Below are positions 1-64,000 of a stretch of 64,000 nt of DNA, in pieces. The position numbers and the translations under genes are program-made. The stretch covers positions 23,554 through 87,553 of IMG/VR virus record IMGVR_UViG_3300037963_003785. The stretch is one strand, 5' to 3'. This DNA is from a virus. Each line of letters starts with the position of its first letter. Positions within the stretch are counted from its first letter, which is position 1. The notes below the pieces were generated by a model, which did not search any database, was not told where the DNA came from, and saw nothing but the letters and a program-made list of their open reading frames with translations.

Positions 1-1386
1 CTCAAAATCAAAACTACCAGTATTGGTGGTTATCACAATTCGTTTACCACCACCAACATTTGAAGTTGCCATTGAAAATTCATTACCTGAACTCTGACTC
101 AAGGGACTTATTGTAATTGTATCATCTTCTTCATCGGTAATAAACATGGTCAATACAGTAGTCCCATCACTCGTATTTTCATTTACACTACCTGTATTGC
201 TAGAAATTATTGTACCACTAACACTCGTTGTTCTAAAGTTGGGTGCAGTATTTGGTGTTACTCTTATATAAATTGTTGCAGTTGAAGTTAGAATACCATC
301 AGTTACTTGTACCAAGAAAGGATGTGAATTTCCACTTGCATGATTTCCAACATCAGTATTAAAACTTGCACTTGACATTGTATTTAATGTAATAGCACCA
401 CTTCCACTATGAATTGCAAAGAAATCATCTGTATATCCACTTTGGGTTGCAAAAGACAATTCATATGAAAAGTGTTCTGCATCAGTCGTAGTTATAGTTC
501 CTACCGAAGAACCACTTACTTCAAACTCATTTATTGTAAACTGACTACTTGAAACATTTGGTGGTGTGTTTGGATAAAATACAGAATCTAAGAAATCACT
601 TACGGAACCAGAAGTACCTGGATTGAAACTAGCAGAAAATAGAGTTGGGAAATTTGTATTTAATATCCTACGATTACCATCATAAGATGCTCCGCCAGAT
701 GCTAATGATGCAGAAGTAAACTCACCACCATCAAGTTTAAGTACAGAAAAAGAACCAGTTGAAGTTGATGAACCACTAATTAAAGTTGCAGTTCCATCAG
801 AAAAACTTTCTGTGGTAAATGATTCCCTACTATCAAGTCTTGTAGCAAAACTTGCACTATCATCTGTAAAAGCACCACTAATCTCATTTGCAGTAAACGA
901 TGCAGGTAAATTTGTTAATTCACTTGCATCCCCTAATAATTTACCAAACGAACCAGTTGAAGTGGAAGAACCACTTATCATTATTGCATCTGGAAATTTT
1001 ACTAATTGTTGGTCAGCATCAGTTCTAAAAAGTATATTATTAGAATTATCCTTGATTTGAAAGTCTATATTGTTGGAACCATTATTGATGGTAAAGAGAT
1101 GTGGAGAACTATCTTTTTTATGTGCCCCAAAAAAATTAATACCACCCGCTTCTAATTGAATTCTGTCACTGGTAAAGTTGATTCGTGTATTAGCATCATC
1201 CTTGTGTGAAATGTATTCACCAACAATTAAATCATCATTGACTTGTAAATCACCACTTACTTTTCCAGAACTTACTTCTAATCTTCCAAATGAACCCGTA
1301 GACTCAGAATCTCCTGTAATACTACCACTTACAGTAAATGAACCCGTTAGTCTTGGATTTAGTTGTTTACTGTGTATTAATGCCAT
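1..1386 (-). CDS. Large virion protein with cadherin-like repeats (3' end beyond window)
   Basis: Not in ORF track because it runs off the edge. My translation from ATG 1386: MALIHSKQLNPRLTGSFTVSGS...NTPPNV..FTINE..VGTITTTDAE..FAIHSGSGAITL..VQVTDG..IRVTPNTAPNF..VNEN..ITDEEDD..GSFDFE; these are cadherin-type PxF, (I/V)xE, DxD/E and FDFE motifs. Open to position 1. Confidence 0.75.
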   Translation of the reverse strand, partial: MALIHSKQLNPRLTGSFTVSGSITGDSESTGSFGRLEVSSGKVSGDLQVNDDLIVGEYISHKDDANTRINFTSDRIQLEAGGINFFGAHKKDSSPHLFTINNGSNNIDFQIKDNSNNILFRTDADQQLVKFPDAIMISGSSTSTGSFGKLLGDASELTNLPASFTANEISGAFTDDSASFATRLDSRESFTTESFSDGTATLISGSSTSTGSFSVLKLDGGEFTSASLASGGASYDGNRRILNTNFPTLFSASFNPGTSGSVSDFLDSVFYPNTPPNVSSSQFTINEFEVSGSSVGTITTTDAEHFSYELSFATQSGYTDDFFAIHSGSGAITLNTMSSASFNTDVGNHASGNSHPFLVQVTDGILTSTATIYIRVTPNTAPNFRTTSVSGTIISSNTGSVNENTSDGTTVLTMFITDEEDDTITISPLSQSSGNEFSMATSNVGGGKRIVITTNTGSFDFE

Positions 1387-1645
1387 GTCTTAAATCTTCT
1401 TGTTTTTTCTCTAACCACCAACTTCTAATAGACTTAGAAATCTTTTTCTTGTGTTGAGTTGTTTTAGGTTGTTTCATCTTTTCGATGGTGTCCATAGTCA
1501 ACTTTCTATCAGATTGTGCACAAGATTTACATACAGAATTATTACCCACAGCTCTATCAAAGGAATCTTTTCTTGTGTAATAAATTATACGATTACAATC
1601 AGGACATTTTCTGTTTTTTCGGTTAGACCAGGTTCTTTTTCTCAT
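1367..1645 (-). CDS. Small Zn-ribbon (CPDC/CKSC) + NUMOD3-like DNA-binding protein
   Basis: CxxC..CxxC followed by basic TIEKMKQPKTTQHKKKISKS; ATG 1645 lies directly after the intergenic motif. Confidence 0.55.
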   Translation of the reverse strand: MRKRTWSNRKNRKCPDCNRIIYYTRKDSFDRAVGNNSVCKSCAQSDRKLTMDTIEKMKQPKTTQHKKKISKSIRSWWLEKKQEDLRHGINTQ

Positions 1646-1683
1646 ACATATAAATATCAAGAAATGGTAAAAGAAAAGTGGAA

Positions 1684-3246
1684 CTACGAATCAAATTTTC
1701 CCATAGCAATAATTTCATCATCACTTTCTAACGCATACCCAATAGAACCAGTATCCACGTTAAGTTGGAAAGTAGAATCGACTTGTGATATTGTCAATGC
1801 ATCATGTTCCATGTATTGACCATTTATAAAAAATACAAAATCATCTTCGGATGTACTTGTTAACCCACTTGGAGCTGATGCAGTGACTGCCGTAAAGGTA
1901 GCTTGAGCTGGGTTGACAGAGTTAGACTTTTTAACAAAAGATTTTCTAATATAAGTGTCGAAAGTACTTACACTTGTTCCGACAGCAGTACCATTCAACG
2001 TTAAACTTCCAGTTATGTCCATAGAACCACTAAACTTGTGAGTATCATCTAAAGAATTACCAAATATTGTTGAACCACTACTAAAACTTTGAGTTACTTG
2101 AGTTATAGAGGAACTAATGATTAGGTTTTCTGCTATCAAATCACCTTTTACGTGTAAATCTGTATCTATCTGTGCACCACCACCTGGATTCTCAAATATA
2201 CTAAATGAATTATTACCCACGTGAATTGCAGATGATGCAGACATATTAGCAAAAGTTACGTTGGATGTTGTTGCTACATCTTGACCTATTGATAAGGAAA
2301 ATAAACCTGCACTTGAACCATCAAAAGAATTACCAGATACAGATACACCAGTTCCACCCTCTATGTTTAAAGAATTTGCTAAAGTTACAGTAGAAATACT
2401 ACCTCTACCTTGAGTAACCCTTACTTCTTGAACTCTATCATCAATATTAACCATAGAACTAATGTTAATATCAGTCTCGTCTTTGATTACCAACCTACGT
2501 GGTGTTAAATATTTGTTTGTGGTTACCAATTCATTGAATTGTTCAGGTATCAAGTAACCTTTTAGTGTTACACTAAACTCTGTTTTAATTAATCTTTCCG
2601 CATCCGTTTCAGTTACATCATTGAATGCATCAATTGATGTCCTAAACCTCATCTTACCAGGTTCGCCCCAATAAGCACCTTCACTATATTGTATCTTTTC
2701 AACAATAGAATTCATTTGTTGGATATACGTTGTCCAAATAATAAAATCGTAAGATAGATTTACATAATCAGGTACTGCAACATTATAATATTCATTTTGT
2801 GGCATCAATCCTTGTTGAACTGAAAATCTATCATATCTTTGATTCTGAGTGTATCCTTTCTTAAAAGAATAATGTAACTTTGGCGATTCTGGATCGATTT
2901 TATCTATGGCATAAGTGTCATCTTTTTCAATAGAAGTTCTTCTAAAAACAATTAATGGTAAAATCTTTTGACCCTTATTATCATTTAAGAATCCTTTAGA
3001 CCTAATATTATACCACCTTTCAGCAGAAGCATACATCGTTGGAACTTTTATTGATTCACCATTTTCTTGTACGGATGGTTTGATAACATTTTCAAAATAG
3101 TACATAATAGCACTATCCATATCCATAAGGGTTACGGATACATTTTTTACATCATCCTTGTCTCTTCGTAAAGTTGTAGCACGTGTCTTGTCGGTTAATG
3201 CCTGTACTCTTGAACTTCTTGGAACTGGTTTAGCTCTTTTAGACAT
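1684..3246 (-). CDS. Tail terminator/sheath stabiliser (T4 gp15-like) with C-terminal fibre-like extension
   Basis: N-half KVPTMYASAERW..LPLIVFRR..VPDYVNLSYDFIIWT..QMNSIVE; lies after neck genes; Ser/Gly/Thr-rich C-half. Confidence 0.6.
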   Translation of the reverse strand: MSKRAKPVPRSSRVQALTDKTRATTLRRDKDDVKNVSVTLMDMDSAIMYYFENVIKPSVQENGESIKVPTMYASAERWYNIRSKGFLNDNKGQKILPLIVFRRTSIEKDDTYAIDKIDPESPKLHYSFKKGYTQNQRYDRFSVQQGLMPQNEYYNVAVPDYVNLSYDFIIWTTYIQQMNSIVEKIQYSEGAYWGEPGKMRFRTSIDAFNDVTETDAERLIKTEFSVTLKGYLIPEQFNELVTTNKYLTPRRLVIKDETDINISSMVNIDDRVQEVRVTQGRGSISTVTLANSLNIEGGTGVSVSGNSFDGSSAGLFSLSIGQDVATTSNVTFANMSASSAIHVGNNSFSIFENPGGGAQIDTDLHVKGDLIAENLIISSSITQVTQSFSSGSTIFGNSLDDTHKFSGSMDITGSLTLNGTAVGTSVSTFDTYIRKSFVKKSNSVNPAQATFTAVTASAPSGLTSTSEDDFVFFINGQYMEHDALTISQVDSTFQLNVDTGSIGYALESDDEIIAMGKFDS

Positions 3247-3731
3247 TATGTACTCCTAACTCGTTCAACACCTATATGACTAGCACGAGTTAGGTGAGCA
3301 AGACAAATAACAGAATGGTTTTGTTCAAATTGACCACCTAAGAGCTGATTCTCATTGACGTTTCTTATTTCCCAATGTGCATAATTCCAATTTATAACAT
3401 CACCAACTTCCACTACTAAATCTAAATCTAACAATACATCTCTCTGAAAAGAGAAAGTAGCATCTTGTCTTAAATCAGGCCCGAACTCGTCTGTATTAAA
3501 ATCAAAGTCTTCAGCTTCTATCAGACAAGCTAACCTTACACCTGATAAATAAGACTTCCCATTACTTGACTCACCATACATATTAACTTGAGTATCTTCA
3601 ACTGATAGTTTATAAAGAACAACGGTTTGGTTTATGATACCATCTTTACCATTCTTTAAATCACCAACTAACTCTTTATTAATGGTGTTAAATAAGTTTA
3701 TATCTTTTTGAGAGACAAATCTTCCAGCCAT
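3246..3731 (-). CDS. Head completion/neck protein (T4 gp14-like)
   Basis: Synteny after gp13-like gene; NMYGES and VGDVI.W motifs. Confidence 0.55.
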   Translation of the reverse strand: MAGRFVSQKDINLFNTINKELVGDLKNGKDGIINQTVVLYKLSVEDTQVNMYGESSNGKSYLSGVRLACLIEAEDFDFNTDEFGPDLRQDATFSFQRDVLLDLDLVVEVGDVINWNYAHWEIRNVNENQLLGGQFEQNHSVICLAHLTRASHIGVERVRST

Positions 3732-3735
3732 TATA

Positions 3736-4917
3736 TTATCCTACGTATATTTTTAAAGGAACTTTAGCTAACTTTTCTTGTAAATACTCAGCTTCATCTT
3801 TATCTGCCTCAAGTAATGTCTTTCTACTTGAAGCCTCTAACATTTCTTTTAATTGTGATACCAATGCTTCTTTTTCCGCAATACCCTCAGACCTCAAGGT
3901 GTCACCATCCATAGTCACTTCAGCTCCAGGTATTGGTATCGAACCATACTTACTTCTAACCAAACCAAGAGTTTCTTTTGCAACTGCTAATCCATATTTT
4001 CTAATCCATTGTTTACCAACATCATTGATTGAATTATACTTCATATTGTAATAAGGTGCATTAGAGAAATCAGAAACTACGTCTTGTGAACCACTAAATA
4101 CAGTAGACGTAACACTATCTCTATCACCTCTTACTAAGTAATCAAAGTAAAGTGATTGTGTAGTTTCATTTACTGGTATTGGAAATAATCTTACTTTATT
4201 ATTCGTCAATGTAAATGAAAATGCAGACTTTCTAACTAAATCGTTAAATTCTATAGCCTGTAATCTTAACATATCCGCGTAAACAGGCATCAATAAATAC
4301 TCTGAACCAGGCATTGAACCACCACCACTATCAGGCCCCCATCCGAATCCAGATAGTAACTTTATAGCACCAATTCCTGAACCAGCATATGGGTCATAGA
4401 ATCTTGATTGTGCGGGTGATTCTTCAAAGTAAACTCTTCTTACTTCTATTGCGTTTCCACTTTCAGACTTTTCAGCCCATACTTTATTTAAATCATATTC
4501 TTGTGAACCACTAACTACGTCTATCCTACCTTTTTTGTAATCCACTCTACCACCAACACCAGCTTCCGTTCCATATTGTTCTGATAGAAATATAGTTTCA
4601 GAAAAACTTGGGTTCACTCTTTTATGTGTTAGTGAATTCGATGAACCTGTTGGTGCACCTTTTAAACTAAGTAAATTTTCTTTTATGTTGTACTGATTTA
4701 TATGAGAAGCATATTCAGTTACGGATTCTTCGAAAGCTGAATAAAAAGAACCAGATTGTAATTCTATATCTATTATAGGATATCCGAGTGTTCTTGCAGC
4801 CCAATCTGCAAATTGGTCAGCAGATGATGTGAATTCGGCCTCTGTATCATAAAATCCATAGGGTGTATCCCCTACAGAAAAAGAACTACTTCCTGGCCAT
4901 ATTGGTTTCTGAGCCAT
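3736..4917 (-). CDS. Neck protein (T4 gp13-like)
   Basis: LGYPIIDIEL near N-terminus; WIRKY.LA.AKE.LG.VRSKY..IP.PG..VTMDG..L..EG near C-terminus. Confidence 0.75.
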   Translation of the reverse strand: MAQKPIWPGSSSFSVGDTPYGFYDTEAEFTSSADQFADWAARTLGYPIIDIELQSGSFYSAFEESVTEYASHINQYNIKENLLSLKGAPTGSSNSLTHKRVNPSFSETIFLSEQYGTEAGVGGRVDYKKGRIDVVSGSQEYDLNKVWAEKSESGNAIEVRRVYFEESPAQSRFYDPYAGSGIGAIKLLSGFGWGPDSGGGSMPGSEYLLMPVYADMLRLQAIEFNDLVRKSAFSFTLTNNKVRLFPIPVNETTQSLYFDYLVRGDRDSVTSTVFSGSQDVVSDFSNAPYYNMKYNSINDVGKQWIRKYGLAVAKETLGLVRSKYGSIPIPGAEVTMDGDTLRSEGIAEKEALVSQLKEMLEASSRKTLLEADKDEAEYLQEKLAKVPLKIYVG

Positions 4918-5304
4918 TTATATCTCCCATATATGGTCGTATCTCTCATCGTAAATTTCACTACCATAAATCCAATCTTCTTGGTAGAGAACTCCAAATT
5001 GACACATCCATGTTATCAACTGAAAAGAGCTACTAACTTTTGTTGTCGTTTCCAAATAAGTTTCTAAATTAGTTTCCAATTGGTAATCTACACCTTTATC
5101 AGGTAAAGTACCATTTCTTGGCCACCAAGTTGAAGACAAACATGGTGCACCAACTCCAATGAAAGATTTTGCAACTTCAACAAGAGTTCCAAAATATTCT
5201 TGGTCTGAACATGAACCTGTTAATCTATCGTATCTATCATATGAATCTTTAAATTCATCTACTGATAGTAAACTGTTTGCTACTTCAACGTTAATTTTTT
5301 TCAT
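4918..5304 (-). CDS. Hypothetical protein, probably virion-associated
   Basis: 128 aa ORF abutting the neck gene, preceded by the intergenic motif. Confidence 0.55.
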   Translation of the reverse strand: MKKINVEVANSLLSVDEFKDSYDRYDRLTGSCSDQEYFGTLVEVAKSFIGVGAPCLSSTWWPRNGTLPDKGVDYQLETNLETYLETTTKVSSSFQLITWMCQFGVLYQEDWIYGSEIYDERYDHIWEI

Positions 5305-5340
5305 AAATATATAGTTTTACTCTTCTATAAATATAACGGC

Positions 5341-5373
5341 AAAGAAAAAGGGTGATATTTCTACCACCCTTTA
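5341..5373 (-). terminator. Rho-independent terminator after major capsid gene
   Basis: Sense strand AAGGGTGGTA-GAAA-TATCACCCTT followed by TTTCTTT. Confidence 0.85.
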
Positions 5374-5406
5374 TCTTTCATGTCTGTTAATTAAGTATAA
5401 TTAAAC

Positions 5407-7062
5407 TTACACTTTATCAACGTCAGCGACAACGACAGTACCGTAGAACTCAGGTCTTACGATTTTCTTCGCGTAACGAGTCATCACACCTTTACGTGGA
5501 GTAAAGTTGGTTGGGTCGTATACGAGAGGTGTCATAATCAACGGAACATAAGGACTATACACAGCACCAGTTTCAAGGAAGTTACTTCCTCTGAAACCAA
5601 CAAGAATTACATTCTCGAATTGGTATGGGTTCTTGTAAACAGTAAATCTGTTGTTCAAGAGACCTGCTTTTTGTACACCCATTGCATACTGTTGATTGTT
5701 GGAATCACCATTACTATCAGTTGCATATCCAGGAATAGATTCAAGGATTGTAGCAACTTCAGGACTTACTACGATGAAGTTTGCACCACCACGTAGGGTC
5801 TTCTGATGAATCGCGTTAGACACAGATTGTATCTTGTTACCAAGTGTTTGGAACCAAGTTCCTTTCACGTAGGCATTAGATTGACCAGATGATTCTACAA
5901 AAGAACCACCATCCCATTCATATCCAACCTTTGCTGACCATTTTTCTTCTTTAGCGTTAGCATTTAAACGAATCATGTCAAGGATTTCTAAGTCGATTTC
6001 CATTGCGATGTATTCTGATAACATAGAAGTCAATTCAGCTTCTGCATCAACTGAGTGATAAGCATTAAGGTCTTGAGCTAACTCAGGAGTCCATACTGCT
6101 TTTAACTTACGAGTTTTTGCAACAATTGGAATTGAACGCATCTGAATATCAATTTCAGGTATTCCGACATCTCCCTCACCAGAGAAACCACCATCGGTAG
6201 CAGCTGCTGGAGAAGACTCGAAATCACCACGAGTGATATCAGTTGGTTGTTTATGGTACTTAACGGTGTAGGTTACATCACCTGCAGGGCCGTTAGCGTC
6301 AAACGTTGTTGTAGAGTCTGGTGCCACAATAAACTGAATGTGTGTACCAGCCGCTGGGTTTGAAGTACCATCGGAATCTACCCTCTTAGTGTAAGCAGGA
6401 TAGTAAGTAGAAAGTGAACCACTACCAGAACCACTAATTGAAAATGCTCTCGCACCATTCAAATCAGCAGCTGATAATTCACTATGTGCGAATCTTAAGA
6501 AACGTAGTGATGATAGAGAACCACTCAATGATGGTTCGAAATCAATCATAGCGTTTGTTGCTGATCCAGAAGTCGCTGTAGTTGTAGTTGCACTTACGTC
6601 ATTTATGGAATATCCGAATTTACCTGCTCCATAAAGACCACCACTTGGGTCACCAGAAGAAGAAGTGTTACCAAACACGTCTGCTCTTTGAGTGTGACCA
6701 GGTTGAGCTGAACCATACTTGAAATCAAGATAGAAGATTAGTCCAGATGGTAAGTTCATAGGCTGTACAGAAACGAATTCCTGTGAAGCTAATGAACCAA
6801 AGATTCTACGAATTAATGGAAGTGCAACACCGCTCCACTCTTCAGAGTTAGCAGTTGTAGACACTTTAGAAGCCTCATCAATTAACTGACGAGCCTGATT
6901 TTCCAATAGTGTAGCCATACCATGTTTTCTGTTCTCCTCATCTATACCTTCTAAAAGGCCAGTAGGTTCCCATTTCTCAACAAGTTTCTTGGTCTGTTCA
7001 CGAAGCTCTCTTTGCGGATTATATCCATCCATGATATTTTGGATTTCATTATAATTGCTCAT
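5407..7062 (-). CDS. gp23: Major capsid protein (T4 gp23 family)
   Basis: VSVQPMNLPSGLIFYL, AKTRKLKAVWTPELAQDLNAYHSVDAEAEL, YSPYVPL, FTPRKGVMTRYA; SD GGAG. Confidence 0.97.
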   Translation of the reverse strand: MSNYNEIQNIMDGYNPQRELREQTKKLVEKWEPTGLLEGIDEENRKHGMATLLENQARQLIDEASKVSTTANSEEWSGVALPLIRRIFGSLASQEFVSVQPMNLPSGLIFYLDFKYGSAQPGHTQRADVFGNTSSSGDPSGGLYGAGKFGYSINDVSATTTTATSGSATNAMIDFEPSLSGSLSSLRFLRFAHSELSAADLNGARAFSISGSGSGSLSTYYPAYTKRVDSDGTSNPAAGTHIQFIVAPDSTTTFDANGPAGDVTYTVKYHKQPTDITRGDFESSPAAATDGGFSGEGDVGIPEIDIQMRSIPIVAKTRKLKAVWTPELAQDLNAYHSVDAEAELTSMLSEYIAMEIDLEILDMIRLNANAKEEKWSAKVGYEWDGGSFVESSGQSNAYVKGTWFQTLGNKIQSVSNAIHQKTLRGGANFIVVSPEVATILESIPGYATDSNGDSNNQQYAMGVQKAGLLNNRFTVYKNPYQFENVILVGFRGSNFLETGAVYSPYVPLIMTPLVYDPTNFTPRKGVMTRYAKKIVRPEFYGTVVVADVDKV

Positions 7063-7081
7063 TTTTTAAGCTCCAAGTAAA

Positions 7082-8281
7082 TTAAAGAATATTAGCCAAC
7101 TTCTTAAATCTATCTCTCAACGCACTACCCTCTTGAATTACTTCTTTAGGTTTTTGAGTTGATGCGACAGCTTTAGAAGCTGAACCTTTACTCTCGTTAA
7201 CGGTTTCATTTTTCTTAGCACCAAATGATTCAGCCAAAGTTGAATATACCAACTTGACTTCTCTTAAATTTGCTGCTCTGTCGAAAGTTTCAACAACTTT
7301 CAATTTCTGTTCGTTGTTAAGACCATAAGCCCTAAACAACTTATTGCTGAATAGCAACTTAGCGTTAAGAAGATTAACTTCGTTTAATTTACCACGAAGA
7401 TACTTAACCACATCTCTGTGTTCTTCTAACTCTTTACTTAGCTCTTCAACACGATTGTCCTGCTCTTCAACTTCTTCCTCTTCAGATAGTGCAGATAGGA
7501 TTTCATCTAAGTCAATGTCTTCTTCAACATCTTCTTCAACGTCTTCGTTTTCTTTTAACTTAGCTTTTCCTACTGAACCAATACCAGAAGATTTGTCAGC
7601 TGCACCTTTCTTGTTATCACCTGAACCGATACCAGAAGAATGGTCAACTTCTTCGTCAACTTCTTCATTCTTTTCATCGTCTTCATCTTCCTCATTTACT
7701 GATTCATCTTTCTTTTCGTCATCTTCATGTTCGCCTTCAGAAACGGATTCGTCTTTTTCGTCTTCCTCTTCTTCATTGATGTCAGCTTCTAATTCAGCAA
7801 GAACGGCTTCCAAGTCAAGGTCTTCATCTACATCGTCTTCTTTGTCTTCGTGTTCACCTTCTTCAACTGATTCATCTTTTTCTTCTTCGTCTTCTTCTTC
7901 AGTTTTAAGAGGTGCATACTTGACACCATCGATTTCAATGATTTCTGATTCATCAACTTCATCATCGCCTCTTTCTTCGACTTCTTTATCTTCAGGTTCC
8001 ATCTCTTCAGAGTGGTCGTCTGATGGGTCTTCGTCATCGGCATTGATTTTCATTCTTTCCTCAGGATCCTCGTCATCACCATGCATAGCTTCATCTTTTT
8101 CATCGTCTTCCATTCTTTCTTCTACATCTTCTTCTTCTTCCATCTCAGCTTGAATTTTCTGTGACAACATTGACTTTAATCGTGGAGTAAATGCTTCTTC
8201 AAGAGCCACTTTAGCGTTTGCTAGTGCAGTTTCACGAACTGCTTTTGCGTCAGCAATAGCGTCTTTTAATAAGTCATCCAT
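7082..8281 (-). CDS. Prohead core/scaffold protein (gp22-like), highly acidic
   Basis: Directly upstream of MCP; AIADAKAVRETALANAK..LEEAFTP, long D/E tract with repeated ESVxEGEHED, C-terminal LRDRFKKLANI; SD GGAG before ATG 8281. Confidence 0.8.
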   Translation of the reverse strand: MDDLLKDAIADAKAVRETALANAKVALEEAFTPRLKSMLSQKIQAEMEEEEDVEERMEDDEKDEAMHGDDEDPEERMKINADDEDPSDDHSEEMEPEDKEVEERGDDEVDESEIIEIDGVKYAPLKTEEEDEEEKDESVEEGEHEDKEDDVDEDLDLEAVLAELEADINEEEEDEKDESVSEGEHEDDEKKDESVNEEDEDDEKNEEVDEEVDHSSGIGSGDNKKGAADKSSGIGSVGKAKLKENEDVEEDVEEDIDLDEILSALSEEEEVEEQDNRVEELSKELEEHRDVVKYLRGKLNEVNLLNAKLLFSNKLFRAYGLNNEQKLKVVETFDRAANLREVKLVYSTLAESFGAKKNETVNESKGSASKAVASTQKPKEVIQEGSALRDRFKKLANIL

Positions 8282-8293
8282 TTTATTCTCCAT

Positions 8294-8427
8294 ATTTTGG
8301 ATTTGGATTTAGTAATGTTATTAGAAACATTAATGTGATTATTGGTCGTCTTGACCATTCGGTACGACATAAGTGGGGCTCAAATGAGCAATGTCGTATT
8401 CTTGTTTATATAAATATATACAAACAG
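8294..8427 (-). promoter_or_regulatory. Structured leader of scaffold-capsid operon with promoter-like motif
   Basis: Four successive inverted repeats (8403-8426; 8363-8398 enclosing 8378-8389; 8343-8357; 8313-8332) and TATTTATA at 8409-8416. Confidence 0.55.
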
Positions 8428-8637
8428 TTAAAAACGTGAGTTTTCACGTGAAATTCTTCTTGATTTCTCTCGTGCAATACCCTTTTTCTTTGCTTCTCTT
8501 CTCAAGGTAGATGGTTTTGTATAAAACTCTCTCTGTTTGAGTTCGAATAACATATTTGAGTCTTTAACTTTTTTCTTAAAACGTGATATAAGTCTTTCTA
8601 CAGACTCGTTTTTTTTCTTTGTAACTTGTATACCCAA
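8428..8637 (-). CDS. rpsU: Phage-encoded ribosomal protein bS21
   Basis: 69 aa; ESVERLISRFKKKV..L.ELKQREFYTKPS.LRR matches the S21 signature; TTG start. Confidence 0.9.
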   Translation of the reverse strand: MGIQVTKKKNESVERLISRFKKKVKDSNMLFELKQREFYTKPSTLRREAKKKGIAREKSRRISRENSRF

Positions 8638-9336
8638 TTAGTCCTCTTCGTTTTTTCCTTTATAGTTAGCGTCTACATAATTGAAGAATTTTTTCTTTTC
8701 CTCATCATCTAATTCTGCAGGTGATTTAATACCAAACTTCTTCATAGCCTTTTGAAAGAACTCTTCGTAGTCCCCCTCATCTATATTGTATTCACCAATC
8801 TTGGTTTCTTTTTCTTTTTCAGGTGTCATTGCATCATCTTGGTCATGACCACGAACGTGTCCTTCAGGTATCTCATAATATCTACCAATGATGTGTGCCA
8901 TATCTTCATATACAGCACTCATTCTTTCTTGTAGTCCTTGTGCCTCCTGTGCAAATTTACCAAATGATTTTGAGAGTGTAGTTAACTCTTTCATGTTACG
9001 ACCAACAGTTACTTTGTCAAACCAATCCTCTGTCTCACGAATTGTATTTTCTTTAACACCATTAGCTAATTCAGATAATGATTTTGCAACATCTCTTAAA
9101 TTACCCTCTCTGTAAATTAATTTACCAAGATTGTTAAAGTTGGATAGGTTTTCATTAAAAGCTTTTTTATCAAATTTATCTTCATTTTTATGTCCGTAGA
9201 TATCTTCTACTATATCAGATAAATTAGAATTGTTATTATGTAATGGTGAAGTACCACCGATAGCGGATATACCAACAACACCACCAATTGCTTCGTTTAC
9301 TAAATCTTTTAATTTAATGTTTTTCTTCTTTGACAT
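8638..9336 (-). CDS. Putative internal head protein, modular
   Basis: Leader IKLKDLVNE; C-terminal module DYEEFFQKAMKKFGIKSPAELDDEEKKKFFNYVD; SD AGGAG. Confidence 0.55.
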   Translation of the reverse strand: MSKKKNIKLKDLVNEAIGGVVGISAIGGTSPLHNNNSNLSDIVEDIYGHKNEDKFDKKAFNENLSNFNNLGKLIYREGNLRDVAKSLSELANGVKENTIRETEDWFDKVTVGRNMKELTTLSKSFGKFAQEAQGLQERMSAVYEDMAHIIGRYYEIPEGHVRGHDQDDAMTPEKEKETKIGEYNIDEGDYEEFFQKAMKKFGIKSPAELDDEEKKKFFNYVDANYKGKNEED

Positions 9337-9366
9337 TGTTAACTCCTGTTCCCTAATAAATATAAA

Positions 9367-9891
9367 TTATCTACGTTTTTTACCACGAAGATAACTTCTA
9401 AATCTTTTTTCTACTTTTCTCCAAAGGACTTGTAACATCTCTCTAACACCAACACTTGTATCCATAGCTGGGCCAGATTTTATTCCTCTGATTAAATCCA
9501 TTGCATCGTATCTACCACCCTTTACACCATTCATCATAATCTTGATACTTTTTGCAGATGCCTGATTGATAAGTTTCCCCATATCTCTGACATCTTTTTC
9601 TACAAACTTTTGTGCTTCCGTTGAACTAAAAGGAAGTTGTGATGGTGAATTAAGAGGTGCCTCTGTTAATTCAGAATTTAAAATGTAATCACGTGCCTTG
9701 TTTAGTCTATCAGAAGACTCTATTACTTTACCCATCCACCATGTTGGTAACTCTATATCACCAACACTTTCGAGTTTTTGAATAATCTCTTGACAATCCT
9801 CTATCGAAGTTTTTAACTTTCTAATAGCAGACGGAACATCTTCATGTCCATCTTCTGTCAATAAATTTTCTAAGTAAATATCTTTAATCAC
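9367..9891 (-). CDS. Putative internal head protein, two modules
   Basis: GTG start overlapping the upstream TGA; LLTE/D and ELTE/A junctions. Confidence 0.5.
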   Translation of the reverse strand: MIKDIYLENLLTEDGHEDVPSAIRKLKTSIEDCQEIIQKLESVGDIELPTWWMGKVIESSDRLNKARDYILNSELTEAPLNSPSQLPFSSTEAQKFVEKDVRDMGKLINQASAKSIKIMMNGVKGGRYDAMDLIRGIKSGPAMDTSVGVREMLQVLWRKVEKRFRSYLRGKKRR

Positions 9892-10343
9892 TTTAATAAA
9901 GTCCAATCTTGTGGATTTGAATAACGTGATTTATAATACCATTTCTTTTCTTTCATATTATATATGTAAGCGTATTCCTCACCAGAATTAAAATCAACTG
10001 CATCTCTATTCTTAAAAGTACTCATCGCACTTCCCTTTTCACCTCTGTCTCTTCCGTAGAATACTGTCTCACCATCTTTTCTATTATCAAAGGAATGGTC
10101 TTTTCCACCTTTTATACTTTTGTCTAAAAATGAAATACCTTGTTTTCCAAGTTTCATCAATTGTTTTACGATAGCAGGTTTATTATAAATTTTCTTTAAC
10201 AATTTACCTGTGTGTTGTGGATACCCATCATAATGTCCATAGGTGGATTGAATTTTACCATTTGGTTGTTCAATACCAACTAACCAACGAGTTCCTTCTG
10301 TAACTAATACAGATTCTTTTACTAAATTTTTTAATTTAATCAT
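9888..10343 (-). CDS. Leader-tagged phage protein of the (A/G)TR...HxDGYP family
   Basis: MIKLKNLVKESVLVTE-GTRWLVGI...YGHYDGYPQHTGKLL...YGRDRGE...EEYAYIY. Confidence 0.6.
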   Translation of the reverse strand: MIKLKNLVKESVLVTEGTRWLVGIEQPNGKIQSTYGHYDGYPQHTGKLLKKIYNKPAIVKQLMKLGKQGISFLDKSIKGGKDHSFDNRKDGETVFYGRDRGEKGSAMSTFKNRDAVDFNSGEEYAYIYNMKEKKWYYKSRYSNPQDWTLLK

Positions 10344-10344
10344 T

Positions 10345-12141
10345 TTATCTTCCCATAGTACCAAGACTTGTATACATTCCAGTATGCTTGGTAAACATTT
10401 TTTGTAATTGGTCGTTATAAACACCTTTTACTTTTGATTTAACTTTTAACTTTCCAGCTCTCATCTGAATAAATTCCATATTATATAGGTCTTTACCTCT
10501 ATCTAAATCTATTCTAACATAATTTACACCTTTGGAATTTCTACCAATCTTAAAACTCATTCCTTTAGGCCCCACTGCAAAGTTTTTTGCTCCAGTCATA
10601 GCGATAAATTTATTACCACCTAATTGTTTTAAGGTTTCACCACCTTGTCTCTTATTCATTGACTCTCTGTAAACTATCTTACCCACTTTAGATTCTATGC
10701 CAATGACGTGGTTTGGATACTTATCTCTCAAATCAGACATTTCTGCTGGTATCTCTTTTAGATTTTTTACAAGTACTCTTTTTACTACCTTATTGTTTTT
10801 ACTTACAATGATGTCCCAAGGCCCAACTTTAGGCCCTTTACGAACAGATTTCATCATATTAGAAGTTTTACTTTCATTTTTCTTTTTTAAAAGGTGAGGC
10901 CCAGCTGGTTCATCTCCTAATTTACCATCCTCACCATAACCACAAGTTCCTTCATTTTGTGCCCACAATGAATTCATTATCTGTGCTTTCTTTGCTGGAT
11001 TAGCCTTTTTGTACATTTTAGAAACTCTACCATACCATTTCATTATACCTTTGGTATCTTTTTTATTGTTACCGTATTTTAAAAGTAACTTTTCAATCTT
11101 TTTTTGTTCAGATTCTTGTACGGATTCTAACCCTAACATATCTGCAGCAACTACAAAGTTTGTCTTATCACCCTTTGATTTATCCAATTTAATTATTCTT
11201 ACTCTTTTCAAATGTTTCTTTAACAATGTAGCTAATTTTTTTGATTCCTTTTCATCGTCCATGAAAAAACTAAAAGCACCTTTACCTGTAGCCATATCTT
11301 TTACCGATTTTAATTTCTCAGACTTAACAATACTTTTCATTAAAGACTTCATTCTATCATGTACAGAAACTTCGTTTACGGATTCTTTAACTACTTTATA
11401 CTTACCCTTTAAAACATTATCTAATTGACTTTGTGAATTTGCAAATACTAAATCAAGTCGTTTAGTAACTGGCATCGTTCTTCCATTTGGAATCTCAGGT
11501 ACCATTTTAGACTTAATAACACCACCGATTGCATCTATGTATTGTCTTGTTCCTCTATCAGCTGTTTTTTTAGAACCTTGTAAACCTTTTTGATTATATC
11601 TTTTTGTAATTTTTAACTTATTTGCTAATTTTTGTGATAAGTTTCTACCAACTTCTGATTTGAATATTTTATCTGCGGTTGTAACAAGTAAACCAGGATG
11701 ACCAAGATTACGTGGATTGAATCGTGGTTGTTTACCAGTAAATTGTCTACCTGTCTTTGAAACTAAAGCAACATAGATATCTTCTGCAATTGTGTATCCT
11801 GTAGAATTAGTTGATATCTTTTTTTCTTTTTCTTTATCTTTTTTACGTTTCTTTTTAGTAGACTGAAATGCATAAGGTGTTTTAGGTGGGCCTTCACCAC
11901 CATCAAGATTTCCTGTTACAGAGGCCTCAGGTACCATTTTATACCCTAATACTTCTGCATTCTTTTTTCTTTCTGTTTCAAATTTTCTTTTTGCAGCACC
12001 TTTAAGTTCACCACCAAAACCCTCTTTTAATTCTTCATCAAGGTCTTCTTCTTTAAATGGAACAAAAGAATGTGCATAAGGATTACTTACGACTCTACTC
12101 ATTTCACCTATATTCTTTGGTAAGAAATCCTTTAGGTTCAT
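10345..12141 (-). CDS. Lysine-rich modular polyprotein, putative internal head cargo
   Basis: 598 aa with junctions LKE/G, VPE/A, KESVNE/V, ESVQE/S, QNE/G, KNE/S; last module LKQLGGNKFIAMTGAKNF. Confidence 0.55.
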   Translation of the reverse strand: MNLKDFLPKNIGEMSRVVSNPYAHSFVPFKEEDLDEELKEGFGGELKGAAKRKFETERKKNAEVLGYKMVPEASVTGNLDGGEGPPKTPYAFQSTKKKRKKDKEKEKKISTNSTGYTIAEDIYVALVSKTGRQFTGKQPRFNPRNLGHPGLLVTTADKIFKSEVGRNLSQKLANKLKITKRYNQKGLQGSKKTADRGTRQYIDAIGGVIKSKMVPEIPNGRTMPVTKRLDLVFANSQSQLDNVLKGKYKVVKESVNEVSVHDRMKSLMKSIVKSEKLKSVKDMATGKGAFSFFMDDEKESKKLATLLKKHLKRVRIIKLDKSKGDKTNFVVAADMLGLESVQESEQKKIEKLLLKYGNNKKDTKGIMKWYGRVSKMYKKANPAKKAQIMNSLWAQNEGTCGYGEDGKLGDEPAGPHLLKKKNESKTSNMMKSVRKGPKVGPWDIIVSKNNKVVKRVLVKNLKEIPAEMSDLRDKYPNHVIGIESKVGKIVYRESMNKRQGGETLKQLGGNKFIAMTGAKNFAVGPKGMSFKIGRNSKGVNYVRIDLDRGKDLYNMEFIQMRAGKLKVKSKVKGVYNDQLQKMFTKHTGMYTSLGTMGR

Positions 12142-12752
12142 TAGTCTTCTCTAAGAATAGAATGTATTATGTGTTCTGCCTTACCCCACTTATCATTACT
12201 AATACTTTCTTTTACAACACCCTCATTTACAGGATGTAAAAAAGCACCATGAGTAGACGGATTAGATACAAAGTCAAATGCAATTAACTCAAAGTCATCT
12301 CCAACTTTTTGTGCTCCTTTGTCTGGCCCCTCATTAACAGTTTCAACAGAACCCATACCACGAGAACTGATACCTAATTTAATACCAGCCTTAAATAATT
12401 CTTTTAATATGTTACCTGCAGGTGTACCAACCACTTCTACAGTTCCCAATAAATTGTCACCCTCCCAATGCATTTCTTTGACATTATGAGAAACGTTCTG
12501 TAAGTTTACTACAGAAGAATCTGGATGGTCTAATTCACCTAAAGCTCTTTTTTGACGAATAAAGTTTTCATCATACTCTTTGGCTTCACGTTGTAAAATT
12601 TCTCTTGGATACACACGACCATTTTGATTCTTAGCTTCTGCTCTCTGTAACACTCCACGAACAATTAACTTACCATTATTACTTTTCATGGATTCATTAA
12701 TTTGTTCAGGTGATACCTCAAATGGTATGTAGTCTACAATTAATTGTTTCAT
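12141..12752 (-). CDS. gp21: Prohead protease (T4 gp21 family)
   Basis: NQNGRVYP, ALGELDHP, VSH, GTPAGNILK, GISSRGMGS, DFVSNPST. Confidence 0.95.
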   Translation of the reverse strand: MKQLIVDYIPFEVSPEQINESMKSNNGKLIVRGVLQRAEAKNQNGRVYPREILQREAKEYDENFIRQKRALGELDHPDSSVVNLQNVSHNVKEMHWEGDNLLGTVEVVGTPAGNILKELFKAGIKLGISSRGMGSVETVNEGPDKGAQKVGDDFELIAFDFVSNPSTHGAFLHPVNEGVVKESISNDKWGKAEHIIHSILRED

Positions 12753-12753
12753 A

Positions 12754-13686
12754 TTATTTAGCCTTCTTTGCAGCTGCCACAGCATCTCTCATAAATGTTG
12801 TGACACCTTTTTTATATTTCTTTTGTAATTCACTTCCTAATTCTTTATTACCTTTTGTTGGGTCAAGATAAAGAGCCTGTACCATTTCATACATTGCTAA
12901 TCTCAGTCTTGATTCTTCTCTCATCAGTACCTTTAACTTAGCTTTGACTTTTTTTACATCATCTGGCCCTTCTGAAATCTTTTGTTGATGTTTTCTCTTA
13001 ACATCTGCTAGTGTAGGTAATGGTTCACCAAATTTTCTCTTCTTATCAAAGTTTTCATTTACAGATTCTCTTACACCCTTACCACCCATTTCTTTGTAAA
13101 CTTTTATTAGATTTTTAAGGTGGTCTTCATCTCTAGCATTAGTAACTCTACCTTGTTTCTTTATTCTCTTTTGAAACATTTCTATAGCATCTTTGAGTTT
13201 TTTCAATTCTACTTTATTAGATAAAGTGCGTTTATATGCCATACCGACATTATCTCTTTCATTTACAGATTCACCAGTATATTGTTTTTTATAAAAGTCT
13301 ACATCAGCTTTTGATTGTTTTTTAGGTTTGTCTTTCTTTCTTGAGAGTTTATCCTTGATTCTTTGGAAAAGACTCTTAGATTTTTTATGTAACGGGTGAG
13401 ATTTGTCCCTTAGAGGTGTTGAAGCCTTAACACTTTTACCTGTTTTTGGATTTTTCATCTGCATCTTGGTCATTTGCATCACAGTTGCAGCAACAATTGG
13501 ATTCTCTGATAGAATACTCTCTAAATTCTTATGTTTTGTAGAAGCATATTTCTTCACGTCTTTCCTTTTCATGTTTTTTGCTACATCTTGAGCTTTTTTA
13601 GAAAACTTAGATGCTGGTTGTTCCCCTTTTTGTATTGAACGTACAATACCCATAAATTTCTGTTGTTTTTTAGAAACAGATGGCAT
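12754..13686 (-). CDS. Lysine-rich modular polyprotein with N-terminal DUF3008-like module
   Basis: MPSVSKKQQKFMG..KYASTKHK, then LSE/N, ESVNE/R, ESVNE/N and ISE/G junctions. Confidence 0.55.
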   Translation of the reverse strand: MPSVSKKQQKFMGIVRSIQKGEQPASKFSKKAQDVAKNMKRKDVKKYASTKHKNLESILSENPIVAATVMQMTKMQMKNPKTGKSVKASTPLRDKSHPLHKKSKSLFQRIKDKLSRKKDKPKKQSKADVDFYKKQYTGESVNERDNVGMAYKRTLSNKVELKKLKDAIEMFQKRIKKQGRVTNARDEDHLKNLIKVYKEMGGKGVRESVNENFDKKRKFGEPLPTLADVKRKHQQKISEGPDDVKKVKAKLKVLMREESRLRLAMYEMVQALYLDPTKGNKELGSELQKKYKKGVTTFMRDAVAAAKKAK

Positions 13687-13991
13687 TAATGTAGTTTTCC
13701 GACTTTATTAGCTAACTTAACTAACCTTTCACTAATTTTTGTTAATGCCTTATGTGTATTTTTCCAATATTGGTCACTATTAACACCTAATTCGTTCTTC
13801 AACCTGACATTCATATCAATCAACTTACTGAGTTCGGTTAACTTGGCCCGTACCTCTCTCACCGAGTGACCGATTTTCTGTCTTGGTGTTAATTCTTCAT
13901 TATTTCTAAAGTCATGATACCGACCCTCGTTAACAACTTGGTCAATTTCATTAATATTCTTTAGACTATCTTTAATTCTTAGTTTGGACAC
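13686..13991 (-). CDS. Small head-region protein
   Basis: AAGGAG then GTG at 13991; leader ends VVNE/GRY. Confidence 0.55.
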   Translation of the reverse strand: MSKLRIKDSLKNINEIDQVVNEGRYHDFRNNEELTPRQKIGHSVREVRAKLTELSKLIDMNVRLKNELGVNSDQYWKNTHKALTKISERLVKLANKVGKLH

Positions 13992-14829
13992 GTCTAATCT
14001 CCTTAATAAGCTCATAAAATCTCATCAATGAAACAACTTGATTGTCCTTAATAGTCATACTTGACTTTATCGGTGTCAATTTTTTGATTGTTTCTCTTAA
14101 TTTAATTTTTGTAACCTTATTATCGACGCCTTTGATGAGTTCTTTAAGTACTTTGTGAACTTTTTTATACTCTTCGTTAATATATTCACGTAAATTATTG
14201 GAATTTGATAGATTATTAATATATTCTTTCAATAATTTCTTTTGGTCAGCACTTAAGTTTTTATATTTTTTGTTAAATTTTTCAACAAGAATGTTATATG
14301 CTAATAAACGTAAATCTTTTTCTTCTTTTGTAAAAGGATTTTTCTTTTCTACAACTTTCTTGTGTTCTTTATTTAAATTTTCAACAATCGTATATCTTGA
14401 TTGTACAGCATCCTCTGGATTAAACTCAAAACCAGAAGATTCTGATAAAAATAATTTATAAATCGATGCATTTAATTTAAAATTAGGTATCTTTGCATTA
14501 AAAAAATCATCACCATAGTTATCTTTTATCTCTTTAATGAGATTATATTTTTCGGTCTTGATTTTTTTATTAGATAAATTACCTCTTGACTTTAATACGG
14601 CATCAACTAAATGGTTTGCACGTATTTCACTAAGTTTAGTCTTAGATGATAATACCTTATATAAATTAAGTTCTTTTCCGAGTTCCTTTGACTCGTGAAA
14701 ATAATTCTTCAACAACTTCACTGCCTTCGAGCTTTTGTTGTTCAAAATATCAACAGTTATCTGACGAGTCAACAACTCGAATATAATGCCAGTATTTTTG
14801 ATTTTGCTATGTTTTATAGTACGGGCCAT
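13972..14829 (-). CDS. Head-module protein following portal (prohead core-like)
   Basis: 285 aa, helical and basic, IKHSKIKNTGIIFELL; synteny; SD GGAG. Confidence 0.55.
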   Translation of the reverse strand: MARTIKHSKIKNTGIIFELLTRQITVDILNNKSSKAVKLLKNYFHESKELGKELNLYKVLSSKTKLSEIRANHLVDAVLKSRGNLSNKKIKTEKYNLIKEIKDNYGDDFFNAKIPNFKLNASIYKLFLSESSGFEFNPEDAVQSRYTIVENLNKEHKKVVEKKNPFTKEEKDLRLLAYNILVEKFNKKYKNLSADQKKLLKEYINNLSNSNNLREYINEEYKKVHKVLKELIKGVDNKVTKIKLRETIKKLTPIKSSMTIKDNQVVSLMRFYELIKEIRRVQTKN

Positions 14830-14898
14830 GTCTTACTCACTCCAATTATAAAAAGTGTAAATTCTCTTATATAAATATAAAAACTTCATAAAAATAAT

Positions 14899-16758
14899 CT
14901 ATTCCTTACCTTTTATTGTACTGACATCATCATGATATTCTTGATTAACTTCATCTGACTCTGTTATTATCTTTACATCACTTTTGTTCATTAATTTTTT
15001 CATCTTATCAAAGTGGGCAAGTGCTAAAGTATTTCCATATTTACGTGAACCACTACCACCTTTTTTCTTATCGTGAGCTCCTAATACGTCTCTACCCCTT
15101 ACACCACTATCTTTACCATACTTATTAGGTTCTTTAGGTCTACCAGCTCCCTCTTGTCCACCTTCAGGTGCTCCACCCTCATCATCAAAGACGGAACCAC
15201 TAACATCATCGTCCCCACCTTCATCATCAGGACTTTGCATATCACTTGGTGTACCTACCGATTCTCCACTTTGTTTAGGGTCATTACCCTCGTTCTCTAT
15301 CTGAGAATATCTAAACTTTTGTTTATAGTCATATACAATTTTTTCTTCTTGGTCTTCTATTTCATCCTTAGTAAAATTATATATGTTCTTATAAATCCAA
15401 TCACTTGACATCAATCCATCTTGTATCATAGAAGAAGCAAGTGATGTCTTGTTGTTCCATAATTCAATTTTTTCTTGTTCATAAATTGTAGATGGATTTG
15501 TAAGACTCAATTCAAAGTTGACCAACTCTTCATCAGTAAAACCTTGTGCATATAAATGAACAATAGCAATCTTAGTCAACTCACTTACAACAATCCTTTG
15601 TATTCTTTCAATTGTTCTCGCAAACCTAACGTCTTCAGCAGCTAATGTAGCCTTACTTCCAACTTGTTCTTCATATCCAAGAAAGGCCTTGGGTACTTTA
15701 AGAGCAGCTAACATTTTATTTCTAAGATATTCAATATCATCAACTGCATCGTATGATAAACTACCAAGAGTTTCTATGTTTGTACCACTATCCCCACCTC
15801 GAACTGGCATGAAGAAGTCTTCTGTTATGTTTTGAATGTTATATTTTAAATTATAATCACCAGTTGTTTCATCTACCAAAGGTGTTTTCTTCATCTTATT
15901 AATAATTTGTTGCATGTAATTATCAACTTCTGCTGGTGGTATGTTTCCAATATCAACTTTGAACACTCTTTTTTCAGGTGCTCTCATAATCCTATGAATC
16001 ATCATAGCATCTTCCATAAGAGATAATTGTTTCCAAATCTTTCTAGCAGATTCTATCATTGATTTACCATAAGGAACATAGTTTGAATCTGATAGTAATC
16101 TGAAATGTGCCATTTGAAAGTTTTCTAATTCTGCACTTTCAGTTTCTTTTCGTGTATGATAAGCAGCCTGTCCTGTATTATCTTGTGTAATTACAAACTT
16201 AACTTCGTATGGATTTTCAGGATTACCACCCTCTGCACGTGCAACAATATAAGGTGTTAATGGTGTTACGTTTGTTACACCATACTTGTCTTGTACATCT
16301 AAGTGTAAAAAGAAATCACCATACTTACACATATTACGAACCCACGGCCATAAATTAAATTCGATGTTTAATATATCATAAAACAAATTATGTAATATCT
16401 TTTTAACGTTATCATTATCACTTTGAATTTCCAATACTTCTCCGTATTCGTTTTTCATTGTGGTCTCGTCCGAATAGACATCAAGTGCTGATGCTATGAT
16501 TGGGTCTGAATCCATAGTCTCGTAATCTCTGAATAGACCTAACCTCTCAGCCTGTTTATAGGTAGAATCCATTAGACCATATCCTGAACCCTTTGAGTTC
16601 TGATACAATCGTGTGAATCTATCGGTTAAACTTTTCTTATAATATCCTTGTAACTTTTCGGTGTCAGCTATTTTTAATTGGCGACCACCAACATTTCGTA
16701 CAATAACATTTGTACTGAATAGTCTTCTTAGTCTTCCAAATAATGTTTTATCTGCCAT
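14899..16758 (-). CDS. gp20: Portal protein (T4 gp20 family)
   Basis: QLSLMEDAMMIHRIMRAPEKRVFKVDIGNIP, EDFFMPVRGG..GTNIETL, DIEYLRNK..ALKVP. Confidence 0.96.
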   Translation of the reverse strand: MADKTLFGRLRRLFSTNVIVRNVGGRQLKIADTEKLQGYYKKSLTDRFTRLYQNSKGSGYGLMDSTYKQAERLGLFRDYETMDSDPIIASALDVYSDETTMKNEYGEVLEIQSDNDNVKKILHNLFYDILNIEFNLWPWVRNMCKYGDFFLHLDVQDKYGVTNVTPLTPYIVARAEGGNPENPYEVKFVITQDNTGQAAYHTRKETESAELENFQMAHFRLLSDSNYVPYGKSMIESARKIWKQLSLMEDAMMIHRIMRAPEKRVFKVDIGNIPPAEVDNYMQQIINKMKKTPLVDETTGDYNLKYNIQNITEDFFMPVRGGDSGTNIETLGSLSYDAVDDIEYLRNKMLAALKVPKAFLGYEEQVGSKATLAAEDVRFARTIERIQRIVVSELTKIAIVHLYAQGFTDEELVNFELSLTNPSTIYEQEKIELWNNKTSLASSMIQDGLMSSDWIYKNIYNFTKDEIEDQEEKIVYDYKQKFRYSQIENEGNDPKQSGESVGTPSDMQSPDDEGGDDDVSGSVFDDEGGAPEGGQEGAGRPKEPNKYGKDSGVRGRDVLGAHDKKKGGSGSRKYGNTLALAHFDKMKKLMNKSDVKIITESDEVNQEYHDDVSTIKGKE

Positions 16759-16767
16759 TTTATCCTC

Positions 16768-18345
16768 TTACTTTATTAACCAAGTTATATCTTCTTTTTC
16801 TTTACCTGTATCTACTTGCCATTGTTCTTGGAACATAGATGGTTTAGGTGTATAAATTGGTTGATTTTTATTAAAATATTCCATTGACTTTTTTTGTAGT
16901 GTGATTCCTTCAGCACGTAAACGTAATGCAGTATCACGTATCCATAGACAAATACCAAGTGACATTACTAAATCATCATTGTATCCCTTCATCGCCTCGG
17001 CTCTTTGGTTGTTATATATAAATACAAACAACTCATCCAATAATCTACTTGAATTTATTATAATTGACTTTTCTCTAAAATATTCTTCTATTTTAGCAAC
17101 TACTAATGGTCTTGTCTTCATTGTCATAGAGAAACCAGGTACCATGTTCCTTTCTTCCCTATAAATTTTATTTGACAATTGATGTTCAACATCAACATAC
17201 TTTAAATCTTTACTCGTGTAAAATAAATTATCATACCCTCTATCAATAATTTGTTGGATAGAAGCCCAACCAATGTTGTTGTTCTCAATTATTAATAGTG
17301 CATTATTATATTCAGTTGCAGTATTTAAACATAAGTTTCCAAAATCACGAGTAGAAATTTTTCCTTTATACTCTGCAACTTGTTCAACTGTTTCTGCATC
17401 AAAAACATGAAATGCAGAAAAGTCTGTTCCGTCCCCTCTTGAAACGTCAGCTGATAAAATATATTGTTTGTCATAGTTTGGATATTTCCAAACCCATAGA
17501 TTACCATCAAGTCCTCTTTTTTCGGATGGTTCGTTTACCATATTATTACGACACTCTTCTAAGATAACACCATCAATTACAGTACGACCTGAAGTTATGA
17601 AGTCACAATCACACTCTTGAGCAGCCATATCAGGCCCCAATAATTTATCTTGTTCAGTTCTCCAATCTTCAGTTCTATCGGGATGTACAGTCCAATGTAG
17701 TTTTATCCAATTAAACTGATTGGTTCCCTCTTCAGCACCAACCCATGTTTTATGAAACCAATTACCAACACCATTCGGTGTGGATAGTGCGATACAACTA
17801 CCACCAGTAGATAACGTCTGTTGAGCTGCAGTCCATATCTCATCAATCTTATCAATGAAAGCAGCCTCATCAAGTATCAATAACGACAGAGCCTCAGAAC
17901 GACCAGCATCTTCTTTACTTGATATTGCCTTTACTTGTGAACCATTTGCATATCTCAGAGACAATTTATTATCTTCAACACATTGTTGTTTAACCCAACT
18001 TGGTAAGTTTGCATGCATCACACGAATTTTTGTTACTAAGTTTTTAGCGGTATCTTGTTTGGTAGCAATCACCAAGACGTTTTTATCTTGATGAAAAGTC
18101 ATCATCCATAAAGTGTAACCAGCAGTAAGAGTGGATAAACCCAACTGACGGGCTTTTAATATAATGTTATATCTATGTTCGTGGAAGTCCCTTAAAGTTT
18201 TTTCTTGAAAGTCCCAAGTATGAAAAGGTATTTTACCTTTCATTGGATGTTGTATATAACAATACTTCTTTAAGAAATATACAGGATCCTGAGCACATTT
18301 AACATACTCTTTTTTGATTACTTCTTTTATGGGAACATTAGACAT
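16768..18345 (-). CDS. gp17: Terminase large subunit (T4 gp17 family)
   Basis: Walker A KARQLGLST, Walker B LLILDEAAF, STPNG, nuclease ADVSRGDG.D and DDLVM. Confidence 0.96.
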   Translation of the reverse strand: MSNVPIKEVIKKEYVKCAQDPVYFLKKYCYIQHPMKGKIPFHTWDFQEKTLRDFHEHRYNIILKARQLGLSTLTAGYTLWMMTFHQDKNVLVIATKQDTAKNLVTKIRVMHANLPSWVKQQCVEDNKLSLRYANGSQVKAISSKEDAGRSEALSLLILDEAAFIDKIDEIWTAAQQTLSTGGSCIALSTPNGVGNWFHKTWVGAEEGTNQFNWIKLHWTVHPDRTEDWRTEQDKLLGPDMAAQECDCDFITSGRTVIDGVILEECRNNMVNEPSEKRGLDGNLWVWKYPNYDKQYILSADVSRGDGTDFSAFHVFDAETVEQVAEYKGKISTRDFGNLCLNTATEYNNALLIIENNNIGWASIQQIIDRGYDNLFYTSKDLKYVDVEHQLSNKIYREERNMVPGFSMTMKTRPLVVAKIEEYFREKSIIINSSRLLDELFVFIYNNQRAEAMKGYNDDLVMSLGICLWIRDTALRLRAEGITLQKKSMEYFNKNQPIYTPKPSMFQEQWQVDTGKEKEDITWLIK

Positions 18346-18755
18346 TATATTTTACCTAACACAAATCCTAATGCTAACCAAAGGTACGTATTCTCGTACC
18401 ACTTCTTTTCAACTAATGATATCATCTTCTCGTTAGCCTCATCACGTGATTTCAATAAATCAATTTGTTTCTTTTGAGCCAACATTACTAAAGTATCTAA
18501 TTTTGCTTGTTCTTCTAACTTAACAATAACAGAATCAGATTGGTTGATAGTAATTTTTTGAAATTCTATCAATGTATTTGCCTTTGCAATCTTTTCTTCC
18601 CACTCGGCATCACGAGCTTTTAACATCTCTAATGCTTCATCATATGTAAATGTAGTTGGTTTTTCACCACCCTTCATTATTTCTTGGCTTTCTGCCATTG
18701 ACATAGCAAAAAAGATTACTATAAAGTACTTTAATATTTTCAAACCTAACCTCAC
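18345..18755 (-). CDS. Secreted/membrane coiled-coil protein
   Basis: N-terminal signal-like segment ending AMSMA; coiled coil; C-terminal hydrophobic KWYENTYLWLALGFVLG. Confidence 0.5.
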   Translation of the reverse strand: MRLGLKILKYFIVIFFAMSMAESQEIMKGGEKPTTFTYDEALEMLKARDAEWEEKIAKANTLIEFQKITINQSDSVIVKLEEQAKLDTLVMLAQKKQIDLLKSRDEANEKMISLVEKKWYENTYLWLALGFVLGKI

Positions 18756-19072
18756 TAATATAGTATATTTACAGTTCCACTACCACTAACTCTACTTACA
18801 GATATATCGTATTGTACCTTTGCAGTAAGATTAGATGCAGTTAAAGGGTCACCACCACCTGCAGGTGTAATTACTGTACTACCAGCACTTACGACAATAA
18901 ATCCTTTACCAGGTAAGTTTGAGCCAGACAACACTAAGTCCTCACCAGAAGTTGTTACTACTTTACTATAAACTCCTTGATTCTGAGTGTCCATACTTTG
19001 ATTATCATGAAAGTTTGAAGCATCAACTGCTATAGTTCCTGGTAGGTTGTTTGAACCAGTTACGAATCCCAT
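18755..19072 (-). CDS. Small Ser/Gly/Thr-rich beta protein, probable virion decoration
   Basis: 105 aa containing TGS, SGS, TAS, SGS; SD AGGAG. Confidence 0.45.
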   Translation of the reverse strand: MGFVTGSNNLPGTIAVDASNFHDNQSMDTQNQGVYSKVVTTSGEDLVLSGSNLPGKGFIVVSAGSTVITPAGGGDPLTASNLTAKVQYDISVSRVSGSGTVNILY

Positions 19073-19081
19073 TCTAAACTC

Positions 19082-19393
19082 CTATTTGTTTTTAGCAAAT
19101 TTCTTCAAAAAATCCTCTGCAGAAGATATGTCGTCATTATCATATGCCTCTTGCATCTTTTTTGTTTTCTTTTTACTAATAGTTAATTTTCTTTTTAATT
19201 TACCAACTTCTTTTTTGGAAACAGATTTATCTTCTTCCAACTTTTTTATTTCTTTTTCAACTTTCTTTTCTTCTTTTTTGTTTTCCTTAATGACTTTCTC
19301 TAACTCCTTAACTTCTTTTTTCTTAGAAGCTTGAACAGCAAAAAGTCCACCAACTAAACCAAAAAGTCCAAGTATTAATTTCCATATTTTCAT
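19082..19393 (-). CDS. N-terminal TM + Lys/Glu coiled-coil protein
   Basis: LILGLFGLVGGLFAV followed by a charged coiled coil. Confidence 0.55.
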   Translation of the reverse strand: MKIWKLILGLFGLVGGLFAVQASKKKEVKELEKVIKENKKEEKKVEKEIKKLEEDKSVSKKEVGKLKRKLTISKKKTKKMQEAYDNDDISSAEDFLKKFAKNK

Positions 19394-19593
19394 ATTATTT
19401 CTTTCATGACCTCCGAAAATTTAGATTCATTTTTTTTCGTACTTCTAAAGTTAACCACACTTCTACCATTAACAGTAGGCATGCCATGGTCATCTTTACC
19501 TATCGACTTAACGACAATCTTTTTATTTTTAAATCGGCCAACAAGTATTGTATCACCGACACTTACATCAATTTTTATCATGTAGTTCTCCAT
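19390..19593 (-). CDS. Small SH3/KOW-like hypothetical protein
   Basis: VGDTILVGRFKNKKIVVKSIGKD..GMPTVNG. Confidence 0.45.
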   Translation of the reverse strand: MENYMIKIDVSVGDTILVGRFKNKKIVVKSIGKDDHGMPTVNGRSVVNFRSTKKNESKFSEVMKEII

Positions 19594-20158
19594 CTATAAA
19601 TAGACTATTTAGTTCTTTCTCGGTTTTTTTCAGTTCATCCGTCCACATCTTTTTAGCATCTTCACCCTTTTCTTTTAAAGCTGTCATATCTGCAGTCCAC
19701 TCTTCCTTATCCATAGTCTCTCCATCAGCTGCAGTTTGATTCCAAAATACAGGTAAAGGTGTATTGATAAACCCATCAATCTCTTCTAATGCATTCTTAA
19801 TAAAACTCACTTTATTTTTTAATACTTTTTGTTGTGCCCATTCCTCATAAGTACCTTCGATTCTTTTCTTATTTTCAATTTCTACCTGACAATTAAAACA
19901 ATGTCCCATCATTCTCCAAAACTTATCATCGAGTCTACTTTTCATGACTTTTTTACATTCAGGACAAAACCAAGGCATCCTAACCTTTTGCATTATTGAA
20001 GTCAATGGACTTTCTATATCACCTTGTTTTTGTTTCTTACCCTCGTATCCAACCATAACCGTTTTTTGAACTTCTTCACCTCGTAGGATTGAACGAACAG
20101 CTTTTAATTGTTTTGCCCTTTCCTTGATTGATACATTTTCCATTTTATTATCTGACAT
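19568..20158 (-). CDS. Zn-finger protein
   Basis: MPWFCPECKK...CFNC; SD AGGAG. Confidence 0.55.
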   Translation of the reverse strand: MSDNKMENVSIKERAKQLKAVRSILRGEEVQKTVMVGYEGKKQKQGDIESPLTSIMQKVRMPWFCPECKKVMKSRLDDKFWRMMGHCFNCQVEIENKKRIEGTYEEWAQQKVLKNKVSFIKNALEEIDGFINTPLPVFWNQTAADGETMDKEEWTADMTALKEKGEDAKKMWTDELKKTEKELNSLFIDGELHDKN

Positions 20159-20169
20159 AACCTTTACTC

Positions 20170-22602
20170 CTAAAACGTTAAAAGACCCATTATTTGATTT
20201 ACAGGTGCAAATGCACCAGTAAATTTATAAGTCTTTCCATTATATTTAAAAACTATTCCCTCTGATGGTACTATTGTTTTCAAACCACCAATTGAATTCA
20301 ATCTATCTAACTGAACTTTTAATGTGTTTAGTTTTTTGACATCTCCCTTTGACCTTAAAGTTTGTACTGCCTTCTGTACACCCTTTCTCATTTTTTGAAC
20401 CGAGTCATTAGGATTAGCAGCCATATACCCATCTACATTCTTAAGTATCTCAGCACCAACCTCAAAAAACAATATTTCAAATGGTCTCATGTTTTCTTTT
20501 ACTTGTTTTGAATGATTGTTTTTATCAAAACCCAAAGACCACTCTAAAAACTTTTCGTTCTTTATATCTTTTCTCATCATAGGTATTTTATAAGATTTAT
20601 CAAAAAACGCCCATCGTTTTGTTAAATTAATCAAAACTTTTCTTGGTATTTTATATTTGTATTTTTTTGAATTTAGTAATATAAAACTTTCCCAATACTT
20701 TTGATGATATAAACCAAGAGTATCATTATTATTCAATCCATACTTTTTCTGTAATTTACTTAGTCTACCTAAAAACTTTTTTTTCATTTTACCAAAATCT
20801 TGATGTTTAGGAACTTTTAAAAATACAGGAGAAGATATCTTAAACTTCTTTTGTATATTTTGATTACGTTGTTTTACCATACCAGCTAATATTCTACCAC
20901 TACCTGGTACTTCTCCTATTGGTGAACCAGATTCATCGTATATTAAAGCACCATGAAATACTATTTCTGCCTTATCGTAGTTAACAACGTTGGATGATTT
21001 TGGCCACATTACTTCGAGATTCATCCAATGTTGACCCTCGTTAAAAATTTTTGTTCTTTGTTTATCACTAAGTGATTGTAATGCCTTATCTAAATCTTTA
21101 GCAGCAAACTCAAAGGCATCTGATATATCACCTCGGCCAGCAAACTTGGATATTATACCACTAACGTTTAGTGCATTTTGACCAAAGTTTTTTACTTGTC
21201 CTTTATTTCTTGCAAATATTGTTTTTCCATCTTTAAAACTTACGAACAAATTCTGACCATCAAGTTTTTCTGTAACATTATCTTCACGACTTAGTTGTCC
21301 ACCTAATCCTAATTCTATAATCTTTTTTAAATCACCAAATGTTAAATCCTTATCATCAAATGGATGAGACATATGTCCGTATGCTCCACCCTCTACAAGA
21401 AGTGACTTTACGTCTCTAATATAAGAGTCTTGTAATTTATCAACTGTACTTCCCATGGCTTCATCACCAGGTGCCAAATCAAGATTTTTTAACCTTTGTG
21501 TATTTTGGTCACCTGTTTGTACACCAGGCAATGCAGGTGATTCTACAGGTACACCATTAACGTCTGTTGCACTATCATTTAAACCTAACCATTTTACTAT
21601 TTTAAAATCAAGAGTCTTTGTTACTTGTTCAAGCCATTTTTTATAAGCAGAAACAGGATCGGAACTTGGAAATCTTTCACCATAAGGCCCTGCACCTCTA
21701 CGTCCATACGCTACTGTGGGTACTTTCCCCATCCTCGTAGTATAATCAAGACCAGGATCGATTGCACTATCACTTAAAATGTAATGAACCAATTCCCATC
21801 CAAGTTCATTATACATCGAATCTATCCACAACTTAGATTGTTTTTGATAATCACGAAACCCATCATAAAATGTTGGTGGGCCATCATCAATTGGGAATGC
21901 AGAAGAATTTGATTCTAATATTTTTTCGATATTATGTTCAACAAGAAATTGTTCAAATACCTCATACAACTTTTTAAATTTATTATTCATCATATTAAAG
22001 ATACCTTTATCATAGTATCCAAATGCTTGTTTAAATAATTTAGGTCTTTCTTTATCATCTATTTTTGGTGAACCAAGTAAATCTCTCATCACAGTTCCAC
22101 TCACTTCTTTACCACCAACTTTTATAGATTGATGAGGTGCAACCATAAAGTATCCATGTTCTTCATACCCTTTTATATTATTCTTATTCTTCTTAAAGTC
22201 TTGGAAGTATGACAAACCACCACCCTTTTTCTTACCACCTGCTAATCTACCTGCATCTTTTGCACCAAATATATAAACCACTGCAGTAGTTTGTGGATTG
22301 TACTTTTTTAAAACATTTTCTGCTCTTAGTGGAACCTTTTCTTTTATAATTTTACTTTTAGGTATACCCATCTTTGTCATATGACGAACTTTTTCTTTAT
22401 AGTTCATAGGGTGTTTGGGTGGTCTTTTAATATCAGACGTAGTTATATACGCATCATCAACTTTTGTCTTTAACCATTCATATGTTTTTTTATGATGTGG
22501 GCCAAATGGTTGATATCTTCCACCATATATACCAACGACCTTTGTTATCTTTTTATTTTCATTAACTATCGAATCGACTAGCCATTTTGATAATTTATTC
22601 AT
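20170..22602 (-). CDS. Fusion of cytidylyltransferase-like domain, unknown module and RNA-ligase-like nucleotidyltransferase
   Basis: N-terminal GRYQPFGPHH..VSGTVMR; C-terminal EKLDG, EGIVF and YKF resembling ligase motifs I, IV and V. Confidence 0.6.
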   Translation of the reverse strand: MNKLSKWLVDSIVNENKKITKVVGIYGGRYQPFGPHHKKTYEWLKTKVDDAYITTSDIKRPPKHPMNYKEKVRHMTKMGIPKSKIIKEKVPLRAENVLKKYNPQTTAVVYIFGAKDAGRLAGGKKKGGGLSYFQDFKKNKNNIKGYEEHGYFMVAPHQSIKVGGKEVSGTVMRDLLGSPKIDDKERPKLFKQAFGYYDKGIFNMMNNKFKKLYEVFEQFLVEHNIEKILESNSSAFPIDDGPPTFYDGFRDYQKQSKLWIDSMYNELGWELVHYILSDSAIDPGLDYTTRMGKVPTVAYGRRGAGPYGERFPSSDPVSAYKKWLEQVTKTLDFKIVKWLGLNDSATDVNGVPVESPALPGVQTGDQNTQRLKNLDLAPGDEAMGSTVDKLQDSYIRDVKSLLVEGGAYGHMSHPFDDKDLTFGDLKKIIELGLGGQLSREDNVTEKLDGQNLFVSFKDGKTIFARNKGQVKNFGQNALNVSGIISKFAGRGDISDAFEFAAKDLDKALQSLSDKQRTKIFNEGQHWMNLEVMWPKSSNVVNYDKAEIVFHGALIYDESGSPIGEVPGSGRILAGMVKQRNQNIQKKFKISSPVFLKVPKHQDFGKMKKKFLGRLSKLQKKYGLNNNDTLGLYHQKYWESFILLNSKKYKYKIPRKVLINLTKRWAFFDKSYKIPMMRKDIKNEKFLEWSLGFDKNNHSKQVKENMRPFEILFFEVGAEILKNVDGYMAANPNDSVQKMRKGVQKAVQTLRSKGDVKKLNTLKVQLDRLNSIGGLKTIVPSEGIVFKYNGKTYKFTGAFAPVNQIMGLLTF

Positions 22603-22637
22603 GTATGTCCTAAATGTATTGACTCCTAAATAAATAT

Positions 22638-23285
22638 CTAATCAGTAAATATTTTCGATTTTGATAGGTCTGAATATGACTCTGAACCACCCATATCTTC
22701 GAAGTTTTTTGATTTTTTAAGTAAATCATCGAACAATAGTAGTCCTCTTGCAGCATCTTCAGGTGTCATGTACATATTCCAACCCCTTTGTGTAAACTCT
22801 TCATGTTTATCATATGGTAATCCATCTATTCTACCACAATATCTTGCTCTTCTAAACCATTCATAAGCATCTTTATTATCGGTCAATATCATCCCACCCT
22901 TTCCAATAGGTATTATTTTTCTTCTATGAAATGATATACATTGAAAACCAGAAGTGTACATATCTTTTTTAAATCTGACTGCACTATCTATAATATCCAA
23001 AGGACGTAAAAGATAATTACCACTCCACTCGAAGTCTTCAAACTCTACCTTATAACCAGCATTTAATATAGTGTTTGGAACTGAAACATAAGTCCTATTT
23101 GGAATCGTTATTGTCTGTGGTTTATCAATATACTTTAAACAAAGGAATAATGCATTAGTACAATTATCTACAGATACTGCATATGGTGAACCACAAAAGT
23201 TTGCTATCTTCTGTTCGAACAAATCAATTATATCCCATGCATTATCAACATCAAAATTATCTAACTCAGTTCTTCCAAAATTCAT
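22638..23285 (-). CDS. DegT/DnrJ-family PLP sugar aminotransferase, short form
   Basis: AVSVDNCTNAL, TYVSV, IIDSA, SFHRRK (PLP Lys), GKGGMILTD; only 215 aa. Confidence 0.85.
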   Translation of the reverse strand: MNFGRTELDNFDVDNAWDIIDLFEQKIANFCGSPYAVSVDNCTNALFLCLKYIDKPQTITIPNRTYVSVPNTILNAGYKVEFEDFEWSGNYLLRPLDIIDSAVRFKKDMYTSGFQCISFHRRKIIPIGKGGMILTDNKDAYEWFRRARYCGRIDGLPYDKHEEFTQRGWNMYMTPEDAARGLLLFDDLLKKSKNFEDMGGSESYSDLSKSKIFTD

Positions 23286-24237
23286 ACAATCCCCTTTCTA
23301 CTTCATAATCAAAATTGATTACTTCTCTTTCAGGTTGATTTTTTGCCCACTCCCACATTTTAGTCAAACCATCTTTTATATCTGTTTTATGACTAAAATC
23401 TAATAATTCGACACTCTTATCATAAGTTGAAAATGCCTGATGAACTTCGTGTCTTTTTTCTAAAAATTCTATAGGTTCACCAAAACCAACAATGTCTTTT
23501 AATATATTAGCAGCAGCGACTAAACTAATTGGATAAATACCACCTAAGTTTATAATATGTCCATTAGTCCTTGAATCAATACTATTCAATAATGGTTGTA
23601 ATATATCATCAATATAAGTAAAAGCCCTACGTTGTAATCCATCACCAAAAACAGTTATTGGTTCGTTATTCAACAACTTTCTCATCCATATTCCCAATAC
23701 ATTTCTATACCTATCCCATATGTTTTGTTGTATACCATAAACATTATGAGGTCTGATAATACAATAGTCAATATTGAATTGTTCTTTCATACACCTCAAA
23801 TCTATTTCTGTACTTAATTTACTTACACCATAAGGGTCAATTGGGTTCGGAATATCATTCTCATCGAACGGAGCTTTACCTCTACCATAAACTGCCATCG
23901 ATGACGTGAATATAACTTTCTTTACTGAATTATTTATAGCAAAGTTAATTACTTGATTTGAAGTTTCAACATTATTTTTAGTAACATAGTTTCTGATAAA
24001 AGGTGACAATCCCTCTGCAGCAAATGCTGCAAAATGAAAAATATAATCAATCTTTTCCTCTATGTTTATTGGTTCTTTTAAATCAATATTATATAACTTA
24101 ACACGATTGTCTACAAAATCTCTATACCCACCACTAAAGTCATCTATACCAATAACATTATACTCTGTATTATCCAATAAAAATTTAGAAAAATTAGAAC
24201 CTAATAGTCCACCAACTCCTGTTATTAATATATTCAT
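23266..24237 (-). CDS. NAD-dependent sugar epimerase/dehydratase
   Basis: GVGGLLGS, TSSMAVYG, PYGVSK, RPHNVYG. Confidence 0.9.
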   Translation of the reverse strand: MNILITGVGGLLGSNFSKFLLDNTEYNVIGIDDFSGGYRDFVDNRVKLYNIDLKEPINIEEKIDYIFHFAAFAAEGLSPFIRNYVTKNNVETSNQVINFAINNSVKKVIFTSSMAVYGRGKAPFDENDIPNPIDPYGVSKLSTEIDLRCMKEQFNIDYCIIRPHNVYGIQQNIWDRYRNVLGIWMRKLLNNEPITVFGDGLQRRAFTYIDDILQPLLNSIDSRTNGHIINLGGIYPISLVAAANILKDIVGFGEPIEFLEKRHEVHQAFSTYDKSVELLDFSHKTDIKDGLTKMWEWAKNQPEREVINFDYEVERGLYEFWKN

Positions 24238-24887
24238 ACTCTCTGGTAGTATTCTCCAAGTAACATTCTCACTCCAACAGTTACACTAACTTTATTTTCT
24301 CTCAACACAACCTTTTCATGTTTTAAATAATTTTCGTATGTCATGGCTCTAAAATCAACACTAACCCTTGTATATCCTTCTTTGTTTTTTTTATTACCAT
24401 GTTTACAATTTGCACCATCCCATACCACATACTCACCATATTCAGCTTCCATTGGTTTGAAATCTTTTTTATTTGGTTCACTCTCAACCCACACAGCATT
24501 TGTATTTTCTGAACGTGTCATTGGTAGGAAAAAATTAATCTCATCGGATGAGTGTGAATAATCTTTATCTCTATGCCAATGTGCTACAGATAAATTGTTT
24601 GGGTGTTGAACCCTAAAAGTAGGAACCCTTTGATAGACAAACGATTCTCCATTAAAAAACTTAGGAACTTCCGTACGAACAAAATTTTCAAAGCAGTGAA
24701 AAAAATCAGAATTTTCTATATCTTCATAAAACCTATTATGCCATTTTGTATATTGTTCTGTTTTTATAGTGTGTTCTTTTTCGGAATCTTCAACTCCTTG
24801 ATATAACATTTCAAGTGGATATGCAAATCTCCTTACTAAACAATTTTTAAAATCATACTTTTCAATATCATACGTATAACTTTTCAT
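24234..24887 (-). CDS. 2OG-Fe(II) dioxygenase, StrG-like
   Basis: YQRVPTFRV, WHRD, NFFLP.T, HGN..N....RVSVDFR. Confidence 0.7.
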   Translation of the reverse strand: MKSYTYDIEKYDFKNCLVRRFAYPLEMLYQGVEDSEKEHTIKTEQYTKWHNRFYEDIENSDFFHCFENFVRTEVPKFFNGESFVYQRVPTFRVQHPNNLSVAHWHRDKDYSHSSDEINFFLPMTRSENTNAVWVESEPNKKDFKPMEAEYGEYVVWDGANCKHGNKKNKEGYTRVSVDFRAMTYENYLKHEKVVLRENKVSVTVGVRMLLGEYYQRV

Positions 24888-25743
24888 AAATCTTTCCTAA
24901 CCTAATATCTTCTTTCAAATTTATATTATGTTTATTTTTTTCAATTGAATAACTACCCTGCGATGTATCATATAAAAAATCCATCCACCCTTTTATAGCA
25001 TCACTTGACCATAGATGATGAAAACTTCTCATTTCTTTTTGGTCATCAAACGGAACCCTATCTCTAATTTGAGACTTTCTCTGAACCATTTTATTTGTTC
25101 GAGGACTAAAACCATACCACAACATATAAATATCACTTTCATCGTTCAAAACATTATTTAAATGATTATGATGTCTGCCAGGTTCATATTGACCATAGGA
25201 TGATTTATGTACAAGTCTACGTCCTCTCCATGGATAACTATCTGGTAATAAATTTTGATTTGGATTGTTTCCATCCTCATATACAGCACTTGTACTTAAA
25301 TCATCTTCATAAAATCCATGATGTTTTTGTACAGGCAATGGAATATTGTGGTCTAACTCTTCATCATAATTATCGCTTGGGTCTACCATTGATATCGGTA
25401 TTAGTCCAAAACCATTATAGTCCGTCTTATCAAAGTCCTCAACGTATTGGTGAAAGTCCTCATGGAATAAAAATTCAGTAGTATTTAATATACACTTGTA
25501 ACCATCAACTCTTTCTTCAATATGTTTAAAATTTTCTTCGTTATTCATAACGGAAAAATCATGAGGATTTGTTGGTGTTACAACTTCCCAAGTTGGACAT
25601 ATGTCTTTTATTATTTCTACCGACCTATCTGTACTTTGATAGTCCATTATTATGCCATGGTCAAACAAATCCTTGTGATGATTTAACCACCAAGGCAATA
25701 AATACTCTTCATTCCATACGTTACTTATAATTGTTTTATACAT
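24868..25743 (-). CDS. Glycosyltransferase, GT-A/GT2-like
   Basis: WNEEYLLPWWLNHH..FDHGIIMDYQSTDRS. Confidence 0.75.
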   Translation of the reverse strand: MYKTIISNVWNEEYLLPWWLNHHKDLFDHGIIMDYQSTDRSVEIIKDICPTWEVVTPTNPHDFSVMNNEENFKHIEERVDGYKCILNTTEFLFHEDFHQYVEDFDKTDYNGFGLIPISMVDPSDNYDEELDHNIPLPVQKHHGFYEDDLSTSAVYEDGNNPNQNLLPDSYPWRGRRLVHKSSYGQYEPGRHHNHLNNVLNDESDIYMLWYGFSPRTNKMVQRKSQIRDRVPFDDQKEMRSFHHLWSSDAIKGWMDFLYDTSQGSYSIEKNKHNINLKEDIRLGKIYEKLYV

Positions 25744-26909
25744 TCTTCTACTGGCCTATCGTTTTCAAAAAAATGATTTTGATTGTGTATTACTTTTTCT
25801 TCTACACTTTTAAATAAATCATGTTTTTGTTTAGAATCTAATTTACAAACACGTTCGACTTCTGATACGATGAACTTATCTCTTTGCTTACCATGATATT
25901 CATCATAGGATTCATCGAATATTTCAGGAAATGTTTCAAATCCCCATTCTCTTAATATCTTAAGAGTACCTGGATTACCACTTATTATAAACGGATGACC
26001 AGTATGTATTGGTCTCCAAGTTTTTTCAGTTATAAAAAGATTATGGGTTTTTATATTATGAAGTGAATCATTATAGAACGTGTTATTTTCATTACCACCC
26101 TCACTAACAACTGAAAAGTAAGAATCGTAATGAAACTTATTTAACCTATCAACCGATGGAGCCGAAGTGTAGTTTATTCCCATACCATCTAAACTGATAT
26201 TTTTATGTAAATAACTTAAATAACAATTCATGTCTTTAAAATTATCGTAAAATAAATCTCTATTCTGTTTACTAATACCATTTAGGCTTAAAAAATCTTT
26301 ACTTGGTTTCCTTGTACTCAGAGATTCAAATTCAAATTGTTCTCGACCAATAACTTTAAATCTTTCGTAATTTTTGGGTGCCCAATCATAGTCTGGTCTT
26401 CCATTTTCAAATTCAAAAACTATGTCGTTTTTAGTAGCAGAATACCAAAAGTTCCAAGATACGACATTGAACTTATATGGATAATCCTTACCACTAAACC
26501 ATTCATCATATCTTTGTTTTAAATTATTATCACCATTTAAAAAATAAGTTGATTCATATTGTTCTTTAGAATAATTTTTTTCTTGATAATATTTATGTAA
26601 ACAATTAATTGAATCATTAGGTGACCTTTTTACTTTTTCAAACATAGAATGACCCTCATAAGAATACATGAATATTACTTTCTTTTCAGGAGTCCAAAAC
26701 TTATCAAAACATCTATCTATAGATTTCCAATTAAAAAACATACCCCCATGAAATGCCCAACAAAAATTATTCCTAAGTCTTGCATCCATGTCACGTGGAA
26801 ACAACTCATCATGTTGATAATAATGTTCGTCTAAAGATTCAAAGACCATATCCAATAAATCTTTTTTTGAATATTCCCTAAGTCTTCTGAATGGTTTTTC
26901 TTTTTGCAT
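25725..26909 (-). CDS. Putative glycosyltransferase, 'TEK' family paralog 1
   Basis: SVVSE..FITEKTWRPI..HPFI..G..GTLK.L...GFETF...FDESYD. Confidence 0.55.
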   Translation of the reverse strand: MQKEKPFRRLREYSKKDLLDMVFESLDEHYYQHDELFPRDMDARLRNNFCWAFHGGMFFNWKSIDRCFDKFWTPEKKVIFMYSYEGHSMFEKVKRSPNDSINCLHKYYQEKNYSKEQYESTYFLNGDNNLKQRYDEWFSGKDYPYKFNVVSWNFWYSATKNDIVFEFENGRPDYDWAPKNYERFKVIGREQFEFESLSTRKPSKDFLSLNGISKQNRDLFYDNFKDMNCYLSYLHKNISLDGMGINYTSAPSVDRLNKFHYDSYFSVVSEGGNENNTFYNDSLHNIKTHNLFITEKTWRPIHTGHPFIISGNPGTLKILREWGFETFPEIFDESYDEYHGKQRDKFIVSEVERVCKLDSKQKHDLFKSVEEKVIHNQNHFFENDRPVEECIKQL

Positions 26910-27465
26910 TCTCCCCTCTAATGTAATCTATATTATTTTTGACATACATCACCAAAAGATTTCTTCTCCAATCCAATGATGTGTTTTTATCTGACCAATG
27001 TATTAGATGATTATGTAATATGGTAATATCACCCTTATCACAATTTAAAGAAACACCATCTGAATGAAATGGTGGATTGTGACTTTCAGGTAAAACTTTT
27101 ATACATCCATTCAATTCATTTGTTTTTTCAAAGTGAACTAAAACATTGATTGTATTTCCATGACCAGCTCTTGTCCAAAAATCATCTTGATGATATGGAA
27201 ACCCATTTCCCTCTGGTGGTTTAAATCTCCATTGAGTTTGTACGGGTTCGTTTTTACCTAAAATTTTTGTAACCAATTCATTAAGTCTTTCATCAAAAAT
27301 TATTTCTTTAATTGATGGAGCCTTTTCATGTACTTGTAAAATATTAGAATCAGAGTCCGTATGTTCAAATAACGGATTTGTTTCCTTTATTATTTTGTTG
27401 ATTAAATCAACATCAAAAAAATTATGTATTGTATGAAAACCTAATTTATTAAATTCATCTAACAT
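26878..27465 (-). CDS. PhyH-family 2OG-Fe(II) dioxygenase
   Basis: FKPP, HQD, NGCIKVLPESH, H.S..N...R. Confidence 0.85.
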   Translation of the reverse strand: MLDEFNKLGFHTIHNFFDVDLINKIIKETNPLFEHTDSDSNILQVHEKAPSIKEIIFDERLNELVTKILGKNEPVQTQWRFKPPEGNGFPYHQDDFWTRAGHGNTINVLVHFEKTNELNGCIKVLPESHNPPFHSDGVSLNCDKGDITILHNHLIHWSDKNTSLDWRRNLLVMYVKNNIDYIRGENAKRKTIQKT

Positions 27466-28361
27466 AATTGTTCCTTATACCATTCTATAGTTTTACGTAA
27501 ACCATCTTTGATACTTGTTTTTGCTTCCCACCCTATTTCCTCTTTTATCTTTGAAACATCTAACAATCTTATTGGTATCATTGATGGTTTTGTTTCATCA
27601 TAAACAGGTGTAACTAAATGATTTTCTATGGTCTGACAATGATGTAATATTTCATTTACAGTTGTACCTTTACCACTACCGACATTGTATATTGTATATT
27701 CATCAACCTTATTCATAACTTCAACACAAGAGTCAACAAAGTCATCTATGTAAATAAAATCTCTTACATCCTCTCCATCACCCCACACTACAAGTGGTTT
27801 TTCTCTATTAACAACTTTCATAATTGTAGCAGGTAAGACGTGTGACCTTTCATCGTATTTATCACCAGGCCCATAAATATTAGCTGGTCTGAGAACTATA
27901 CATTGCATAGTTGGATTCAAAAAAGTAGAATACATTTCACATAGGTGTTCAGTATATCTTTTCATCCACCCTACTGCATAATAAGATTTATATATATCAC
28001 CAAAAGTAAATTCATCTTCCTTGTTTGGTTTTTCAGCTGTATATGAATACACCACACTACTTGACATAAAAATAAACTTCTTAACTTTATTCACATAACA
28101 AGCTTCCATTAAATTTGCGTTCATTATAACATTAGGTGTGACGTGAGATAAAGGTGAATTTTGCATAACATGAGCACCTGAAGTATTTGCAGCACAATGA
28201 AATACAACATCAACACCTTTTGTTACTTCTAAACAATAATCACTATCTCTTAGGTCACCATCTTTTGTAGATGTACCTATAGCATCATAACCATCTTTTA
28301 ATAATCTATCTAATAAATTACTACCTATTAAACCACTTTTACCTGTAACTAATATTTTCAT
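27459..28361 (-). CDS. GDP-fucose-synthase-like SDR (epimerase/reductase)
   Basis: GKSGLIGS, GWMKR, RPANIYGPGD, SHVLPA, VWGDG..RDFIY. Confidence 0.85.
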   Translation of the reverse strand: MKILVTGKSGLIGSNLLDRLLKDGYDAIGTSTKDGDLRDSDYCLEVTKGVDVVFHCAANTSGAHVMQNSPLSHVTPNVIMNANLMEACYVNKVKKFIFMSSSVVYSYTAEKPNKEDEFTFGDIYKSYYAVGWMKRYTEHLCEMYSTFLNPTMQCIVLRPANIYGPGDKYDERSHVLPATIMKVVNREKPLVVWGDGEDVRDFIYIDDFVDSCVEVMNKVDEYTIYNVGSGKGTTVNEILHHCQTIENHLVTPVYDETKPSMIPIRLLDVSKIKEEIGWEAKTSIKDGLRKTIEWYKEQLC

Positions 28362-28379
28362 ATTCTTTCCTCTTTAAAT

Positions 28380-29057
28380 TTACCAACCACCAGGCCAATG
28401 ACCTTCATGTTTTCTTTCTTTTACTTCTACATCTTTTTTCCACCATTCTCCAATATCATGGTCAAAGTAACCAATTAAATCATAGATTACTTTTTCAGCT
28501 GGAAAAGCAGTCAATGATTCTGGTGAATAATCTAACGTTTGTAATTCTTCTACATGATTTGGTATAGGAACTTTTTTAATGTGTTCTGAATTACAATACC
28601 ACATATTAGCTTGAAAGTTTCCAAATTCACCGTGCATATTCATCCCAACCATATCAGAATCATTTAGTAATTCTAAACATTTTTTATGATTAGAAACTAA
28701 AGTACTTGAGATTATTTTTCTAATCGTATGTAAATCACCATCTCCTTGAACGACCCCAAAATTATTGAAATATAATATTTTTGTGTTTGGTTTATCTTTG
28801 TAATAATTTTTTATATATTTTATTGGTTCTATTTCACACCAAGGCCATCCTTGTTTTTTATCTAATTGATGTACATGAACTTCATCTTTTATTTTTAGGT
28901 ATCGTGGTTCACCACTAATTGTAACATGAATATTATCGGTAAGGTCTTCTACCAATTCAAACAATTCTTCAAATATGGATTGTAAAAAGCCTTTGGCTCT
29001 GTATTCCTTTTCTACATCAGAAAGTAAACAATTGTTATGAATCCATACATCAAACAT
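28380..29057 (-). CDS. Hypothetical protein, divergent relative of HTKG family
   Basis: KILYFNNFGV and FQANMWY align by eye with YxHTKGV and (G/N)xFxW of the 33648 and 45789 ORFs. Confidence 0.4.
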   Translation of the reverse strand: MFDVWIHNNCLLSDVEKEYRAKGFLQSIFEELFELVEDLTDNIHVTISGEPRYLKIKDEVHVHQLDKKQGWPWCEIEPIKYIKNYYKDKPNTKILYFNNFGVVQGDGDLHTIRKIISSTLVSNHKKCLELLNDSDMVGMNMHGEFGNFQANMWYCNSEHIKKVPIPNHVEELQTLDYSPESLTAFPAEKVIYDLIGYFDHDIGEWWKKDVEVKERKHEGHWPGGW

Positions 29058-29967
29058 CTATCAAATCTCTTATACTACTTTTGTGATATCCGAACTTTCC
29101 ACCTGGTCTAAATTCAGCACCCATTCTACCTTTACCTCTATACAATGGTCTACCATCGAGAACTTTCCATTCATAATCTTCTACAGGTATAATTCTAACA
29201 TCTAAAGATATCCTTGTTGTGTAATCATCATCATGTTGTCTTGACTCGCCAGTATGTATACATCTTGAATCAAATACAAATAATTCATCATTTGTAATTT
29301 TTAATTCATCAGATTCTAAAAAACCATAGTCATTAAATATACTATTTGCACTCCAAGACATTTCTATAAATTTATCAAAATTAAATCCATAAGCAGAATA
29401 CCATCTCAAGGATTTATCTATACCCATAATTCGTAATCCACTTCTTTTGTTTTTAGTCAAAGACCACCACAAATTTATCTCTCGTGGTGAGTGTCCATAT
29501 TGTACATCAGAATGATATCTTGGGTAATGTGTTGCACCATACTCATCCGCATCAGGAAAATGAAATCTAAATGTAGGTGTTTCTTGAAAATAAAAATCAA
29601 ATCTGAAAACATCTTCATACAAATGTTTTAACCACTCATGATATAGATTTATAAATTTATCATCGGTCTCATAAAACAATCTACCTACTTCAGATATGCC
29701 ATGGTCTATATCGTAGTTTATTAATTCTTGGTCTAACTTAGAATGTAAATTCTCCAAGTCTTCAGATTTATCATATGATATCAATTCTTTATCATCTAAC
29801 ATCCTACGGACTTCATCTCTGTATTTGATAGACCATTCTTTGTTATCTATCTTTATTTGGTCATCACCGAAATTTTCTATCATAGAACCAAATCTACGAT
29901 ATTCTTTTTCATAGTGTTTTTGTATATTATTTTGATGTATTGCTTTTACTTCTTGAACTGTTTTCAT
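29050..29967 (-). CDS. 2OG-Fe(II) dioxygenase, StrG-like paralog 2
   Basis: FQETPTFRF, YHSD, EINLWW.LT, CIHT, TRISLDVR. Confidence 0.65.
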   Translation of the reverse strand: MKTVQEVKAIHQNNIQKHYEKEYRRFGSMIENFGDDQIKIDNKEWSIKYRDEVRRMLDDKELISYDKSEDLENLHSKLDQELINYDIDHGISEVGRLFYETDDKFINLYHEWLKHLYEDVFRFDFYFQETPTFRFHFPDADEYGATHYPRYHSDVQYGHSPREINLWWSLTKNKRSGLRIMGIDKSLRWYSAYGFNFDKFIEMSWSANSIFNDYGFLESDELKITNDELFVFDSRCIHTGESRQHDDDYTTRISLDVRIIPVEDYEWKVLDGRPLYRGKGRMGAEFRPGGKFGYHKSSIRDLIDV

Positions 29968-30931
29968 TTTTTAAATACCACTCTATTGTTTCTTTGATAC
30001 CATCCTTTAGATTTTTTGTTGGTTTAAAACCATAACTTTCTGCTAAAGTTGTATCCATTAATCTAATGTTATCCCCTTTATTTTTTTCGTCACCCATCCA
30101 CTCAACTTTTTTACCATAGTATGCTGCAATTGTATCGACAATTTGTTTTATTTTAAATCCTTGTCCACTTCCAAGATTAACCACGTCATTTACTTTATTT
30201 TCAACAAGATGTATCATACCTCTAGCTACATCCTCTGAATTGATAAAATCCCTAACAGGAGTTCCGTCACCCCAAGCTCTTATAACTCTTGACTTGTGTC
30301 CTTTTTTTATGATTGACGGAATCACCATAGAATCAGGCCCAAAATTATCATAAAGACCATAAACGTTTGCAGGTCTAACACTCGTATAACTTGTCCACTT
30401 TCCACCATCTGAATCTCTGTAACAATCCAAAACTAATTCACCCATACGTTTAGCCCATGCAGGATACCAATCGTTTTTAGATGGAAATGTTTTCCACACG
30501 TCACTTTCCACAAAACGTTCTGACTCAGCATACACCCCTACCGAACTTGTGTTTAGAATCCAATCAGCAGAACAACGTTTTGCAGCTTCCAATAAATTAG
30601 TATTGAATTGTAACATTGGTATAAAGTATCTTGCTGGATTGGTCAATGCACTCTTAGGACTACCCTTTACTCCTGCAAGATGAAACACAATGTGTTGGTC
30701 TTGACATATGTGATAACAATCTTTCATGGTTCTTAAATCAACACTATGATAAAATGTATTTTCCTGTGGCCATTTGAATCTTGATTTTCCATGTATATCA
30801 GACAGAGTTAATACACAATTATAATTATCAAGTAATAACTTTGTTAATTGGTATCCAATCATACCATTAGCACCAGTAATTAATATGTTCTTACCATTTA
30901 GGTTGATTTTACTTTTCATTGTAGTAATCAC
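29927..30931 (-). CDS. GDP-fucose-synthase-like SDR paralog
   Basis: GANGMIG, WAKRMGE, RPANVYG, WGDGTPVRDFI. Confidence 0.85.
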   Translation of the reverse strand: MITTMKSKINLNGKNILITGANGMIGYQLTKLLLDNYNCVLTLSDIHGKSRFKWPQENTFYHSVDLRTMKDCYHICQDQHIVFHLAGVKGSPKSALTNPARYFIPMLQFNTNLLEAAKRCSADWILNTSSVGVYAESERFVESDVWKTFPSKNDWYPAWAKRMGELVLDCYRDSDGGKWTSYTSVRPANVYGLYDNFGPDSMVIPSIIKKGHKSRVIRAWGDGTPVRDFINSEDVARGMIHLVENKVNDVVNLGSGQGFKIKQIVDTIAAYYGKKVEWMGDEKNKGDNIRLMDTTLAESYGFKPTKNLKDGIKETIEWYLKNENSSRSKSNTSK

Positions 30932-31442
30932 CCCACTCTACAATAAGTGAAGAACCCTCTCCATGATAAGCGTCTTGGAAAGCTGGTAATATCTCTTCAG
31001 GTTCATTTAACAATACAACATTAACTTCATTTAATAGGTCTTTGAATATTTGGGTGTAGTCCTGTGTGTGTTGGATACCACCATTCAAAGGATGTTTTGC
31101 ACCTATTGATGTTCTCATGATAACTTTAGGTTTAAAATTACCCTCAGTCATTTCTTGCATTTTATCAAGGTGATTTACCAAAGAATCCATTGCTCTCATT
31201 AAAAAGTCAAATCTTGGAAAACAACTTATTGGGATATGTCCTTCAAGTGCCATTCCAACACTCATACCCATTTGTATTTCCTCAAAGACTGGTGTTTCTA
31301 TTTTCTTACTATCGTCTAAAGTGCTTAAAGTATTATAGATTGCATTACCACTATATTTTACAGATTGACCCATAAAGATAGTGTCGTCTTGTTGACCCAA
31401 CCATTCCATACTATTTATTAATTCATCTTTGTATTTCATCAT
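30909..31442 (-). CDS. ThDP-dependent E1-beta/transketolase pyrimidine-binding subunit, short
   Basis: FMGQ, ETPVFEE.QMGM.VGMAL.G, GIQHTQD; lacks the C-terminal domain. Confidence 0.85.
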   Translation of the reverse strand: MMKYKDELINSMEWLGQQDDTIFMGQSVKYSGNAIYNTLSTLDDSKKIETPVFEEIQMGMSVGMALEGHIPISCFPRFDFLMRAMDSLVNHLDKMQEMTEGNFKPKVIMRTSIGAKHPLNGGIQHTQDYTQIFKDLLNEVNVVLLNEPEEILPAFQDAYHGEGSSLIVEWGDYYNEK

Positions 31443-31447
31443 AACTC

Positions 31448-32065
31448 CTAAAATAAAACCCAATTGCCAGTACCATGATGTGGATACTCACGTTCGTATT
31501 TATAATATATTACATTTTCAGGTACTTCTCGTTTACCACCCCAAGTTTCATCAGTAGGTGTGTTTGTACTCATATTGTTATCCTCGACCACAAATTGTAA
31601 TGGTAAATCAAGGTTAGTTGCATACTTATGTGCCTCATAAAACAATCCACTTTCAAATGTCATGTCTCCGATAAAACACCAAGTCTTGTTTTTACTACCA
31701 CTTAACTTTTGTGTTTGTGCAGTTCCAAGAGCCAATGGTATGATTCCACCAACAATTGATGAGGAATAAAACTTAGGTTCTGTAGAATAAACACTCATAC
31801 TTTTACCACGTACAATTAAATCTTTTAGTGTCTCTCTTGGAATACCATGTAGTAACGCATGATAATGATTTCTCCAACTACTAAAGACCCAATCATCTTT
31901 GTCTACGTCTTTAAAAATTTCTATCAGTTGGTCTTCATTCCCACCACTCAAATGAACTGGTGCAGTAATTTTACCATCCTCATATATTTCTTTTATTTCA
32001 GTTTCAAAGTCTATTAAAAAAGACTTATCGTCTGCTCTCTGTATACTTTCTTGTCCTCTTATCAT
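31448..32065 (-). CDS. ThDP-dependent E1-alpha subunit, short
   Basis: VHLSGGNE, WRNHYHAL, SIVGG, IGDM..ESG..YE, FVVEDN. Confidence 0.85.
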   Translation of the reverse strand: MIRGQESIQRADDKSFLIDFETEIKEIYEDGKITAPVHLSGGNEDQLIEIFKDVDKDDWVFSSWRNHYHALLHGIPRETLKDLIVRGKSMSVYSTEPKFYSSSIVGGIIPLALGTAQTQKLSGSKNKTWCFIGDMTFESGLFYEAHKYATNLDLPLQFVVEDNNMSTNTPTDETWGGKREVPENVIYYKYEREYPHHGTGNWVLF

Positions 32066-32553
32066 CTGTCCCTCCCAAATAATATGGGTTTATTATGTGG
32101 CCATTCAAATCCCCACATCTCATCATCCCATTTAATTACGAATTGCTTGTCGATGTCATTATAGTCACCATCAAATGCTAACTTATAATGAAATGTACAA
32201 TCATCACTTAAAACAAAATGCCCGTTTCCACAACCTGGTGGAACCAAAACTTGTTTTCTATTTTCTGCTGATAGTACAAACCAATCCCAATCTTTGTAAG
32301 TTGGTGAATCTTCTCTATTGTCTGCAACTATCAAATAAAATTTACCATAAACACAATTGATAAGTTTCCATGTTTCAAAATCTCCATGTAACCCTCGTAT
32401 TGTATTTTTTCTTGAGTGAGAAAATTTATCAAATCTCCAATTTAGTTTTGGATATTCTTCACTATCCCAAGTGGTATAAATATCTCCTCTAAAATCTTCC
32501 CAAGCTTCTGGTTCAAATACTTTTAAATCTTTAATCATAACTTTTCTCTCCAA
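32062..32553 (-). CDS. rmlC: NDP-4-keto-6-deoxyhexose 3,5-epimerase
   Basis: D.RG, RGLHG, KLINCVYG, D.REDSPTY, VPPGCGNGH. Confidence 0.9.
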   Translation of the reverse strand: MERKVMIKDLKVFEPEAWEDFRGDIYTTWDSEEYPKLNWRFDKFSHSRKNTIRGLHGDFETWKLINCVYGKFYLIVADNREDSPTYKDWDWFVLSAENRKQVLVPPGCGNGHFVLSDDCTFHYKLAFDGDYNDIDKQFVIKWDDEMWGFEWPHNKPILFGRDR

Positions 32554-33512
32554 TAATCTAAAAGGTCATCACATATTTCTTCTAAACCTTTCGTTGGTTC
32601 CCATCCAGTTTCTTTTCTAAACTTACTTGTATCAGGTACTTGTAAGGTAATATCAGTTGGTCTAACTCTATCTTGGTCAAGTAAAGGCTCTAAACCCTTT
32701 TTGGTAGACTTACTAATCAACATATTTAGTGCATCACCAACTGTACAGGTGTAGTCTCCACCTATATTATATCGTTGTCCAACTCTACCTTTTTTCTTTA
32801 CCAACCAATATGCATGTACAGCATCATCAATATGACTATAAGTTCTAACGGAATCTAAATTACCATGTCTGATATAACCATCTCCGTTACCCTTTTCATT
32901 CTGTACAACTTGGTGTGCAAACCACGATAGAGCAAACATCTTACCTCTACGTGAACCCTCGTGACTAAACATTCTTGTTATGATAACTTTCATATCATAA
33001 GCAGTGTGATAGTATTCTGAAATAAAATCATGTGCTACCTTAGATATAGAATATGGATTAGCAGCTCTTAATGGTTGAGACTCGGTCATCGGTAATTCTT
33101 CTCTCTTTGGATTACCATAAACCTCTGATGAAGACACACTTACAATCAAAGGATTACAAATACCATCATCTTTTGCTAATCTTAATTCTTCTAATAGGTT
33201 GGTAGTTCCTATAACATTAGTAGTTAGTGTCTGAACAGGTAATTGAAAACTTGTTTCTGGAAAACTTTGAGCTGCAAAATGATAAACAACATCAGGTTTA
33301 GAATCACGAATTACCATGTTGAGACTACTTCTATCAAGTAAATCACATTCATATAATTTTACTTTGGGATGTCCTATTAGATGTTCTATATTTTCGTGGT
33401 TACTTCTCCAACGTTTGAGTGCATATACTTCCACGTCATCTACATTATCTAATAGATAGTCAGCCATGTGACTTCCTACAAAACCTGTTATTCCTGTTAT
33501 CAATACTCGCAT
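32535..33512 (-). CDS. gmd: GDP-mannose 4,6-dehydratase
   Basis: GITGFVGSH, HFAAQSFP, SSSEVYG, PYSISK, GNLDSVR, RPTDI. Confidence 0.85.
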   Translation of the reverse strand: MRVLITGITGFVGSHMADYLLDNVDDVEVYALKRWRSNHENIEHLIGHPKVKLYECDLLDRSSLNMVIRDSKPDVVYHFAAQSFPETSFQLPVQTLTTNVIGTTNLLEELRLAKDDGICNPLIVSVSSSEVYGNPKREELPMTESQPLRAANPYSISKVAHDFISEYYHTAYDMKVIITRMFSHEGSRRGKMFALSWFAHQVVQNEKGNGDGYIRHGNLDSVRTYSHIDDAVHAYWLVKKKGRVGQRYNIGGDYTCTVGDALNMLISKSTKKGLEPLLDQDRVRPTDITLQVPDTSKFRKETGWEPTKGLEEICDDLLDYWREKL

Positions 33513-33647
33513 AAAAAAATGCCTCCCAAATAAAGTAAGACATTCTGTATTGAATGCCTCCCATAGTTTATAGTCTTATTGTGGTGGGTTAGGTCTTTCA
33601 GGATTGGCTACCCGAGTTATCACCACTTGACTGTATATAAATATATA
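33513..33647 (-). promoter_or_regulatory. Structured 5' leader of gmd operon
   Basis: TATTTATA at 33636-33643, nested stems, 11-nt direct repeat TGGGAGGCATT (33553-33563 and 33518-33528). Confidence 0.6.
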
Positions 33648-34487
33648 TCAAGTTAGCCATGGATTAATTAATTTTTTCTCATTTTTATTTATATAATCCC
33701 AATTCTCTTGTTGATACAAATGTCTTTGATTAGATGTTAGTATTTCAAATCCAGATATTTCATTAAATACATGACCAAAATACATTTCAACTCCATGTCG
33801 ATGTGGGTCGTTATATAAACCATCAACATCATTCCATTTACTATTACTAAATAATTTTTTATTGTTAACCCAAAAGAAAGTTCCTGAATAATGCCATCCT
33901 ACATATTTTAGTTTATCTGCAGTTGTTGGCCAATTTACTTTAGTATTATCATCTCTTAAATCCCAATGTTCAAAATTAGTAATTTTAAAACAACCAGCAG
34001 TAGAATAGTTTTTTAATATAGTATCGAGTTTATCAACGTACTTTAAATTAAATTTATACATTGATTCTGTCCAAGTCAATATTGGTTTTATTGTATCAAA
34101 ATATGATACACCCTTTGTGTGTGCATAAAAAGTCATTTCATCTTCTAAACTATAAACCTTTTCTAACATATCTCTAAACGTATATATCTCTCCGATGGTA
34201 GGGTCGTTTTCGTAAAATTGTATATCGGCTTTTTTTGGAAAAAAACTTTTTATATAATCTTCATCAGTATGTGTAACTAAATCCCTTTGTCCTAAATCAT
34301 AATGTTTTCCGATAAGTTTTTTATAATCATCTCCAGTATTTTTTTCTATACAAACAGATATTATCAATCTATCAAATATCTTAAAATCATTAGAATATTC
34401 TTTTAACCAATTTATATTTTTTATCCAAACATCATTTCCCTTAACAGGAAATACGTGATATAATAATGTTTTTTTCATATTACCCAA
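33648..34487 (-). CDS. Hypothetical glycan-locus protein, HTKG family
   Basis: FYAHTKGVS, HYSGTFFW. Confidence 0.55.
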   Translation of the reverse strand: MGNMKKTLLYHVFPVKGNDVWIKNINWLKEYSNDFKIFDRLIISVCIEKNTGDDYKKLIGKHYDLGQRDLVTHTDEDYIKSFFPKKADIQFYENDPTIGEIYTFRDMLEKVYSLEDEMTFYAHTKGVSYFDTIKPILTWTESMYKFNLKYVDKLDTILKNYSTAGCFKITNFEHWDLRDDNTKVNWPTTADKLKYVGWHYSGTFFWVNNKKLFSNSKWNDVDGLYNDPHRHGVEMYFGHVFNEISGFEILTSNQRHLYQQENWDYINKNEKKLINPWLT

Positions 34488-35242
34488 TCTTTTAATTTTG
34501 TTGGTATTTGATATTTTTCTCTATCAGGCCATTTTGATAAATCTGTATAGATTCCATGAAATCCAAATTGATTTTCATATTTTAAATCTCCTTGTCGTGG
34601 TGACTCCGAAGAAAAGTTCCATTCTACCCACGATGATTTTGGCCAAACACAACCTTGTGATTCAAGAAAATCTCTATTCATTCTACATATCACATGGTCT
34701 TCTGGTCTTACTTTATCTACATAAACTTTTTCAAAAACCCCATCGTTATTATTATGAGCAACAGTTACTAACTCAGCATTAACTATTTCATATTTACAAT
34801 ATGACTGAACTAAATTCATCAGTTTTTTAGAACGCCAACTAAAACCACCATTACCTACGTTACCATTTGTTCTCTTTGAACCACCAAAACTACCATCACC
34901 ATCTTTGAAGTCCCATCTAGCTCCCATATAATCATACTGATTAAAAAACTCAGGACTATATTGTTCTGCATTACAAACCCAACTATCAGACTGAATCAAC
35001 AACATATAGTCTGTATCAAAATAATCGTTCATATAATTTAAACAAAAATACTGATACTCAGTTGATGAAGGCATCGGTCTTATCTTTTCATGAAATTCAT
35101 GGTCAACATCAAATGGTGTTAATAACTTTACATCATCAAACTCACATTGGTCTAATGTTATTTCTAATGACTTTAGAATCTTATCAACATTATAACTAAC
35201 ACCCTCTATGGCTATGAGAGTTGTGTCTTCTATCTTAGTCAT
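34475..35242 (-). CDS. DUF5672-like putative glycosyltransferase
   Basis: YDYMGA.W, VGNGGFSWRS, PED, FGFH. Confidence 0.75.
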   Translation of the reverse strand: MTKIEDTTLIAIEGVSYNVDKILKSLEITLDQCEFDDVKLLTPFDVDHEFHEKIRPMPSSTEYQYFCLNYMNDYFDTDYMLLIQSDSWVCNAEQYSPEFFNQYDYMGARWDFKDGDGSFGGSKRTNGNVGNGGFSWRSKKLMNLVQSYCKYEIVNAELVTVAHNNNDGVFEKVYVDKVRPEDHVICRMNRDFLESQGCVWPKSSWVEWNFSSESPRQGDLKYENQFGFHGIYTDLSKWPDREKYQIPTKLKDWVI

Positions 35243-36113
35243 GGTTACTTGGTGTTCCTATTATTGTGTCATCTCCATCCATAACTCTATCTACTAAATC
35301 TTGAAAAGGTAAAGTAGTTTCATACCCCCACTTTTTTAAATCTTTCCATTGACGTAAATCAGTCCATATATTATGAAAACCAAATTGTCCTTCCCACATA
35401 CCAGGTGATTCTCTATCTCCATTCAAAAAATCTTTATAAGTTGCATCAGTAGCCTCAACTGAAAACTTTTCTGCTAATTCTACTGGTGCAAATTTAAAAC
35501 CATTGTCATGTAAAAATGAACCATTTAGTCTTGCCATGGTTTGGTCATCTGGTCTAATACCTGGAACGTAACCGAGTGTACCATCTATCTTACGATTGAA
35601 ATGGTCATAGTAAGGTTTTTTTGCGTCATAGTCAAATACTCTACGAAATTTAAAATTCTCTTGTACAAACTTTAAAAGTCTTCTACTTCTTAGACTAAAT
35701 CCACCGTTACCTACCTTTCCATATGTTGAGCCTGATTTTAAACCACCCCAAGAATCTTCATCACCTCTTATGTCCCACCAAGCACCAATGTAATCATATT
35801 CTAAAAATTCGTCTGTCCATGCCTTTGGATTACAAACCCAAGAGTCCCAATTTATAACTAAACAAAAATCCGTATCCACATAATCATATAACTCCGCCAT
35901 AGCAAATAAATTATATTTCTGTAATGTATCTAAAGCTCTGTTAACAACGAATATATCTTTATCATCATAGTGTGATTGTGGTGTTAAAACTTTTACATCT
36001 GCAAAATCAATATACCATTTACATATATTTTTTGCTTTCAAAGTCATATCCATATGAGAGTTTCTACCCTCAATAACAATAAGTGTAACATTATCAAGTT
36101 TTAATTTACTCAT
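35235..36113 (-). CDS. DUF5672-like putative glycosyltransferase paralog
   Basis: YDYIGA.W, VGNGGFSLRS, PDD, FGFH. Confidence 0.75.
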   Translation of the reverse strand: MSKLKLDNVTLIVIEGRNSHMDMTLKAKNICKWYIDFADVKVLTPQSHYDDKDIFVVNRALDTLQKYNLFAMAELYDYVDTDFCLVINWDSWVCNPKAWTDEFLEYDYIGAWWDIRGDEDSWGGLKSGSTYGKVGNGGFSLRSRRLLKFVQENFKFRRVFDYDAKKPYYDHFNRKIDGTLGYVPGIRPDDQTMARLNGSFLHDNGFKFAPVELAEKFSVEATDATYKDFLNGDRESPGMWEGQFGFHNIWTDLRQWKDLKKWGYETTLPFQDLVDRVMDGDDTIIGTPSNHD

Positions 36114-37206
36114 CCCAAAACCCTTTTAATTTAGTTTTTAAAAATTTAGACCACTCATTATTTGCATTCTCACTTGGATGAAAATTATCATCACCAAATC
36201 CAAGATTTTGAAGTCGTGTAAACTCTCCAAGTCCAGCTCTTGGAACCAAGTCGTTTTCCCAAAATACAAATTTATCCCAATTAATTTCATCATATAAATG
36301 CTGTGAGTATGGAAAACAATCAACATATCTTGGATAATTATTCATATCTGGTATTTCTTCATTGTGAACTCCAAATTGTAATGGATAGGTATGAGGAGCA
36401 AAATCACCTTTGTCATTATAATTTGGATGGGTAGAAATGTCATTACATTGCCACACCGTCATAAAATATTTTATATTCTTTGATTCCAAATAATTTTGTA
36501 CAAATAGTATATTTTTTAAATAATCATAATAAGAAGTAGAATGATGATGAACTCTATCATAATAAATTTGTGGCCATTTTTCGAACGTAGCTTCATTATC
36601 AATATAATCTCTTGCTCTCGCATCACCACCAACTAAAAAATACATATGTCCTGCATCTTTTAATTTTTTCCAATGAGTTCTTTTAACATCACCTCCTGAT
36701 TCATGATGGTCTTCATTTATAACTGATGGATTCATATAACTATGAGCTAAAGTAAAATCTATAAAAGGTGGGTCGATGTATATATTTTTAATTTCTTCTT
36801 TAGATGGTTGAACCTCATTGAAATAAATATTTGATTTATCAATATACACAGCCTTTCTTTCCCATCCTGTCCACATAATACCAACCCTAATGTTTTCTGG
36901 TTTATGTTTTTTTAATAACTTGTTTACTTGTCCAATGACTCTATAAGTTACCAAATCATTACCACCAGATGACATTGCTAAATTGTAACTTTTCCCACGA
37001 AAACGATTTGGATAGTACTTATCCACGTAAATTTCATCAAACTTATAATATGAAGTAGTCGTCCCATCTTCTTTAACAAATATAGGGTCTTCATTGTGAG
37101 CATCAATTGTCTCATCAGAATCAAGGAATGATGGCCAACAAAAGTGTTCACTAAAACTACATCCTGAATATACGTTAAATAAAGGTGTCTTATACACAGA
37201 ATTCAT
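36106..37206 (-). CDS. SGNH-hydrolase-like protein (acyltransferase/esterase candidate)
   Basis: SGCSFS, NLA.SSGGN, DNFHPS. Confidence 0.6.
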   Translation of the reverse strand: MNSVYKTPLFNVYSGCSFSEHFCWPSFLDSDETIDAHNEDPIFVKEDGTTTSYYKFDEIYVDKYYPNRFRGKSYNLAMSSGGNDLVTYRVIGQVNKLLKKHKPENIRVGIMWTGWERKAVYIDKSNIYFNEVQPSKEEIKNIYIDPPFIDFTLAHSYMNPSVINEDHHESGGDVKRTHWKKLKDAGHMYFLVGGDARARDYIDNEATFEKWPQIYYDRVHHHSTSYYDYLKNILFVQNYLESKNIKYFMTVWQCNDISTHPNYNDKGDFAPHTYPLQFGVHNEEIPDMNNYPRYVDCFPYSQHLYDEINWDKFVFWENDLVPRAGLGEFTRLQNLGFGDDNFHPSENANNEWSKFLKTKLKGFWDE

Positions 37207-38374
37207 CCATTTGTTTTATGATATCTTTACCATCATGTTTTTCCATCAAAACTTGTTGGTTGTGACAAACATCATCCTTGACTAAATCATACCAATCATT
37301 AGCGGAATAATTCATATCAATAATTCTTTTTAATTCGTTTACAACACACGATACAGTATTTCCCCAAGACTCAACACCATGTCTTTCATATGATGTATCA
37401 AAAATATTATCAAAAACTTTAAACCCTAAACTCTTTAGAAATGTTAAACCACCTTTGTTACATACTGATATAAACGGGTGTCCTAATGTAATGGGTTTAA
37501 AAATCTTCTCAGACCAAAATGATGTTTGTTGTAAAGTTTCAGAACGTATGGTATCTATACTACTTTCAGAAACCACACTTAATCTACTATTCACATAATA
37601 ATTAAAAGCGATATCTAAGTCCCAATCATCAAAAGGTGCTGGATTTTTACCATCGTCTTTGATATCAAGGTAATCATAATTATCTTCTATCGTCACTCCA
37701 TCCCAAATATGACTAACATATCCTTTATCATATAAGCCCTCTGATTTTAAAAGAGATAACAAAAACTTTCTTTGTTTATGTGGTCTTCTTAACATACATA
37801 AAAAATCTTTGTAGAATAAATTAGGTTGTCTGTTAACATAATTTAATTTATTAAAATTATTTTTTAAAGCTCCAGCTGAAATCATCATTGCCCTATTCCA
37901 ATACATAAATTTTTTAATTGGACTATCTTGAGTGCCTTGACTTGGTAGTTCTATCAATTCTCGTTGGTCTGATACCCAATAGGGTGAGTTACTCCGAACC
38001 TTTCTCCAATCTTTGTAATTTTGTTCCATATTATAATCACTATGTAAAACTATCACCTTATCCATCTCTAATCCAAACTCTAAACAACACTCAGACAAAT
38101 AGTTAAAACTTCCCCAAAAAGGGCCAGGTTCACCACTAAAATCAAAGACCCAATATTCGTTTGGAAACTTGTCAAGAAGTTTTCTAAAAAGTTGTTTAAA
38201 AATTCCTTCTCTATATCGACCATCATACCATACGTGATTCCAAACTAATTGATAACAATCGGTAAAAAAAGTATAGGGTACATATGGAATCAAAAGGTCA
38301 AACCTTGTAGACTCGTTAAAAAACATTTCTTTTGGTTTTCCTTGTCTAATAAATTTTTCGTGTCTTTCACTCAT
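37190..38374 (-). CDS. 'TEK' family paralog 2
   Basis: SVVSES..FWSEKIFKPI..GHPFI..L..LKSLGF.VF...FDTSYE. Confidence 0.55.
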   Translation of the reverse strand: MSERHEKFIRQGKPKEMFFNESTRFDLLIPYVPYTFFTDCYQLVWNHVWYDGRYREGIFKQLFRKLLDKFPNEYWVFDFSGEPGPFWGSFNYLSECCLEFGLEMDKVIVLHSDYNMEQNYKDWRKVRSNSPYWVSDQRELIELPSQGTQDSPIKKFMYWNRAMMISAGALKNNFNKLNYVNRQPNLFYKDFLCMLRRPHKQRKFLLSLLKSEGLYDKGYVSHIWDGVTIEDNYDYLDIKDDGKNPAPFDDWDLDIAFNYYVNSRLSVVSESSIDTIRSETLQQTSFWSEKIFKPITLGHPFISVCNKGGLTFLKSLGFKVFDNIFDTSYERHGVESWGNTVSCVVNELKRIIDMNYSANDWYDLVKDDVCHNQQVLMEKHDGKDIIKQMDEFCV

Positions 38375-40658
38375 ATAATATCCCATATACTTTATCAAAT
38401 ATTTGTTTGTGCATATTGTTATTTGTAGCGTAGTTTAATAAATGATTATAATTGTGTTCTATGATATCGAAGTTATCATGATACAAATCATGTAACTCTT
38501 CAAGTGATAAACCACATAATCTATCAACCTCTTTAGCAATCGATTCTAACCTATCATAATTATCTTTTACATCATCATATGACTCATCAATAAACTTATC
38601 AAATGTTCTAAATCCCAACTCCTTTAGCATCTGTAAAGAATGTCTTGCTCCCACATAAATAAATGGTAATCCATACATCATGGGTTTGAATACTTTTTCA
38701 CTTAGGTACATCGTATCATTATTACTATATACAGACTCAGTAGCTATCTGAAAATATGCATTCTGAAAGGAATCCTTCAATAACATTTGAGGACTTAAGG
38801 ATGACGCGTGAACGTGTGAATCACTTAACGCATCTTTTAAACTATCCTCAATCACCAAAGGTGATATCTCAAGTAACTTTTGTTTATACCTTTCTAAATC
38901 TTTTTGTTTGTTAGAATCTTTTACCAACCTTTCCATAGGTTCTTTCCATGCTGGAAAAGACTTCCCACCAAGACTCACAATACCTTTGTCAAGATTATCA
39001 TCTCTTAATAACATGGACATCAATACGTGTTTGTGTAATCTTGGATTTCTATTATGTGTTATAAAGTGATACTTTCTTTTTTTATCCTTACTAATTTCAT
39101 TCAATAATAGAACAGACTTTTTATATCCCTCGTGTTGTTCAAGTTCATTTTTTTCTTTAGTAATTCTCAAACCATCTTTTAGAGTTTTAAACATCTGAGA
39201 TGTAATGTTTAGTTCTGAATTTGTTGCCATAACATTGATTGGTTTTTGATAAGAAAAATTATGTAATGAACCTTGACTATAACCAGGATGACCAAATGCC
39301 CAAGAGTTATATGCTTCCTCTAATTTATGGTTACTAATTAAAAATAATATCTGACTTGGTGGTATTTTATTTTTATCTATCACGTGATGTAACTCATCAA
39401 AGAATTCAAACAGACCATCACCATCACCATAAGAATTATTTTCAACATACCCCTCATGGATATAACTTATTACTAATAAACAATTACCTTTTTGTACCTG
39501 TTCCAATACACCAGGTGACATGAAGTCAACAAAAGTTCTCCCATGATGATGTGGACTATCTTTAATTACACCAAGAATATTAAGAGGTGTTCCATAAGGT
39601 TCAACAACATACACAAACTTTTCTCTATCTGGCCTATTAACATTTAATGATTTATCACCACTATGTCTTAGATTAGATTCGGTGTCGGGTAGTTTTAAAA
39701 ATTCACTACAAGAACCAAAGTGTAAATTATATCCAGTTTCTATATAAGGTATATCAAAAAATGCAGTTCTTTGGGTGGTTGGTCTTGGGTCTTGATGAAT
39801 TACACCACAATGGTCACACTCTCCGTTATACAAATCATTCCAACGTTCATGAAAAAAAGGCATTGGGTCTCCACCATGTCTAATCATTTCACTAACGTAT
39901 CTTGGTGCTAAACCATTTGGAATCGGCCCGTAAGGCCCCATGTAATCAAAACCAAAATTTAGGTCAATCTTATCAACCACTTTAGGTGTTTCTTTATAAA
40001 CAACTGGACTTTGACAAACCATATATTTAGAACTATTTGCTTCTTGTGTGAAACCATCACCATACTTTTTAGGTGGTAATTTAGAAATATACTCACAACT
40101 ATAATCTTTAAATAAATTTTCTATATCTATAGTAATATCATCAGTTAGATTACTATCAGATACTATCCACCCACCAGAAACCATTTTACTTTTTGCCCAC
40201 AGATAACCACGTTCTCTAAGTAATGGTGTTCGTTTCCAACTACCCAAATCATTATGTAGTAACGCAATATCAAAATTATGGATACCAACTCTATCTAAAT
40301 CATTACAATCAAATATTTCTATGTTTGGATGATTTGTTGGATTAAATAAATCATATCCTATAACTCTATCTTCTCCAAACTTTTCAATCAAATGGTCAAG
40401 TGTCTTTCCATTACCAGCACCCAACACAACAATCTTTCCATTCTTAGGTATTGGTAATTGAAAAATTATTTGTCTATATAACGAATTTATTGGATATGAT
40501 GAATCATATGGGCCTGTTTCTGGATTATCATCTTCAAACCAATATGACTCATCGTAAAAAGCAGTTTCATCATTTTTAGCATGTAAGATACTGATATAGT
40601 CTTTCCACGTAGACCACCTATCATCATTATGTTTTTTTAACAACTCTTGAAAGTTCAA
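38367..40658 (-). CDS. SAM-methyltransferase-like domain fused to 'TEK' family paralog 3
   Basis: VVLGAGNG..GYD, then IATES..YLSEKVFKPM..LPFI..GFRTF..FIDESYD; probable TTG start overlapping the upstream TGA. Confidence 0.6.
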   Translation of the reverse strand: MNFQELLKKHNDDRWSTWKDYISILHAKNDETAFYDESYWFEDDNPETGPYDSSYPINSLYRQIIFQLPIPKNGKIVVLGAGNGKTLDHLIEKFGEDRVIGYDLFNPTNHPNIEIFDCNDLDRVGIHNFDIALLHNDLGSWKRTPLLRERGYLWAKSKMVSGGWIVSDSNLTDDITIDIENLFKDYSCEYISKLPPKKYGDGFTQEANSSKYMVCQSPVVYKETPKVVDKIDLNFGFDYMGPYGPIPNGLAPRYVSEMIRHGGDPMPFFHERWNDLYNGECDHCGVIHQDPRPTTQRTAFFDIPYIETGYNLHFGSCSEFLKLPDTESNLRHSGDKSLNVNRPDREKFVYVVEPYGTPLNILGVIKDSPHHHGRTFVDFMSPGVLEQVQKGNCLLVISYIHEGYVENNSYGDGDGLFEFFDELHHVIDKNKIPPSQILFLISNHKLEEAYNSWAFGHPGYSQGSLHNFSYQKPINVMATNSELNITSQMFKTLKDGLRITKEKNELEQHEGYKKSVLLLNEISKDKKRKYHFITHNRNPRLHKHVLMSMLLRDDNLDKGIVSLGGKSFPAWKEPMERLVKDSNKQKDLERYKQKLLEISPLVIEDSLKDALSDSHVHASSLSPQMLLKDSFQNAYFQIATESVYSNNDTMYLSEKVFKPMMYGLPFIYVGARHSLQMLKELGFRTFDKFIDESYDDVKDNYDRLESIAKEVDRLCGLSLEELHDLYHDNFDIIEHNYNHLLNYATNNNMHKQIFDKVYGILYE

Positions 40659-42112
40659 TGTACCTTTACCCCATATCTCTTTGTGAAAGCAACGCCGTCT
40701 TGATATGAGTTTACAATAGGTTGACCTTTTATGTTTAAAGACGTGTTCAAAACCATTGGACATCCTGTCTTCTTATAAAACTCCTTGATTAGTTTATAGT
40801 AACCTGGATTATCATCTTTACTTACAGTCTGTACTCGTGAAGTGTTATCAACATGACAGATAGCAGGATATTTATCAGGATACTTACAAGGTGCAACAAA
40901 TTGCATAAACTGAGATTTACGAACTGGCATATCAAATATTTCGTGTGCGTGCTCTTCTAACACCGATGGTGCAAAGGGTCGAAACTTTTGTCTACGTTTT
41001 ATCTCGTTTACTTTATCTTTAATCTCATCACCTCGTGGGTCTGCTAACAAACTACGATTACCAAGAGCTCTTGGGCCAAACTCTGCCCTACCACTTGCAA
41101 CTCCTACAATGTTACCATCCAACAACTCATTCAAAACTTTACGCCATGGATATCTACCTTTTATATCATATCCTGTAAATGGTGTTTTCCAATTTACGTG
41201 TTCACCAAATAGATAAGCTGCACAACCAAGTGATGAACCAGCATCACCAGGATTTGGTAGTATCCATAATTTAGGATAATGGTCACGAGCTATGATTGAG
41301 TTAGCCACACAATTTAAGGCTACCCCACCCATGTATACACAATTATCTGTTTCAGGTACTAACTCCTTAGCTTTCAAAAATATTTTTTGAATCTCTTCCT
41401 CAATGACAGATTGTGTGTTTGCTGCAATATGAAACTTCCATTGTTCTGAACCATCATCAGGATAGTATTTACTATCCCACCCTAAACAACCTCTATGTAA
41501 ATTGTGATGAAGTAACTCTCTTAGTTCTGATTTTATTTTTTCATTTACTTGTCCATAAGCAGCCATTCCCATAAGAATGTATTCATCTTCTTGTGGTTTT
41601 AATCCAAGTCGTTGTGTTATAGCTGAATAGAATAAACCAAGTGATTGTGGGTAAGTCATACTCCATCTTTTTTCAAAGTGACTACCCCAAGCATACCATA
41701 TAGTAGCCGTTTCAAACTCACCTATCGCATCGATGTTAACAATACATGCCTCATCATACGGACTCGTGTAATATCCAGCAGCTGCATGTGATTGATGATG
41801 TTGAACATAATTAATAGGAAGTTCACCAATATATCTTTTTAGATATTTCTTTGGTGTATTGTCAAGTTGAAATACTTCTTTGTACTGACCAGCCTTGAGT
41901 TGTCTGTATTTCTTTAGCCAAGGGCGTTCAAAATAAGCAACCTTATCTGGTTTTCCATATCGATACATATCTGCAAATATAGCAGCATGTAACTCGGAAT
42001 CATTTTTTATTCCAGAGTATCTTTCTGAATGTGCAGCAAATACGACTTCTCCATTATCAATTAAAGATATGGACGCGTCGTGATTCAGTGCGTTTATTCC
42101 TAATATTCTCAT
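40655..42112 (-). CDS. Carbamoyltransferase (NodU/CmcH family)
   Basis: HDAS, HHQSHAA, MGMAAYG, GGVALNC, EFGPRALGNRS, FRPFAPS, NTSLN. Confidence 0.95.
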   Translation of the reverse strand: MRILGINALNHDASISLIDNGEVVFAAHSERYSGIKNDSELHAAIFADMYRYGKPDKVAYFERPWLKKYRQLKAGQYKEVFQLDNTPKKYLKRYIGELPINYVQHHQSHAAAGYYTSPYDEACIVNIDAIGEFETATIWYAWGSHFEKRWSMTYPQSLGLFYSAITQRLGLKPQEDEYILMGMAAYGQVNEKIKSELRELLHHNLHRGCLGWDSKYYPDDGSEQWKFHIAANTQSVIEEEIQKIFLKAKELVPETDNCVYMGGVALNCVANSIIARDHYPKLWILPNPGDAGSSLGCAAYLFGEHVNWKTPFTGYDIKGRYPWRKVLNELLDGNIVGVASGRAEFGPRALGNRSLLADPRGDEIKDKVNEIKRRQKFRPFAPSVLEEHAHEIFDMPVRKSQFMQFVAPCKYPDKYPAICHVDNTSRVQTVSKDDNPGYYKLIKEFYKKTGCPMVLNTSLNIKGQPIVNSYQDGVAFTKRYGVKVH

Positions 42113-44111
42113 TCATAACCTCATAGTCTGTAAATGGTAATTTAGAGGACGGAACTTTGTCTACCATATTTTTACCAAACCCTATTTTTCTTCTTCCAAC
42201 TAATTTCCCTGCAAAGTCTTGAAAATCAGTCCATGTTTCTTTAGGATAAAAATTATAACCTGTAGTTTCATTTATTACTTCTTTATTCATATAAAGATTA
42301 TAATATGATTTAGAGTATATTTTATAAATAGAACCAACGTTGTTAAAATCAACAATTAAATCTTTATTGAACTCTACAATCTCTGATAACTCTAGCTTAT
42401 CGACATCACCAAATTGTTCTTTATAAAAGTTTTGTAGTTCTTGAAAAACTTGTGTCTTATTTTTATGTAAAACAAACTGAAGTCTACAATAAAAATACCA
42501 ACCTAATATATTAATGTCATCGTAATCTTTTCTTGAAGAATAGTCTTTTGTTTCCAACACCTCTCTAATATCAGTAGAATGTAACTCATAAAAATAATTT
42601 AAAAATAATTCTTTGTTTTCCACAATATACTTTTGTAATTCATCATAAAATTTATAGTAAGAAACATTATAATATTTGTTTAAATATCTACTGACATATT
42701 GTGTCCACCCTAAGACGTGAAAGTTTATTATGATTACATTGAATAAAACAGCATCTAACCAATCAGTAAAAGGCATTGTGTTTGTCTCGTAAACAAGTTC
42801 TACTATTTCTGGTGTAGGGTCGTCTTCAGGATTATTGTTTGTGATATAATTTTTTATTGGTTTTGTTTTTATACCAAACACTTCCCTTAGATTTTTATCA
42901 TTCAAGGGTGCACCTTCTAAAATTTCACAAAACCATAAATCCATTGATGTATGTTGACCAGCTTCTAATAAATCATTTATACCTTTTTTCCAAGTGTCTA
43001 AGGTTTCTAATGGTAGACCAAGTATAATCTCTGTATAATTAGGTATACCCTTTTCATCACACTTCTCAATTATCTCTTCAAACTTCTGTATTTTCATATT
43101 AGAACGTTCGATAACTTTTAACGTTTCAGGATTCATAGATTGAAAACTTAAAGTCAACCCTCTCATCAATCCAACGTCATTCATTTTTTCAGAGATTCCT
43201 AATATTCTTTCGTTACTATTTTTAGCCCAAGCAATTTGATAAGCAGATGGATATCCTTGTTCGACTTTACACTTTACCATATGGTCTGCTATAGCTAAAT
43301 CTCTTTTATTATAAATACCAAAGTTTGCATTAGCAATGTTTACAAAATCTATCTTTTCTTTATTAACCCACTCTATCTCATCATATACTCTGTCTCTACC
43401 AAACTTTTTTAATTTAGAGTAGGTCAACGTACCCCAATCACAAAACGTACACTTATATGGACATCCTCTATCGGTCTCCATTACCATCGACCATTTTGCA
43501 TTTGGTTCTTCTTTCAGTATATCATCGAATAAACCAATTGTATATGGTGACGGAATATCATCTAAATTTTCAACTCGTAATTGTGGTGGTGTTGAGATAA
43601 CCATACCATCCTTTTTAAAAGACAATCCTTTCACATCACTAAAATCATTTGTATCAATATAGGTTTCAAGTATTTGTTTGAAAGTAATTTCACCCTCACT
43701 ATGTACTAATACATCTGCATACTTATACTTTCCTTGTAAAGAACTTTTATCTATTCTTCTACCTGACTCAACTGTTTTTGTACCAAACCCTTTCTGTGGT
43801 ACTGACGGGCCTCCTACAACTATTAAACAATTTGGATATTTTTCTTTTATTAATTTTATTACTTTTAGATTATATTGGTCATTCCAAAGATAAGCAGAAA
43901 ATCCAACTACTGATGGATTGTCGAGTTTTTTTAAATATTCTCTTGGATTTAATCTTTTATAAAACAATCCTTTTAGTTTGTAATTATCAGTAACAATATC
44001 TGAAGTAGTGCAATACGACCATAGAGTAGCAACAGAGTATGGTAAATAGTATCCACTATTTTCACCATATCCTGTTTTAAAATTTACACTAAAAAGATAT
44101 ACATTTTTCAT
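42057..44111 (-). CDS. B12-binding radical SAM protein
   Basis: GFS.Y.WN, VVGGP, EGE, ETDRGCPYKCTFCDWG, ILGLPLET. Confidence 0.9.
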   Translation of the reverse strand: MKNVYLFSVNFKTGYGENSGYYLPYSVATLWSYCTTSDIVTDNYKLKGLFYKRLNPREYLKKLDNPSVVGFSAYLWNDQYNLKVIKLIKEKYPNCLIVVGGPSVPQKGFGTKTVESGRRIDKSSLQGKYKYADVLVHSEGEITFKQILETYIDTNDFSDVKGLSFKKDGMVISTPPQLRVENLDDIPSPYTIGLFDDILKEEPNAKWSMVMETDRGCPYKCTFCDWGTLTYSKLKKFGRDRVYDEIEWVNKEKIDFVNIANANFGIYNKRDLAIADHMVKCKVEQGYPSAYQIAWAKNSNERILGISEKMNDVGLMRGLTLSFQSMNPETLKVIERSNMKIQKFEEIIEKCDEKGIPNYTEIILGLPLETLDTWKKGINDLLEAGQHTSMDLWFCEILEGAPLNDKNLREVFGIKTKPIKNYITNNNPEDDPTPEIVELVYETNTMPFTDWLDAVLFNVIIINFHVLGWTQYVSRYLNKYYNVSYYKFYDELQKYIVENKELFLNYFYELHSTDIREVLETKDYSSRKDYDDINILGWYFYCRLQFVLHKNKTQVFQELQNFYKEQFGDVDKLELSEIVEFNKDLIVDFNNVGSIYKIYSKSYYNLYMNKEVINETTGYNFYPKETWTDFQDFAGKLVGRRKIGFGKNMVDKVPSSKLPFTDYEVMNENIRNKRTESRRVHIFN

Positions 44112-45127
44112 TTATTCCACCACTCAAGTGAGCCTTTGTTATCATAAATATCGGAATGTTCAGTATCATGATTATATCTTATCCATTCAAAAGTATTTTT
44201 TAATCCCTCTTCAAGAGTATACTTTGGTTTCCAATCTAAATCTTTTTCAACTAAACTATTTTCAGAATTACGAGTTCTGACTCCAATCTGTTTAACGTCT
44301 ATGTTTTTGATTTTTGTTTCCTTACCACTAAACTTTATTGCAAGTTTAGCCAATTCATTTATAGATACATCTTCTTCTGAACCAATATTATATGGGCCTG
44401 ATAATTCACTATCCATCAGTTTAGAAACTCCGTTAATACAATCATCAATATACAAAAATGAACGTCTCTGTTTTCCGTCTCCATAAACTTCCATAGTACC
44501 ATCAGACTCTATCGCCTTTCTACACATAGCCGCTGGTGCCTTTTCTTTACCACCATCAAAAACTCCACCAGGCCCATATATGTTGTGAAACCTTGCAATC
44601 TTTACATCGAATCCATGATTCTTTTTATAAGCTAAATATAATCTTTCACTAAATAATTTTTCCCACCCATATTCAGAATCAGGATTCGCTGGATATGCGA
44701 ACTCTTCTTTTAATGCAGGTGAGCCTTTTTTGTTTTGTCTTTCATTTGGATAGATACAAGCAGAAGAGGAATAAAATACTTTCTTTATAGATTTTCTTTT
44801 CATTACATCAAGTACATTTAAATTTATTCGAGCTGAATTTGACATTATATCCGCATCATGTTCTTCTGTAAAAATGTAATCAGCTCCACCCATATCTGCA
44901 GCAAACTGATAAACTTCGTCTACGAACGTACTAATAACAGAATCACAAAAGTTATAATCAGTCAAGTCTCCTTTCACGAACTCATCAGCTTCGGTTAAAG
45001 AAAACTCAGGTGACTTTAAGTCAACACCTCTGACCCAATGTCCTTGTTTTCTTAAATGACTAACCATAGCATTACCTATGAAACCACCTGCTCCTAATAC
45101 AACTATGTTTTTCACTCGACACTCCAA
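44108..45127 (-). CDS. GDP-mannose 3,5-epimerase-like SDR
   Basis: GAGGFIG, AADMGG, SSACIYP, PDSEYGWEKLFSE, KEKAPAAMCRK. Confidence 0.9.
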   Translation of the reverse strand: MECRVKNIVVLGAGGFIGNAMVSHLRKQGHWVRGVDLKSPEFSLTEADEFVKGDLTDYNFCDSVISTFVDEVYQFAADMGGADYIFTEEHDADIMSNSARINLNVLDVMKRKSIKKVFYSSSACIYPNERQNKKGSPALKEEFAYPANPDSEYGWEKLFSERLYLAYKKNHGFDVKIARFHNIYGPGGVFDGGKEKAPAAMCRKAIESDGTMEVYGDGKQRRSFLYIDDCINGVSKLMDSELSGPYNIGSEEDVSINELAKLAIKFSGKETKIKNIDVKQIGVRTRNSENSLVEKDLDWKPKYTLEEGLKNTFEWIRYNHDTEHSDIYDNKGSLEWWNK

Positions 45128-45795
45128 TCTAATTTATTATAATATGACATTACGATATCCTTGTAAATTATTTTATTCCCATACTTTTCTTTGTACTTAT
45201 TTATAAAATCAAAATCTTCCCCATCGTTATTACTACCACCAACAAAGTTGTCAAATAAAATATCGTCCTTTGTAAATACAGCCTGTGCCATATCTACAGC
45301 ACCTTTTCTCCATTGATTGTATCCATACATTGATTTATCTTCAGGTGTCATATCTGTTTTTTCTTCGTAAAAACAATTTCTAATTCTAAAGGGTGTGTTA
45401 TCCCAATACCACCATTGTTGGTCACCACAATCTTGTGAGAAAATATACATTGGAGCTTCATCTTTGACTAATTCATCAAGACCATTATAAAAATTTGGAT
45501 GTAACAAATTATCATCATCCAAGTGAAAAGTCAAATTATATTTAGCAACTTCTTGTCCAAGATTTCTACCTCTTGACCTTGACTTACCGAGAAGTCCATC
45601 ACCAGTTATTTTTTCGAAGTAGGTAGAAATATAATCATCTTTATCAAACTCATTAAAGCCTAAGAATTCATCATCAAGGATAAGAACCCATTCAGTATCC
45701 CATCCGTTCCAACTTATACTTTCTATACTCTCTTTAATAAGTATTAAGTTATTTGGCCTTGTTACAAGAGTTATTATTGATATTTGTTTTACCAC
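45112..45795 (-). CDS. GT-A/GT2-like glycosyltransferase
   Basis: ISIIT..TRP.NL, RNLG, LDDDN, VDMAQ, GEDFDF, YYN; paralog of the C-half of the 45789 ORF. Confidence 0.7.
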   Translation of the reverse strand: MVKQISIITLVTRPNNLILIKESIESISWNGWDTEWVLILDDEFLGFNEFDKDDYISTYFEKITGDGLLGKSRSRGRNLGQEVAKYNLTFHLDDDNLLHPNFYNGLDELVKDEAPMYIFSQDCGDQQWWYWDNTPFRIRNCFYEEKTDMTPEDKSMYGYNQWRKGAVDMAQAVFTKDDILFDNFVGGSNNDGEDFDFINKYKEKYGNKIIYKDIVMSYYNKLDWSVE

Positions 45796-47198
45796 TTAAG
45801 ATTAGTTTCCGTTACTATGTTTATATCCCAACTCAGTCTATTATAATAACACAAAACCTCATCACTAAAAACCATATTTTCAACACCATATCTTTCTCTA
45901 AACTCATTTGCAAAATGCCAATCTTCTTGTATATCAATATGTTTGGTGTCTTTTGGGTCTTGTGGTGGTGTACCCTCATATTTAAATTCTTGGTATGGAT
46001 TTTTAAATATCATCTGTGCAGTATCTATATTACCACACCTAAACCATTCATCAGTTTTTACTATCCCACCATAACCTTGCTCATCACAATCTTGTGCTAC
46101 AATATACATTTTTGCATCTTGTTTAGTAAGTTCTGTAAGTCCTTTGAAAAAGTTAGGATGTACTAAATTATCATCATCACATCTATAAACTAATTCATGG
46201 TTAGCAACTCTCAGTCCCCAATTTATACCATCAAGTTTACCTGGCCATCCTAATATGGGTTTGAACCAAACTTGTATCCAAGGCTCATCAATATCAAATT
46301 TAAAATCTTCTAAACTATCATCTATAATCAACACCCATTCAACATCCCAACCATCCTTATCAATTGATTGAATATTATTTTTTATAATCTCAACATTATG
46401 TGGTTTAGTTACAGAAGTAATTATAGATATGTTTTTTACTAAGTCATGAACCTTTGGTTGAGCATATCCAATCCATTGTTCTGCTAGATAACGAGTTTCT
46501 TCAGGCCATTCATGACCACCAGTTAACGCTCCTTTACCACGTTCTTTTATATAAATTTTATCATAATCTAAATCAAAGGAATAGATATTAGGTAACCTTT
46601 TTATATATGATACATTTGCCCACCAAAAGTTATTAGTGGGAAAATTAAATGGTTTATCAGGTGTTCCATAGTAACCTAACTTTTCTCCTTGATGTGATTT
46701 ACCAATACCTACTACATCGTACTTTTTTAATTTATCAAGAGCAACATCGATATTACCAAATATAGTTTTTTCAAGATATAATCTTTGTTCTTCTCTTTTC
46801 TTAGTTCCTACTGAAACTCCTTTTGTATGAAAATATAAAACGACATCATCATCTGGTAATTCTTCACAATATTTGTGTAAATAATCTAAGGTTATTATTT
46901 CCCCATCATTAATATTAGATGACAGTTTTATAACATTTAATTTATCTCCCCAATAATCATCAAAGTTTTTTGGTAATGAGACCTCTCCATCACCAACAAT
47001 ACAAATATTTAACTTACATTCTACATTTTCTTCTTGTCTAAAGTATTTAATCAAAGAACCAATTTGTGCTCTAAATAAACCTTTGTAATCTGCCCACGAT
47101 ACGTCTTCTGAAGCACGTGTGTAAAAATTAACAAACGTCTCGGTGTCTTTTTCTTCGATAGAATCTACTGTTGCAACGTGATAAAATATATGTATCAT
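45789..47198 (-). CDS. HTKG-family domain fused to GT2-like domain
   Basis: LYFHTKGVS, NNFWW, then ISIIT, CDDDN, IDTAQ, EDW, YYN. Confidence 0.65.
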   Translation of the reverse strand: MIHIFYHVATVDSIEEKDTETFVNFYTRASEDVSWADYKGLFRAQIGSLIKYFRQEENVECKLNICIVGDGEVSLPKNFDDYWGDKLNVIKLSSNINDGEIITLDYLHKYCEELPDDDVVLYFHTKGVSVGTKKREEQRLYLEKTIFGNIDVALDKLKKYDVVGIGKSHQGEKLGYYGTPDKPFNFPTNNFWWANVSYIKRLPNIYSFDLDYDKIYIKERGKGALTGGHEWPEETRYLAEQWIGYAQPKVHDLVKNISIITSVTKPHNVEIIKNNIQSIDKDGWDVEWVLIIDDSLEDFKFDIDEPWIQVWFKPILGWPGKLDGINWGLRVANHELVYRCDDDNLVHPNFFKGLTELTKQDAKMYIVAQDCDEQGYGGIVKTDEWFRCGNIDTAQMIFKNPYQEFKYEGTPPQDPKDTKHIDIQEDWHFANEFRERYGVENMVFSDEVLCYYNRLSWDINIVTETNLKW

Positions 47199-47299
47199 TT
47201 ATATATAAACGGGTCTTTTCTTTTCATTTTTCTGATTCGTTGTTTGAATTTGTACCACCTATATATTTTGAAGTACAACAATTTAATTTTTCCAAACAT
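47195..47299 (-). CDS. Unannotated 34-aa basic peptide ending DPFIYK
   Basis: GAGGAG SD; MFGKIKLLYFKIYRWYKFKQRIRKMKRKDPFIYK; stop overlaps the next ATG (ATGA); fills the gap exactly. Confidence 0.7.
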   Translation of the reverse strand: MFGKIKLLYFKIYRWYKFKQRIRKMKRKDPFIYK

Positions 47300-47302
47300 A
47301 AA

Positions 47303-48649
47303 TTACACTCCCTCGTAAATTTGAGCTACTTCTTTAGCAGGTTGATAATAACTATTTTTGGTTGTCCATATATTATAGTTATGTTCTAATATTTCTCGTT
47401 GGTCTTTGTACCAATCTAACATACTCTTACTATCCATTTCACAGATACGTTCACATTCATCAAGTATCATTTTTAATCTTTTTCCGTTGTTCTCTTCTTT
47501 ATCATATTCTTGATTTATAAAAGGTTCAAATGACTTGTAACCCAAAGACTCAAACTTTTCTATAGAACCAGGTGTAGTCATGAATAATATTGGACTATAC
47601 CAAGCCACACATTTAAAAACTTTTTCACTTAAAAATATCGTTCTGACATCAAAGTGGGTTTCTGATAATAAATTAAAAAAAGTATTATCATATAGAGCTC
47701 TATTAAAAACCATAGATAGGTTAGGACTAAAATCTTCCACATCTGCTATAAATGGTGTCTTATCAACTAACTCTTCTATATTACCATGTTCAAAAAAAGC
47801 AGAAGTACTTATATCTTTATTATAAGGATATGAATGTTCATTTAAAAATCTCTTCTTACTCATATCTCCTATATTAACTTCTGAATCTAAACTAAAACTT
47901 ACGAGACCTTTGTCTATTATATTTCTTTGATTTAAACCTGCAGTCATTGCAATTCTATAAGACCTTTTACGTCTACACAACCACAAATAATATTTTATCT
48001 TTTCTAAATTATCTTTTTTGTAGTTATACATTTCATCAAAATATATTGGTAATTGTAATTCTATTTGGTCTCTAACCATACGTTCATTGTGTAAAACTTC
48101 TATAATATTACATTTCTTTTCTATATCCCAATACTCAGAATATTGTTCAATGGATAACATATTAGCATTGTAAAAAACAAAATTCTTTTCAGGAAACTTT
48201 TCACTTGTCAACCTCTTATGTATCTCATCAAGAACATTGAAGTATCCAGCATTATGATGATTATAATCTAAAGGAAATCCTTCAAACGATAAATCCAACA
48301 CTACAAGAACTTTACCTTTTATGATATGTTCTTTTACTCTACTTGGTATGAACTCGAACAATTTGTGTTTATAATCATCATCAAGTCCTAACCAATACTC
48401 TGGCCCATATGAAGTACCAAGTGGATATATAAACTTTTCATCTCGTTCTAAAAAATGTGAACATGGTTGTATGTTTAACTCTATAGAATTTATATTACAA
48501 TAATCCCTCAGATGTGTTACTAAGTTTAACCACGCATGAGGTGGTGTGCCGTGTCTGTAATCACTTGGGTTAGTAAAAAAGTCTTGTGGTGTACCATTCA
48601 AGATATCACCATTATCAAGTTTGTTATCGTATCCTACGTTAATTTTCAT
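47303..48649 (-). CDS. 'TEK' family paralog 4
   Basis: LLSET..FLSEKVFK..P...GYKSF..FINQEYD; SD AAGGAG before ATG 48649. Confidence 0.55.
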   Translation of the reverse strand: MKINVGYDNKLDNGDILNGTPQDFFTNPSDYRHGTPPHAWLNLVTHLRDYCNINSIELNIQPCSHFLERDEKFIYPLGTSYGPEYWLGLDDDYKHKLFEFIPSRVKEHIIKGKVLVVLDLSFEGFPLDYNHHNAGYFNVLDEIHKRLTSEKFPEKNFVFYNANMLSIEQYSEYWDIEKKCNIIEVLHNERMVRDQIELQLPIYFDEMYNYKKDNLEKIKYYLWLCRRKRSYRIAMTAGLNQRNIIDKGLVSFSLDSEVNIGDMSKKRFLNEHSYPYNKDISTSAFFEHGNIEELVDKTPFIADVEDFSPNLSMVFNRALYDNTFFNLLSETHFDVRTIFLSEKVFKCVAWYSPILFMTTPGSIEKFESLGYKSFEPFINQEYDKEENNGKRLKMILDECERICEMDSKSMLDWYKDQREILEHNYNIWTTKNSYYQPAKEVAQIYEGV

Positions 48650-49664
48650 GACTCTCCTTATACAACTTTGCAATAACTTGTTGTGCGAATTGTTTGTGTC
48701 CCTCATTGGACGGATGACTATCTTGTTTAGAATATTGCCAATATTTTCTTTCTAAATTAGCTCGACACCATTCTCTAAACCCACCACCTTTTTCATCATT
48801 AAGCCAAACTCTATCCCAATCAACCATATCCAACATATAATTTACATTTGGTAAATCCATTTTCTTATCTATAAATGAAGATATACTACCATCATAAACC
48901 CCATCGTCCTTAAATAATCCACCCATGAATCCAAACAACCTCTGAAACATTGTTGGTAACTCAGTTAATATTTGCCATCCAAAAAATATATTATATTGTA
49001 TGTTAAGTGACTTACATAAGTATTGTGTGTTAAGTATTGATTCCATCATTAACAGAACGTGATACTCTTCATTATAAAACTTATCATAATACAAACCAAT
49101 CAAATCATGTGGGCCCCATTGGTTATCAGGCCCTCTTTCTTCAATGTTCATCAAACTTCTTTTTAACCATACATTCTTGGTGTCTTTTGGAATAAAATTA
49201 CTTGGGTTATGTCCTACATGATGTTTGTACCAAAATCCATCTAAATCATCCATATCTTTATGAGTTTCAGCTTCGTCATCGTAAAACTTTCCCCAACACC
49301 CACATCCGAATCCACTTGTTTCGTCAATGTCATTTTTATTAATTAAAAGTTCAAATCTATCAGGACTTGATATTTGAGAAAACACATGAATGTCTTCTGG
49401 TTTATATCCTTTCTTTAAAGAGTCATGTATAGCCCAACGAGTAGCTCTGTGAATATAAGAATTACCAGCAGCAGGTGCACCAACATTTAATACCTTTACA
49501 CCTAAATGTTCTTCTAAATGGTCTGGCCATCCTCGATAATATTTAAGAGCTTTTTCATCGGAAAGATGTGACCAATCAGGTAATCCCTCTACTTCTGGAG
49601 TTGGTGGGCCTGAACCAATAGCTCCTGTATAACTACATCCTGACGTTATTATTAACTTATCCAT
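48639..49664 (-). CDS. SGNH-like protein paralog
   Basis: SGCSYT, AAGNSYI, DSHPSNEGH. Confidence 0.6.
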   Translation of the reverse strand: MDKLIITSGCSYTGAIGSGPPTPEVEGLPDWSHLSDEKALKYYRGWPDHLEEHLGVKVLNVGAPAAGNSYIHRATRWAIHDSLKKGYKPEDIHVFSQISSPDRFELLINKNDIDETSGFGCGCWGKFYDDEAETHKDMDDLDGFWYKHHVGHNPSNFIPKDTKNVWLKRSLMNIEERGPDNQWGPHDLIGLYYDKFYNEEYHVLLMMESILNTQYLCKSLNIQYNIFFGWQILTELPTMFQRLFGFMGGLFKDDGVYDGSISSFIDKKMDLPNVNYMLDMVDWDRVWLNDEKGGGFREWCRANLERKYWQYSKQDSHPSNEGHKQFAQQVIAKLYKESHEN

Positions 49665-50545
49665 TTAGATATAACCTCATTTGTAAAACGTGTATGTGCT
49701 TTTAGAGATGGGTGATTATCACCAGGACTACAAAATCTTTCTTCATCTGTCATTCCTATCTGTTCAGTCCATTCGTTAATACCACCATAGTTATCATCAC
49801 AAAACCACCACTTGTCCCAATCTATAAGATTCCATAAATGTCTTGTATTATCAGACAAATTATCAACCATTGATTTATCAAGGTGTTTCCATCCAAAGAA
49901 AAATTTATAATCTAAATCATGTGATTTACAGAACCATTGTAATTTTAAAAAGTGTTCTAAGTTTTCTAATATCTCCAATTCATCATTGTAATAATTTTTA
50001 TAAAAGTCAACCCAAAACTTTTGTAATCTTTTATCCTCAACTATACCACCCTCAAGTGCGTGTCCACCAGGACTCTGTAACCATACAAATGGATAGTCTT
50101 TAAAATTAACTACTCCACCAGGTGCAGGCATGTGTTCGTGTAAAAGACTGAATGGATTACCACCACTTAGAATTTTATAACTACTCATACCGAATTGAAC
50201 TTGTGGCTCAACCATAAAGGAATATCTATTTAAAGATGACCAACATGCCATAACGTATGGTTTCTTTCCCTCATCAAGTAACTTAGAAGTTACCTTTATA
50301 GTGGCTCTTGAAATCATATTGTTACCAGCAGAACCAATTGCAGCACTATGTACATCATAGTTCCTATTACTAAGTTGTTCTCTCCAACTACCAGCCATAT
50401 CTGTGAAACTATCTCCACCTGTTATTATTGTATTTACTTCTTTTAATTCCATACTCTTTTTCCAAGGTTCATGTTTTAAAATTGTTCCAAAAGAATGAAG
50501 TCCATTCACAAAACCATCACCTGTATAAACAATGGTCTTATCCAC
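49652..50545 (-). CDS. SGNH-like protein paralog
   Basis: GGDSFT, SAGNNMI, DNHPSLKAH; start may be 50452. Confidence 0.6.
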   Translation of the reverse strand: MDKTIVYTGDGFVNGLHSFGTILKHEPWKKSMELKEVNTIITGGDSFTDMAGSWREQLSNRNYDVHSAAIGSAGNNMISRATIKVTSKLLDEGKKPYVMACWSSLNRYSFMVEPQVQFGMSSYKILSGGNPFSLLHEHMPAPGGVVNFKDYPFVWLQSPGGHALEGGIVEDKRLQKFWVDFYKNYYNDELEILENLEHFLKLQWFCKSHDLDYKFFFGWKHLDKSMVDNLSDNTRHLWNLIDWDKWWFCDDNYGGINEWTEQIGMTDEERFCSPGDNHPSLKAHTRFTNEVISKWIS

Positions 50546-52097
50546 TTTTTCTCTTCTTCCTTATTTTTGCCCTAAGTTCTTCTATGTTTCTTTTCATCTT
50601 TATTCTATCTGGCCCCAAATTAGGATTCAATTCTCTTGGTGGTCTTTTATTTTTTTGTTGTTCTTTATACTCATTTTTACATAGTTCCATAAATTCATGA
50701 TACTCTGGAAATGTAGCATAAAAGTCTTGGTCTCTACGTTTATCATATTGGGTAAAGAAACTATAAAAATCAGCTCTACCTTTTTTGACATATTCTTCAT
50801 CAGGATTTTCTACTTTAGTTCTCATATAATCAACAACCCTTTTGAATTTAGCTATTTCGAGTTGGTCAAAACCATTTCCATAACCACCACCGACTGATTC
50901 ATCGGTTTTGTTCTCTTCCATAAATAGTAGATGACTTTCCATATAGGGTAAAAAATCTGAAGTTAATATGTTCATATCGTAATGTGGTGGTTCTTTTAAA
51001 TACGGCGTATCGAACTGAATCCTCTGTACCATATTACCCTCATACTCCTTTTCAAACAATTCAGGATTATTATATTTTTTTCTCCACTCCAAAATCTTTT
51101 CTAACAAAGACCTAAAATTTACAACACATAAAATATTAAAAGTTATCATCAAAGACATTCTTGAGTTTTCAATACCAGTCAAATATTTATGTAGATTTTT
51201 TTCAAACAATTGTAAATCAAGACCAGTTCTTAAATACTCAGCATCTTCACCCCAAATATCAATAGACGTGAACAACTTAAAATCTTTTACCTTTTCTTTT
51301 TCTATAATAGGTTTTAATTTATTAACAAATCTATCAACGAGATGATGACCGACTCCCAAGTTCGTATTTATATTTAGTTCTAAATGTGGTAATGGTTTTT
51401 CATTTAACAGGTCTAACATCCTGTAAGTAGAACCGTGTATCAAGGGTTCTCCTCCTGTGATACGTAATATATTTAAGGTCTTGGACATAGTCGGCCACCA
51501 ATCAAACCATGCTTTTACATAGGGATTTTGTTCTTCATCTTCTTGTAACTTTTTTACAAACCAATCTATGTCATACTTTCCAGTATTCATATTTTGATAT
51601 TGACCATTCTTTCTTATCTCATCTAAAAACTTAGAACTATATCTTGGATGGCAATATCCACATTTGAAGTTACAAGCGTTTCCAAAAGAAACTTCTATGT
51701 ATTCAGGATTAACATTGTAGTCCCATCTATGTGACTTAATCTCATCAATTCTTTTTGGGTCTGATTGATATATAGAAACAGTTCTTTGTTTCCTATCACT
51801 TATATAATCATCACCTAAAGACTCTACGTTCCAACAATACTGACACCCACTTGGTTTTTCACCATCTAACATTTGTTTTCTTTCTAACTTCTTTTGTTTG
51901 GTGTTGTGTAGTGCTGATGGATTGTCCTTTAATTCATCTAATGGTATTTCATGTGGTGGTGGATGATAACAACTATGAGTTTCACCAAGATGTAAATACA
52001 TCGTCACATGATGCCATTTTGCAAGACAAAAAGTGGGACTTGTCTTTTTTAGTATTTCTGGTAATACTTTATTTATTCTTACTAATTCGTGTTCCAT
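50538..52097 (-). CDS. Radical SAM protein with N-terminal twitch/SPASM-like Cys motif
   Basis: FCLAKW..SCYH..CQYCW, CNFKCGYC, TGGEPL, NTN. Confidence 0.85.
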   Translation of the reverse strand: MEHELVRINKVLPEILKKTSPTFCLAKWHHVTMYLHLGETHSCYHPPPHEIPLDELKDNPSALHNTKQKKLERKQMLDGEKPSGCQYCWNVESLGDDYISDRKQRTVSIYQSDPKRIDEIKSHRWDYNVNPEYIEVSFGNACNFKCGYCHPRYSSKFLDEIRKNGQYQNMNTGKYDIDWFVKKLQEDEEQNPYVKAWFDWWPTMSKTLNILRITGGEPLIHGSTYRMLDLLNEKPLPHLELNINTNLGVGHHLVDRFVNKLKPIIEKEKVKDFKLFTSIDIWGEDAEYLRTGLDLQLFEKNLHKYLTGIENSRMSLMITFNILCVVNFRSLLEKILEWRKKYNNPELFEKEYEGNMVQRIQFDTPYLKEPPHYDMNILTSDFLPYMESHLLFMEENKTDESVGGGYGNGFDQLEIAKFKRVVDYMRTKVENPDEEYVKKGRADFYSFFTQYDKRRDQDFYATFPEYHEFMELCKNEYKEQQKNKRPPRELNPNLGPDRIKMKRNIEELRAKIRKKRKSG

Positions 52098-53548
52098 TAT
52101 AATTCTACATTTATCATAACATGGTCTGTATCATCTATTTTTTCTTTTGACAATAACTTGTATTTTAAATCCGTCAACCCATGTTTTTCAATGTCAATTT
52201 TCCCTTTCTGCATTTCTAATCTATAAATTCTTTCGTTTCTAGCTGTGGTCTCACCCTTTACAAACTTTGTATCAACAATACCCTCATCTGGATGTGGAAG
52301 ACACGTTACCTTTGATGGTCTACGATGAGGTAACCAATTACCATTAAGATTCTCAATATTCATCTTTTCCACTTTTACATTATGTAGTTCACCATGATTA
52401 TCATAACCACTTTGGTCATGTATTATATTGTTCTTAACATCAGAAAAATCATAATGTAAAACAAGTTCATCTCGATGGTCATAAAATTTTATATCAGCCA
52501 TCTTACCTCTAAAAAATAAATCACTACTTGGGTTCCAACCGAAGTAATATGGATTACCACCATATCTTTTTAATCTACCATCATATGGCATTGGTGACAT
52601 CGAACCCTTTCCATGTCTTGAGTTAGACTCCTCATCATTAATAAAAAATCTTATCGTCCGTTCGTTATCATCAACTTGTACTTTTATTTTAGTCCATTCA
52701 TTACTATATCTTTTTATCCAAGAATAGTACAACTCATTTTTAAAATTCCAAATAGTAGAACTATAGGTATGTGAATTATCAAAGGCAACTCTATAATCCC
52801 ATCCTTTTCTAACACAGATTGGGAAATGTTTATACTTACGTTCTTCATCCCCAATAAGATATTGTGGAACATCAGATGGTATAGTACCATAAACTAAAAA
52901 TTCCATAGTAAAACTTCTATTTGTCAAATGTCTTAAAACAGGACTTGGTGCAGTACTAATATAACTTGACTCTCCATCAAACCAGCCACCATCAGTTAAT
53001 CCAGGGCCTTCTAACTTTTCTCTTTTTGCATAATCTTTTAAAACACATCTCCAAAATAAATCGTCATCTTCCATCCCCCAATCCCAATAATCATTGTAGT
53101 AGCCATTTACGTTTTCAAATTGTTCTTTGGTAAACAAAACACATCCACCAAAATATTCAATGTCACGTAATCTGTAATCCCATTGGCTTAAGTTTGTAAA
53201 TATATGTACAGGATGTTCATTTGGATATGAGTAGTCAGCTCCATCTTCAGGTAACATATCGACATCATGAAATGCAAAATAGTCATATCCCTCTTCACGT
53301 GCTACATCAAAGGCTATATTTTTCATAGCCGAACGATTAAATAATTTATCATCACATTGGTGTGCAACAAATATTTTAAAATCAAATCCACGTTCTGATA
53401 AAAATTGGTTCATGTATGGAACAAATTCTGCAAGATGTTTATCCCTAACACCATCACCAGGATCCCGAAATGGTACACAAACAGCTAACTTTTTCTTTTT
53501 CTTTAATTCCATAGACATTCCTTCAATCCAATTACTTGGCTGTTTCAT
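52097..53548 (-). CDS. GT7 galactosyltransferase-like with inserted LamG domain
   Basis: VPFRD, FNR, FHDVDMLP, YFGG, NGY.N.YWDWGMEDDDL; beta-sandwich insert FDG..SY..FRGKMADIKFY. Confidence 0.85.
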   Translation of the reverse strand: MKQPSNWIEGMSMELKKKKKLAVCVPFRDPGDGVRDKHLAEFVPYMNQFLSERGFDFKIFVAHQCDDKLFNRSAMKNIAFDVAREEGYDYFAFHDVDMLPEDGADYSYPNEHPVHIFTNLSQWDYRLRDIEYFGGCVLFTKEQFENVNGYYNDYWDWGMEDDDLFWRCVLKDYAKREKLEGPGLTDGGWFDGESSYISTAPSPVLRHLTNRSFTMEFLVYGTIPSDVPQYLIGDEERKYKHFPICVRKGWDYRVAFDNSHTYSSTIWNFKNELYYSWIKRYSNEWTKIKVQVDDNERTIRFFINDEESNSRHGKGSMSPMPYDGRLKRYGGNPYYFGWNPSSDLFFRGKMADIKFYDHRDELVLHYDFSDVKNNIIHDQSGYDNHGELHNVKVEKMNIENLNGNWLPHRRPSKVTCLPHPDEGIVDTKFVKGETTARNERIYRLEMQKGKIDIEKHGLTDLKYKLLSKEKIDDTDHVMINVEL

Positions 53549-54939
53549 ACAACACCTATAATAGAAACATTTTCAGTTTCTTCTTTTTCTTTTATCTTAT
53601 ATCTCAATGTATTCAATCCATCAATCTTATATCCATCAGAAGATATATCATTTCTAACTTCATTAAAAAACTTTATCTGATTTAGTCGAGTTTCTTTATG
53701 TTTCCAATTTCCATTATCCCAGCCATTTGTATCATGTGATAAACAGATATATTTAGATGATTTTCTTTTCGGTACATCTACTTTAACTTTGTGTTCTTTT
53801 CTCTCATAGTTAGGTGTACATCCAATTACAAGACCATGTCTGTTTCCCATTATATCAACGACCTTTTCATCAACTATGTTTTTAAAATCATAATACGTGG
53901 ATAAATATTTAGAGCTATCATAGTAGTGTGATGTTGGTGGTATGGACAAAGAGTTATTATACAATTTATATATCTCGTCATCATCTAATACATTTTCATA
54001 AAACATAAACTCACATAACTCTCCGTTAAAATAAAATTCATTTCCATCTTCAAGTGGATTACCTGCTCCTAATATTAGAGGAACGTTACCATAATCTTTT
54101 ACATCACCATAAAAATTTACATCATCCTCAAATACTCCGTCCTTAAAAAAAGACATATTATAATTTTCAAGGTCAATCGTCATTACAAGTTGTGTCCACG
54201 ACTCATATAAAATATCAGTTTGTATAGACCTCGAACCCTTTTCCTTATCTTCTAACCATATCTCAGTTTTATATTTATTAAAACTATCAAAAGATATTCC
54301 TGAATGATATCCTGGCCTTGAGACAATAAAACATTCATCATAATTTTTATTTTTATCACTTACTATTTTGTAAGGTAAACATCTAACAACAATTGAAAAA
54401 CTTTTTTTAAAATCAATATTTGGTATTTCAATATGAGAGTTACTAAATACCATAGAATTACTAATCAAACTATCTTGACCAACTTCCATAGTATCAGTAG
54501 GTAAACCAGCATCTAAACATCTCCAAAATAAATCGTCATCCTCAAATCCCCATCCCCAATATTGATTTGAATATCCATTTATTAATTCAAAATCTTCTTT
54601 AGGAAATAAAGTTACCCCACCAAAGTAAGTATCGTATGGGATGTCATAATCACATGAACTTAACTCAGTTGCTAAATGACAAGGATATGGTACAAAACTA
54701 TAATCTGCATCCATTGGTATCATATCAATATCATGAAAGCAAAAATAATCACAATCGTTTTTTAGAAAATCATATCCTATGTTTAGAAGTCTACCTCTAT
54801 TAAAAGGTTTTTTATCACATTGTTCGACAATCACGATTTTGTATTTTAAATTCTTTGACTTAAAATACTTTTCCAATCTTGGTAAACTATATTCAAGATG
54901 TTTTTTTCTGTCACGATAAGGTATGACAACACCAAGCAT
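53545..54939 (-). CDS. GT7 galactosyltransferase-like with inserted LamG domain
   Basis: IPYRDR, FNRGRLLN, FHDIDM, WGWGFEDDDL; insert WTQLVMT..FKDG..FNGELCEFMFY. Confidence 0.85.
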   Translation of the reverse strand: MLGVVIPYRDRKKHLEYSLPRLEKYFKSKNLKYKIVIVEQCDKKPFNRGRLLNIGYDFLKNDCDYFCFHDIDMIPMDADYSFVPYPCHLATELSSCDYDIPYDTYFGGVTLFPKEDFELINGYSNQYWGWGFEDDDLFWRCLDAGLPTDTMEVGQDSLISNSMVFSNSHIEIPNIDFKKSFSIVVRCLPYKIVSDKNKNYDECFIVSRPGYHSGISFDSFNKYKTEIWLEDKEKGSRSIQTDILYESWTQLVMTIDLENYNMSFFKDGVFEDDVNFYGDVKDYGNVPLILGAGNPLEDGNEFYFNGELCEFMFYENVLDDDEIYKLYNNSLSIPPTSHYYDSSKYLSTYYDFKNIVDEKVVDIMGNRHGLVIGCTPNYERKEHKVKVDVPKRKSSKYICLSHDTNGWDNGNWKHKETRLNQIKFFNEVRNDISSDGYKIDGLNTLRYKIKEKEETENVSIIGVV

Positions 54940-55169
54940 TATTTTACTTTTTGTCTCTCTGAATCTCTAGCTGGTCTATCAGGTGAACCTTGTACATTAC
55001 CCTTACTTAATTGTAAGAACTCATGTAAATACCACTCTAATTTACTCGACCATTCAGCATCAATGATGTCAAGAAAAAATGATTCTATACTGACCATAGA
55101 ATTTGATATACTTTCTAAGGCCTCAACTCCTCTTTCATCAAGTGTTTTTGTTGTAGCTTTTTTAGCCAT
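54939..55169 (-). CDS. Small hypothetical protein
   Basis: 76 aa, tightly coupled to neighbours, SD GGAG. Confidence 0.55.
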   Translation of the reverse strand: MAKKATTKTLDERGVEALESISNSMVSIESFFLDIIDAEWSSKLEWYLHEFLQLSKGNVQGSPDRPARDSERQKVK

Positions 55170-55170
55170 T

Positions 55171-56013
55171 TTATTTCTCCAATTCCTTTAATCTTTTTAA
55201 GATGTCCTCTTCGAGAACCCTTTCCATTAAAAACTTTTTATCTTTTGGTGATAAAGTGTCAAGTTGTTTTTTCATACTATTATAATACAACTCGTGTTCT
55301 TTTTTAAGTGCCTCTGATTTCTTTTCTGATTCCCAATATCTTTTTTCATACTCAACTCTTTCTGCATCACAACCATCTCTCTGTTCTTGTTTTGCATACA
55401 TTTCTTTTTCAAAGTTTACTCGTTCTTCGTCTGCTCTATCTTTATCTTTTGTTGCTTGCCAAAACTTTTGTTCGAAGTCAACTGCCATTTCTTTTGCCTG
55501 TTTTATTTCTCTCTCCAAATCCTTTCTCATTTGCCAATATTTTTCTTCTAATTGTTGAGATTTTTCTTGTTCAAGATACATATGTTTTTCAAAATAAACT
55601 TTAGACTCATCATACTCATCAATTCTTTTTACAGCGTCCCAATACTTTGATTCATACCTTGTAGCTTCACCATCAAGTATACCATGATTTTCTTGTGCCT
55701 GATACATTTCATCTTTTAGGCTAACTCTTTCCTTTTCATTTTCATAGTAATGGTCTAATCTTTCCAAAACAGTTTGTTGTTTCTCATCTAATATTTTAGA
55801 AACATTTAAAACTTTTCCAAATCCATGTGTCAATGAATCAGTCAAAAAATTAACTTTATTTTTTTCTAAAAGTTTTGCTAAAAAATTAAGTAAGTAAACA
55901 CTAGCCTTTGATTTGTTTTCAAGTAACGGAACAACATTAAGTAATACACTACTAAGTTCCTCAAGTGCCAGAACTTGTCTCTTAGTAAACTTCATATTAT
56001 AACTCCAATCCAA
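55171..56013 (-). CDS. Coiled-coil repeat protein
   Basis: ~21-aa units alternating (E/H)MY and K(Y/F)W. Confidence 0.6.
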   Translation of the reverse strand: MDWSYNMKFTKRQVLALEELSSVLLNVVPLLENKSKASVYLLNFLAKLLEKNKVNFLTDSLTHGFGKVLNVSKILDEKQQTVLERLDHYYENEKERVSLKDEMYQAQENHGILDGEATRYESKYWDAVKRIDEYDESKVYFEKHMYLEQEKSQQLEEKYWQMRKDLEREIKQAKEMAVDFEQKFWQATKDKDRADEERVNFEKEMYAKQEQRDGCDAERVEYEKRYWESEKKSEALKKEHELYYNSMKKQLDTLSPKDKKFLMERVLEEDILKRLKELEK

Positions 56014-57698
56014 TGATGGTCGTTATCGAAATCATAACTATCCACTAATTTATATTTTACACTATTAAGTCCTATTTGATTTGTTTTAAGTCTACCAGTA
56101 ATGACCTCATCATAAAAAATAGATTTATTTAGTTCTAAATCAGGTTCACTTTTATCACCATACTCACCTTTAAGATACCTTTGAACTATGGTATCATCAC
56201 CCTCATGTACTAAAGATTTATACCTACCACCTTTCTTTTCAACCAAGTCTATAGCAGTAAAGGTATTGATAAAGTCTTTGTTATAATACTGATTTGTCGC
56301 ATACCTACCATGATTATAAAAAGGTAAAACATAATTACGAAATGTTTCTATATCTTCCTTTGTAGTGCTCTTATCAGTAGATTTATATAGTCCCCTTTTT
56401 CTGACTGGTAAATCAGTTTTAGCATCTGGAAAAAGATTTTCTTTTTTTAACTGAGACTCGTCAAAATTAGATACTTGTGCTTTTAATGATTTTTTAGTAT
56501 CATCAAAAATAATATTATGATATCCATTCTTAAATGAAAAATAAGCAACAGGTGGACTAATGGTATTATATGTTTTTTTAGGATTTTTTGATTTGACATT
56601 AGGGTTACTAACACCTCTTTGATAAATCGTACCAATCTCGTTGGGTAAAAGAGGATAATCAAAAATAGAAACAGAAGATATTCTACCATCCATACAATTT
56701 GTTTCACTATCACTCGAACCAATAAAATAGTGTTTACCCCTATAGTCTCTTAATTTGGCTTTACCAAACTCTGACTTACCATCGAAGTCTTTTGCCACAA
56801 TCCCATTGATATATAATTTTATATCACCTATCTTTTTATCAACAACACAACAAACATTATACCATTGAAACGTAACTCTCCTTGACTTTACAAAATAGTA
56901 ATTATCATCCATGTCCCAACAACCAACTCTAAAAGCACCATTACCCTCATCATTCATATATTCTATTCCAGTATGAAAACCTGGTCTCTGTACTATTCCA
57001 TACGAATCTCCGTCTTCAAGTGGTATTGACTTTGGATAAACCCAACAAGAAAAAGTAAAGCTATCACTTGTTATATTATCAATATGAGGATTTGTTGGTA
57101 AAGTAGTATATGTACTTTTACCATCAAAATCTAATGAGTACAATTCTTTTACGTCTGTTGCATTTATGTTAGGTCTAACAATCACATCATCCAATGGATA
57201 TCTTGGTTGTTTAGTAACATTAAATATATCGATATGTGATTCAAGATTTATATCACTTTCTCTGATTCTAAATAACAAATCTAAGTCTTCTACTCCCCAT
57301 CCCCAATATTCATTTGAGTATCCATTAATTTTTTTAAAGTCCTCTCGTGTTATCAAAAACACACCACCGATATATTCTACAAAAGGTAATTGATAGTTAT
57401 GTGCCTCCACCTCACCAGCAATATGCCGAGGTGTATGTGGATATGAATAATCACAATCATCACTCATAGGTAACATATCAACATCATGAAAACAAAAATA
57501 ATCATACTCATCAGGTATTTCTTTACAAGCAACATTTATAAGTTTACCTCTATTGAATGGTCTATCATCCCTTTGTTCAATTACAAATATTTTATAATCA
57601 ATATCTTTATCTTTCATAAACTCATCAAAGTGTGGTATGAATATATCTAATTGTTTCCTTCTATCCCTATAAGGAACTATGACAGCCATCTTACTCAT
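55992..57698 (-). CDS. GT7 galactosyltransferase-like with inserted LamG domain
   Basis: VPYRDR, FNRGKLIN, FHDVDMLP, WGWGVEDLDL; insert FTFSCWV..WYNVCCV..LYING..MDGRISSV. Confidence 0.85.
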   Translation of the reverse strand: MSKMAVIVPYRDRRKQLDIFIPHFDEFMKDKDIDYKIFVIEQRDDRPFNRGKLINVACKEIPDEYDYFCFHDVDMLPMSDDCDYSYPHTPRHIAGEVEAHNYQLPFVEYIGGVFLITREDFKKINGYSNEYWGWGVEDLDLLFRIRESDINLESHIDIFNVTKQPRYPLDDVIVRPNINATDVKELYSLDFDGKSTYTTLPTNPHIDNITSDSFTFSCWVYPKSIPLEDGDSYGIVQRPGFHTGIEYMNDEGNGAFRVGCWDMDDNYYFVKSRRVTFQWYNVCCVVDKKIGDIKLYINGIVAKDFDGKSEFGKAKLRDYRGKHYFIGSSDSETNCMDGRISSVSIFDYPLLPNEIGTIYQRGVSNPNVKSKNPKKTYNTISPPVAYFSFKNGYHNIIFDDTKKSLKAQVSNFDESQLKKENLFPDAKTDLPVRKRGLYKSTDKSTTKEDIETFRNYVLPFYNHGRYATNQYYNKDFINTFTAIDLVEKKGGRYKSLVHEGDDTIVQRYLKGEYGDKSEPDLELNKSIFYDEVITGRLKTNQIGLNSVKYKLVDSYDFDNDHHWIGVII

Positions 57699-58527
57699 TT
57701 ATCAACCACCCCTCATACTTTGAAAGTAAGTGAGACCACTCTTTGTAGTCATCGTAATTATTACTTACTTTCTGTAACATAAATCTTTCATCCTCTGTAT
57801 CTATCTTTCCAAATGTATTCATGTAAATTTCAAGATTATTATATTCTCTTTCAAAGTGTTTCTCAACTACACCATAACCTTTTTTCTGCTTAGTATTATT
57901 TTGTACAACTCTATCTGTCCACCTAAAATGATGGTGTTGCATAATATCACTATAAAAACCATCTTCATGATAAGAGTAATTTGATTTATGATTTCCATGA
58001 CCCACTTGTCCATTTTTCAATAACGATACTTTTGTAGGACAAGCTGGATACCCTCTAAGTTCTATGTTGACATCTCCCGCCAAATTATATTTGTCCCAAA
58101 TATCATCATCCAACTTTAGATTAGTGAAATCACCATTCTTATCGATTCGGTCAATTAACATTCCCATAACACAATTAACATTATACTCCTCACACTCTTC
58201 AATAATGTCTCTTGGGTCTTTACTAAACAAAATCAGTTCATCACAATCTACAGGTATCCACCACTCGTCCTTTTTTAAATTCATTGTTTGATTAAACATA
58301 GACGCCTTAAAACTTTCATTCCAAGAATGATTGTCTCTTTCGTCTCTATGTAATTTTAAATTAAATTTATCTAAAACTTCAAGTATGTAATCTATTTCTA
58401 TTTCTTCACTACTACCCCACAAATTAAAAAATATATCATCAACAAATTCAGAGTAGTGTTTTAAAAAATGATATAGTACTTCAGGATTGATAGTACCAAC
58501 TGTAACTAAATTTATTTTCTTCTTAAT
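57691..58527 (-). CDS. GT-A glycosyltransferase (GT2/GT92-like), probable ATT start
   Basis: WWIPVDCDEL, LIDR, HHFRW; frame is open upstream of 58422 to AGGAG-7nt-ATT, giving (M)KKKINLVTVG..HFLKHY. Confidence 0.65.
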   Translation of the reverse strand: MKKKINLVTVGTINPEVLYHFLKHYSEFVDDIFFNLWGSSEEIEIDYILEVLDKFNLKLHRDERDNHSWNESFKASMFNQTMNLKKDEWWIPVDCDELILFSKDPRDIIEECEEYNVNCVMGMLIDRIDKNGDFTNLKLDDDIWDKYNLAGDVNIELRGYPACPTKVSLLKNGQVGHGNHKSNYSYHEDGFYSDIMQHHHFRWTDRVVQNNTKQKKGYGVVEKHFEREYNNLEIYMNTFGKIDTEDERFMLQKVSNNYDDYKEWSHLLSKYEGWLINE

Positions 58528-59282
58528 AACGTGACTCCTGTTGAACTTGGTTTTTCTCTTATCTGGCCATAATCAAAGAAATTAAACACTTGCCATTCGT
58601 CATCTTGTTCTAATTCTTTTATTAACCTTATAGGGCCACTTACATCATCATATGGTTCTCTCGTTCCATCTTTATGGTCTTGTGGTATTGCATTAGTATC
58701 TACATAATGTGAGTCTGTATCATGTATGGTTATTATACCATGTTCAGATAATAATGTTGAATAATTTTCAAAGTCCCACTTTACTTGTTCGTAACTATGG
58801 TCTGCATCAATATGTAAATAATCTATTTTAAATTCTTGTTTTACAAAGAAATTATAGAATGCATCTTCCGTTGTGGTCTTTAAAAATCTTGGTTGAAATT
58901 GTAATCTAAAAAAAGAATCTTTTTTGTCCCAATCGGTAACTCCATTAACACCATTACATGCATCAACAATAATCGTAGTACCTGTTTCTGCAAACTCATA
59001 TTGTTCTTGACCACCAACTGTTTGGTCTTTCCATAACTCTAATCTAGCCTGTGACATTATACGTGGTACGAATCCACCACCACTACCAAGACAAACACAA
59101 TTTCTTGCCTTCATATAATATACTAAAGAAAAGTACATCATACCAGCACCCATGTGATAGTCTGTTGCACCATGTGACCAACGATATAAAACTGGCTCAT
59201 AAATAGTTTCACCAGTCTTTTCGTCTAGCTTATGATTATTTGTTATATATGATTTAATCCATTCTGTATTTAAAACCGACAT
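58512..59282 (-). CDS. Class I SAM methyltransferase (Methyltransf_24-like)
   Basis: CLGSGGG, LHIDADHSYE, IHDT. Confidence 0.85.
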   Translation of the reverse strand: MSVLNTEWIKSYITNNHKLDEKTGETIYEPVLYRWSHGATDYHMGAGMMYFSLVYYMKARNCVCLGSGGGFVPRIMSQARLELWKDQTVGGQEQYEFAETGTTIIVDACNGVNGVTDWDKKDSFFRLQFQPRFLKTTTEDAFYNFFVKQEFKIDYLHIDADHSYEQVKWDFENYSTLLSEHGIITIHDTDSHYVDTNAIPQDHKDGTREPYDDVSGPIRLIKELEQDDEWQVFNFFDYGQIREKPSSTGVTLLRRK

Positions 59283-59336
59283 TGAAAAACCTTAAGTTAC
59301 CAATAATAAATATAAGGATAGAAGAGAAAAACTTAA

Positions 59337-60803
59337 TTAAATCGAGTTAGTCCCTTTGTTATGAGAAAGAACATCAGCTGCAAAATAAACATCCTCAGTC
59401 TCAACGTTTATGTTTACAACCTCATACTCTCCATACCCATTAAAATCTTTACTTGTAATTTCTTCCACACTCAAATCTCTATTTAACAACGAGTCTCCTA
59501 CTTTTAATTGGTCAGCTATTATCCACTGCCACCAACCATCACGTAAAGTCCACATATAATGTTGACCACTAACTTTAACTCTGTTGTTTATATTCCAATA
59601 ATGTGTAACATAATCATACCAAATGTCTTTTATAGTTACATTTGCAGAACTAAATGAAGTTCCTTCAGCAGAACTATGTTCTTTCCACTCTTCACCTAAA
59701 TCCTCGTCTGGTAAGCCTGGAATAGTTGCACCCAATATTGTATCATTTACATCTAAGTCTTCTATATTAGAAACCGTTCCGTCTGATTTTGATACTTCAG
59801 TTCCAACAAGAAAACATGCTACTGATTGACCACCATATGTATCAAGAACAGTTATGTTCTTAGTTACTGCAGTATTGTATCGAGTAGCATGGTCGTTAAA
59901 TCCATCACTCTGTCCATCTTCTGCAAACTTACCACTTATCTGTACACTCTGATTGTTAAATTGTGGCCCTGCCCATCTTCTAAAAATAAAATGGTCTGCA
60001 AATATATCACCAGAAGCACTTCCTGTTCTTTCTAATTTAACTTGAACAGTTGTACTTCCACTTACGTGAAAATTATCAATAACATATAAAGAACCATCGG
60101 TCTCGTCTTGAGAAGCTGCATCTAATCTAACGAGTTTGTTGGAATCAGAAGCACTGACTACTAAAGTCAAATCGTTTTTAGAAGTATCATTATACGTTCT
60201 AACTTCTACTTTGTATGTAGAATATGCAGTAGTGGTAAAACTCTGAGTTATGAAAGCTCCATTTGCAGTAAACTTAACACACGTTGCAGAACCTGAACCA
60301 GCTAAATCAGTACCAGGATCGCCATCCGAATATGTATGTATTCCTATACCCGATGAAGTAAAGTAACTATCTTCAATACTACCAGTAATAAAATCTTTGT
60401 TAGTTATTAAGTTATCGTCATAGGTAGTTCTTGCATCTTCAATAGCTCCAGCAGTATATGTTGCCTCTTGTGTTGTAGTTCCACCCATATTAAATAATGT
60501 AGAATTATTTGTCGTCCACGTAAAGTTGTCATTAAGACTACCTATCTTGTCTTGAAATCTACTACCAGAATTTGTAAAGGTCATTCCATAAACTTCAGAA
60601 GTTTGTTCATCAACAAATTGAAATCCTGATAGAGAGTTATCAACCGTATCTATTGAAAATTCTGACATCTTTACATTAGAACCAGCAGATGATACACCTG
60701 CAGCGTTACTTAGACCAAACTCCGTTGTGTAGTCTGATGCAGAAGAACTGACCGCTCTTCTTAATTTTCCTAATGATAAATTTTGACCTGATGTTGTTGA
60801 CAT
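59337..60803 (-). CDS. Virion protein with C-terminal Hint domain (59358-59816)
   Basis: S/T/G-rich beta N-part, then CFLVGTEV..IEDL.V.D..SGQH..LKVGD..VNINVE..YFA..LSHN-KGTNSI. Confidence 0.8.
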   Translation of the reverse strand: MSTTSGQNLSLGKLRRAVSSSASDYTTEFGLSNAAGVSSAGSNVKMSEFSIDTVDNSLSGFQFVDEQTSEVYGMTFTNSGSRFQDKIGSLNDNFTWTTNNSTLFNMGGTTTQEATYTAGAIEDARTTYDDNLITNKDFITGSIEDSYFTSSGIGIHTYSDGDPGTDLAGSGSATCVKFTANGAFITQSFTTTAYSTYKVEVRTYNDTSKNDLTLVVSASDSNKLVRLDAASQDETDGSLYVIDNFHVSGSTTVQVKLERTGSASGDIFADHFIFRRWAGPQFNNQSVQISGKFAEDGQSDGFNDHATRYNTAVTKNITVLDTYGGQSVACFLVGTEVSKSDGTVSNIEDLDVNDTILGATIPGLPDEDLGEEWKEHSSAEGTSFSSANVTIKDIWYDYVTHYWNINNRVKVSGQHYMWTLRDGWWQWIIADQLKVGDSLLNRDLSVEEITSKDFNGYGEYEVVNINVETEDVYFAADVLSHNKGTNSI

Positions 60804-60814
60804 AATAATAAATA

Positions 60815-61825
60815 TTAAGAATTGTAAATCTGAAGATATTGGTTGACCCATTCTTCTTTGTTATCATACTTTTTTAAAAAACTTCTAAGACTTTCCAAAA
60901 TATCTCCTCTATCTTTTTCAGACAAACTTTCTATTTCCTTTAATCGTTTATCAAACTCTTCTTTACCAAATGCTCTAAATGGATACGAATATTCTTTTAA
61001 CCAATCGTGTGCTAATATAGGAATCTTTCCATAATCAACAGCTTGAAAAATAGAATATCCAAATGGTTCGTTTAGGTGACAAGAATGTGAAATACCCCAA
61101 TCTTGTTTTTTGAAAAATCTATGAACGTTATCATATTTGTATTGATAAACCCTCGTGTATTCAAATCTATATCCTTGTTTTTTCCAATAATTAAAATCAC
61201 CTAAGTCTGTTAATACTTGACTATCTACACCATCTAAATAGTGAACTCCCTTTCTTGTTTCTACTCGTGCAGCAAAACCAACTCTGTTATTCATACAAGT
61301 TGGTAAATTATTTTTAAATTCATAAAAATTAGGTATATCAATTATATTATCAACCTTATCATGTAATGGTGTTTTATCTAAACCAATCCATATATTATGT
61401 TCAGATAATTCTGCAACTTCCCTTTCCCATTCTAATGATGAAGCAAAATGTAATGGATTTTTAATACCCATTTGATATCCTGCCTTCATTGATAAGTCCA
61501 ATGAAACATGAATAACATTTGAATATATCTTATCCTTATTTTTGTATATTGATTTATGTGGTGTATAATATCCATGTAGAATATTAATCCTACGTGCATT
61601 TCCAATTATGTTATCAAACTCCTTTGGTTCATCCCCTTGCCAAATTATTTCAAGATTATCTATTTTATTTCTCTGAAACGTAGCAGGTCTAACTCGATGA
61701 ATCATAAGTTTAGACGGATGTTTTAGTTTTGGTGCAACATTATCAATCCAATGATTTACCCAAACATCAGAACCACCATAAATTAAATCTCCACCACCTG
61801 TGGAATAGTAAACATCGTAACTCAT
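60815..61825 (-). CDS. GT-B (GT4-like) glycosyltransferase
   Basis: GGSDVWV, GFAARVETRKG, EPFGYSIFQAVDYGKIP. Confidence 0.75.
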   Translation of the reverse strand: MSYDVYYSTGGGDLIYGGSDVWVNHWIDNVAPKLKHPSKLMIHRVRPATFQRNKIDNLEIIWQGDEPKEFDNIIGNARRINILHGYYTPHKSIYKNKDKIYSNVIHVSLDLSMKAGYQMGIKNPLHFASSLEWEREVAELSEHNIWIGLDKTPLHDKVDNIIDIPNFYEFKNNLPTCMNNRVGFAARVETRKGVHYLDGVDSQVLTDLGDFNYWKKQGYRFEYTRVYQYKYDNVHRFFKKQDWGISHSCHLNEPFGYSIFQAVDYGKIPILAHDWLKEYSYPFRAFGKEEFDKRLKEIESLSEKDRGDILESLRSFLKKYDNKEEWVNQYLQIYNS

Positions 61826-62856
61826 TATTTATCATGTACGTTGTGTGCACAATATCCATCTGCAAAAAAGACATCAACATCCTCAACGTTTAAATTTATT
61901 GTTTCACACTCTTCTTCAATAAAGTCTATCGTGTGAACATATTCTAAAGTATTATTTGATTTAAAAATTTCATCACCTATTAATAAATTTCTAACTGTTT
62001 GAAACATATAAGAACCACTTCTATGTATTAACAATGGATGTTCATATGTAACTTGTAAAACACCATTAATGTGATAATAAGAATCAAACCAATCGTAGTA
62101 AATATTATATACGGTTGTTGAATCAAAATATCCATTTAATTGTGTATCGTTCCAAGCCTTCCATAAATCTCCAGAGTCAAAGTCAAGTGGATAAGAAGCT
62201 CTGTAACTATATAGTTTATCTCCAATATCCACGTCTTCAATATTTTTGTGAGTTAATCCATCTTCCATAAGTATTTTAGTACCAGCTAAAAAACATCCCC
62301 CACCACCATAAGTATCATATTCTGCACCATAAAACTCATCAAATCTTATAGGATGAAATGCTGATGGAAGTGAACCAGTTACAGGCCCACCTGCATACCA
62401 ATTCCAATTCTTTCTATTAACATCAGAGATAGTAGAAAAGTCTTGATACAAATCGTGTATGTCGGAATTAGCAGTATTATAACTAACTCCTTTCTCAACA
62501 TTAATATCAGATATACTCATTGATGTATCTTGTACAAGTATTGGTTGAATTATACAACCTTGACCAGGTGCATCAGATATACCTATAGATTCATGTGCAC
62601 CTGCATAATAAGTACCACCCGTAGCTGTCCACGAACCAGAAGTATAATGTCCCCACGAACCAGAAGAATAATCAGAACCTGAATTAGTAATTGTTGCAGA
62701 CGTAATTACTCCATTCGTAGAACCAATTGTTCCTGTAAATCCACTACCTTGTCCTTTTGAACGCATGGTAATGTTATATGTCTGTCCATGTCCGTATCCA
62801 GAACCACTCGCGAGGATAACTAAACCACCGACTTTAAAACCACCTTGTAAGGCCAT
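61825..62856 (-). CDS. Tail-fibre-associated protein with C-terminal Hint domain (61840-62295)
   Basis: SISDINVE.G..FDEFYG, GGGG-CFLAGTKILM.DG..IEDV.IGD..VTYEHP..NLNVE..FFADG..AHN-VHDK. Confidence 0.8.
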   Translation of the reverse strand: MALQGGFKVGGLVILASGSGYGHGQTYNITMRSKGQGSGFTGTIGSTNGVITSATITNSGSDYSSGSWGHYTSGSWTATGGTYYAGAHESIGISDAPGQGCIIQPILVQDTSMSISDINVEKGVSYNTANSDIHDLYQDFSTISDVNRKNWNWYAGGPVTGSLPSAFHPIRFDEFYGAEYDTYGGGGCFLAGTKILMEDGLTHKNIEDVDIGDKLYSYRASYPLDFDSGDLWKAWNDTQLNGYFDSTTVYNIYYDWFDSYYHINGVLQVTYEHPLLIHRSGSYMFQTVRNLLIGDEIFKSNNTLEYVHTIDFIEEECETINLNVEDVDVFFADGYCAHNVHDK

Positions 62857-63299
62857 TATTGCCCCTCTAATTTATTAATTCTGTCTTTTAAATTTTCTAT
62901 TGTAGATTGTTGTTCTTTTATAGCCTCAACCAATAATGGAATAACACCTTCATAATTTACAGCCTTAATTCCATTCTCACGTGTTATAACTATTTCAGGT
63001 AAAACCTTTTCTACTTCTTGTGCAATTAATCCAACATCTTCACCTTTGTCTTGTTGAACTTGATGTGATTTTTCATTCCAAGTAAATTGTATACCACTTA
63101 ATTGTTGCACTTTAAATACGGCGTTCTCTATGGGTCTAATATTCTCCTTTAATTGTATATCTGAAGAATAGTAGGCAGTAATATTGTCTGTGGCCATAAT
63201 TTGGCCAGTAACAAGAAGTTGTACGGGTGGGTCTGAACTACCACCTATGTGTACTTCTTCTGTCGTATGTAGATAACTACCTGCGTCTGTAAAAGCCAT
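62856..63299 (-). CDS. Short fibre peptide with peptidase S74 intramolecular chaperone
   Basis: ITAYYS-SDIQLKENI, GLIAQEVEKVLPE, V.YEG.IPLLVEAIKE plus coiled coil. Confidence 0.9.
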   Translation of the reverse strand: MAFTDAGSYLHTTEEVHIGGSSDPPVQLLVTGQIMATDNITAYYSSDIQLKENIRPIENAVFKVQQLSGIQFTWNEKSHQVQQDKGEDVGLIAQEVEKVLPEIVITRENGIKAVNYEGVIPLLVEAIKEQQSTIENLKDRINKLEGQ

Positions 63300-63310
63300 A
63301 TTTTAATTTC

Positions 63311-63649
63311 CTATAAAAATATTATTGCTGCTATTCCGTCTCTACCATCACTACCAGGATTACCTTTACTTCCATCACTCCCAAAAGTTGAAGTACCTTT
63401 TGCACCAAGAGCACCACCAGAACCACCCTCTGCCTGTAATCCATTGTCAGCTGTTGCTGTAAAAGATTCGAATTTGATTTTTAAACTACCATCCGTTATA
63501 GTTTTATTATTTGTAAACGTTCCAAGAGGTGTACGTCCTGCACCTATCGGTGATTCTGCAGATGTAATAATCAAAATACATCCTGCATTACCACCAGCTC
63601 CGCCAGCTCCGCCGCCTCCGCCGCCGCCTTGTCTACTAATTAATGCCAT
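63311..63649 (-). CDS. Gly-rich (polyglycine II-type) tail-tip protein
   Basis: GGGGGGGAGGAGGNAGCILI..LQAEGGSGG..GSDGRDG; SD AGGAG. Confidence 0.6.
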   Translation of the reverse strand: MALISRQGGGGGGGAGGAGGNAGCILIITSAESPIGAGRTPLGTFTNNKTITDGSLKIKFESFTATADNGLQAEGGSGGALGAKGTSTFGSDGSKGNPGSDGRDGIAAIIFL

Positions 63650-63681
63650 ATCTAACTCCTATTTTAATTAATATATTCATT

Positions 63682-63999
63682 TTAAATTAAATTGTCGCCT
63701 CCTTGTCCACCTTGTCCACCTCGACCACCATTACCACCATCAGCTTGAATTTTTAAATCTCCGTATTGACTATTACTACCTGGATTGTAAATGTTCATAG
63801 CGTTTCTTTGTCTATTATAAGTGCTGGTTGACTTCCAAAAGTCAATAAATTTTGCACATACAAGTACAGAACCACCATTACCGCCGGCTCCGCCACCGCC
63901 TCCACCTCCTCCTCCTCCAAAGGAAGATTTGTTTTGAAGAACTCCAGTTTCAGTTGCAGTAGAACCACCACCACCTGAACCACCAGAGCCACCAACATT
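63682..63999 (-). CDS. C-terminus of Gly-rich fibre/adhesin (5' end beyond window)
   Basis: My translation: NVGGSGGSGGGG..FGGGGGGGGGGAGGNGGSVLVCA..LKIQADGGNGGRGGQGGQGGDNLI*; different frame from the track's 63795 ORF. Confidence 0.75.
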   Translation of the reverse strand, partial: NVGGSGGSGGGGSTATETGVLQNKSSFGGGGGGGGGGAGGNGGSVLVCAKFIDFWKSTSTYNRQRNAMNIYNPGSNSQYGDLKIQADGGNGGRGGQGGQGGDNLI

Positions 64000-64000
64000 A

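What the first reader, a model, noticed from the sequence alone, without database searches (positions are those of the whole stretch)
1..62856. Candidate phage virion O-glycosylation system: [S/T]-[G/A/S]-S motif in outer virion proteins plus a large glycan island
Seen: predicted exterior proteins are dense in SGS/TGS/SAS/SSS/TAS. I count about 17 in the 462 visible residues of the cadherin protein (including ISGSSTSTGSF twice) and 4 in the 105-aa ORF at 18755. There are many more in the neck, gp15-like and both Hint proteins. In the MCP they are confined to the central insertion (TSSS, TSGS, LSGS, SGSGSGS). The enzymes, terminase, protease and internal Lys-rich proteins are nearly free of them. 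Known: the gp23 insertion domain is surface-exposed; animal proteoglycan linkers are built on Ser-Gly, with a GT7 enzyme adding galactose; virion glycosylation is documented in some mycobacteriophages and giant viruses. Inference: the tripeptide is a sequon for the adjacent phage GTs, giving a glycan-coated virion.
Basis: partly seen in the sequence, partly recalled or inferred. Interest (0 to 1): 0.9.

Follow-up and report, generated by a model that had tools for sequence, protein, structure and literature searches.

The report
Ser/Thr-Gly/Ala-Ser tag on phage virions
The outward-facing particle proteins of this uncultured T4-like jumbo phage carry the ordered tripeptide Ser/Thr-Gly/Ala-Ser several times too often; it may be a sugar-attachment tag, but close relatives without the neighbouring sugar-gene island carry it just as often, and no chemistry shows what it is.

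Summary
The real motif is [S/T]-[G/A]-S. In 13 motif-rich proteins SGS occurs 59 times against 8.8 expected, TGS 26 against 6.3 and SAS 17 against 6.0. SSS, TSS and the reversed SGT and TGT are not enriched. The motif is order-specific, uses 40 codon combinations, and usually has hydrophobic neighbours. It sits in the sheath, fibres, neck, gp15-like protein, MCP insertion and Hint-type proteins. About 75 relatives share it, and its last Ser is more conserved than other Ser residues.

The 36-kb glycan island is real. It holds three GT7 enzymes with inserted LamG domains inside a cassette that is syntenic in 61 of 79 related loci.

Five contigs of the same lineage have no GT7 and an empty island slot, yet they keep the motif at 2.1 to 3.3 times expectation. 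All five are only 32-55% complete.

My best reading, at about 0.4, is that the motif is a clade-wide acceptor tag read by an enzyme outside this window, with the island as a variable accessory. A plain structural turn is the main rival, at about 0.3.

The scan has reported this motif on at least ten other genomes. My paper searches found no description of it.

The parts
1..1386 (-). N-terminal 462 aa of a 1252-aa cadherin-domain fibre-like protein, which continues beyond the window start. It is the densest motif carrier.
   Evidence: Cadherin PF00028 at E 1.3e-12 on the full protein and 7.4e-5 on the visible part. 17 [ST][GAS]S in the visible part. 46 against 19.4 in the full length, reached by 0 of 2000 shuffles.
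1684..3246 (-). gp15-like tail-sheath stabiliser with a long C-terminal extension that carries all six [ST][GA]S sites (residues 336-501).
   Evidence: PF16724 at E 8.4e-7, residues 59-185. Site positions. Third-position Ser conserved 0.93 against 0.34 for other Ser in 34 relatives. Homologues pooled: 584 observed against 118.5 expected.
3736..4917 (-). Neck / head-tail adaptor protein with 4 [ST][GA]S sites.
   Evidence: phrog_211 head-tail adaptor Ad2 at E 1e-10. Homologues: 325 observed against 56.4 expected. Motif Ser conserved 0.73 against 0.41.
5407..7062 (-). Gp23-type major capsid protein. All motif sites lie in the variable segment, residues 133-216.
   Evidence: PF07068 at E 1.4e-78. 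Sites. Conserved sites in 67 non-identical relatives, where TGS, SGS, TAS, SAS and SSS interchange and the last Ser is kept. T4 gp23 aligns only at profile positions 77-122 and 263-517, so the sites fall in the unaligned insert.
18755..19072 (-). 105-aa ORF of unknown role with 4 motif sites.
   Evidence: 4 against 0.9; P 0.015 global and 0.0065 local. No Pfam family. Weak homologue in G003 at 34% identity.
22638..58422 (-). Glycan island of about 36 kb (34 ORFs). It holds DegT, five SDR epimerase/dehydratases, RmlC-like, a split ThDP E1 pair, PhyH, two DUF5672 proteins, a carbamoyltransferase, two radical SAM proteins, methyltransferases, GT2-like proteins and three GT7 proteins.
   Evidence: Pfam scans. 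No protein with 3 or more hydrophobic segments. The slot is empty in G001-G005.
50538..52097 (-). Radical-SAM-like protein, a conserved neighbour of the GT7 genes.
   Evidence: PF04055 at E 5.2e-5, below the Pfam cut-off. Homologue present in 60 of 80 GT7 loci.
52097..53548 (-). GT7a: beta4GalT-like catalytic domain with a LamG/ConA-like domain.
   Evidence: PF13733, PF02709 and PF13385 all over cut-off. DVD and WDWGMEDDD motifs kept.
53545..54939 (-). GT7b: beta4GalT-like catalytic domain with a LamG domain.
   Evidence: DID and WGWGFEDDD motifs kept.
55992..57698 (-). GT7c: beta4GalT-like catalytic domain with a LamG domain inserted before the C-terminal GT7 segment.
   Evidence: Matches PDB 3lw6, beta4GalT7, at E 1.2e-38 over residues 2-152; the tail at 536-556 aligns weakly to residues 239-259 of the chain. 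1031 unnamed metagenomic homologues at E <= 1e-10.
57691..59282 (-). GT2_4-like ORF (57691-58422) and methyltransferase (58512-59282), both conserved members of the cassette.
   Evidence: PF13704 at E 1.3e-3, below cut-off; PF13578 at E 8e-11. Each has a homologue in 61 of 80 GT7 loci.
59337..60851 (-). 504-aa Ser/Thr-rich protein, motif-rich.
   Evidence: 10 against 3.4, P 0.001. No Pfam family.
60815..61825 (-). Conserved 336-aa protein next to motif-rich genes. It is a possible glycosyltransferase, not established.
   Evidence: Homologue in 47 of 80 GT7 loci. Atlas feature hits are auto-named 'CAP10 glycosyl transferase' (0.99) and DNA alpha-glucosyltransferase (0.97). No Pfam family, no PDB match. 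hhalign to the GT4 pair gives only 4.6% probability over a 29-column EPFG...A...G.P stretch.
61825..62856 (-). 343-aa motif-rich protein with a weak Hint match.
   Evidence: 6 against 1.4, P 0.003. PF05203 at E 5.3e-4, below cut-off.

Best explanation
The ordered tripeptide [S/T]-[G/A]-S, usually with a hydrophobic residue on each side, is a selected tag on the outward-facing virion proteins of this clade of Far-T4-type jumbo phages.

The most likely reading is that the tag marks the Ser where a phage enzyme attaches a sugar in the cytoplasm before assembly. The enzyme that reads the tag would belong to the lineage's core genes and lies outside this window. One candidate is the pair of GT4-type transferases found in the complete relatives.

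The 36-kb island in the window would then be a strain-variable accessory. It makes unusual NDP-sugars and, through three LamG-bearing beta4GalT-like GT7 enzymes and further transferases, methyl-, carbamoyl- and radical-SAM enzymes, extends or decorates the glycan. Alternatively it serves only the adjacent fibre.

Shown: the enrichment, order-specificity and conservation of the tag; the content and synteny of the island; and the independence of the tag from the island.
Inferred: that any sugar is attached, which residue carries it, and which enzyme reads the tag.
For: 1. Order-specific excess over global and local shuffles: SGS 6.7/5.3 times and TGS 4.2/3.7 times expectation, against SGT 0.5 and TGT 0.9. 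TGS and SGT have the same composition, yet the counts are 26:7 here, 55:24 in G007 and 37:20 in G008, and 197:81 in G001-G005.
2. The selection acts on the protein. There are 40 different codon triplets among 116 sites, and the commonest DNA word occurs 30 times, always in frame on the coding strand.
3. Purifying selection on the tag. The third-position Ser is conserved 0.93 against 0.34 for other Ser (gp15-like), 0.73 against 0.41 (neck) and 0.89-1.0 at three MCP sites against 0.54. The two chance hits in the portal are conserved only 0.03 and 0.13. At the MCP sites S/T and G/A/S interchange while the last Ser stays.
4. The carriers are outer parts by homology: sheath, fibre, neck, gp15-like protein and the MCP insert. 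In pooled homologues the terminase, protease and portal run at or below 0.34 times expectation.
5. Among my controls, an excess that strongly prefers Ser at the third position occurs mainly in this clade. Phages outside it show 0.9-1.6 times expectation (X1, ACG-2014b, G010, G011, LR756508). immuto and Mel-JY01 show a symmetrical [ST]G[ST] excess of about 2 times.
6. Every relative with enough sequence carries phage glycosyltransferases. G007 and G008 have the island plus a GT4 pair. G003 and G005 have a GT2-DUF5672 / sulfotransferase / GT9-FkbM-carbamoyltransferase cluster inside the tail module.
7. The island has no membrane export parts. In 35 of 61 cassette loci a motif-rich ORF lies within 10 kb, against 0 of 18 loci that hold only a GT7 domain.
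Against: - No chemistry exists.
- The hydrophobic-SGS-hydrophobic context fits a simple strand-turn-strand element.
- Non-structural proteins do not avoid the tag (G007 O/E 1.01), so a promiscuous cytoplasmic enzyme that reads only three residues is unlikely.
- G007 has the island and the GT4 pair, yet its MCP has only 2 sites against 1.3 expected.
- The GT4 pair was not found in our own contig, in its 106-kb twin G009, or in G001, G002, G004 and G006. All of these are fragments.
- immuto and Mel-JY01 have the pair but no preference for Ser over Thr at position 3.
- RM378 shows the Ser preference on small counts (17 against 7.7; reversed 1 against 3.3), but only the first member of the pair matched there.
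- The clades are related, so the contrast between phages with and without the tag may rest on one evolutionary event.
Confidence: 0.4

Rival explanations
1. Structural motif only. Hydrophobic-[S/T]-[G/A]-S-hydrophobic is a tight turn between two beta strands. It is favoured in the beta-sandwich and fibre modules that this clade uses for outer virion domains, and it spreads by module shuffling among fibre genes. Nothing is attached. The island serves another purpose.
For: - Hydrophobic residues are enriched at -1 (0.40-0.64 against a background of 0.30) and at +1 (0.42-0.48).
- Repeated modules such as ISGSSxSTGSFG recur in several fibre proteins.
- A generic [ST]G[ST] excess of 1.5-2 times is also seen in ACG-2014b, immuto and Mel-JY01.
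- The tag persists where the island is absent.
- Enzymes do not avoid the tag.
- The first Ser and the Gly show a codon bias (AGT 67%, GGT 82%), which may reflect shared ancestry of modules.
Against: - A turn should tolerate Thr at the third position, as it does in the outgroups (SGT 3.0 times in immuto, 2.75 times in Mel-JY01). In this clade SGT is 0.6-1.3 times while SGS is about 4 times expectation.
- Gly interchanges with Ala and Ser at fixed MCP sites, which does not suit a turn that needs Gly.
- The sites appear together in unrelated folds: capsid insert, neck, sheath, gp15 extension and fibres.
- They are among the few invariant residues of an otherwise variable MCP segment.
Confidence: 0.3
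2. One reading: the tripeptide is the sequon of the adjacent island enzymes (GT7 and the others), which coat the virion.
For: - The island lies in the structural region beside motif-rich genes.
- The cassette is syntenic with a giant motif-rich fibre.
- The GT7 enzymes carry lectin-like LamG domains and keep their catalytic motifs.
- The island has no export machinery.
Against: - G001-G005 have no GT7 and an empty slot, but an equal or stronger tag.
- By homology GT7 enzymes transfer sugar to a sugar, not to a protein (plus general knowledge of beta4GalT).
- Phages with a GT7 domain alone (G010, G011) show no excess: 0.89 and 1.21 times expectation.
Confidence: 0.1
3. The tag is read by something other than a glycosyltransferase. 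This could be another Ser modification such as phosphate, sulfate or acyl, or a chaperone, decoration protein or assembly partner that docks on it.
For: The strict Ser at position 3 and its conservation point to a side-chain function. A sulfotransferase and carbamoyltransferases sit in the tail module of G003 and G005.
Against: No kinase or comparable enzyme was seen in the window. The enzymes near the carriers are overwhelmingly sugar-related.
Confidence: 0.1
4. This concerns the island only. The island does not act on virion proteins; it modifies phage DNA or the host envelope.
For: Phage glycosyltransferases that hypermodify DNA are well documented (10.1101/2023.12.21.572611, passages read). 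One weak atlas neighbour of ORF 60815 is the DNA alpha-glucosyltransferase family.
Against: - The complete, island-bearing G007 has no ThyA-family hydroxymethylase, and no Tet/JBP match was found in 5 records. The Tet/JBP search had no positive control.
- The DNA glycosyltransferases described in that paper are JGT-like GT-A and T4-BGT-like GT-B enzymes; the paper has no occurrence of GT7 or lectin.
- The island has no flippase, polymerase or polyprenyl-phosphate transferase-like membrane protein.
Confidence: 0.1

Closest known systems
Virion glycosylation of mycobacteriophages by phage-encoded glycosyltransferases (Freeman et al. 2023). I saw it only as cited in PMC12619734, passage read; the paper itself is not held.
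   Same: A tailed phage encodes its own glycosyltransferases, and its capsid and tail proteins are the proposed targets.
   Different: There, glycans sit at the C-termini of the capsid and tail-tube subunits (passage in PMC12619734) and were shown chemically. Here the candidate sites are internal ordered tripeptides in many proteins; the MCP sites are at residues 133-216 of 551. The enzymes are different, the host is unknown, and nothing has been shown chemically.
Animal GT7 beta-1,4-galactosyltransferases, especially beta4GalT7 of the proteoglycan linker (PDB 3lw6, 4irp)
   Same: The catalytic domains match at E 1.2e-38 and keep the DxD and WGWGxED motifs.
   Different: Each phage enzyme has a LamG/ConA-like domain of about 200-350 aa inserted before the C-terminal GT7 segment. 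The three lie in tandem in a phage cassette. The proteoglycan acceptor (Ser before Gly with acidic flanks, from recall) does not match the tag, where the conserved Ser follows Gly and the flanks are hydrophobic.
Polypeptide GalNAc-transferases (GT27: a GT-A catalytic domain plus a lectin domain); from recall
   Same: A GT-A transferase is joined to a carbohydrate-binding-type domain, an arrangement that allows dense, successive glycosylation of one substrate.
   Different: The lectin fold differs (ricin-type there, LamG here) and its position differs (C-terminal there, inserted here). No sequence membership was tested.
GtfA/GtfB priming of serine-rich-repeat adhesins, and the autotransporter heptosyltransferases Aah/TibC; from recall. 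The GtfA/GtfB lead came from earlier scan note e1-5642645.
   Same: Both are cytoplasmic O-glycosylation of Ser in short repeated contexts of beta-rich surface proteins. A pair of GT4-type genes is conserved in the complete relatives, and a GT9-like domain occurs in the tail-module cluster of G003.
   Different: Neither the pair nor the GT9 fusion is in this window or contig. No homology to GtfA/GtfB or Aah was tested.
Self-encoded glycosylation of giant-virus capsids and fibrils (review PMC9614988; search listing and start of abstract only)
   Same: A virus carries its own NDP-sugar pathways and transferases instead of using the host's.
   Different: Those are eukaryotic viruses with unrelated capsid proteins. 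No shared sequon is known to me.

Membership tests
GT7 (beta4GalT family), for ORFs 52097, 53545 and 55992 | Pfam Glyco_transf_7N and Glyco_transf_7C both above their gathering scores | tested here: met
   Scores of 64.9/64.6, 73.3/79.5 and 83.8/71.1 bits against cut-offs of 27/23.
GT7 (beta4GalT family) | Metal-binding DxD motif and the WGWGxED(D) loop | tested here: met
   DVD/DID and WGWGVEDLD, WGWGFEDDD, WDWGMEDDD in the alignment of the three paralogues and against 3lw6. The names of the motifs are from recall.
GT7 (beta4GalT family) | Contiguous catalytic domain without an inserted module | tested here: not met
   PF13385 Laminin_G_3 lies at residues 191-358. The GT7 C-terminal segment resumes only at 536-556.
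GT7 (beta4GalT family) | Beta-1,4 transfer of Gal or GalNAc to a sugar acceptor | not testable with these tools
   This needs an enzyme assay.
Phage virion glycosylation of the mycobacteriophage type | Glycan demonstrated on virion proteins | not testable with these tools
   No isolate and no mass spectrometry are available. Paper searches found nothing for this clade.
Phage virion glycosylation of the mycobacteriophage type | Acceptor at the C-terminus of the capsid and tail-tube subunits | tested here: not met
   The MCP sites are internal, at residues 133-216 of 551. The tail-tube homologue (genome 13865-14356) has no [ST][GA]S site (one search lists only ORFs that have one).
Proteoglycan-linker type sequon (Ser-Gly, acidic flanks) | Acceptor Ser precedes Gly and acidic residues flank it (from recall) | tested here: not met
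   The last Ser, after Gly/Ala, is the conserved one. In exterior homologues GSG is only 2.0 times expectation against 5.6 times for SGS. The flanks are hydrophobic.
   0 of 5 long contigs of the lineage hold GT7 and the slot is empty in all 5, yet the excess is 2.1-3.3 times expectation. Caveat: the contigs are 32-55% complete.
Tag read by the conserved GT4 pair (lead from earlier scan notes) | The pair is present wherever the tag is present and absent where it is absent | tested here: inconclusive
   The pair is in G007 and G008, and in immuto and Mel-JY01. Only the first member matched in LR756508 and RM378. Of the 50,697 phage records, the first member matched 8 and the second 10, and both matched only in immuto and Mel-JY01; the hits outside the Far-T4 group (Pontimonas, Arthrobacter) were weak and partial. 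The pair is absent from G010 and G011, which lack the tag. It was not found in the fragments G000/G009, G001, G002, G004 and G006. immuto and Mel-JY01 have the pair without the preference for Ser over Thr.
Far-T4 phage group (Roux et al. 2015, PMC4360716, passages read) | The Gp23-type MCP groups with RM378 and environmental Far-T4 sequences rather than with T4 or cyanophage MCPs | tested here: met
   The best cultured MCP matches are Mel-JY01 at 51%, immuto at 50% and RM378 at 45%, against 31% for cyano-T4. No tree was built.

The most novel reading that the evidence does not exclude
Hydrophobic-[S/T]-[G/A]-S-hydrophobic is a true Ser-specific O-glycosylation sequon of a very abundant clade of aquatic jumbo phages, read in the cytoplasm by a lineage-core transferase. 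Hot-spot islands such as this 36-kb one, with its LamG-inserted beta4GalT-like trio, radical SAM enzymes and branched-sugar pathway, are swapped between strains to vary the glycan built on that common anchor. That would give phage particles interchangeable 'glycan serotypes'.
Probability: 0.3. Interest if true: 0.85.

Novelty: new variant of a known kind. Interest (0 to 1): 0.6.

Why it matters
If the tag is a sequon, it would be the first defined acceptor motif for virion glycosylation in tailed phages. It would apply to a group that is very common in marine and freshwater metagenomes: 1031 GT7-LamG homologues at E <= 1e-10 and 114 MCP relatives in IMG/VR.

It would turn the question 'why do aquatic phages carry large sugar-gene islands?' into a direct experiment: mass spectrometry of a few predicted peptides. 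It would also bear on phage adsorption, particle stability, grazing and recognition.

Even if the tag proves to be structural, two results stand. The island is a movable insert at a fixed hot spot beside the giant fibre. The GT7 enzymes carry an inserted lectin-like domain.

Tried and rejected
- Avoidance of the tag in non-target proteins. Pooled homologues looked depleted (SGS 0.23-0.44 times expectation), but other tripeptides scatter just as widely there. In complete genomes the non-structural genes are not depleted (G007 1.01, G008 0.59). I dropped this argument.
- A DNA-level cause. The commonest word occurs only in frame on the coding strand (30 of 30) and never on the other strand. Rejected.
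- ORF 60815 as a GT-B transferase. There is no Pfam family and no PDB match for the profile (best E 0.037, an antibody). hhalign to the GT4 pair gives 4.6% probability. Only automatic atlas names support it. Left as a lead.
- A shift from Thr to Ser at orthologous sites between outgroups and the clade. The alignments of sheath, neck and MCP show mostly clade-specific sites and no clear shift.
- GT7 in cultured phages. tblastn against 50,697 records gave one weak hit, to the LamG part only.
The placement of the MCP sites in the 'insertion' rests on the alignment gap against T4 gp23 and on recalled domain limits.
- Literature. Searches found no paper on this motif, on GT7 in phages or on Far-T4 glycosylation. 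PMC4360716 has one occurrence of 'glyco', in polyethylene glycol. Supplementary files were not consulted. Freeman et al. 2023 is not held.
- Rows dropped. L001 and L081-L084, which are the same or a near-identical phage, were left out of the pooled homologue counts. Only ORFs of 60-80 aa or more were analysed, and overlapping shorter ORFs were discarded.

Full report
WHAT THE WINDOW IS

All genes lie on the minus strand and the G+C content is about 32%. The window is bases 23554-87553 of an 87.5-kb virus contig, which CheckV puts at about 50% complete.

Pfam and PHROGs name the following parts:
- A T4-type morphogenesis module: Gp23 MCP at 5407-7062, S77 prohead protease, Gp20 portal and TerL. 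It also holds a gp15-like protein, a neck adaptor and, just upstream of the window, a tail sheath and a tail fibre.
- An island of about 36 kb, 22638-58422, devoted to sugar chemistry.

The closest cultured MCPs are Microcystis phage Mel-JY01 (51%), Flavobacterium phage immuto (50%) and Rhodothermus phage RM378 (45%). That places the phage in the Far-T4 group of Roux et al. 2015 (PMC4360716, passages read). Complete relatives in IMG/VR are 214 and 237 kb long, so this is a piece of a jumbo phage.

THE OBSERVATION

With 2000 shuffles per protein the excess is strong for the cadherin-like protein: 46 against 19.4 over its full 1252 aa, with 0 of 2000 shuffles reaching it, even when residues are shuffled only within 20-residue blocks. 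It is also strong for the sheath, two fibre proteins, ORF 59337 and ORF 61825. It is only marginal for the MCP and gp15-like proteins taken alone.

Pooling 13 motif-rich proteins and splitting the motif shows what is really enriched:

| tripeptide | observed | expected |
|---|---|---|
| SGS | 59 | 8.8 |
| TGS | 26 | 6.3 |
| SAS | 17 | 6.0 |
| SSS | 15 | 12.2 |
| TSS | 6 | 8.3 |
| SGT | 3 | 6.1 |
| TGT | 4 | 4.5 |

The tag is therefore [S/T]-[G/A]-S, and it is directional. These 13 proteins were picked for having the motif, so the ratios are somewhat inflated. The TGS-against-SGT contrast does not depend on composition and does not suffer from this.

The 116 sites use 40 different codon triplets. 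The commonest DNA word occurs only in frame on the coding strand. The selection is therefore on the protein. Hydrophobic residues are enriched at -1 and +1.

RELATIVES

IMG/VR gave 114 MCP relatives, of which 80 were kept, at 52-100% identity. It gave 138 GT7 relatives, of which 80 were kept. After I dropped the five near-identical loci, pooled homologues show a two-way split.

Exterior proteins are enriched:
- MCP: 350 observed against 106 expected.
- gp15-like: 584 against 118.
- Neck: 325 against 56.
- Cadherin-like: 352 against 96.
- Over the exterior set, SGS is 5.6 times expectation, TGS 3.85 times and SGT 1.06 times.

Interior and packaging proteins are not: portal 0.34 times, TerL 0.09 times and protease 0.

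In an alignment of 67 non-identical MCPs the sites sit at fixed columns inside the variable segment. There TGS, SGS, TAS, SAS and SSS replace one another while the last Ser stays. Five of the 13 invariant columns of that segment are motif residues.

The third-position Ser is more conserved than other Ser in every exterior family tested. The two motif hits in the portal are not conserved. T4 gp23 aligns only on either side of the segment that holds the MCP sites.

THE ISLAND

Three tandem genes combine Glyco_transf_7N and 7C with a LamG/ConA-like domain. The best solved relatives are beta4GalT7 (E 1.2e-38) and beta4GalT1. The DxD and WGWGxED motifs are kept in all three, and the LamG domain lies before the final GT7 segment.

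The family has 1031 homologues at E <= 1e-10. None carries a functional name, and almost all come from metagenomes, including Tara samples. It has no counterpart in 50,697 cultured-phage records.

Around the GT7 genes lies a conserved cassette, in this order: large motif-rich fibre, ORF 60815, methyltransferase, GT2_4-like ORF, GT7c, GT7b, GT7a, radical SAM, sugar genes. It is present in 61 of 79 loci. Of those 61, 35 have a significantly motif-rich ORF within 10 kb, against 0 of 18 loci that hold only a GT7 domain.

No island protein looks like a flippase, polymerase or polyprenyl-phosphate transferase. The complete, island-bearing G007 has no ThyA-family gene, and no Tet/JBP match was found, although that search lacked a positive control. 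A cytoplasmic protein target is therefore more plausible than the host envelope or DNA, but this is inference.

DOES THE TAG DEPEND ON THE ISLAND?

Five long contigs of the same MCP lineage (G001-G005, 57-101 kb, 32-55% complete) have no GT7 match. I fetched all five.

In each of them the homologue of ORF 20170 lies next to, or a few small ORFs away from, the giant fibre. In G007, G008 and our phage that fibre is separated from the ORF 20170 homologue by the island. The island is therefore an insert at a hot spot, and the slot is empty in 5 of 5 of these contigs.

Their tag is as strong as ours:
- [ST][GA]S at 2.1-3.3 times expectation, SGS at 3.8-4.2 times and TGS:SGT at 197:81.
- MCP with 4-6 sites against 1.2-1.4 expected, and neck with 4-6 against 0.7-0.8.

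Two unrelated phages with a GT7 domain only (G010, G011) show no excess, at 0.89 and 1.21 times expectation. The tag therefore does not track GT7. The caveat is that G001-G005 are incomplete.

WHAT DOES IT TRACK?

Controls without the cassette fall into two groups:
- Phages outside the Far-T4 group (Xanthomonas X1, Synechococcus ACG-2014b, G010, G011) and the huge phage LR756508 show 0.9-1.6 times expectation and no direction.
- immuto and Mel-JY01 show about 2 times expectation, but symmetrically: SGT is as enriched as SGS.

The TGS:SGT counts are 118:51 in three cassette-bearing genomes against 49:58 in six cultured controls (odds ratio 2.7, P 9e-5). The former are one clade, so this may reflect a single evolutionary event.

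Following a lead from earlier scan notes, I found a pair of GT4-type genes with a GT2 gene in G007 that is conserved in G008. In the cultured collection both members match only immuto and Mel-JY01. The first member alone also matches LR756508 and RM378. The remaining hits (one Pontimonas phage; five Arthrobacter phage records) are weak and partial.

The pair is absent from G010 and G011. It was not found in our contig, in its 106-kb twin, or in G001, G002, G004 and G006, all of which are fragments. This fits a lineage-core priming enzyme but does not establish one.

G003 and G005 also carry a different enzyme cluster inside the tail module. It holds a GT2-DUF5672 fusion, a sulfotransferase, three carbamoyltransferases and a GT9-FkbM-carbamoyltransferase fusion.

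WEIGHING

In favour of a modification tag:
- Strict Ser at position 3, where outgroups accept Thr.
- G/A/S interchange at position 2.
- Appearance in several unrelated folds at once.
- Strong conservation inside variable loops.
- Phage transferases in every well-sampled relative.

In favour of a plain turn:
- Hydrophobic flanks.
- Repeated fibre modules.
- No avoidance in enzymes.
- A generic twofold [ST]G[ST] excess in other phages.

I put the tag reading at about 0.4, with the island as an accessory rather than the reader of the tag.

My searches found no paper that describes the motif or GT7 in phages. The scan itself has reported the same motif on at least ten other genomes with similar verdicts. 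Those are AI notes, not independent evidence.

Noticed in passing
window 22638-58422 and its flanks; G001-G005 (L195-L216): The whole island is an insert at a hot spot between the homologue of ORF 20170 and a giant fibre gene. The slot is empty in 5 of 5 long contigs of the same lineage and filled in G007 and G008.
   Followed up: yes
motif sites throughout the contig: The first Ser of [ST]GS is encoded by AGT in 67% of cases (32% elsewhere in the same proteins). The Gly is encoded by GGT in 82% (60% elsewhere). The last Ser uses the background codon mix. This is unexplained; shared ancestry of modules or a codon-pair effect are possible.
   Followed up: partly
L196:940-12175 (G003) and G005 39039-50295: A second, different enzyme cluster lies inside the tail module of relatives. 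It holds a GT2+DUF5672 fusion (812 aa), a sulfotransferase-like protein, three carbamoyltransferases and a 1331-aa GT9+FkbM+carbamoyltransferase fusion.
   Followed up: partly
L175:13104-16961 (G007) and G008 145825-149617: A pair of GT4-type genes plus a GT2 gene is conserved between the two complete relatives. Among 50,697 cultured phage records both members match only immuto and Mel-JY01. The first member alone also matches LR756508 and RM378. The other hits (one Pontimonas phage; five Arthrobacter phage records) are weak and partial.
   Followed up: partly
window 20170-22602: This 810-aa protein has a weak cytidylyltransferase-like match. Its homologues in relatives range from 1000 to 1642 aa.
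   Followed up: no
window 63311-63999: Two adjacent ORFs are very glycine-rich (26% and 33% Gly) and have no motif sites.
   Followed up: no
window 59337-62856: Two motif-rich proteins flank ORF 60815. One has a weak Hint match (PF05203, E 5.3e-4, below cut-off). The same trio recurs in L019 and L072.
   Followed up: no
protein P0002: A 506-aa GT7 protein 66% identical to GT7c is filed at NCBI under the ostracod Cyprideis torosa, on a 16.9-kb contig. It is probably phage DNA inside an animal assembly.
   Followed up: no
own contig 1638-3060 (upstream of the window): PhoH and ThyX (Thy1) genes lie beside the baseplate genes. The contig has a run of 10 N at base 7655.
   Followed up: no
G008 62016-62972: A 318-aa ORF with 7 hydrophobic segments lies directly beside the G008 homologue of the GT9-FkbM-carbamoyltransferase fusion. 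That other cluster could therefore act at the membrane.
   Followed up: no

Follow-up and report, generated by a model that had tools for sequence, protein, structure and literature searches.

A predicted removable capsid-targeting-type leader on a phrog_1987-family protein of an uncultured marine T4-like phage

The open reading frame at 9888..10343 (minus strand) of the window, the 64,000-nucleotide stretch of viral DNA analysed here, encodes a protein of 151 aa plus stop, P0001, in which a 16-residue leader precedes a phrog_1987-family domain; the source is an uncultured marine T4-like myophage. Comparison with homologous sequences supports the view that these 16 residues behave as a removable propeptide of the capsid-targeting type. 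P0001 is quite probably packaged as an internal head protein through targeting to the capsid, cut after Glu16 and delivered with the DNA, and for this protein we infer targeting, cleavage, head retention, ejection and all activity of the cargo. The T4-style loading mechanism is already known and is applied here to the phrog_1987 family of hypothetical proteins.

Leader sequence and cleavage joint

The translation of P0001 opens MIKLKNLVKESVLVTE-GTRW and carries YGHYDGYP at residues 35-42, as it had been read in the initial annotation. The ATG lies one base past the stop codon of a 598-aa upstream ORF, and close homologues of P0001 open with the same or a related leader. A longer start at a GTG codon (10424) was rejected; it overlaps the upstream gene and is unsupported. 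A signal peptide or lipoprotein reading of the leader was likewise rejected, the leader being charged and amphipathic and having no hydrophobic core.

Residues 1-10 (MIKLKNLVKE; 10314..10343, minus strand) were assigned as a core resembling a capsid targeting sequence (CTS) from the sequence itself, a predicted helix and the rules established for T4. The T4 CTS is a 10-mer in which residues 4 and 7 serve targeting and residues 8 and 10 serve processing (PMC8442874, PMC9026906). The P0001 leader satisfies this pattern, with hydrophobic residues at positions 4, 7 and 8 (L4, L7, V8) and Glu at position 10, and its spacing over residues 1-10 is that of the 10-residue T4 sequence. In the structural model the leader forms a helix at residues 4-10, at a pLDDT of 62-72 for the leader versus 93.1 for the domain. 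Residues 11-16 (SVLVTE; 10296..10313, minus strand), delimited by sequence and by the joint seen in homologues, form a linker that ends in the junction site L-V-T-E. The site recognised by T4 gp21 is I/L-x-E, with the cut after Glu (PMC12991175), and the maturation region of T4 gp23 reads FLTE-AEIG. In P0001 the sequence predicts a first protease site after E10 and the maturation cut after E16; L-V-T-E16 / G17 coincides with the homology boundary.

Homologues examined for this joint numbered 268, of which 170 carried sequence before the domain, 87 started at the domain and 11 were sequences, mostly fragments, in which a junction could not be recognised. P1 was Glu, directly before [GAS]-T-R with zero intervening residues, in 167 of the 170 extended homologues, and P3 was I, L or V in 166 of them; many of these 170 rows come from close relatives and so are not independent. 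Two of the three P1 exceptions carry Met at -1, suggesting that their starts were miscalled, and the third, P0162, has Ala. The joint is kept in 66 distinct leaders, which range from exactly 10 to 57 residues in length, and the pattern hydrophobic-x-x-hydrophobic-hydrophobic-x-E was found in the first 16 residues of 121 of 128 short homologue leaders. Homologues that extend N-terminally without a Glu site, which the initial annotation had named as the observation that would count against its propeptide, are thus limited to three of the 170 extended forms. As that annotation had also proposed, a cut after VTE would, on the sequences compared, leave the same [GAS]-T-R terminus that untagged members have after removal of the initiator Met.

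The same type of leader was found on other proteins. The 232-aa neighbour of P0001 (8638..9336, minus strand) was recognised by leader comparison as carrying a paralogous leader, IKLKDLVNE followed by AIGG, in which 25 of 27 nucleotides are identical to those of P0001. The pattern KLK[ND]LV[KN]E occurs twice in the 87.5-kb record, at the starts of P0001 and of this neighbour. Several genes in related loci share the leader pattern: six-frame searching of five such loci gave 18 matches, not all of them independent because loci L008 and L010 gave identical match lists, and each of the 18 lay 2-4 residues from the start codon of an ORF that was 110 aa or longer. Zero matches to the pattern were obtained in two further related loci, which have a different leader variant, and in three loci with untagged forms. 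A loose form of the pattern showed weak N-terminal enrichment in the record itself (8 of 93 ORFs vs ~4 expected).

The phrog_1987 domain and its tagged and untagged forms

The phrog_1987 family corresponds to the cyanophage 'T4-LIKE GC 66' family of hypothetical proteins, which has the HxDGYP motif, and its profile aligned residues 17-141 of P0001 to positions 2-118 of 128 (E 1.4e-21). An exhaustive HMMER search returned 3017 relatives of P0001 at E <= 1e-3, and in most of the distant ones the relative's own residue 2 or 3 was aligned to residue 17 or 18 of the query. Among 147 distant representatives from this search, 89 had an M-[GAS]-T start, with R at residue 4 in 71 of the 89, and annotated proteins of P-HM2, CcrColossus and S-PM2 begin MATR. 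The start M-(A/G/S)-T-R, which the initial annotation had given for standalone phage HxDGYP proteins, is borne out by the profile boundary, by the MATR proteins and by the 89 representatives. By alignment, the HYDGYP motif of P0001 (residues 37-42; 10218..10235, minus strand) is the most conserved block of the family; H37, D39, G40 and Y41 were each conserved in at least 90% of rows, as was Thr18, and all of the conserved family residues (T18, H37, D39, G40, Y41, H83, R98, D99 and R100) are present in P0001.

The predicted mature protein, residues 17-151 (9891..10295, minus strand), was delimited by the profile boundary and the model. It comprises 135 aa (15.7 kDa), with a net charge of +10 and a pI of 9.6, and contains zero [ILV]xE sites. 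The domain model is compact (pLDDT 93.1), and a hairpin of strands 20-25 and 31-38 is predicted near its start.

Typical members of phrog_1987 have the M-[GAS]-T-R start, are acidic (mean net charge -4.8) and are encoded among small genes outside structural modules, whereas the P0001 lineage combines the tag with a positive charge and a depletion of protease sites, and the P0001 gene lies within the head module. The genes of other members occupy non-structural regions of cyanophage and jumbo-phage genomes. Tagged domains (n=43) contained 0.37 [ILV]xE sites per domain vs 0.94 expected from shuffles, with 65% having none, untagged domains (n=91) contained 2.18 vs 1.80 expected, with 7% having none, and the mean net charges were +4.2 and -4.8, respectively; since the tagged forms fit one clade, these differences in site depletion and charge are essentially one evolutionary contrast, and their Mann-Whitney p-values overstate its weight. 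In the tree, 43 of 44 tagged forms fell into one supported group and their monophyly was not rejected (p-AU 0.83), which fits a single origin of the tagged forms. Five rows classed as untagged (P0162, P0175, P0185, P0206 and P0240) were placed tentatively within the tagged clade. Given a single origin, the exact joint may be inherited and conserved, rather than selected repeatedly. The tagged form was absent among cultured phages (50,697 records), where the best matches were below 60% identity, and the four cultured-phage homologues inspected were all untagged. For one untagged cyanophage homologue, PHM2_061, genome position suggests the status of an 'early gene'.

Conserved polar residues of the domain (T18, H37, D39, S71, H83, R98, D99 and R100) suggest a small enzyme. 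P0001 had zero matches in Pfam, where no family was common to two or more of the 107 aligned members, and zero in NCBIfam; the best PADLOC E value was about 0.03. PDB sequences gave zero matches either to the single P0001 sequence or to the family profile, and Foldseek comparison of the P0001 model to the PDB gave zero matches at E <= 1e-3. In a wide VIA-align search the best Z was 3.5 (rmsd 3.9 over 75 residues), to aminoacyl-tRNA-synthetase anticodon-binding domains, which is below a meaningful level. Matches in BFVD were to uncharacterised phage proteins only, and those in the ESM Atlas to unnamed viral clusters only, the nearest named cluster, Prok-E2_D (0.86, 15% of members), being a weak lead. 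Long fused forms of the domain, of which 20 were searched against Pfam and 10 of these against PHROGs, gave zero informative partner domains. Two enzyme classes were considered and set aside. An Ntn hydrolase was rejected on the predicted mature chain, which begins at G17 and places Thr at residue 2, not 1; a four-layer alpha-beta-beta-alpha (Ntn) chain was absent among the listed fold matches. An Fe/2OG oxygenase, prompted by the H-x-D...H pattern, was speculation, and the jelly-roll fold was absent among the listed fold matches.

Genomic setting and comparison with known systems

A prohead protease of the T4 gp21 type (Peptidase_S77; PF03420, 99 bits, E 3.3e-28) is encoded at 12141..12785 (minus strand), ~1.8 kb upstream of P0001. 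Its H87 and S140 align with the T4 catalytic residues H85 and S140, and both are conserved; the protein is 32% identical to the T4 enzyme, from which its specificity is assumed. The sole gene between the two is the 598-aa ORF (10345..12141, minus strand), which carries NIGE at residues 10-13 and, internally, several [ILV]xE sites and is possibly a cargo or a polyprotein. On the other side of P0001, a 179-aa neighbour with a TTG start (9367..9906, minus strand) has two hydrophobic-x-E sites (YLE and LTE) in its first 18 residues and may, with less certainty, be a further cargo. Beyond the 232-aa neighbour lie an acidic 403-aa scaffold-like protein (7082..8293, minus strand) with 27 [ILV]xE sites, for which no family match was found in profile searches, and the major capsid protein (5407..7062, minus strand), assigned by its match to the Gp23 family. 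By position and composition, we infer that the 403-aa protein is the scaffold core to which a targeting leader would bind. Both in the window and in two related loci whose ORFs were read, L007 and L010, the tagged genes are grouped around the prohead protease. Tagged homologues in L018 and L020 lie outside any head module, both contigs being fragments, and no protease was found in L018, L020 or L024, which are fragmentary contigs (9-19% complete).

In the mechanism proposed, residues 1-10 of P0001 would act as a T4-style capsid targeting sequence and bind the scaffold core at prohead assembly. The gp21-type serine protease would then cut after Glu10 and Glu16, freeing a basic 135-residue protein whose N-terminus, G-T-R, would be that of untagged members after Met removal. 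This mature form would stay in the head with the DNA and enter the host at infection. Being injected with the DNA, it would provide from time zero an activity for which other phages rely on early-region genes.

The T4 capsid targeting sequence is the classic phage route for loading proteins into the head. P0001 resembles the T4 system in the length of its tag (10 residues) and in the tag's hydrophobic positions 4, 7 and 8 and its Glu at position 10, in a predicted cut after Glu in a hydrophobic-x-E setting, in the presence in its phage of a gp21-family protease whose catalytic His and Ser are conserved, in the use of one tag on unrelated bodies, and in a mature form that would be small and basic, the T4 internal proteins being described as highly basic (PMC8442874). 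It differs in having a second site six residues further on, in the location of its gene inside the head module between the protease and scaffold genes, in Val at P3 where the T4 rule names I/L, and in being known from sequence alone; compared with T4 IPI*, the fold of its cargo is unrelated and comes from a large family of mostly untagged phage proteins. No paper describing a capsid targeting sequence in marine T4-like phages was found in the open-access literature.

T4 Alt is a packaged ADP-ribosyltransferase, and ModA and ModB are its non-packaged early paralogues. As with Alt and ModA/ModB, the phrog_1987 family would combine a virion-delivered, protease-processed form with forms made after infection; it differs in that its two forms sit in different phage lineages and not in one genome, and Alt belongs to another fold and family. 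Alt is processed by gp21 and is also trimmed at its C-terminus (PMC9026906), where P0001 has no site. In the giant phages phiKZ, 201phi2-1 and SPN3US, propeptides of ejection proteins are cut at (S/A)-x-E (PMC5694885). These are similar to P0001 in that an N-terminal propeptide is removed after Glu by a gp21-related protease, with multiple sites per propeptide and conserved N-termini shared among paralogues (PMC5694885). They differ in that the propeptides are mostly longer than 100 residues, P3 is A or S and not I/L/V, and a T4-type scaffold is not confirmed there.

P0001 is a useful test case, in that the starts of ~90 untagged representatives predict its cleavage site to the residue. One domain would exist in two forms, one produced after infection, which is acidic and has about as many protease motifs as expected, and one pre-packed in the virion, which is basic and depleted of these motifs. 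Comparing the two displays the sequence changes that go with turning a phage gene into a delivered effector, and may yield rules by which virion cargo can be predicted from sequence. Packaging of P0001 would also mark phrog_1987, with its thousands of phage members, as needed by at least one lineage at the very start of infection.

Alternative readings and the free N-terminus

An annotation artefact, with the real start elsewhere and the leader untranslated or part of the upstream gene, is hardly credible: a longer GTG-initiated frame (9888-10424) is present and some database homologues were called as fusions to upstream sequence (232-413 aa), but there are zero in-frame start codons between M1 and G17, the same MIKLK or MKISRL methionine starts many independent metagenomic gene calls, and the ATG falls just one base beyond the upstream stop. 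The helix predicted at residues 4-10 might instead be an unremoved amphipathic element serving oligomerisation, contact with membrane or nucleic acid, or recognition by a modifying enzyme, in line with which a sub-threshold Radical_SAM match (23.9 bits vs a cut-off of 29.5) was found in the window at 50538-52097. That ORF lies 40 kb off in a different gene block, however, and leaders of 10-57 residues keep [ILV]-x-E at the joint; tagged genes also cluster round the prohead protease, and an uncut helix would not explain the depletion of the same motif from the mature domains, which makes this reading improbable. Improbable, too, is a transient role in the core or scaffold, in which P0001 would be brought to the prohead and later degraded and expelled, as happens to T4 gp22, gp67 and gp68. 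The position of the gene between those for the protease and the scaffold would suit such a role, and the T4 core holds several small proteins that are cut to fragments (PMC5694885). Against it, the 135-aa domain has zero [ILV]xE sites, compared to 27 in the neighbouring scaffold-like protein, and is modelled as compact and confidently folded; P0001 is basic, like the retained T4 internal proteins, and in cyanophages and jumbo phages the genes for other family members lie in non-structural regions.

A further reading refines the packaged-protein explanation and is not exclusive of it. Here the free N-terminus beside HxDGYP would be part of an active site, and the leader, or an upstream polyprotein, would keep the enzyme off until armed by the prohead protease; we regard this as possible, though on the unlikely side. 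An activity of P0001 that requires a free N-terminus and that head maturation would switch on, as first suggested on reading the ORF, has only circumstantial support. Proteasome beta subunits are propeptide-activated N-terminal-nucleophile hydrolases, and removal of the propeptide from P0001 would similarly expose a conserved segment with an invariant Thr near the new terminus. It would differ from such hydrolases in that Thr is mature residue 2, the cut is made by another enzyme and the domain is only 135 aa. The mature N-terminal residue would be Gly, Ala or Ser, which is not the classical N-terminal-nucleophile arrangement, and the matches listed in the fold searches included neither an Ntn hydrolase nor any other enzyme fold. 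The leader is also modelled as flexible and not docked, and with a single origin of the tag the exact joint is explicable by descent and by the need for an intact first strand. Favouring a role for the terminus, zero residues separate Glu from [GAS]-T-R in 167 of 170 extended forms, Thr18 is held in at least 90% of rows and this Thr is followed by R in 71 of 89 representatives, and the untagged domain stands at the extreme N-terminus in 10 of 10 multi-domain members with long C-terminal extensions. The predicted hairpin (20-25 and 31-38) should set residues 17-19 beside H37 and D39, as judged from secondary structure and not from coordinates. More broadly, and no less tentatively, HxDGYP proteins might be small enzymes completed by a free N-terminal segment, with the leader doubling as a safety catch in a zymogen switch coupled to packaging; we consider this unlikely. 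If true, the tagged enzyme would be harmless to the cell producing it, armed only in the closed capsid and injected ready to act. In a tandem duplicate, P0164, a single case on the side of a zymogen, neither the T-R nor the HxD residues are present in the internal copy.

Leader, domain and the joint between them

P0001, a 151-residue minus-strand ORF (9888-10343), was found to begin with 16 residues ending in L-V-T-E, followed by G-T-R-W, and to carry HYDGYP at residues 37-42, exactly as read in the initial annotation. Residues 17-141 aligned with positions 2-118 of phrog_1987 (PHROG, function unknown; E 1.4e-21), and homology began at Gly17, which aligned with the residue following the family's initiator Met. 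P0001 matched 97 cultured-phage records, every one at <60% identity, and four of these were inspected. In P-HM2 and CcrColossus the annotated CDS began one codon ahead of the position matching query residue 17, and in S-PM2 and S-SRM01 it began at the position corresponding to query residue 16; the three homologues translated (P-HM2, CcrColossus and S-PM2) have MATR as their N-terminus. An exhaustive HMMER search returned 3017 relatives at E ≤ 1e-3, and query residues 17/18 corresponded to residues 2/3 of most distant ones. The M-(A/G/S)-T-R start that had been given for untagged relatives (those lacking a leader before the domain) was borne out, with M-[GAS]-T opening 89 of 147 new representatives, R at residue 4 in 71 of the 89 and the motif H at residue 22 in 77 of them.

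The joint between leader and domain was surveyed in 268 homologues (three from named records were left out), many of them close relatives and the rows thus not independent; 170 carried something ahead of the domain, 87 started at the domain, and in 11, most of them fragments, the junction could not be recognised. N-terminal extension without a Glu site had been named as evidence against a propeptide; among the 170 extended forms, Glu stood directly before [GAS]-T-R (P1, the residue before the predicted cut) in 167, with I, L or V at P3 in 166 and G, A or S at P1' in 134, 18 and 18, respectively. The three P1 exceptions comprised two homologues with Met at -1, probably untagged genes whose starts were miscalled, and the homologue P0162, with Ala. 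At the level of sequence comparison, the conserved joint and the homology boundary support well the proposal that the 16-residue leader is a propeptide.

Short Met-initiated leaders numbered 128 (66 distinct sequences, 10 to 57 residues), and 121 of these contained the pattern hydrophobic-x-x-hydrophobic-hydrophobic-x-Glu ending within residues 1-16, most commonly at position 12 (67 leaders) or 10 (36 leaders); the shortest were exactly 10 residues and directly abutted the domain. Longer homologues had up to 319 residues upstream, divided from the domain by the same joint. In the metagenomic homologue P0179 (570 aa) the domain lies inside a polyprotein with LLITE ahead of it, and the modules after it are divided by ESVVTE, ESAITE, ESVVTE and ESVVNE joints.

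Head module and likeness to the T4 processing system

The window has a G+C content of 32%, within a parent viral record of 87.5 kb, and carries a T4-type head module on its minus strand. In transcription order this consists of the large terminase (16768-18345), portal (14899-16758), three small ORFs, the prohead protease (12141-12785, Peptidase_S77), a 598-aa ORF (10345-12141), P0001, a 179-aa ORF (9367-9906), a 232-aa ORF (leader region 9286-9336), a 69-aa bS21-like ORF (8428-8637; Ribosomal_S21 PF01165, E 4.4e-10, 39.6 bits, cut-off 27), an acidic scaffold-like protein (7082-8293) and a Gp23-family capsid protein (5407-7062). The closest capsid proteins in the phage collection, at ~50-55% identity, were from an uncultured phage, Microcystis phage Mel-JY01 and Flavobacterium phages 'immuto'.

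T4 internal proteins carry a capsid targeting sequence (CTS) of roughly 10 residues (PMC8442874) in which targeting depends on residues 4 and 7 and processing on residues 8 and 10 (PMC9026906), and the T4 prohead protease gp21, with catalytic H85 and S140, cuts after Glu in I/LxE (PMC12991175). P0001 resembles this arrangement in L4, L7, V8 and E10, and the window protease is 32% identical to gp21, with H87 and S140 aligned with the T4 catalytic pair. The P0001 joint, L-V-T-E then G, also resembles the maturation region of T4 gp23, F-L-T-E then A-E-I-G, which we take to be the actual T4 cut after residue 65. Of six features that define a T4-type CTS-tagged internal head protein, five were found in P0001 at the sequence level, and the sixth, physical presence in virions, is predicted. 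In mechanism, P0001 appears to represent a new cargo of the T4 CTS/gp21 system. No description of capsid targeting sequences in marine phages was found in the open-access library searched, where the reports found concern T4 or SPN3US.

Several neighbouring ORFs, all on the minus strand, have features of their own. The 179-aa ORF has a TTG start, a 19-nt overlap with the end of P0001 and two hydrophobic-x-E sites in residues 1-18, a two-step layout like that of the P0001 leader. The family match of the 598-aa ORF is limited to its last ~90 residues (phrog_9437, E 6e-27); it may be a cargo polyprotein, given its NIGE at residues 10-13 and the presence of ten [ILV]xE sites, among them a tandem VVKE/SVNE. 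The N-terminus of a 310-aa ORF (12754-13686) matched DUF3008 (E 1e-3, below cut-off) and several PHROGs, and its initial MP(S/A)xSKxQQ(K/R)FMG is seen again in L007, a related locus. At a distance from the module, a 519-aa ORF (50538-52097, minus strand) matched Radical_SAM below threshold (23.9 bits, cut-off 29.5); a long run of sugar- and glycosyltransferase-like genes surrounds it.

Properties of the proposed cargo domain

The leader accounts for both of the [ILV]xE motifs that occur in P0001; the 135-residue domain is free of them, and 27 are present in the scaffold-like neighbour. Using representatives at 50% identity, tagged domains (n=43) averaged 0.37 such sites against 0.94 expected from shuffles, 65% having none, whereas untagged domains (n=91) averaged 2.18 against 1.80 expected, 7% having none. 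The average tagged domain was basic, at a net charge of +4.2 and a pI of 8.5, and the average untagged domain was acidic, at -4.8 and 5.9; the predicted mature part of P0001 has a net charge of +10 and a pI of 9.6, and PMC8442874 calls the T4 internal proteins highly basic. Site depletion and basic charge would be expected of a protein that survives a Glu-specific protease and lies among packed DNA. In a tree of 135 representatives, however, 43 of the 44 tagged rows clustered in a single supported group with 48 members (SH-aLRT 96). Constraining all 44 to group together gave a tree that was not rejected and in fact outperformed the quick unconstrained one (p-AU 0.83); the site and charge contrasts therefore amount to approximately one evolutionary event, with p-values that overstate their weight.

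AlphaFold2, run with a 107-row alignment, modelled residues 17-151 confidently (mean pLDDT 93.1, pTM 0.85); confidence in the leader, where a short helix spans residues 4-10, was low (62-72). Fold searches found no solved structure resembling the model, their predicted-model matches being uncharacterised viral models only, and searches of curated families, defence-system models and PDB sequences gave no match to P0001. Residues conserved in the alignment were T18, Y35, H37, D39, G40, Y41, S71, H83, Y96, R98, D99, R100, Y126 and W135, a set that gives an impression, and only that, of an enzyme. Untagged members occur among small genes outside structural modules (P-HM2, S-PM2 and metagenomic contigs).

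The initial annotation had further suggested an activity that depends on a free N-terminus, with leader removal as the activation switch, which we consider unlikely. With one exception the domain is never preceded by anything lacking a Glu joint, it is N-terminal in 10 of 10 untagged multi-domain proteins, and Thr18 is nearly invariant; in the predicted model, the hairpin 20-25/31-38 should place residues 17-19 adjoining H37-D39. In one case, the metagenomic homologue P0164 (282 aa), the HxDGYP domain is duplicated in tandem; in the internal copy, the second of the two, both elements (the N-terminal T-R and the motif H and D) are lost and the YGRD block is retained. Against such a switch, the tag appears to have a single origin, and Thr would be the second residue of the mature chain and not the first.

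Occurrence of the leader in other genes

A six-frame search of the phage's own record for K-L-K-[ND]-L-V-[KN]-E found two copies only, 2 and 7 residues past the ATGs of P0001 and the 232-aa ORF, respectively. The leaders of these genes (10290-10343 and 9286-9336, both minus strand) are identical at 25 of 27 nucleotides, including synonymous positions, which may mean that the tag was recently copied or gene-converted, or may simply follow from narrow codon choice in an AT-rich genome. A broader leader pattern gave 18 matches in the related loci L007, L008, L010, L017 and L020, not all independent since the L008 and L010 hit lists are identical, and all 18 lay 2-4 residues from the start codon of ORFs of at least 110 aa. 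It had no match in L018 and L024, both of which use a different leader variant, or in three loci holding untagged forms. A looser pattern was only weakly enriched in this genome (8 of 93 ORFs, ~4 expected). These distributions indicate that the leader is a tag and not a peculiarity of the P0001 gene.

Tagged homologues in L018 (5983-6453) and L020 (5980-6450), whose 21-residue leaders end in ITE or IAE, are not part of a head module; the T4 IP genes are likewise located away from the head cluster. An ORF neighbouring them starts with MIKLKDIL, and the N-termini of adjacent ORFs resemble those of gp32 and UvsX. In some homologues the 38-41-residue leaders contain an inserted (S/K)xW/L-x-R-K/E-F-G-E-x-L-P-T-L-like module, and the same module follows the tag in separate neighbouring genes in L008, L010 and L017; given these two settings, the leader system may have this module as a second mobile component.
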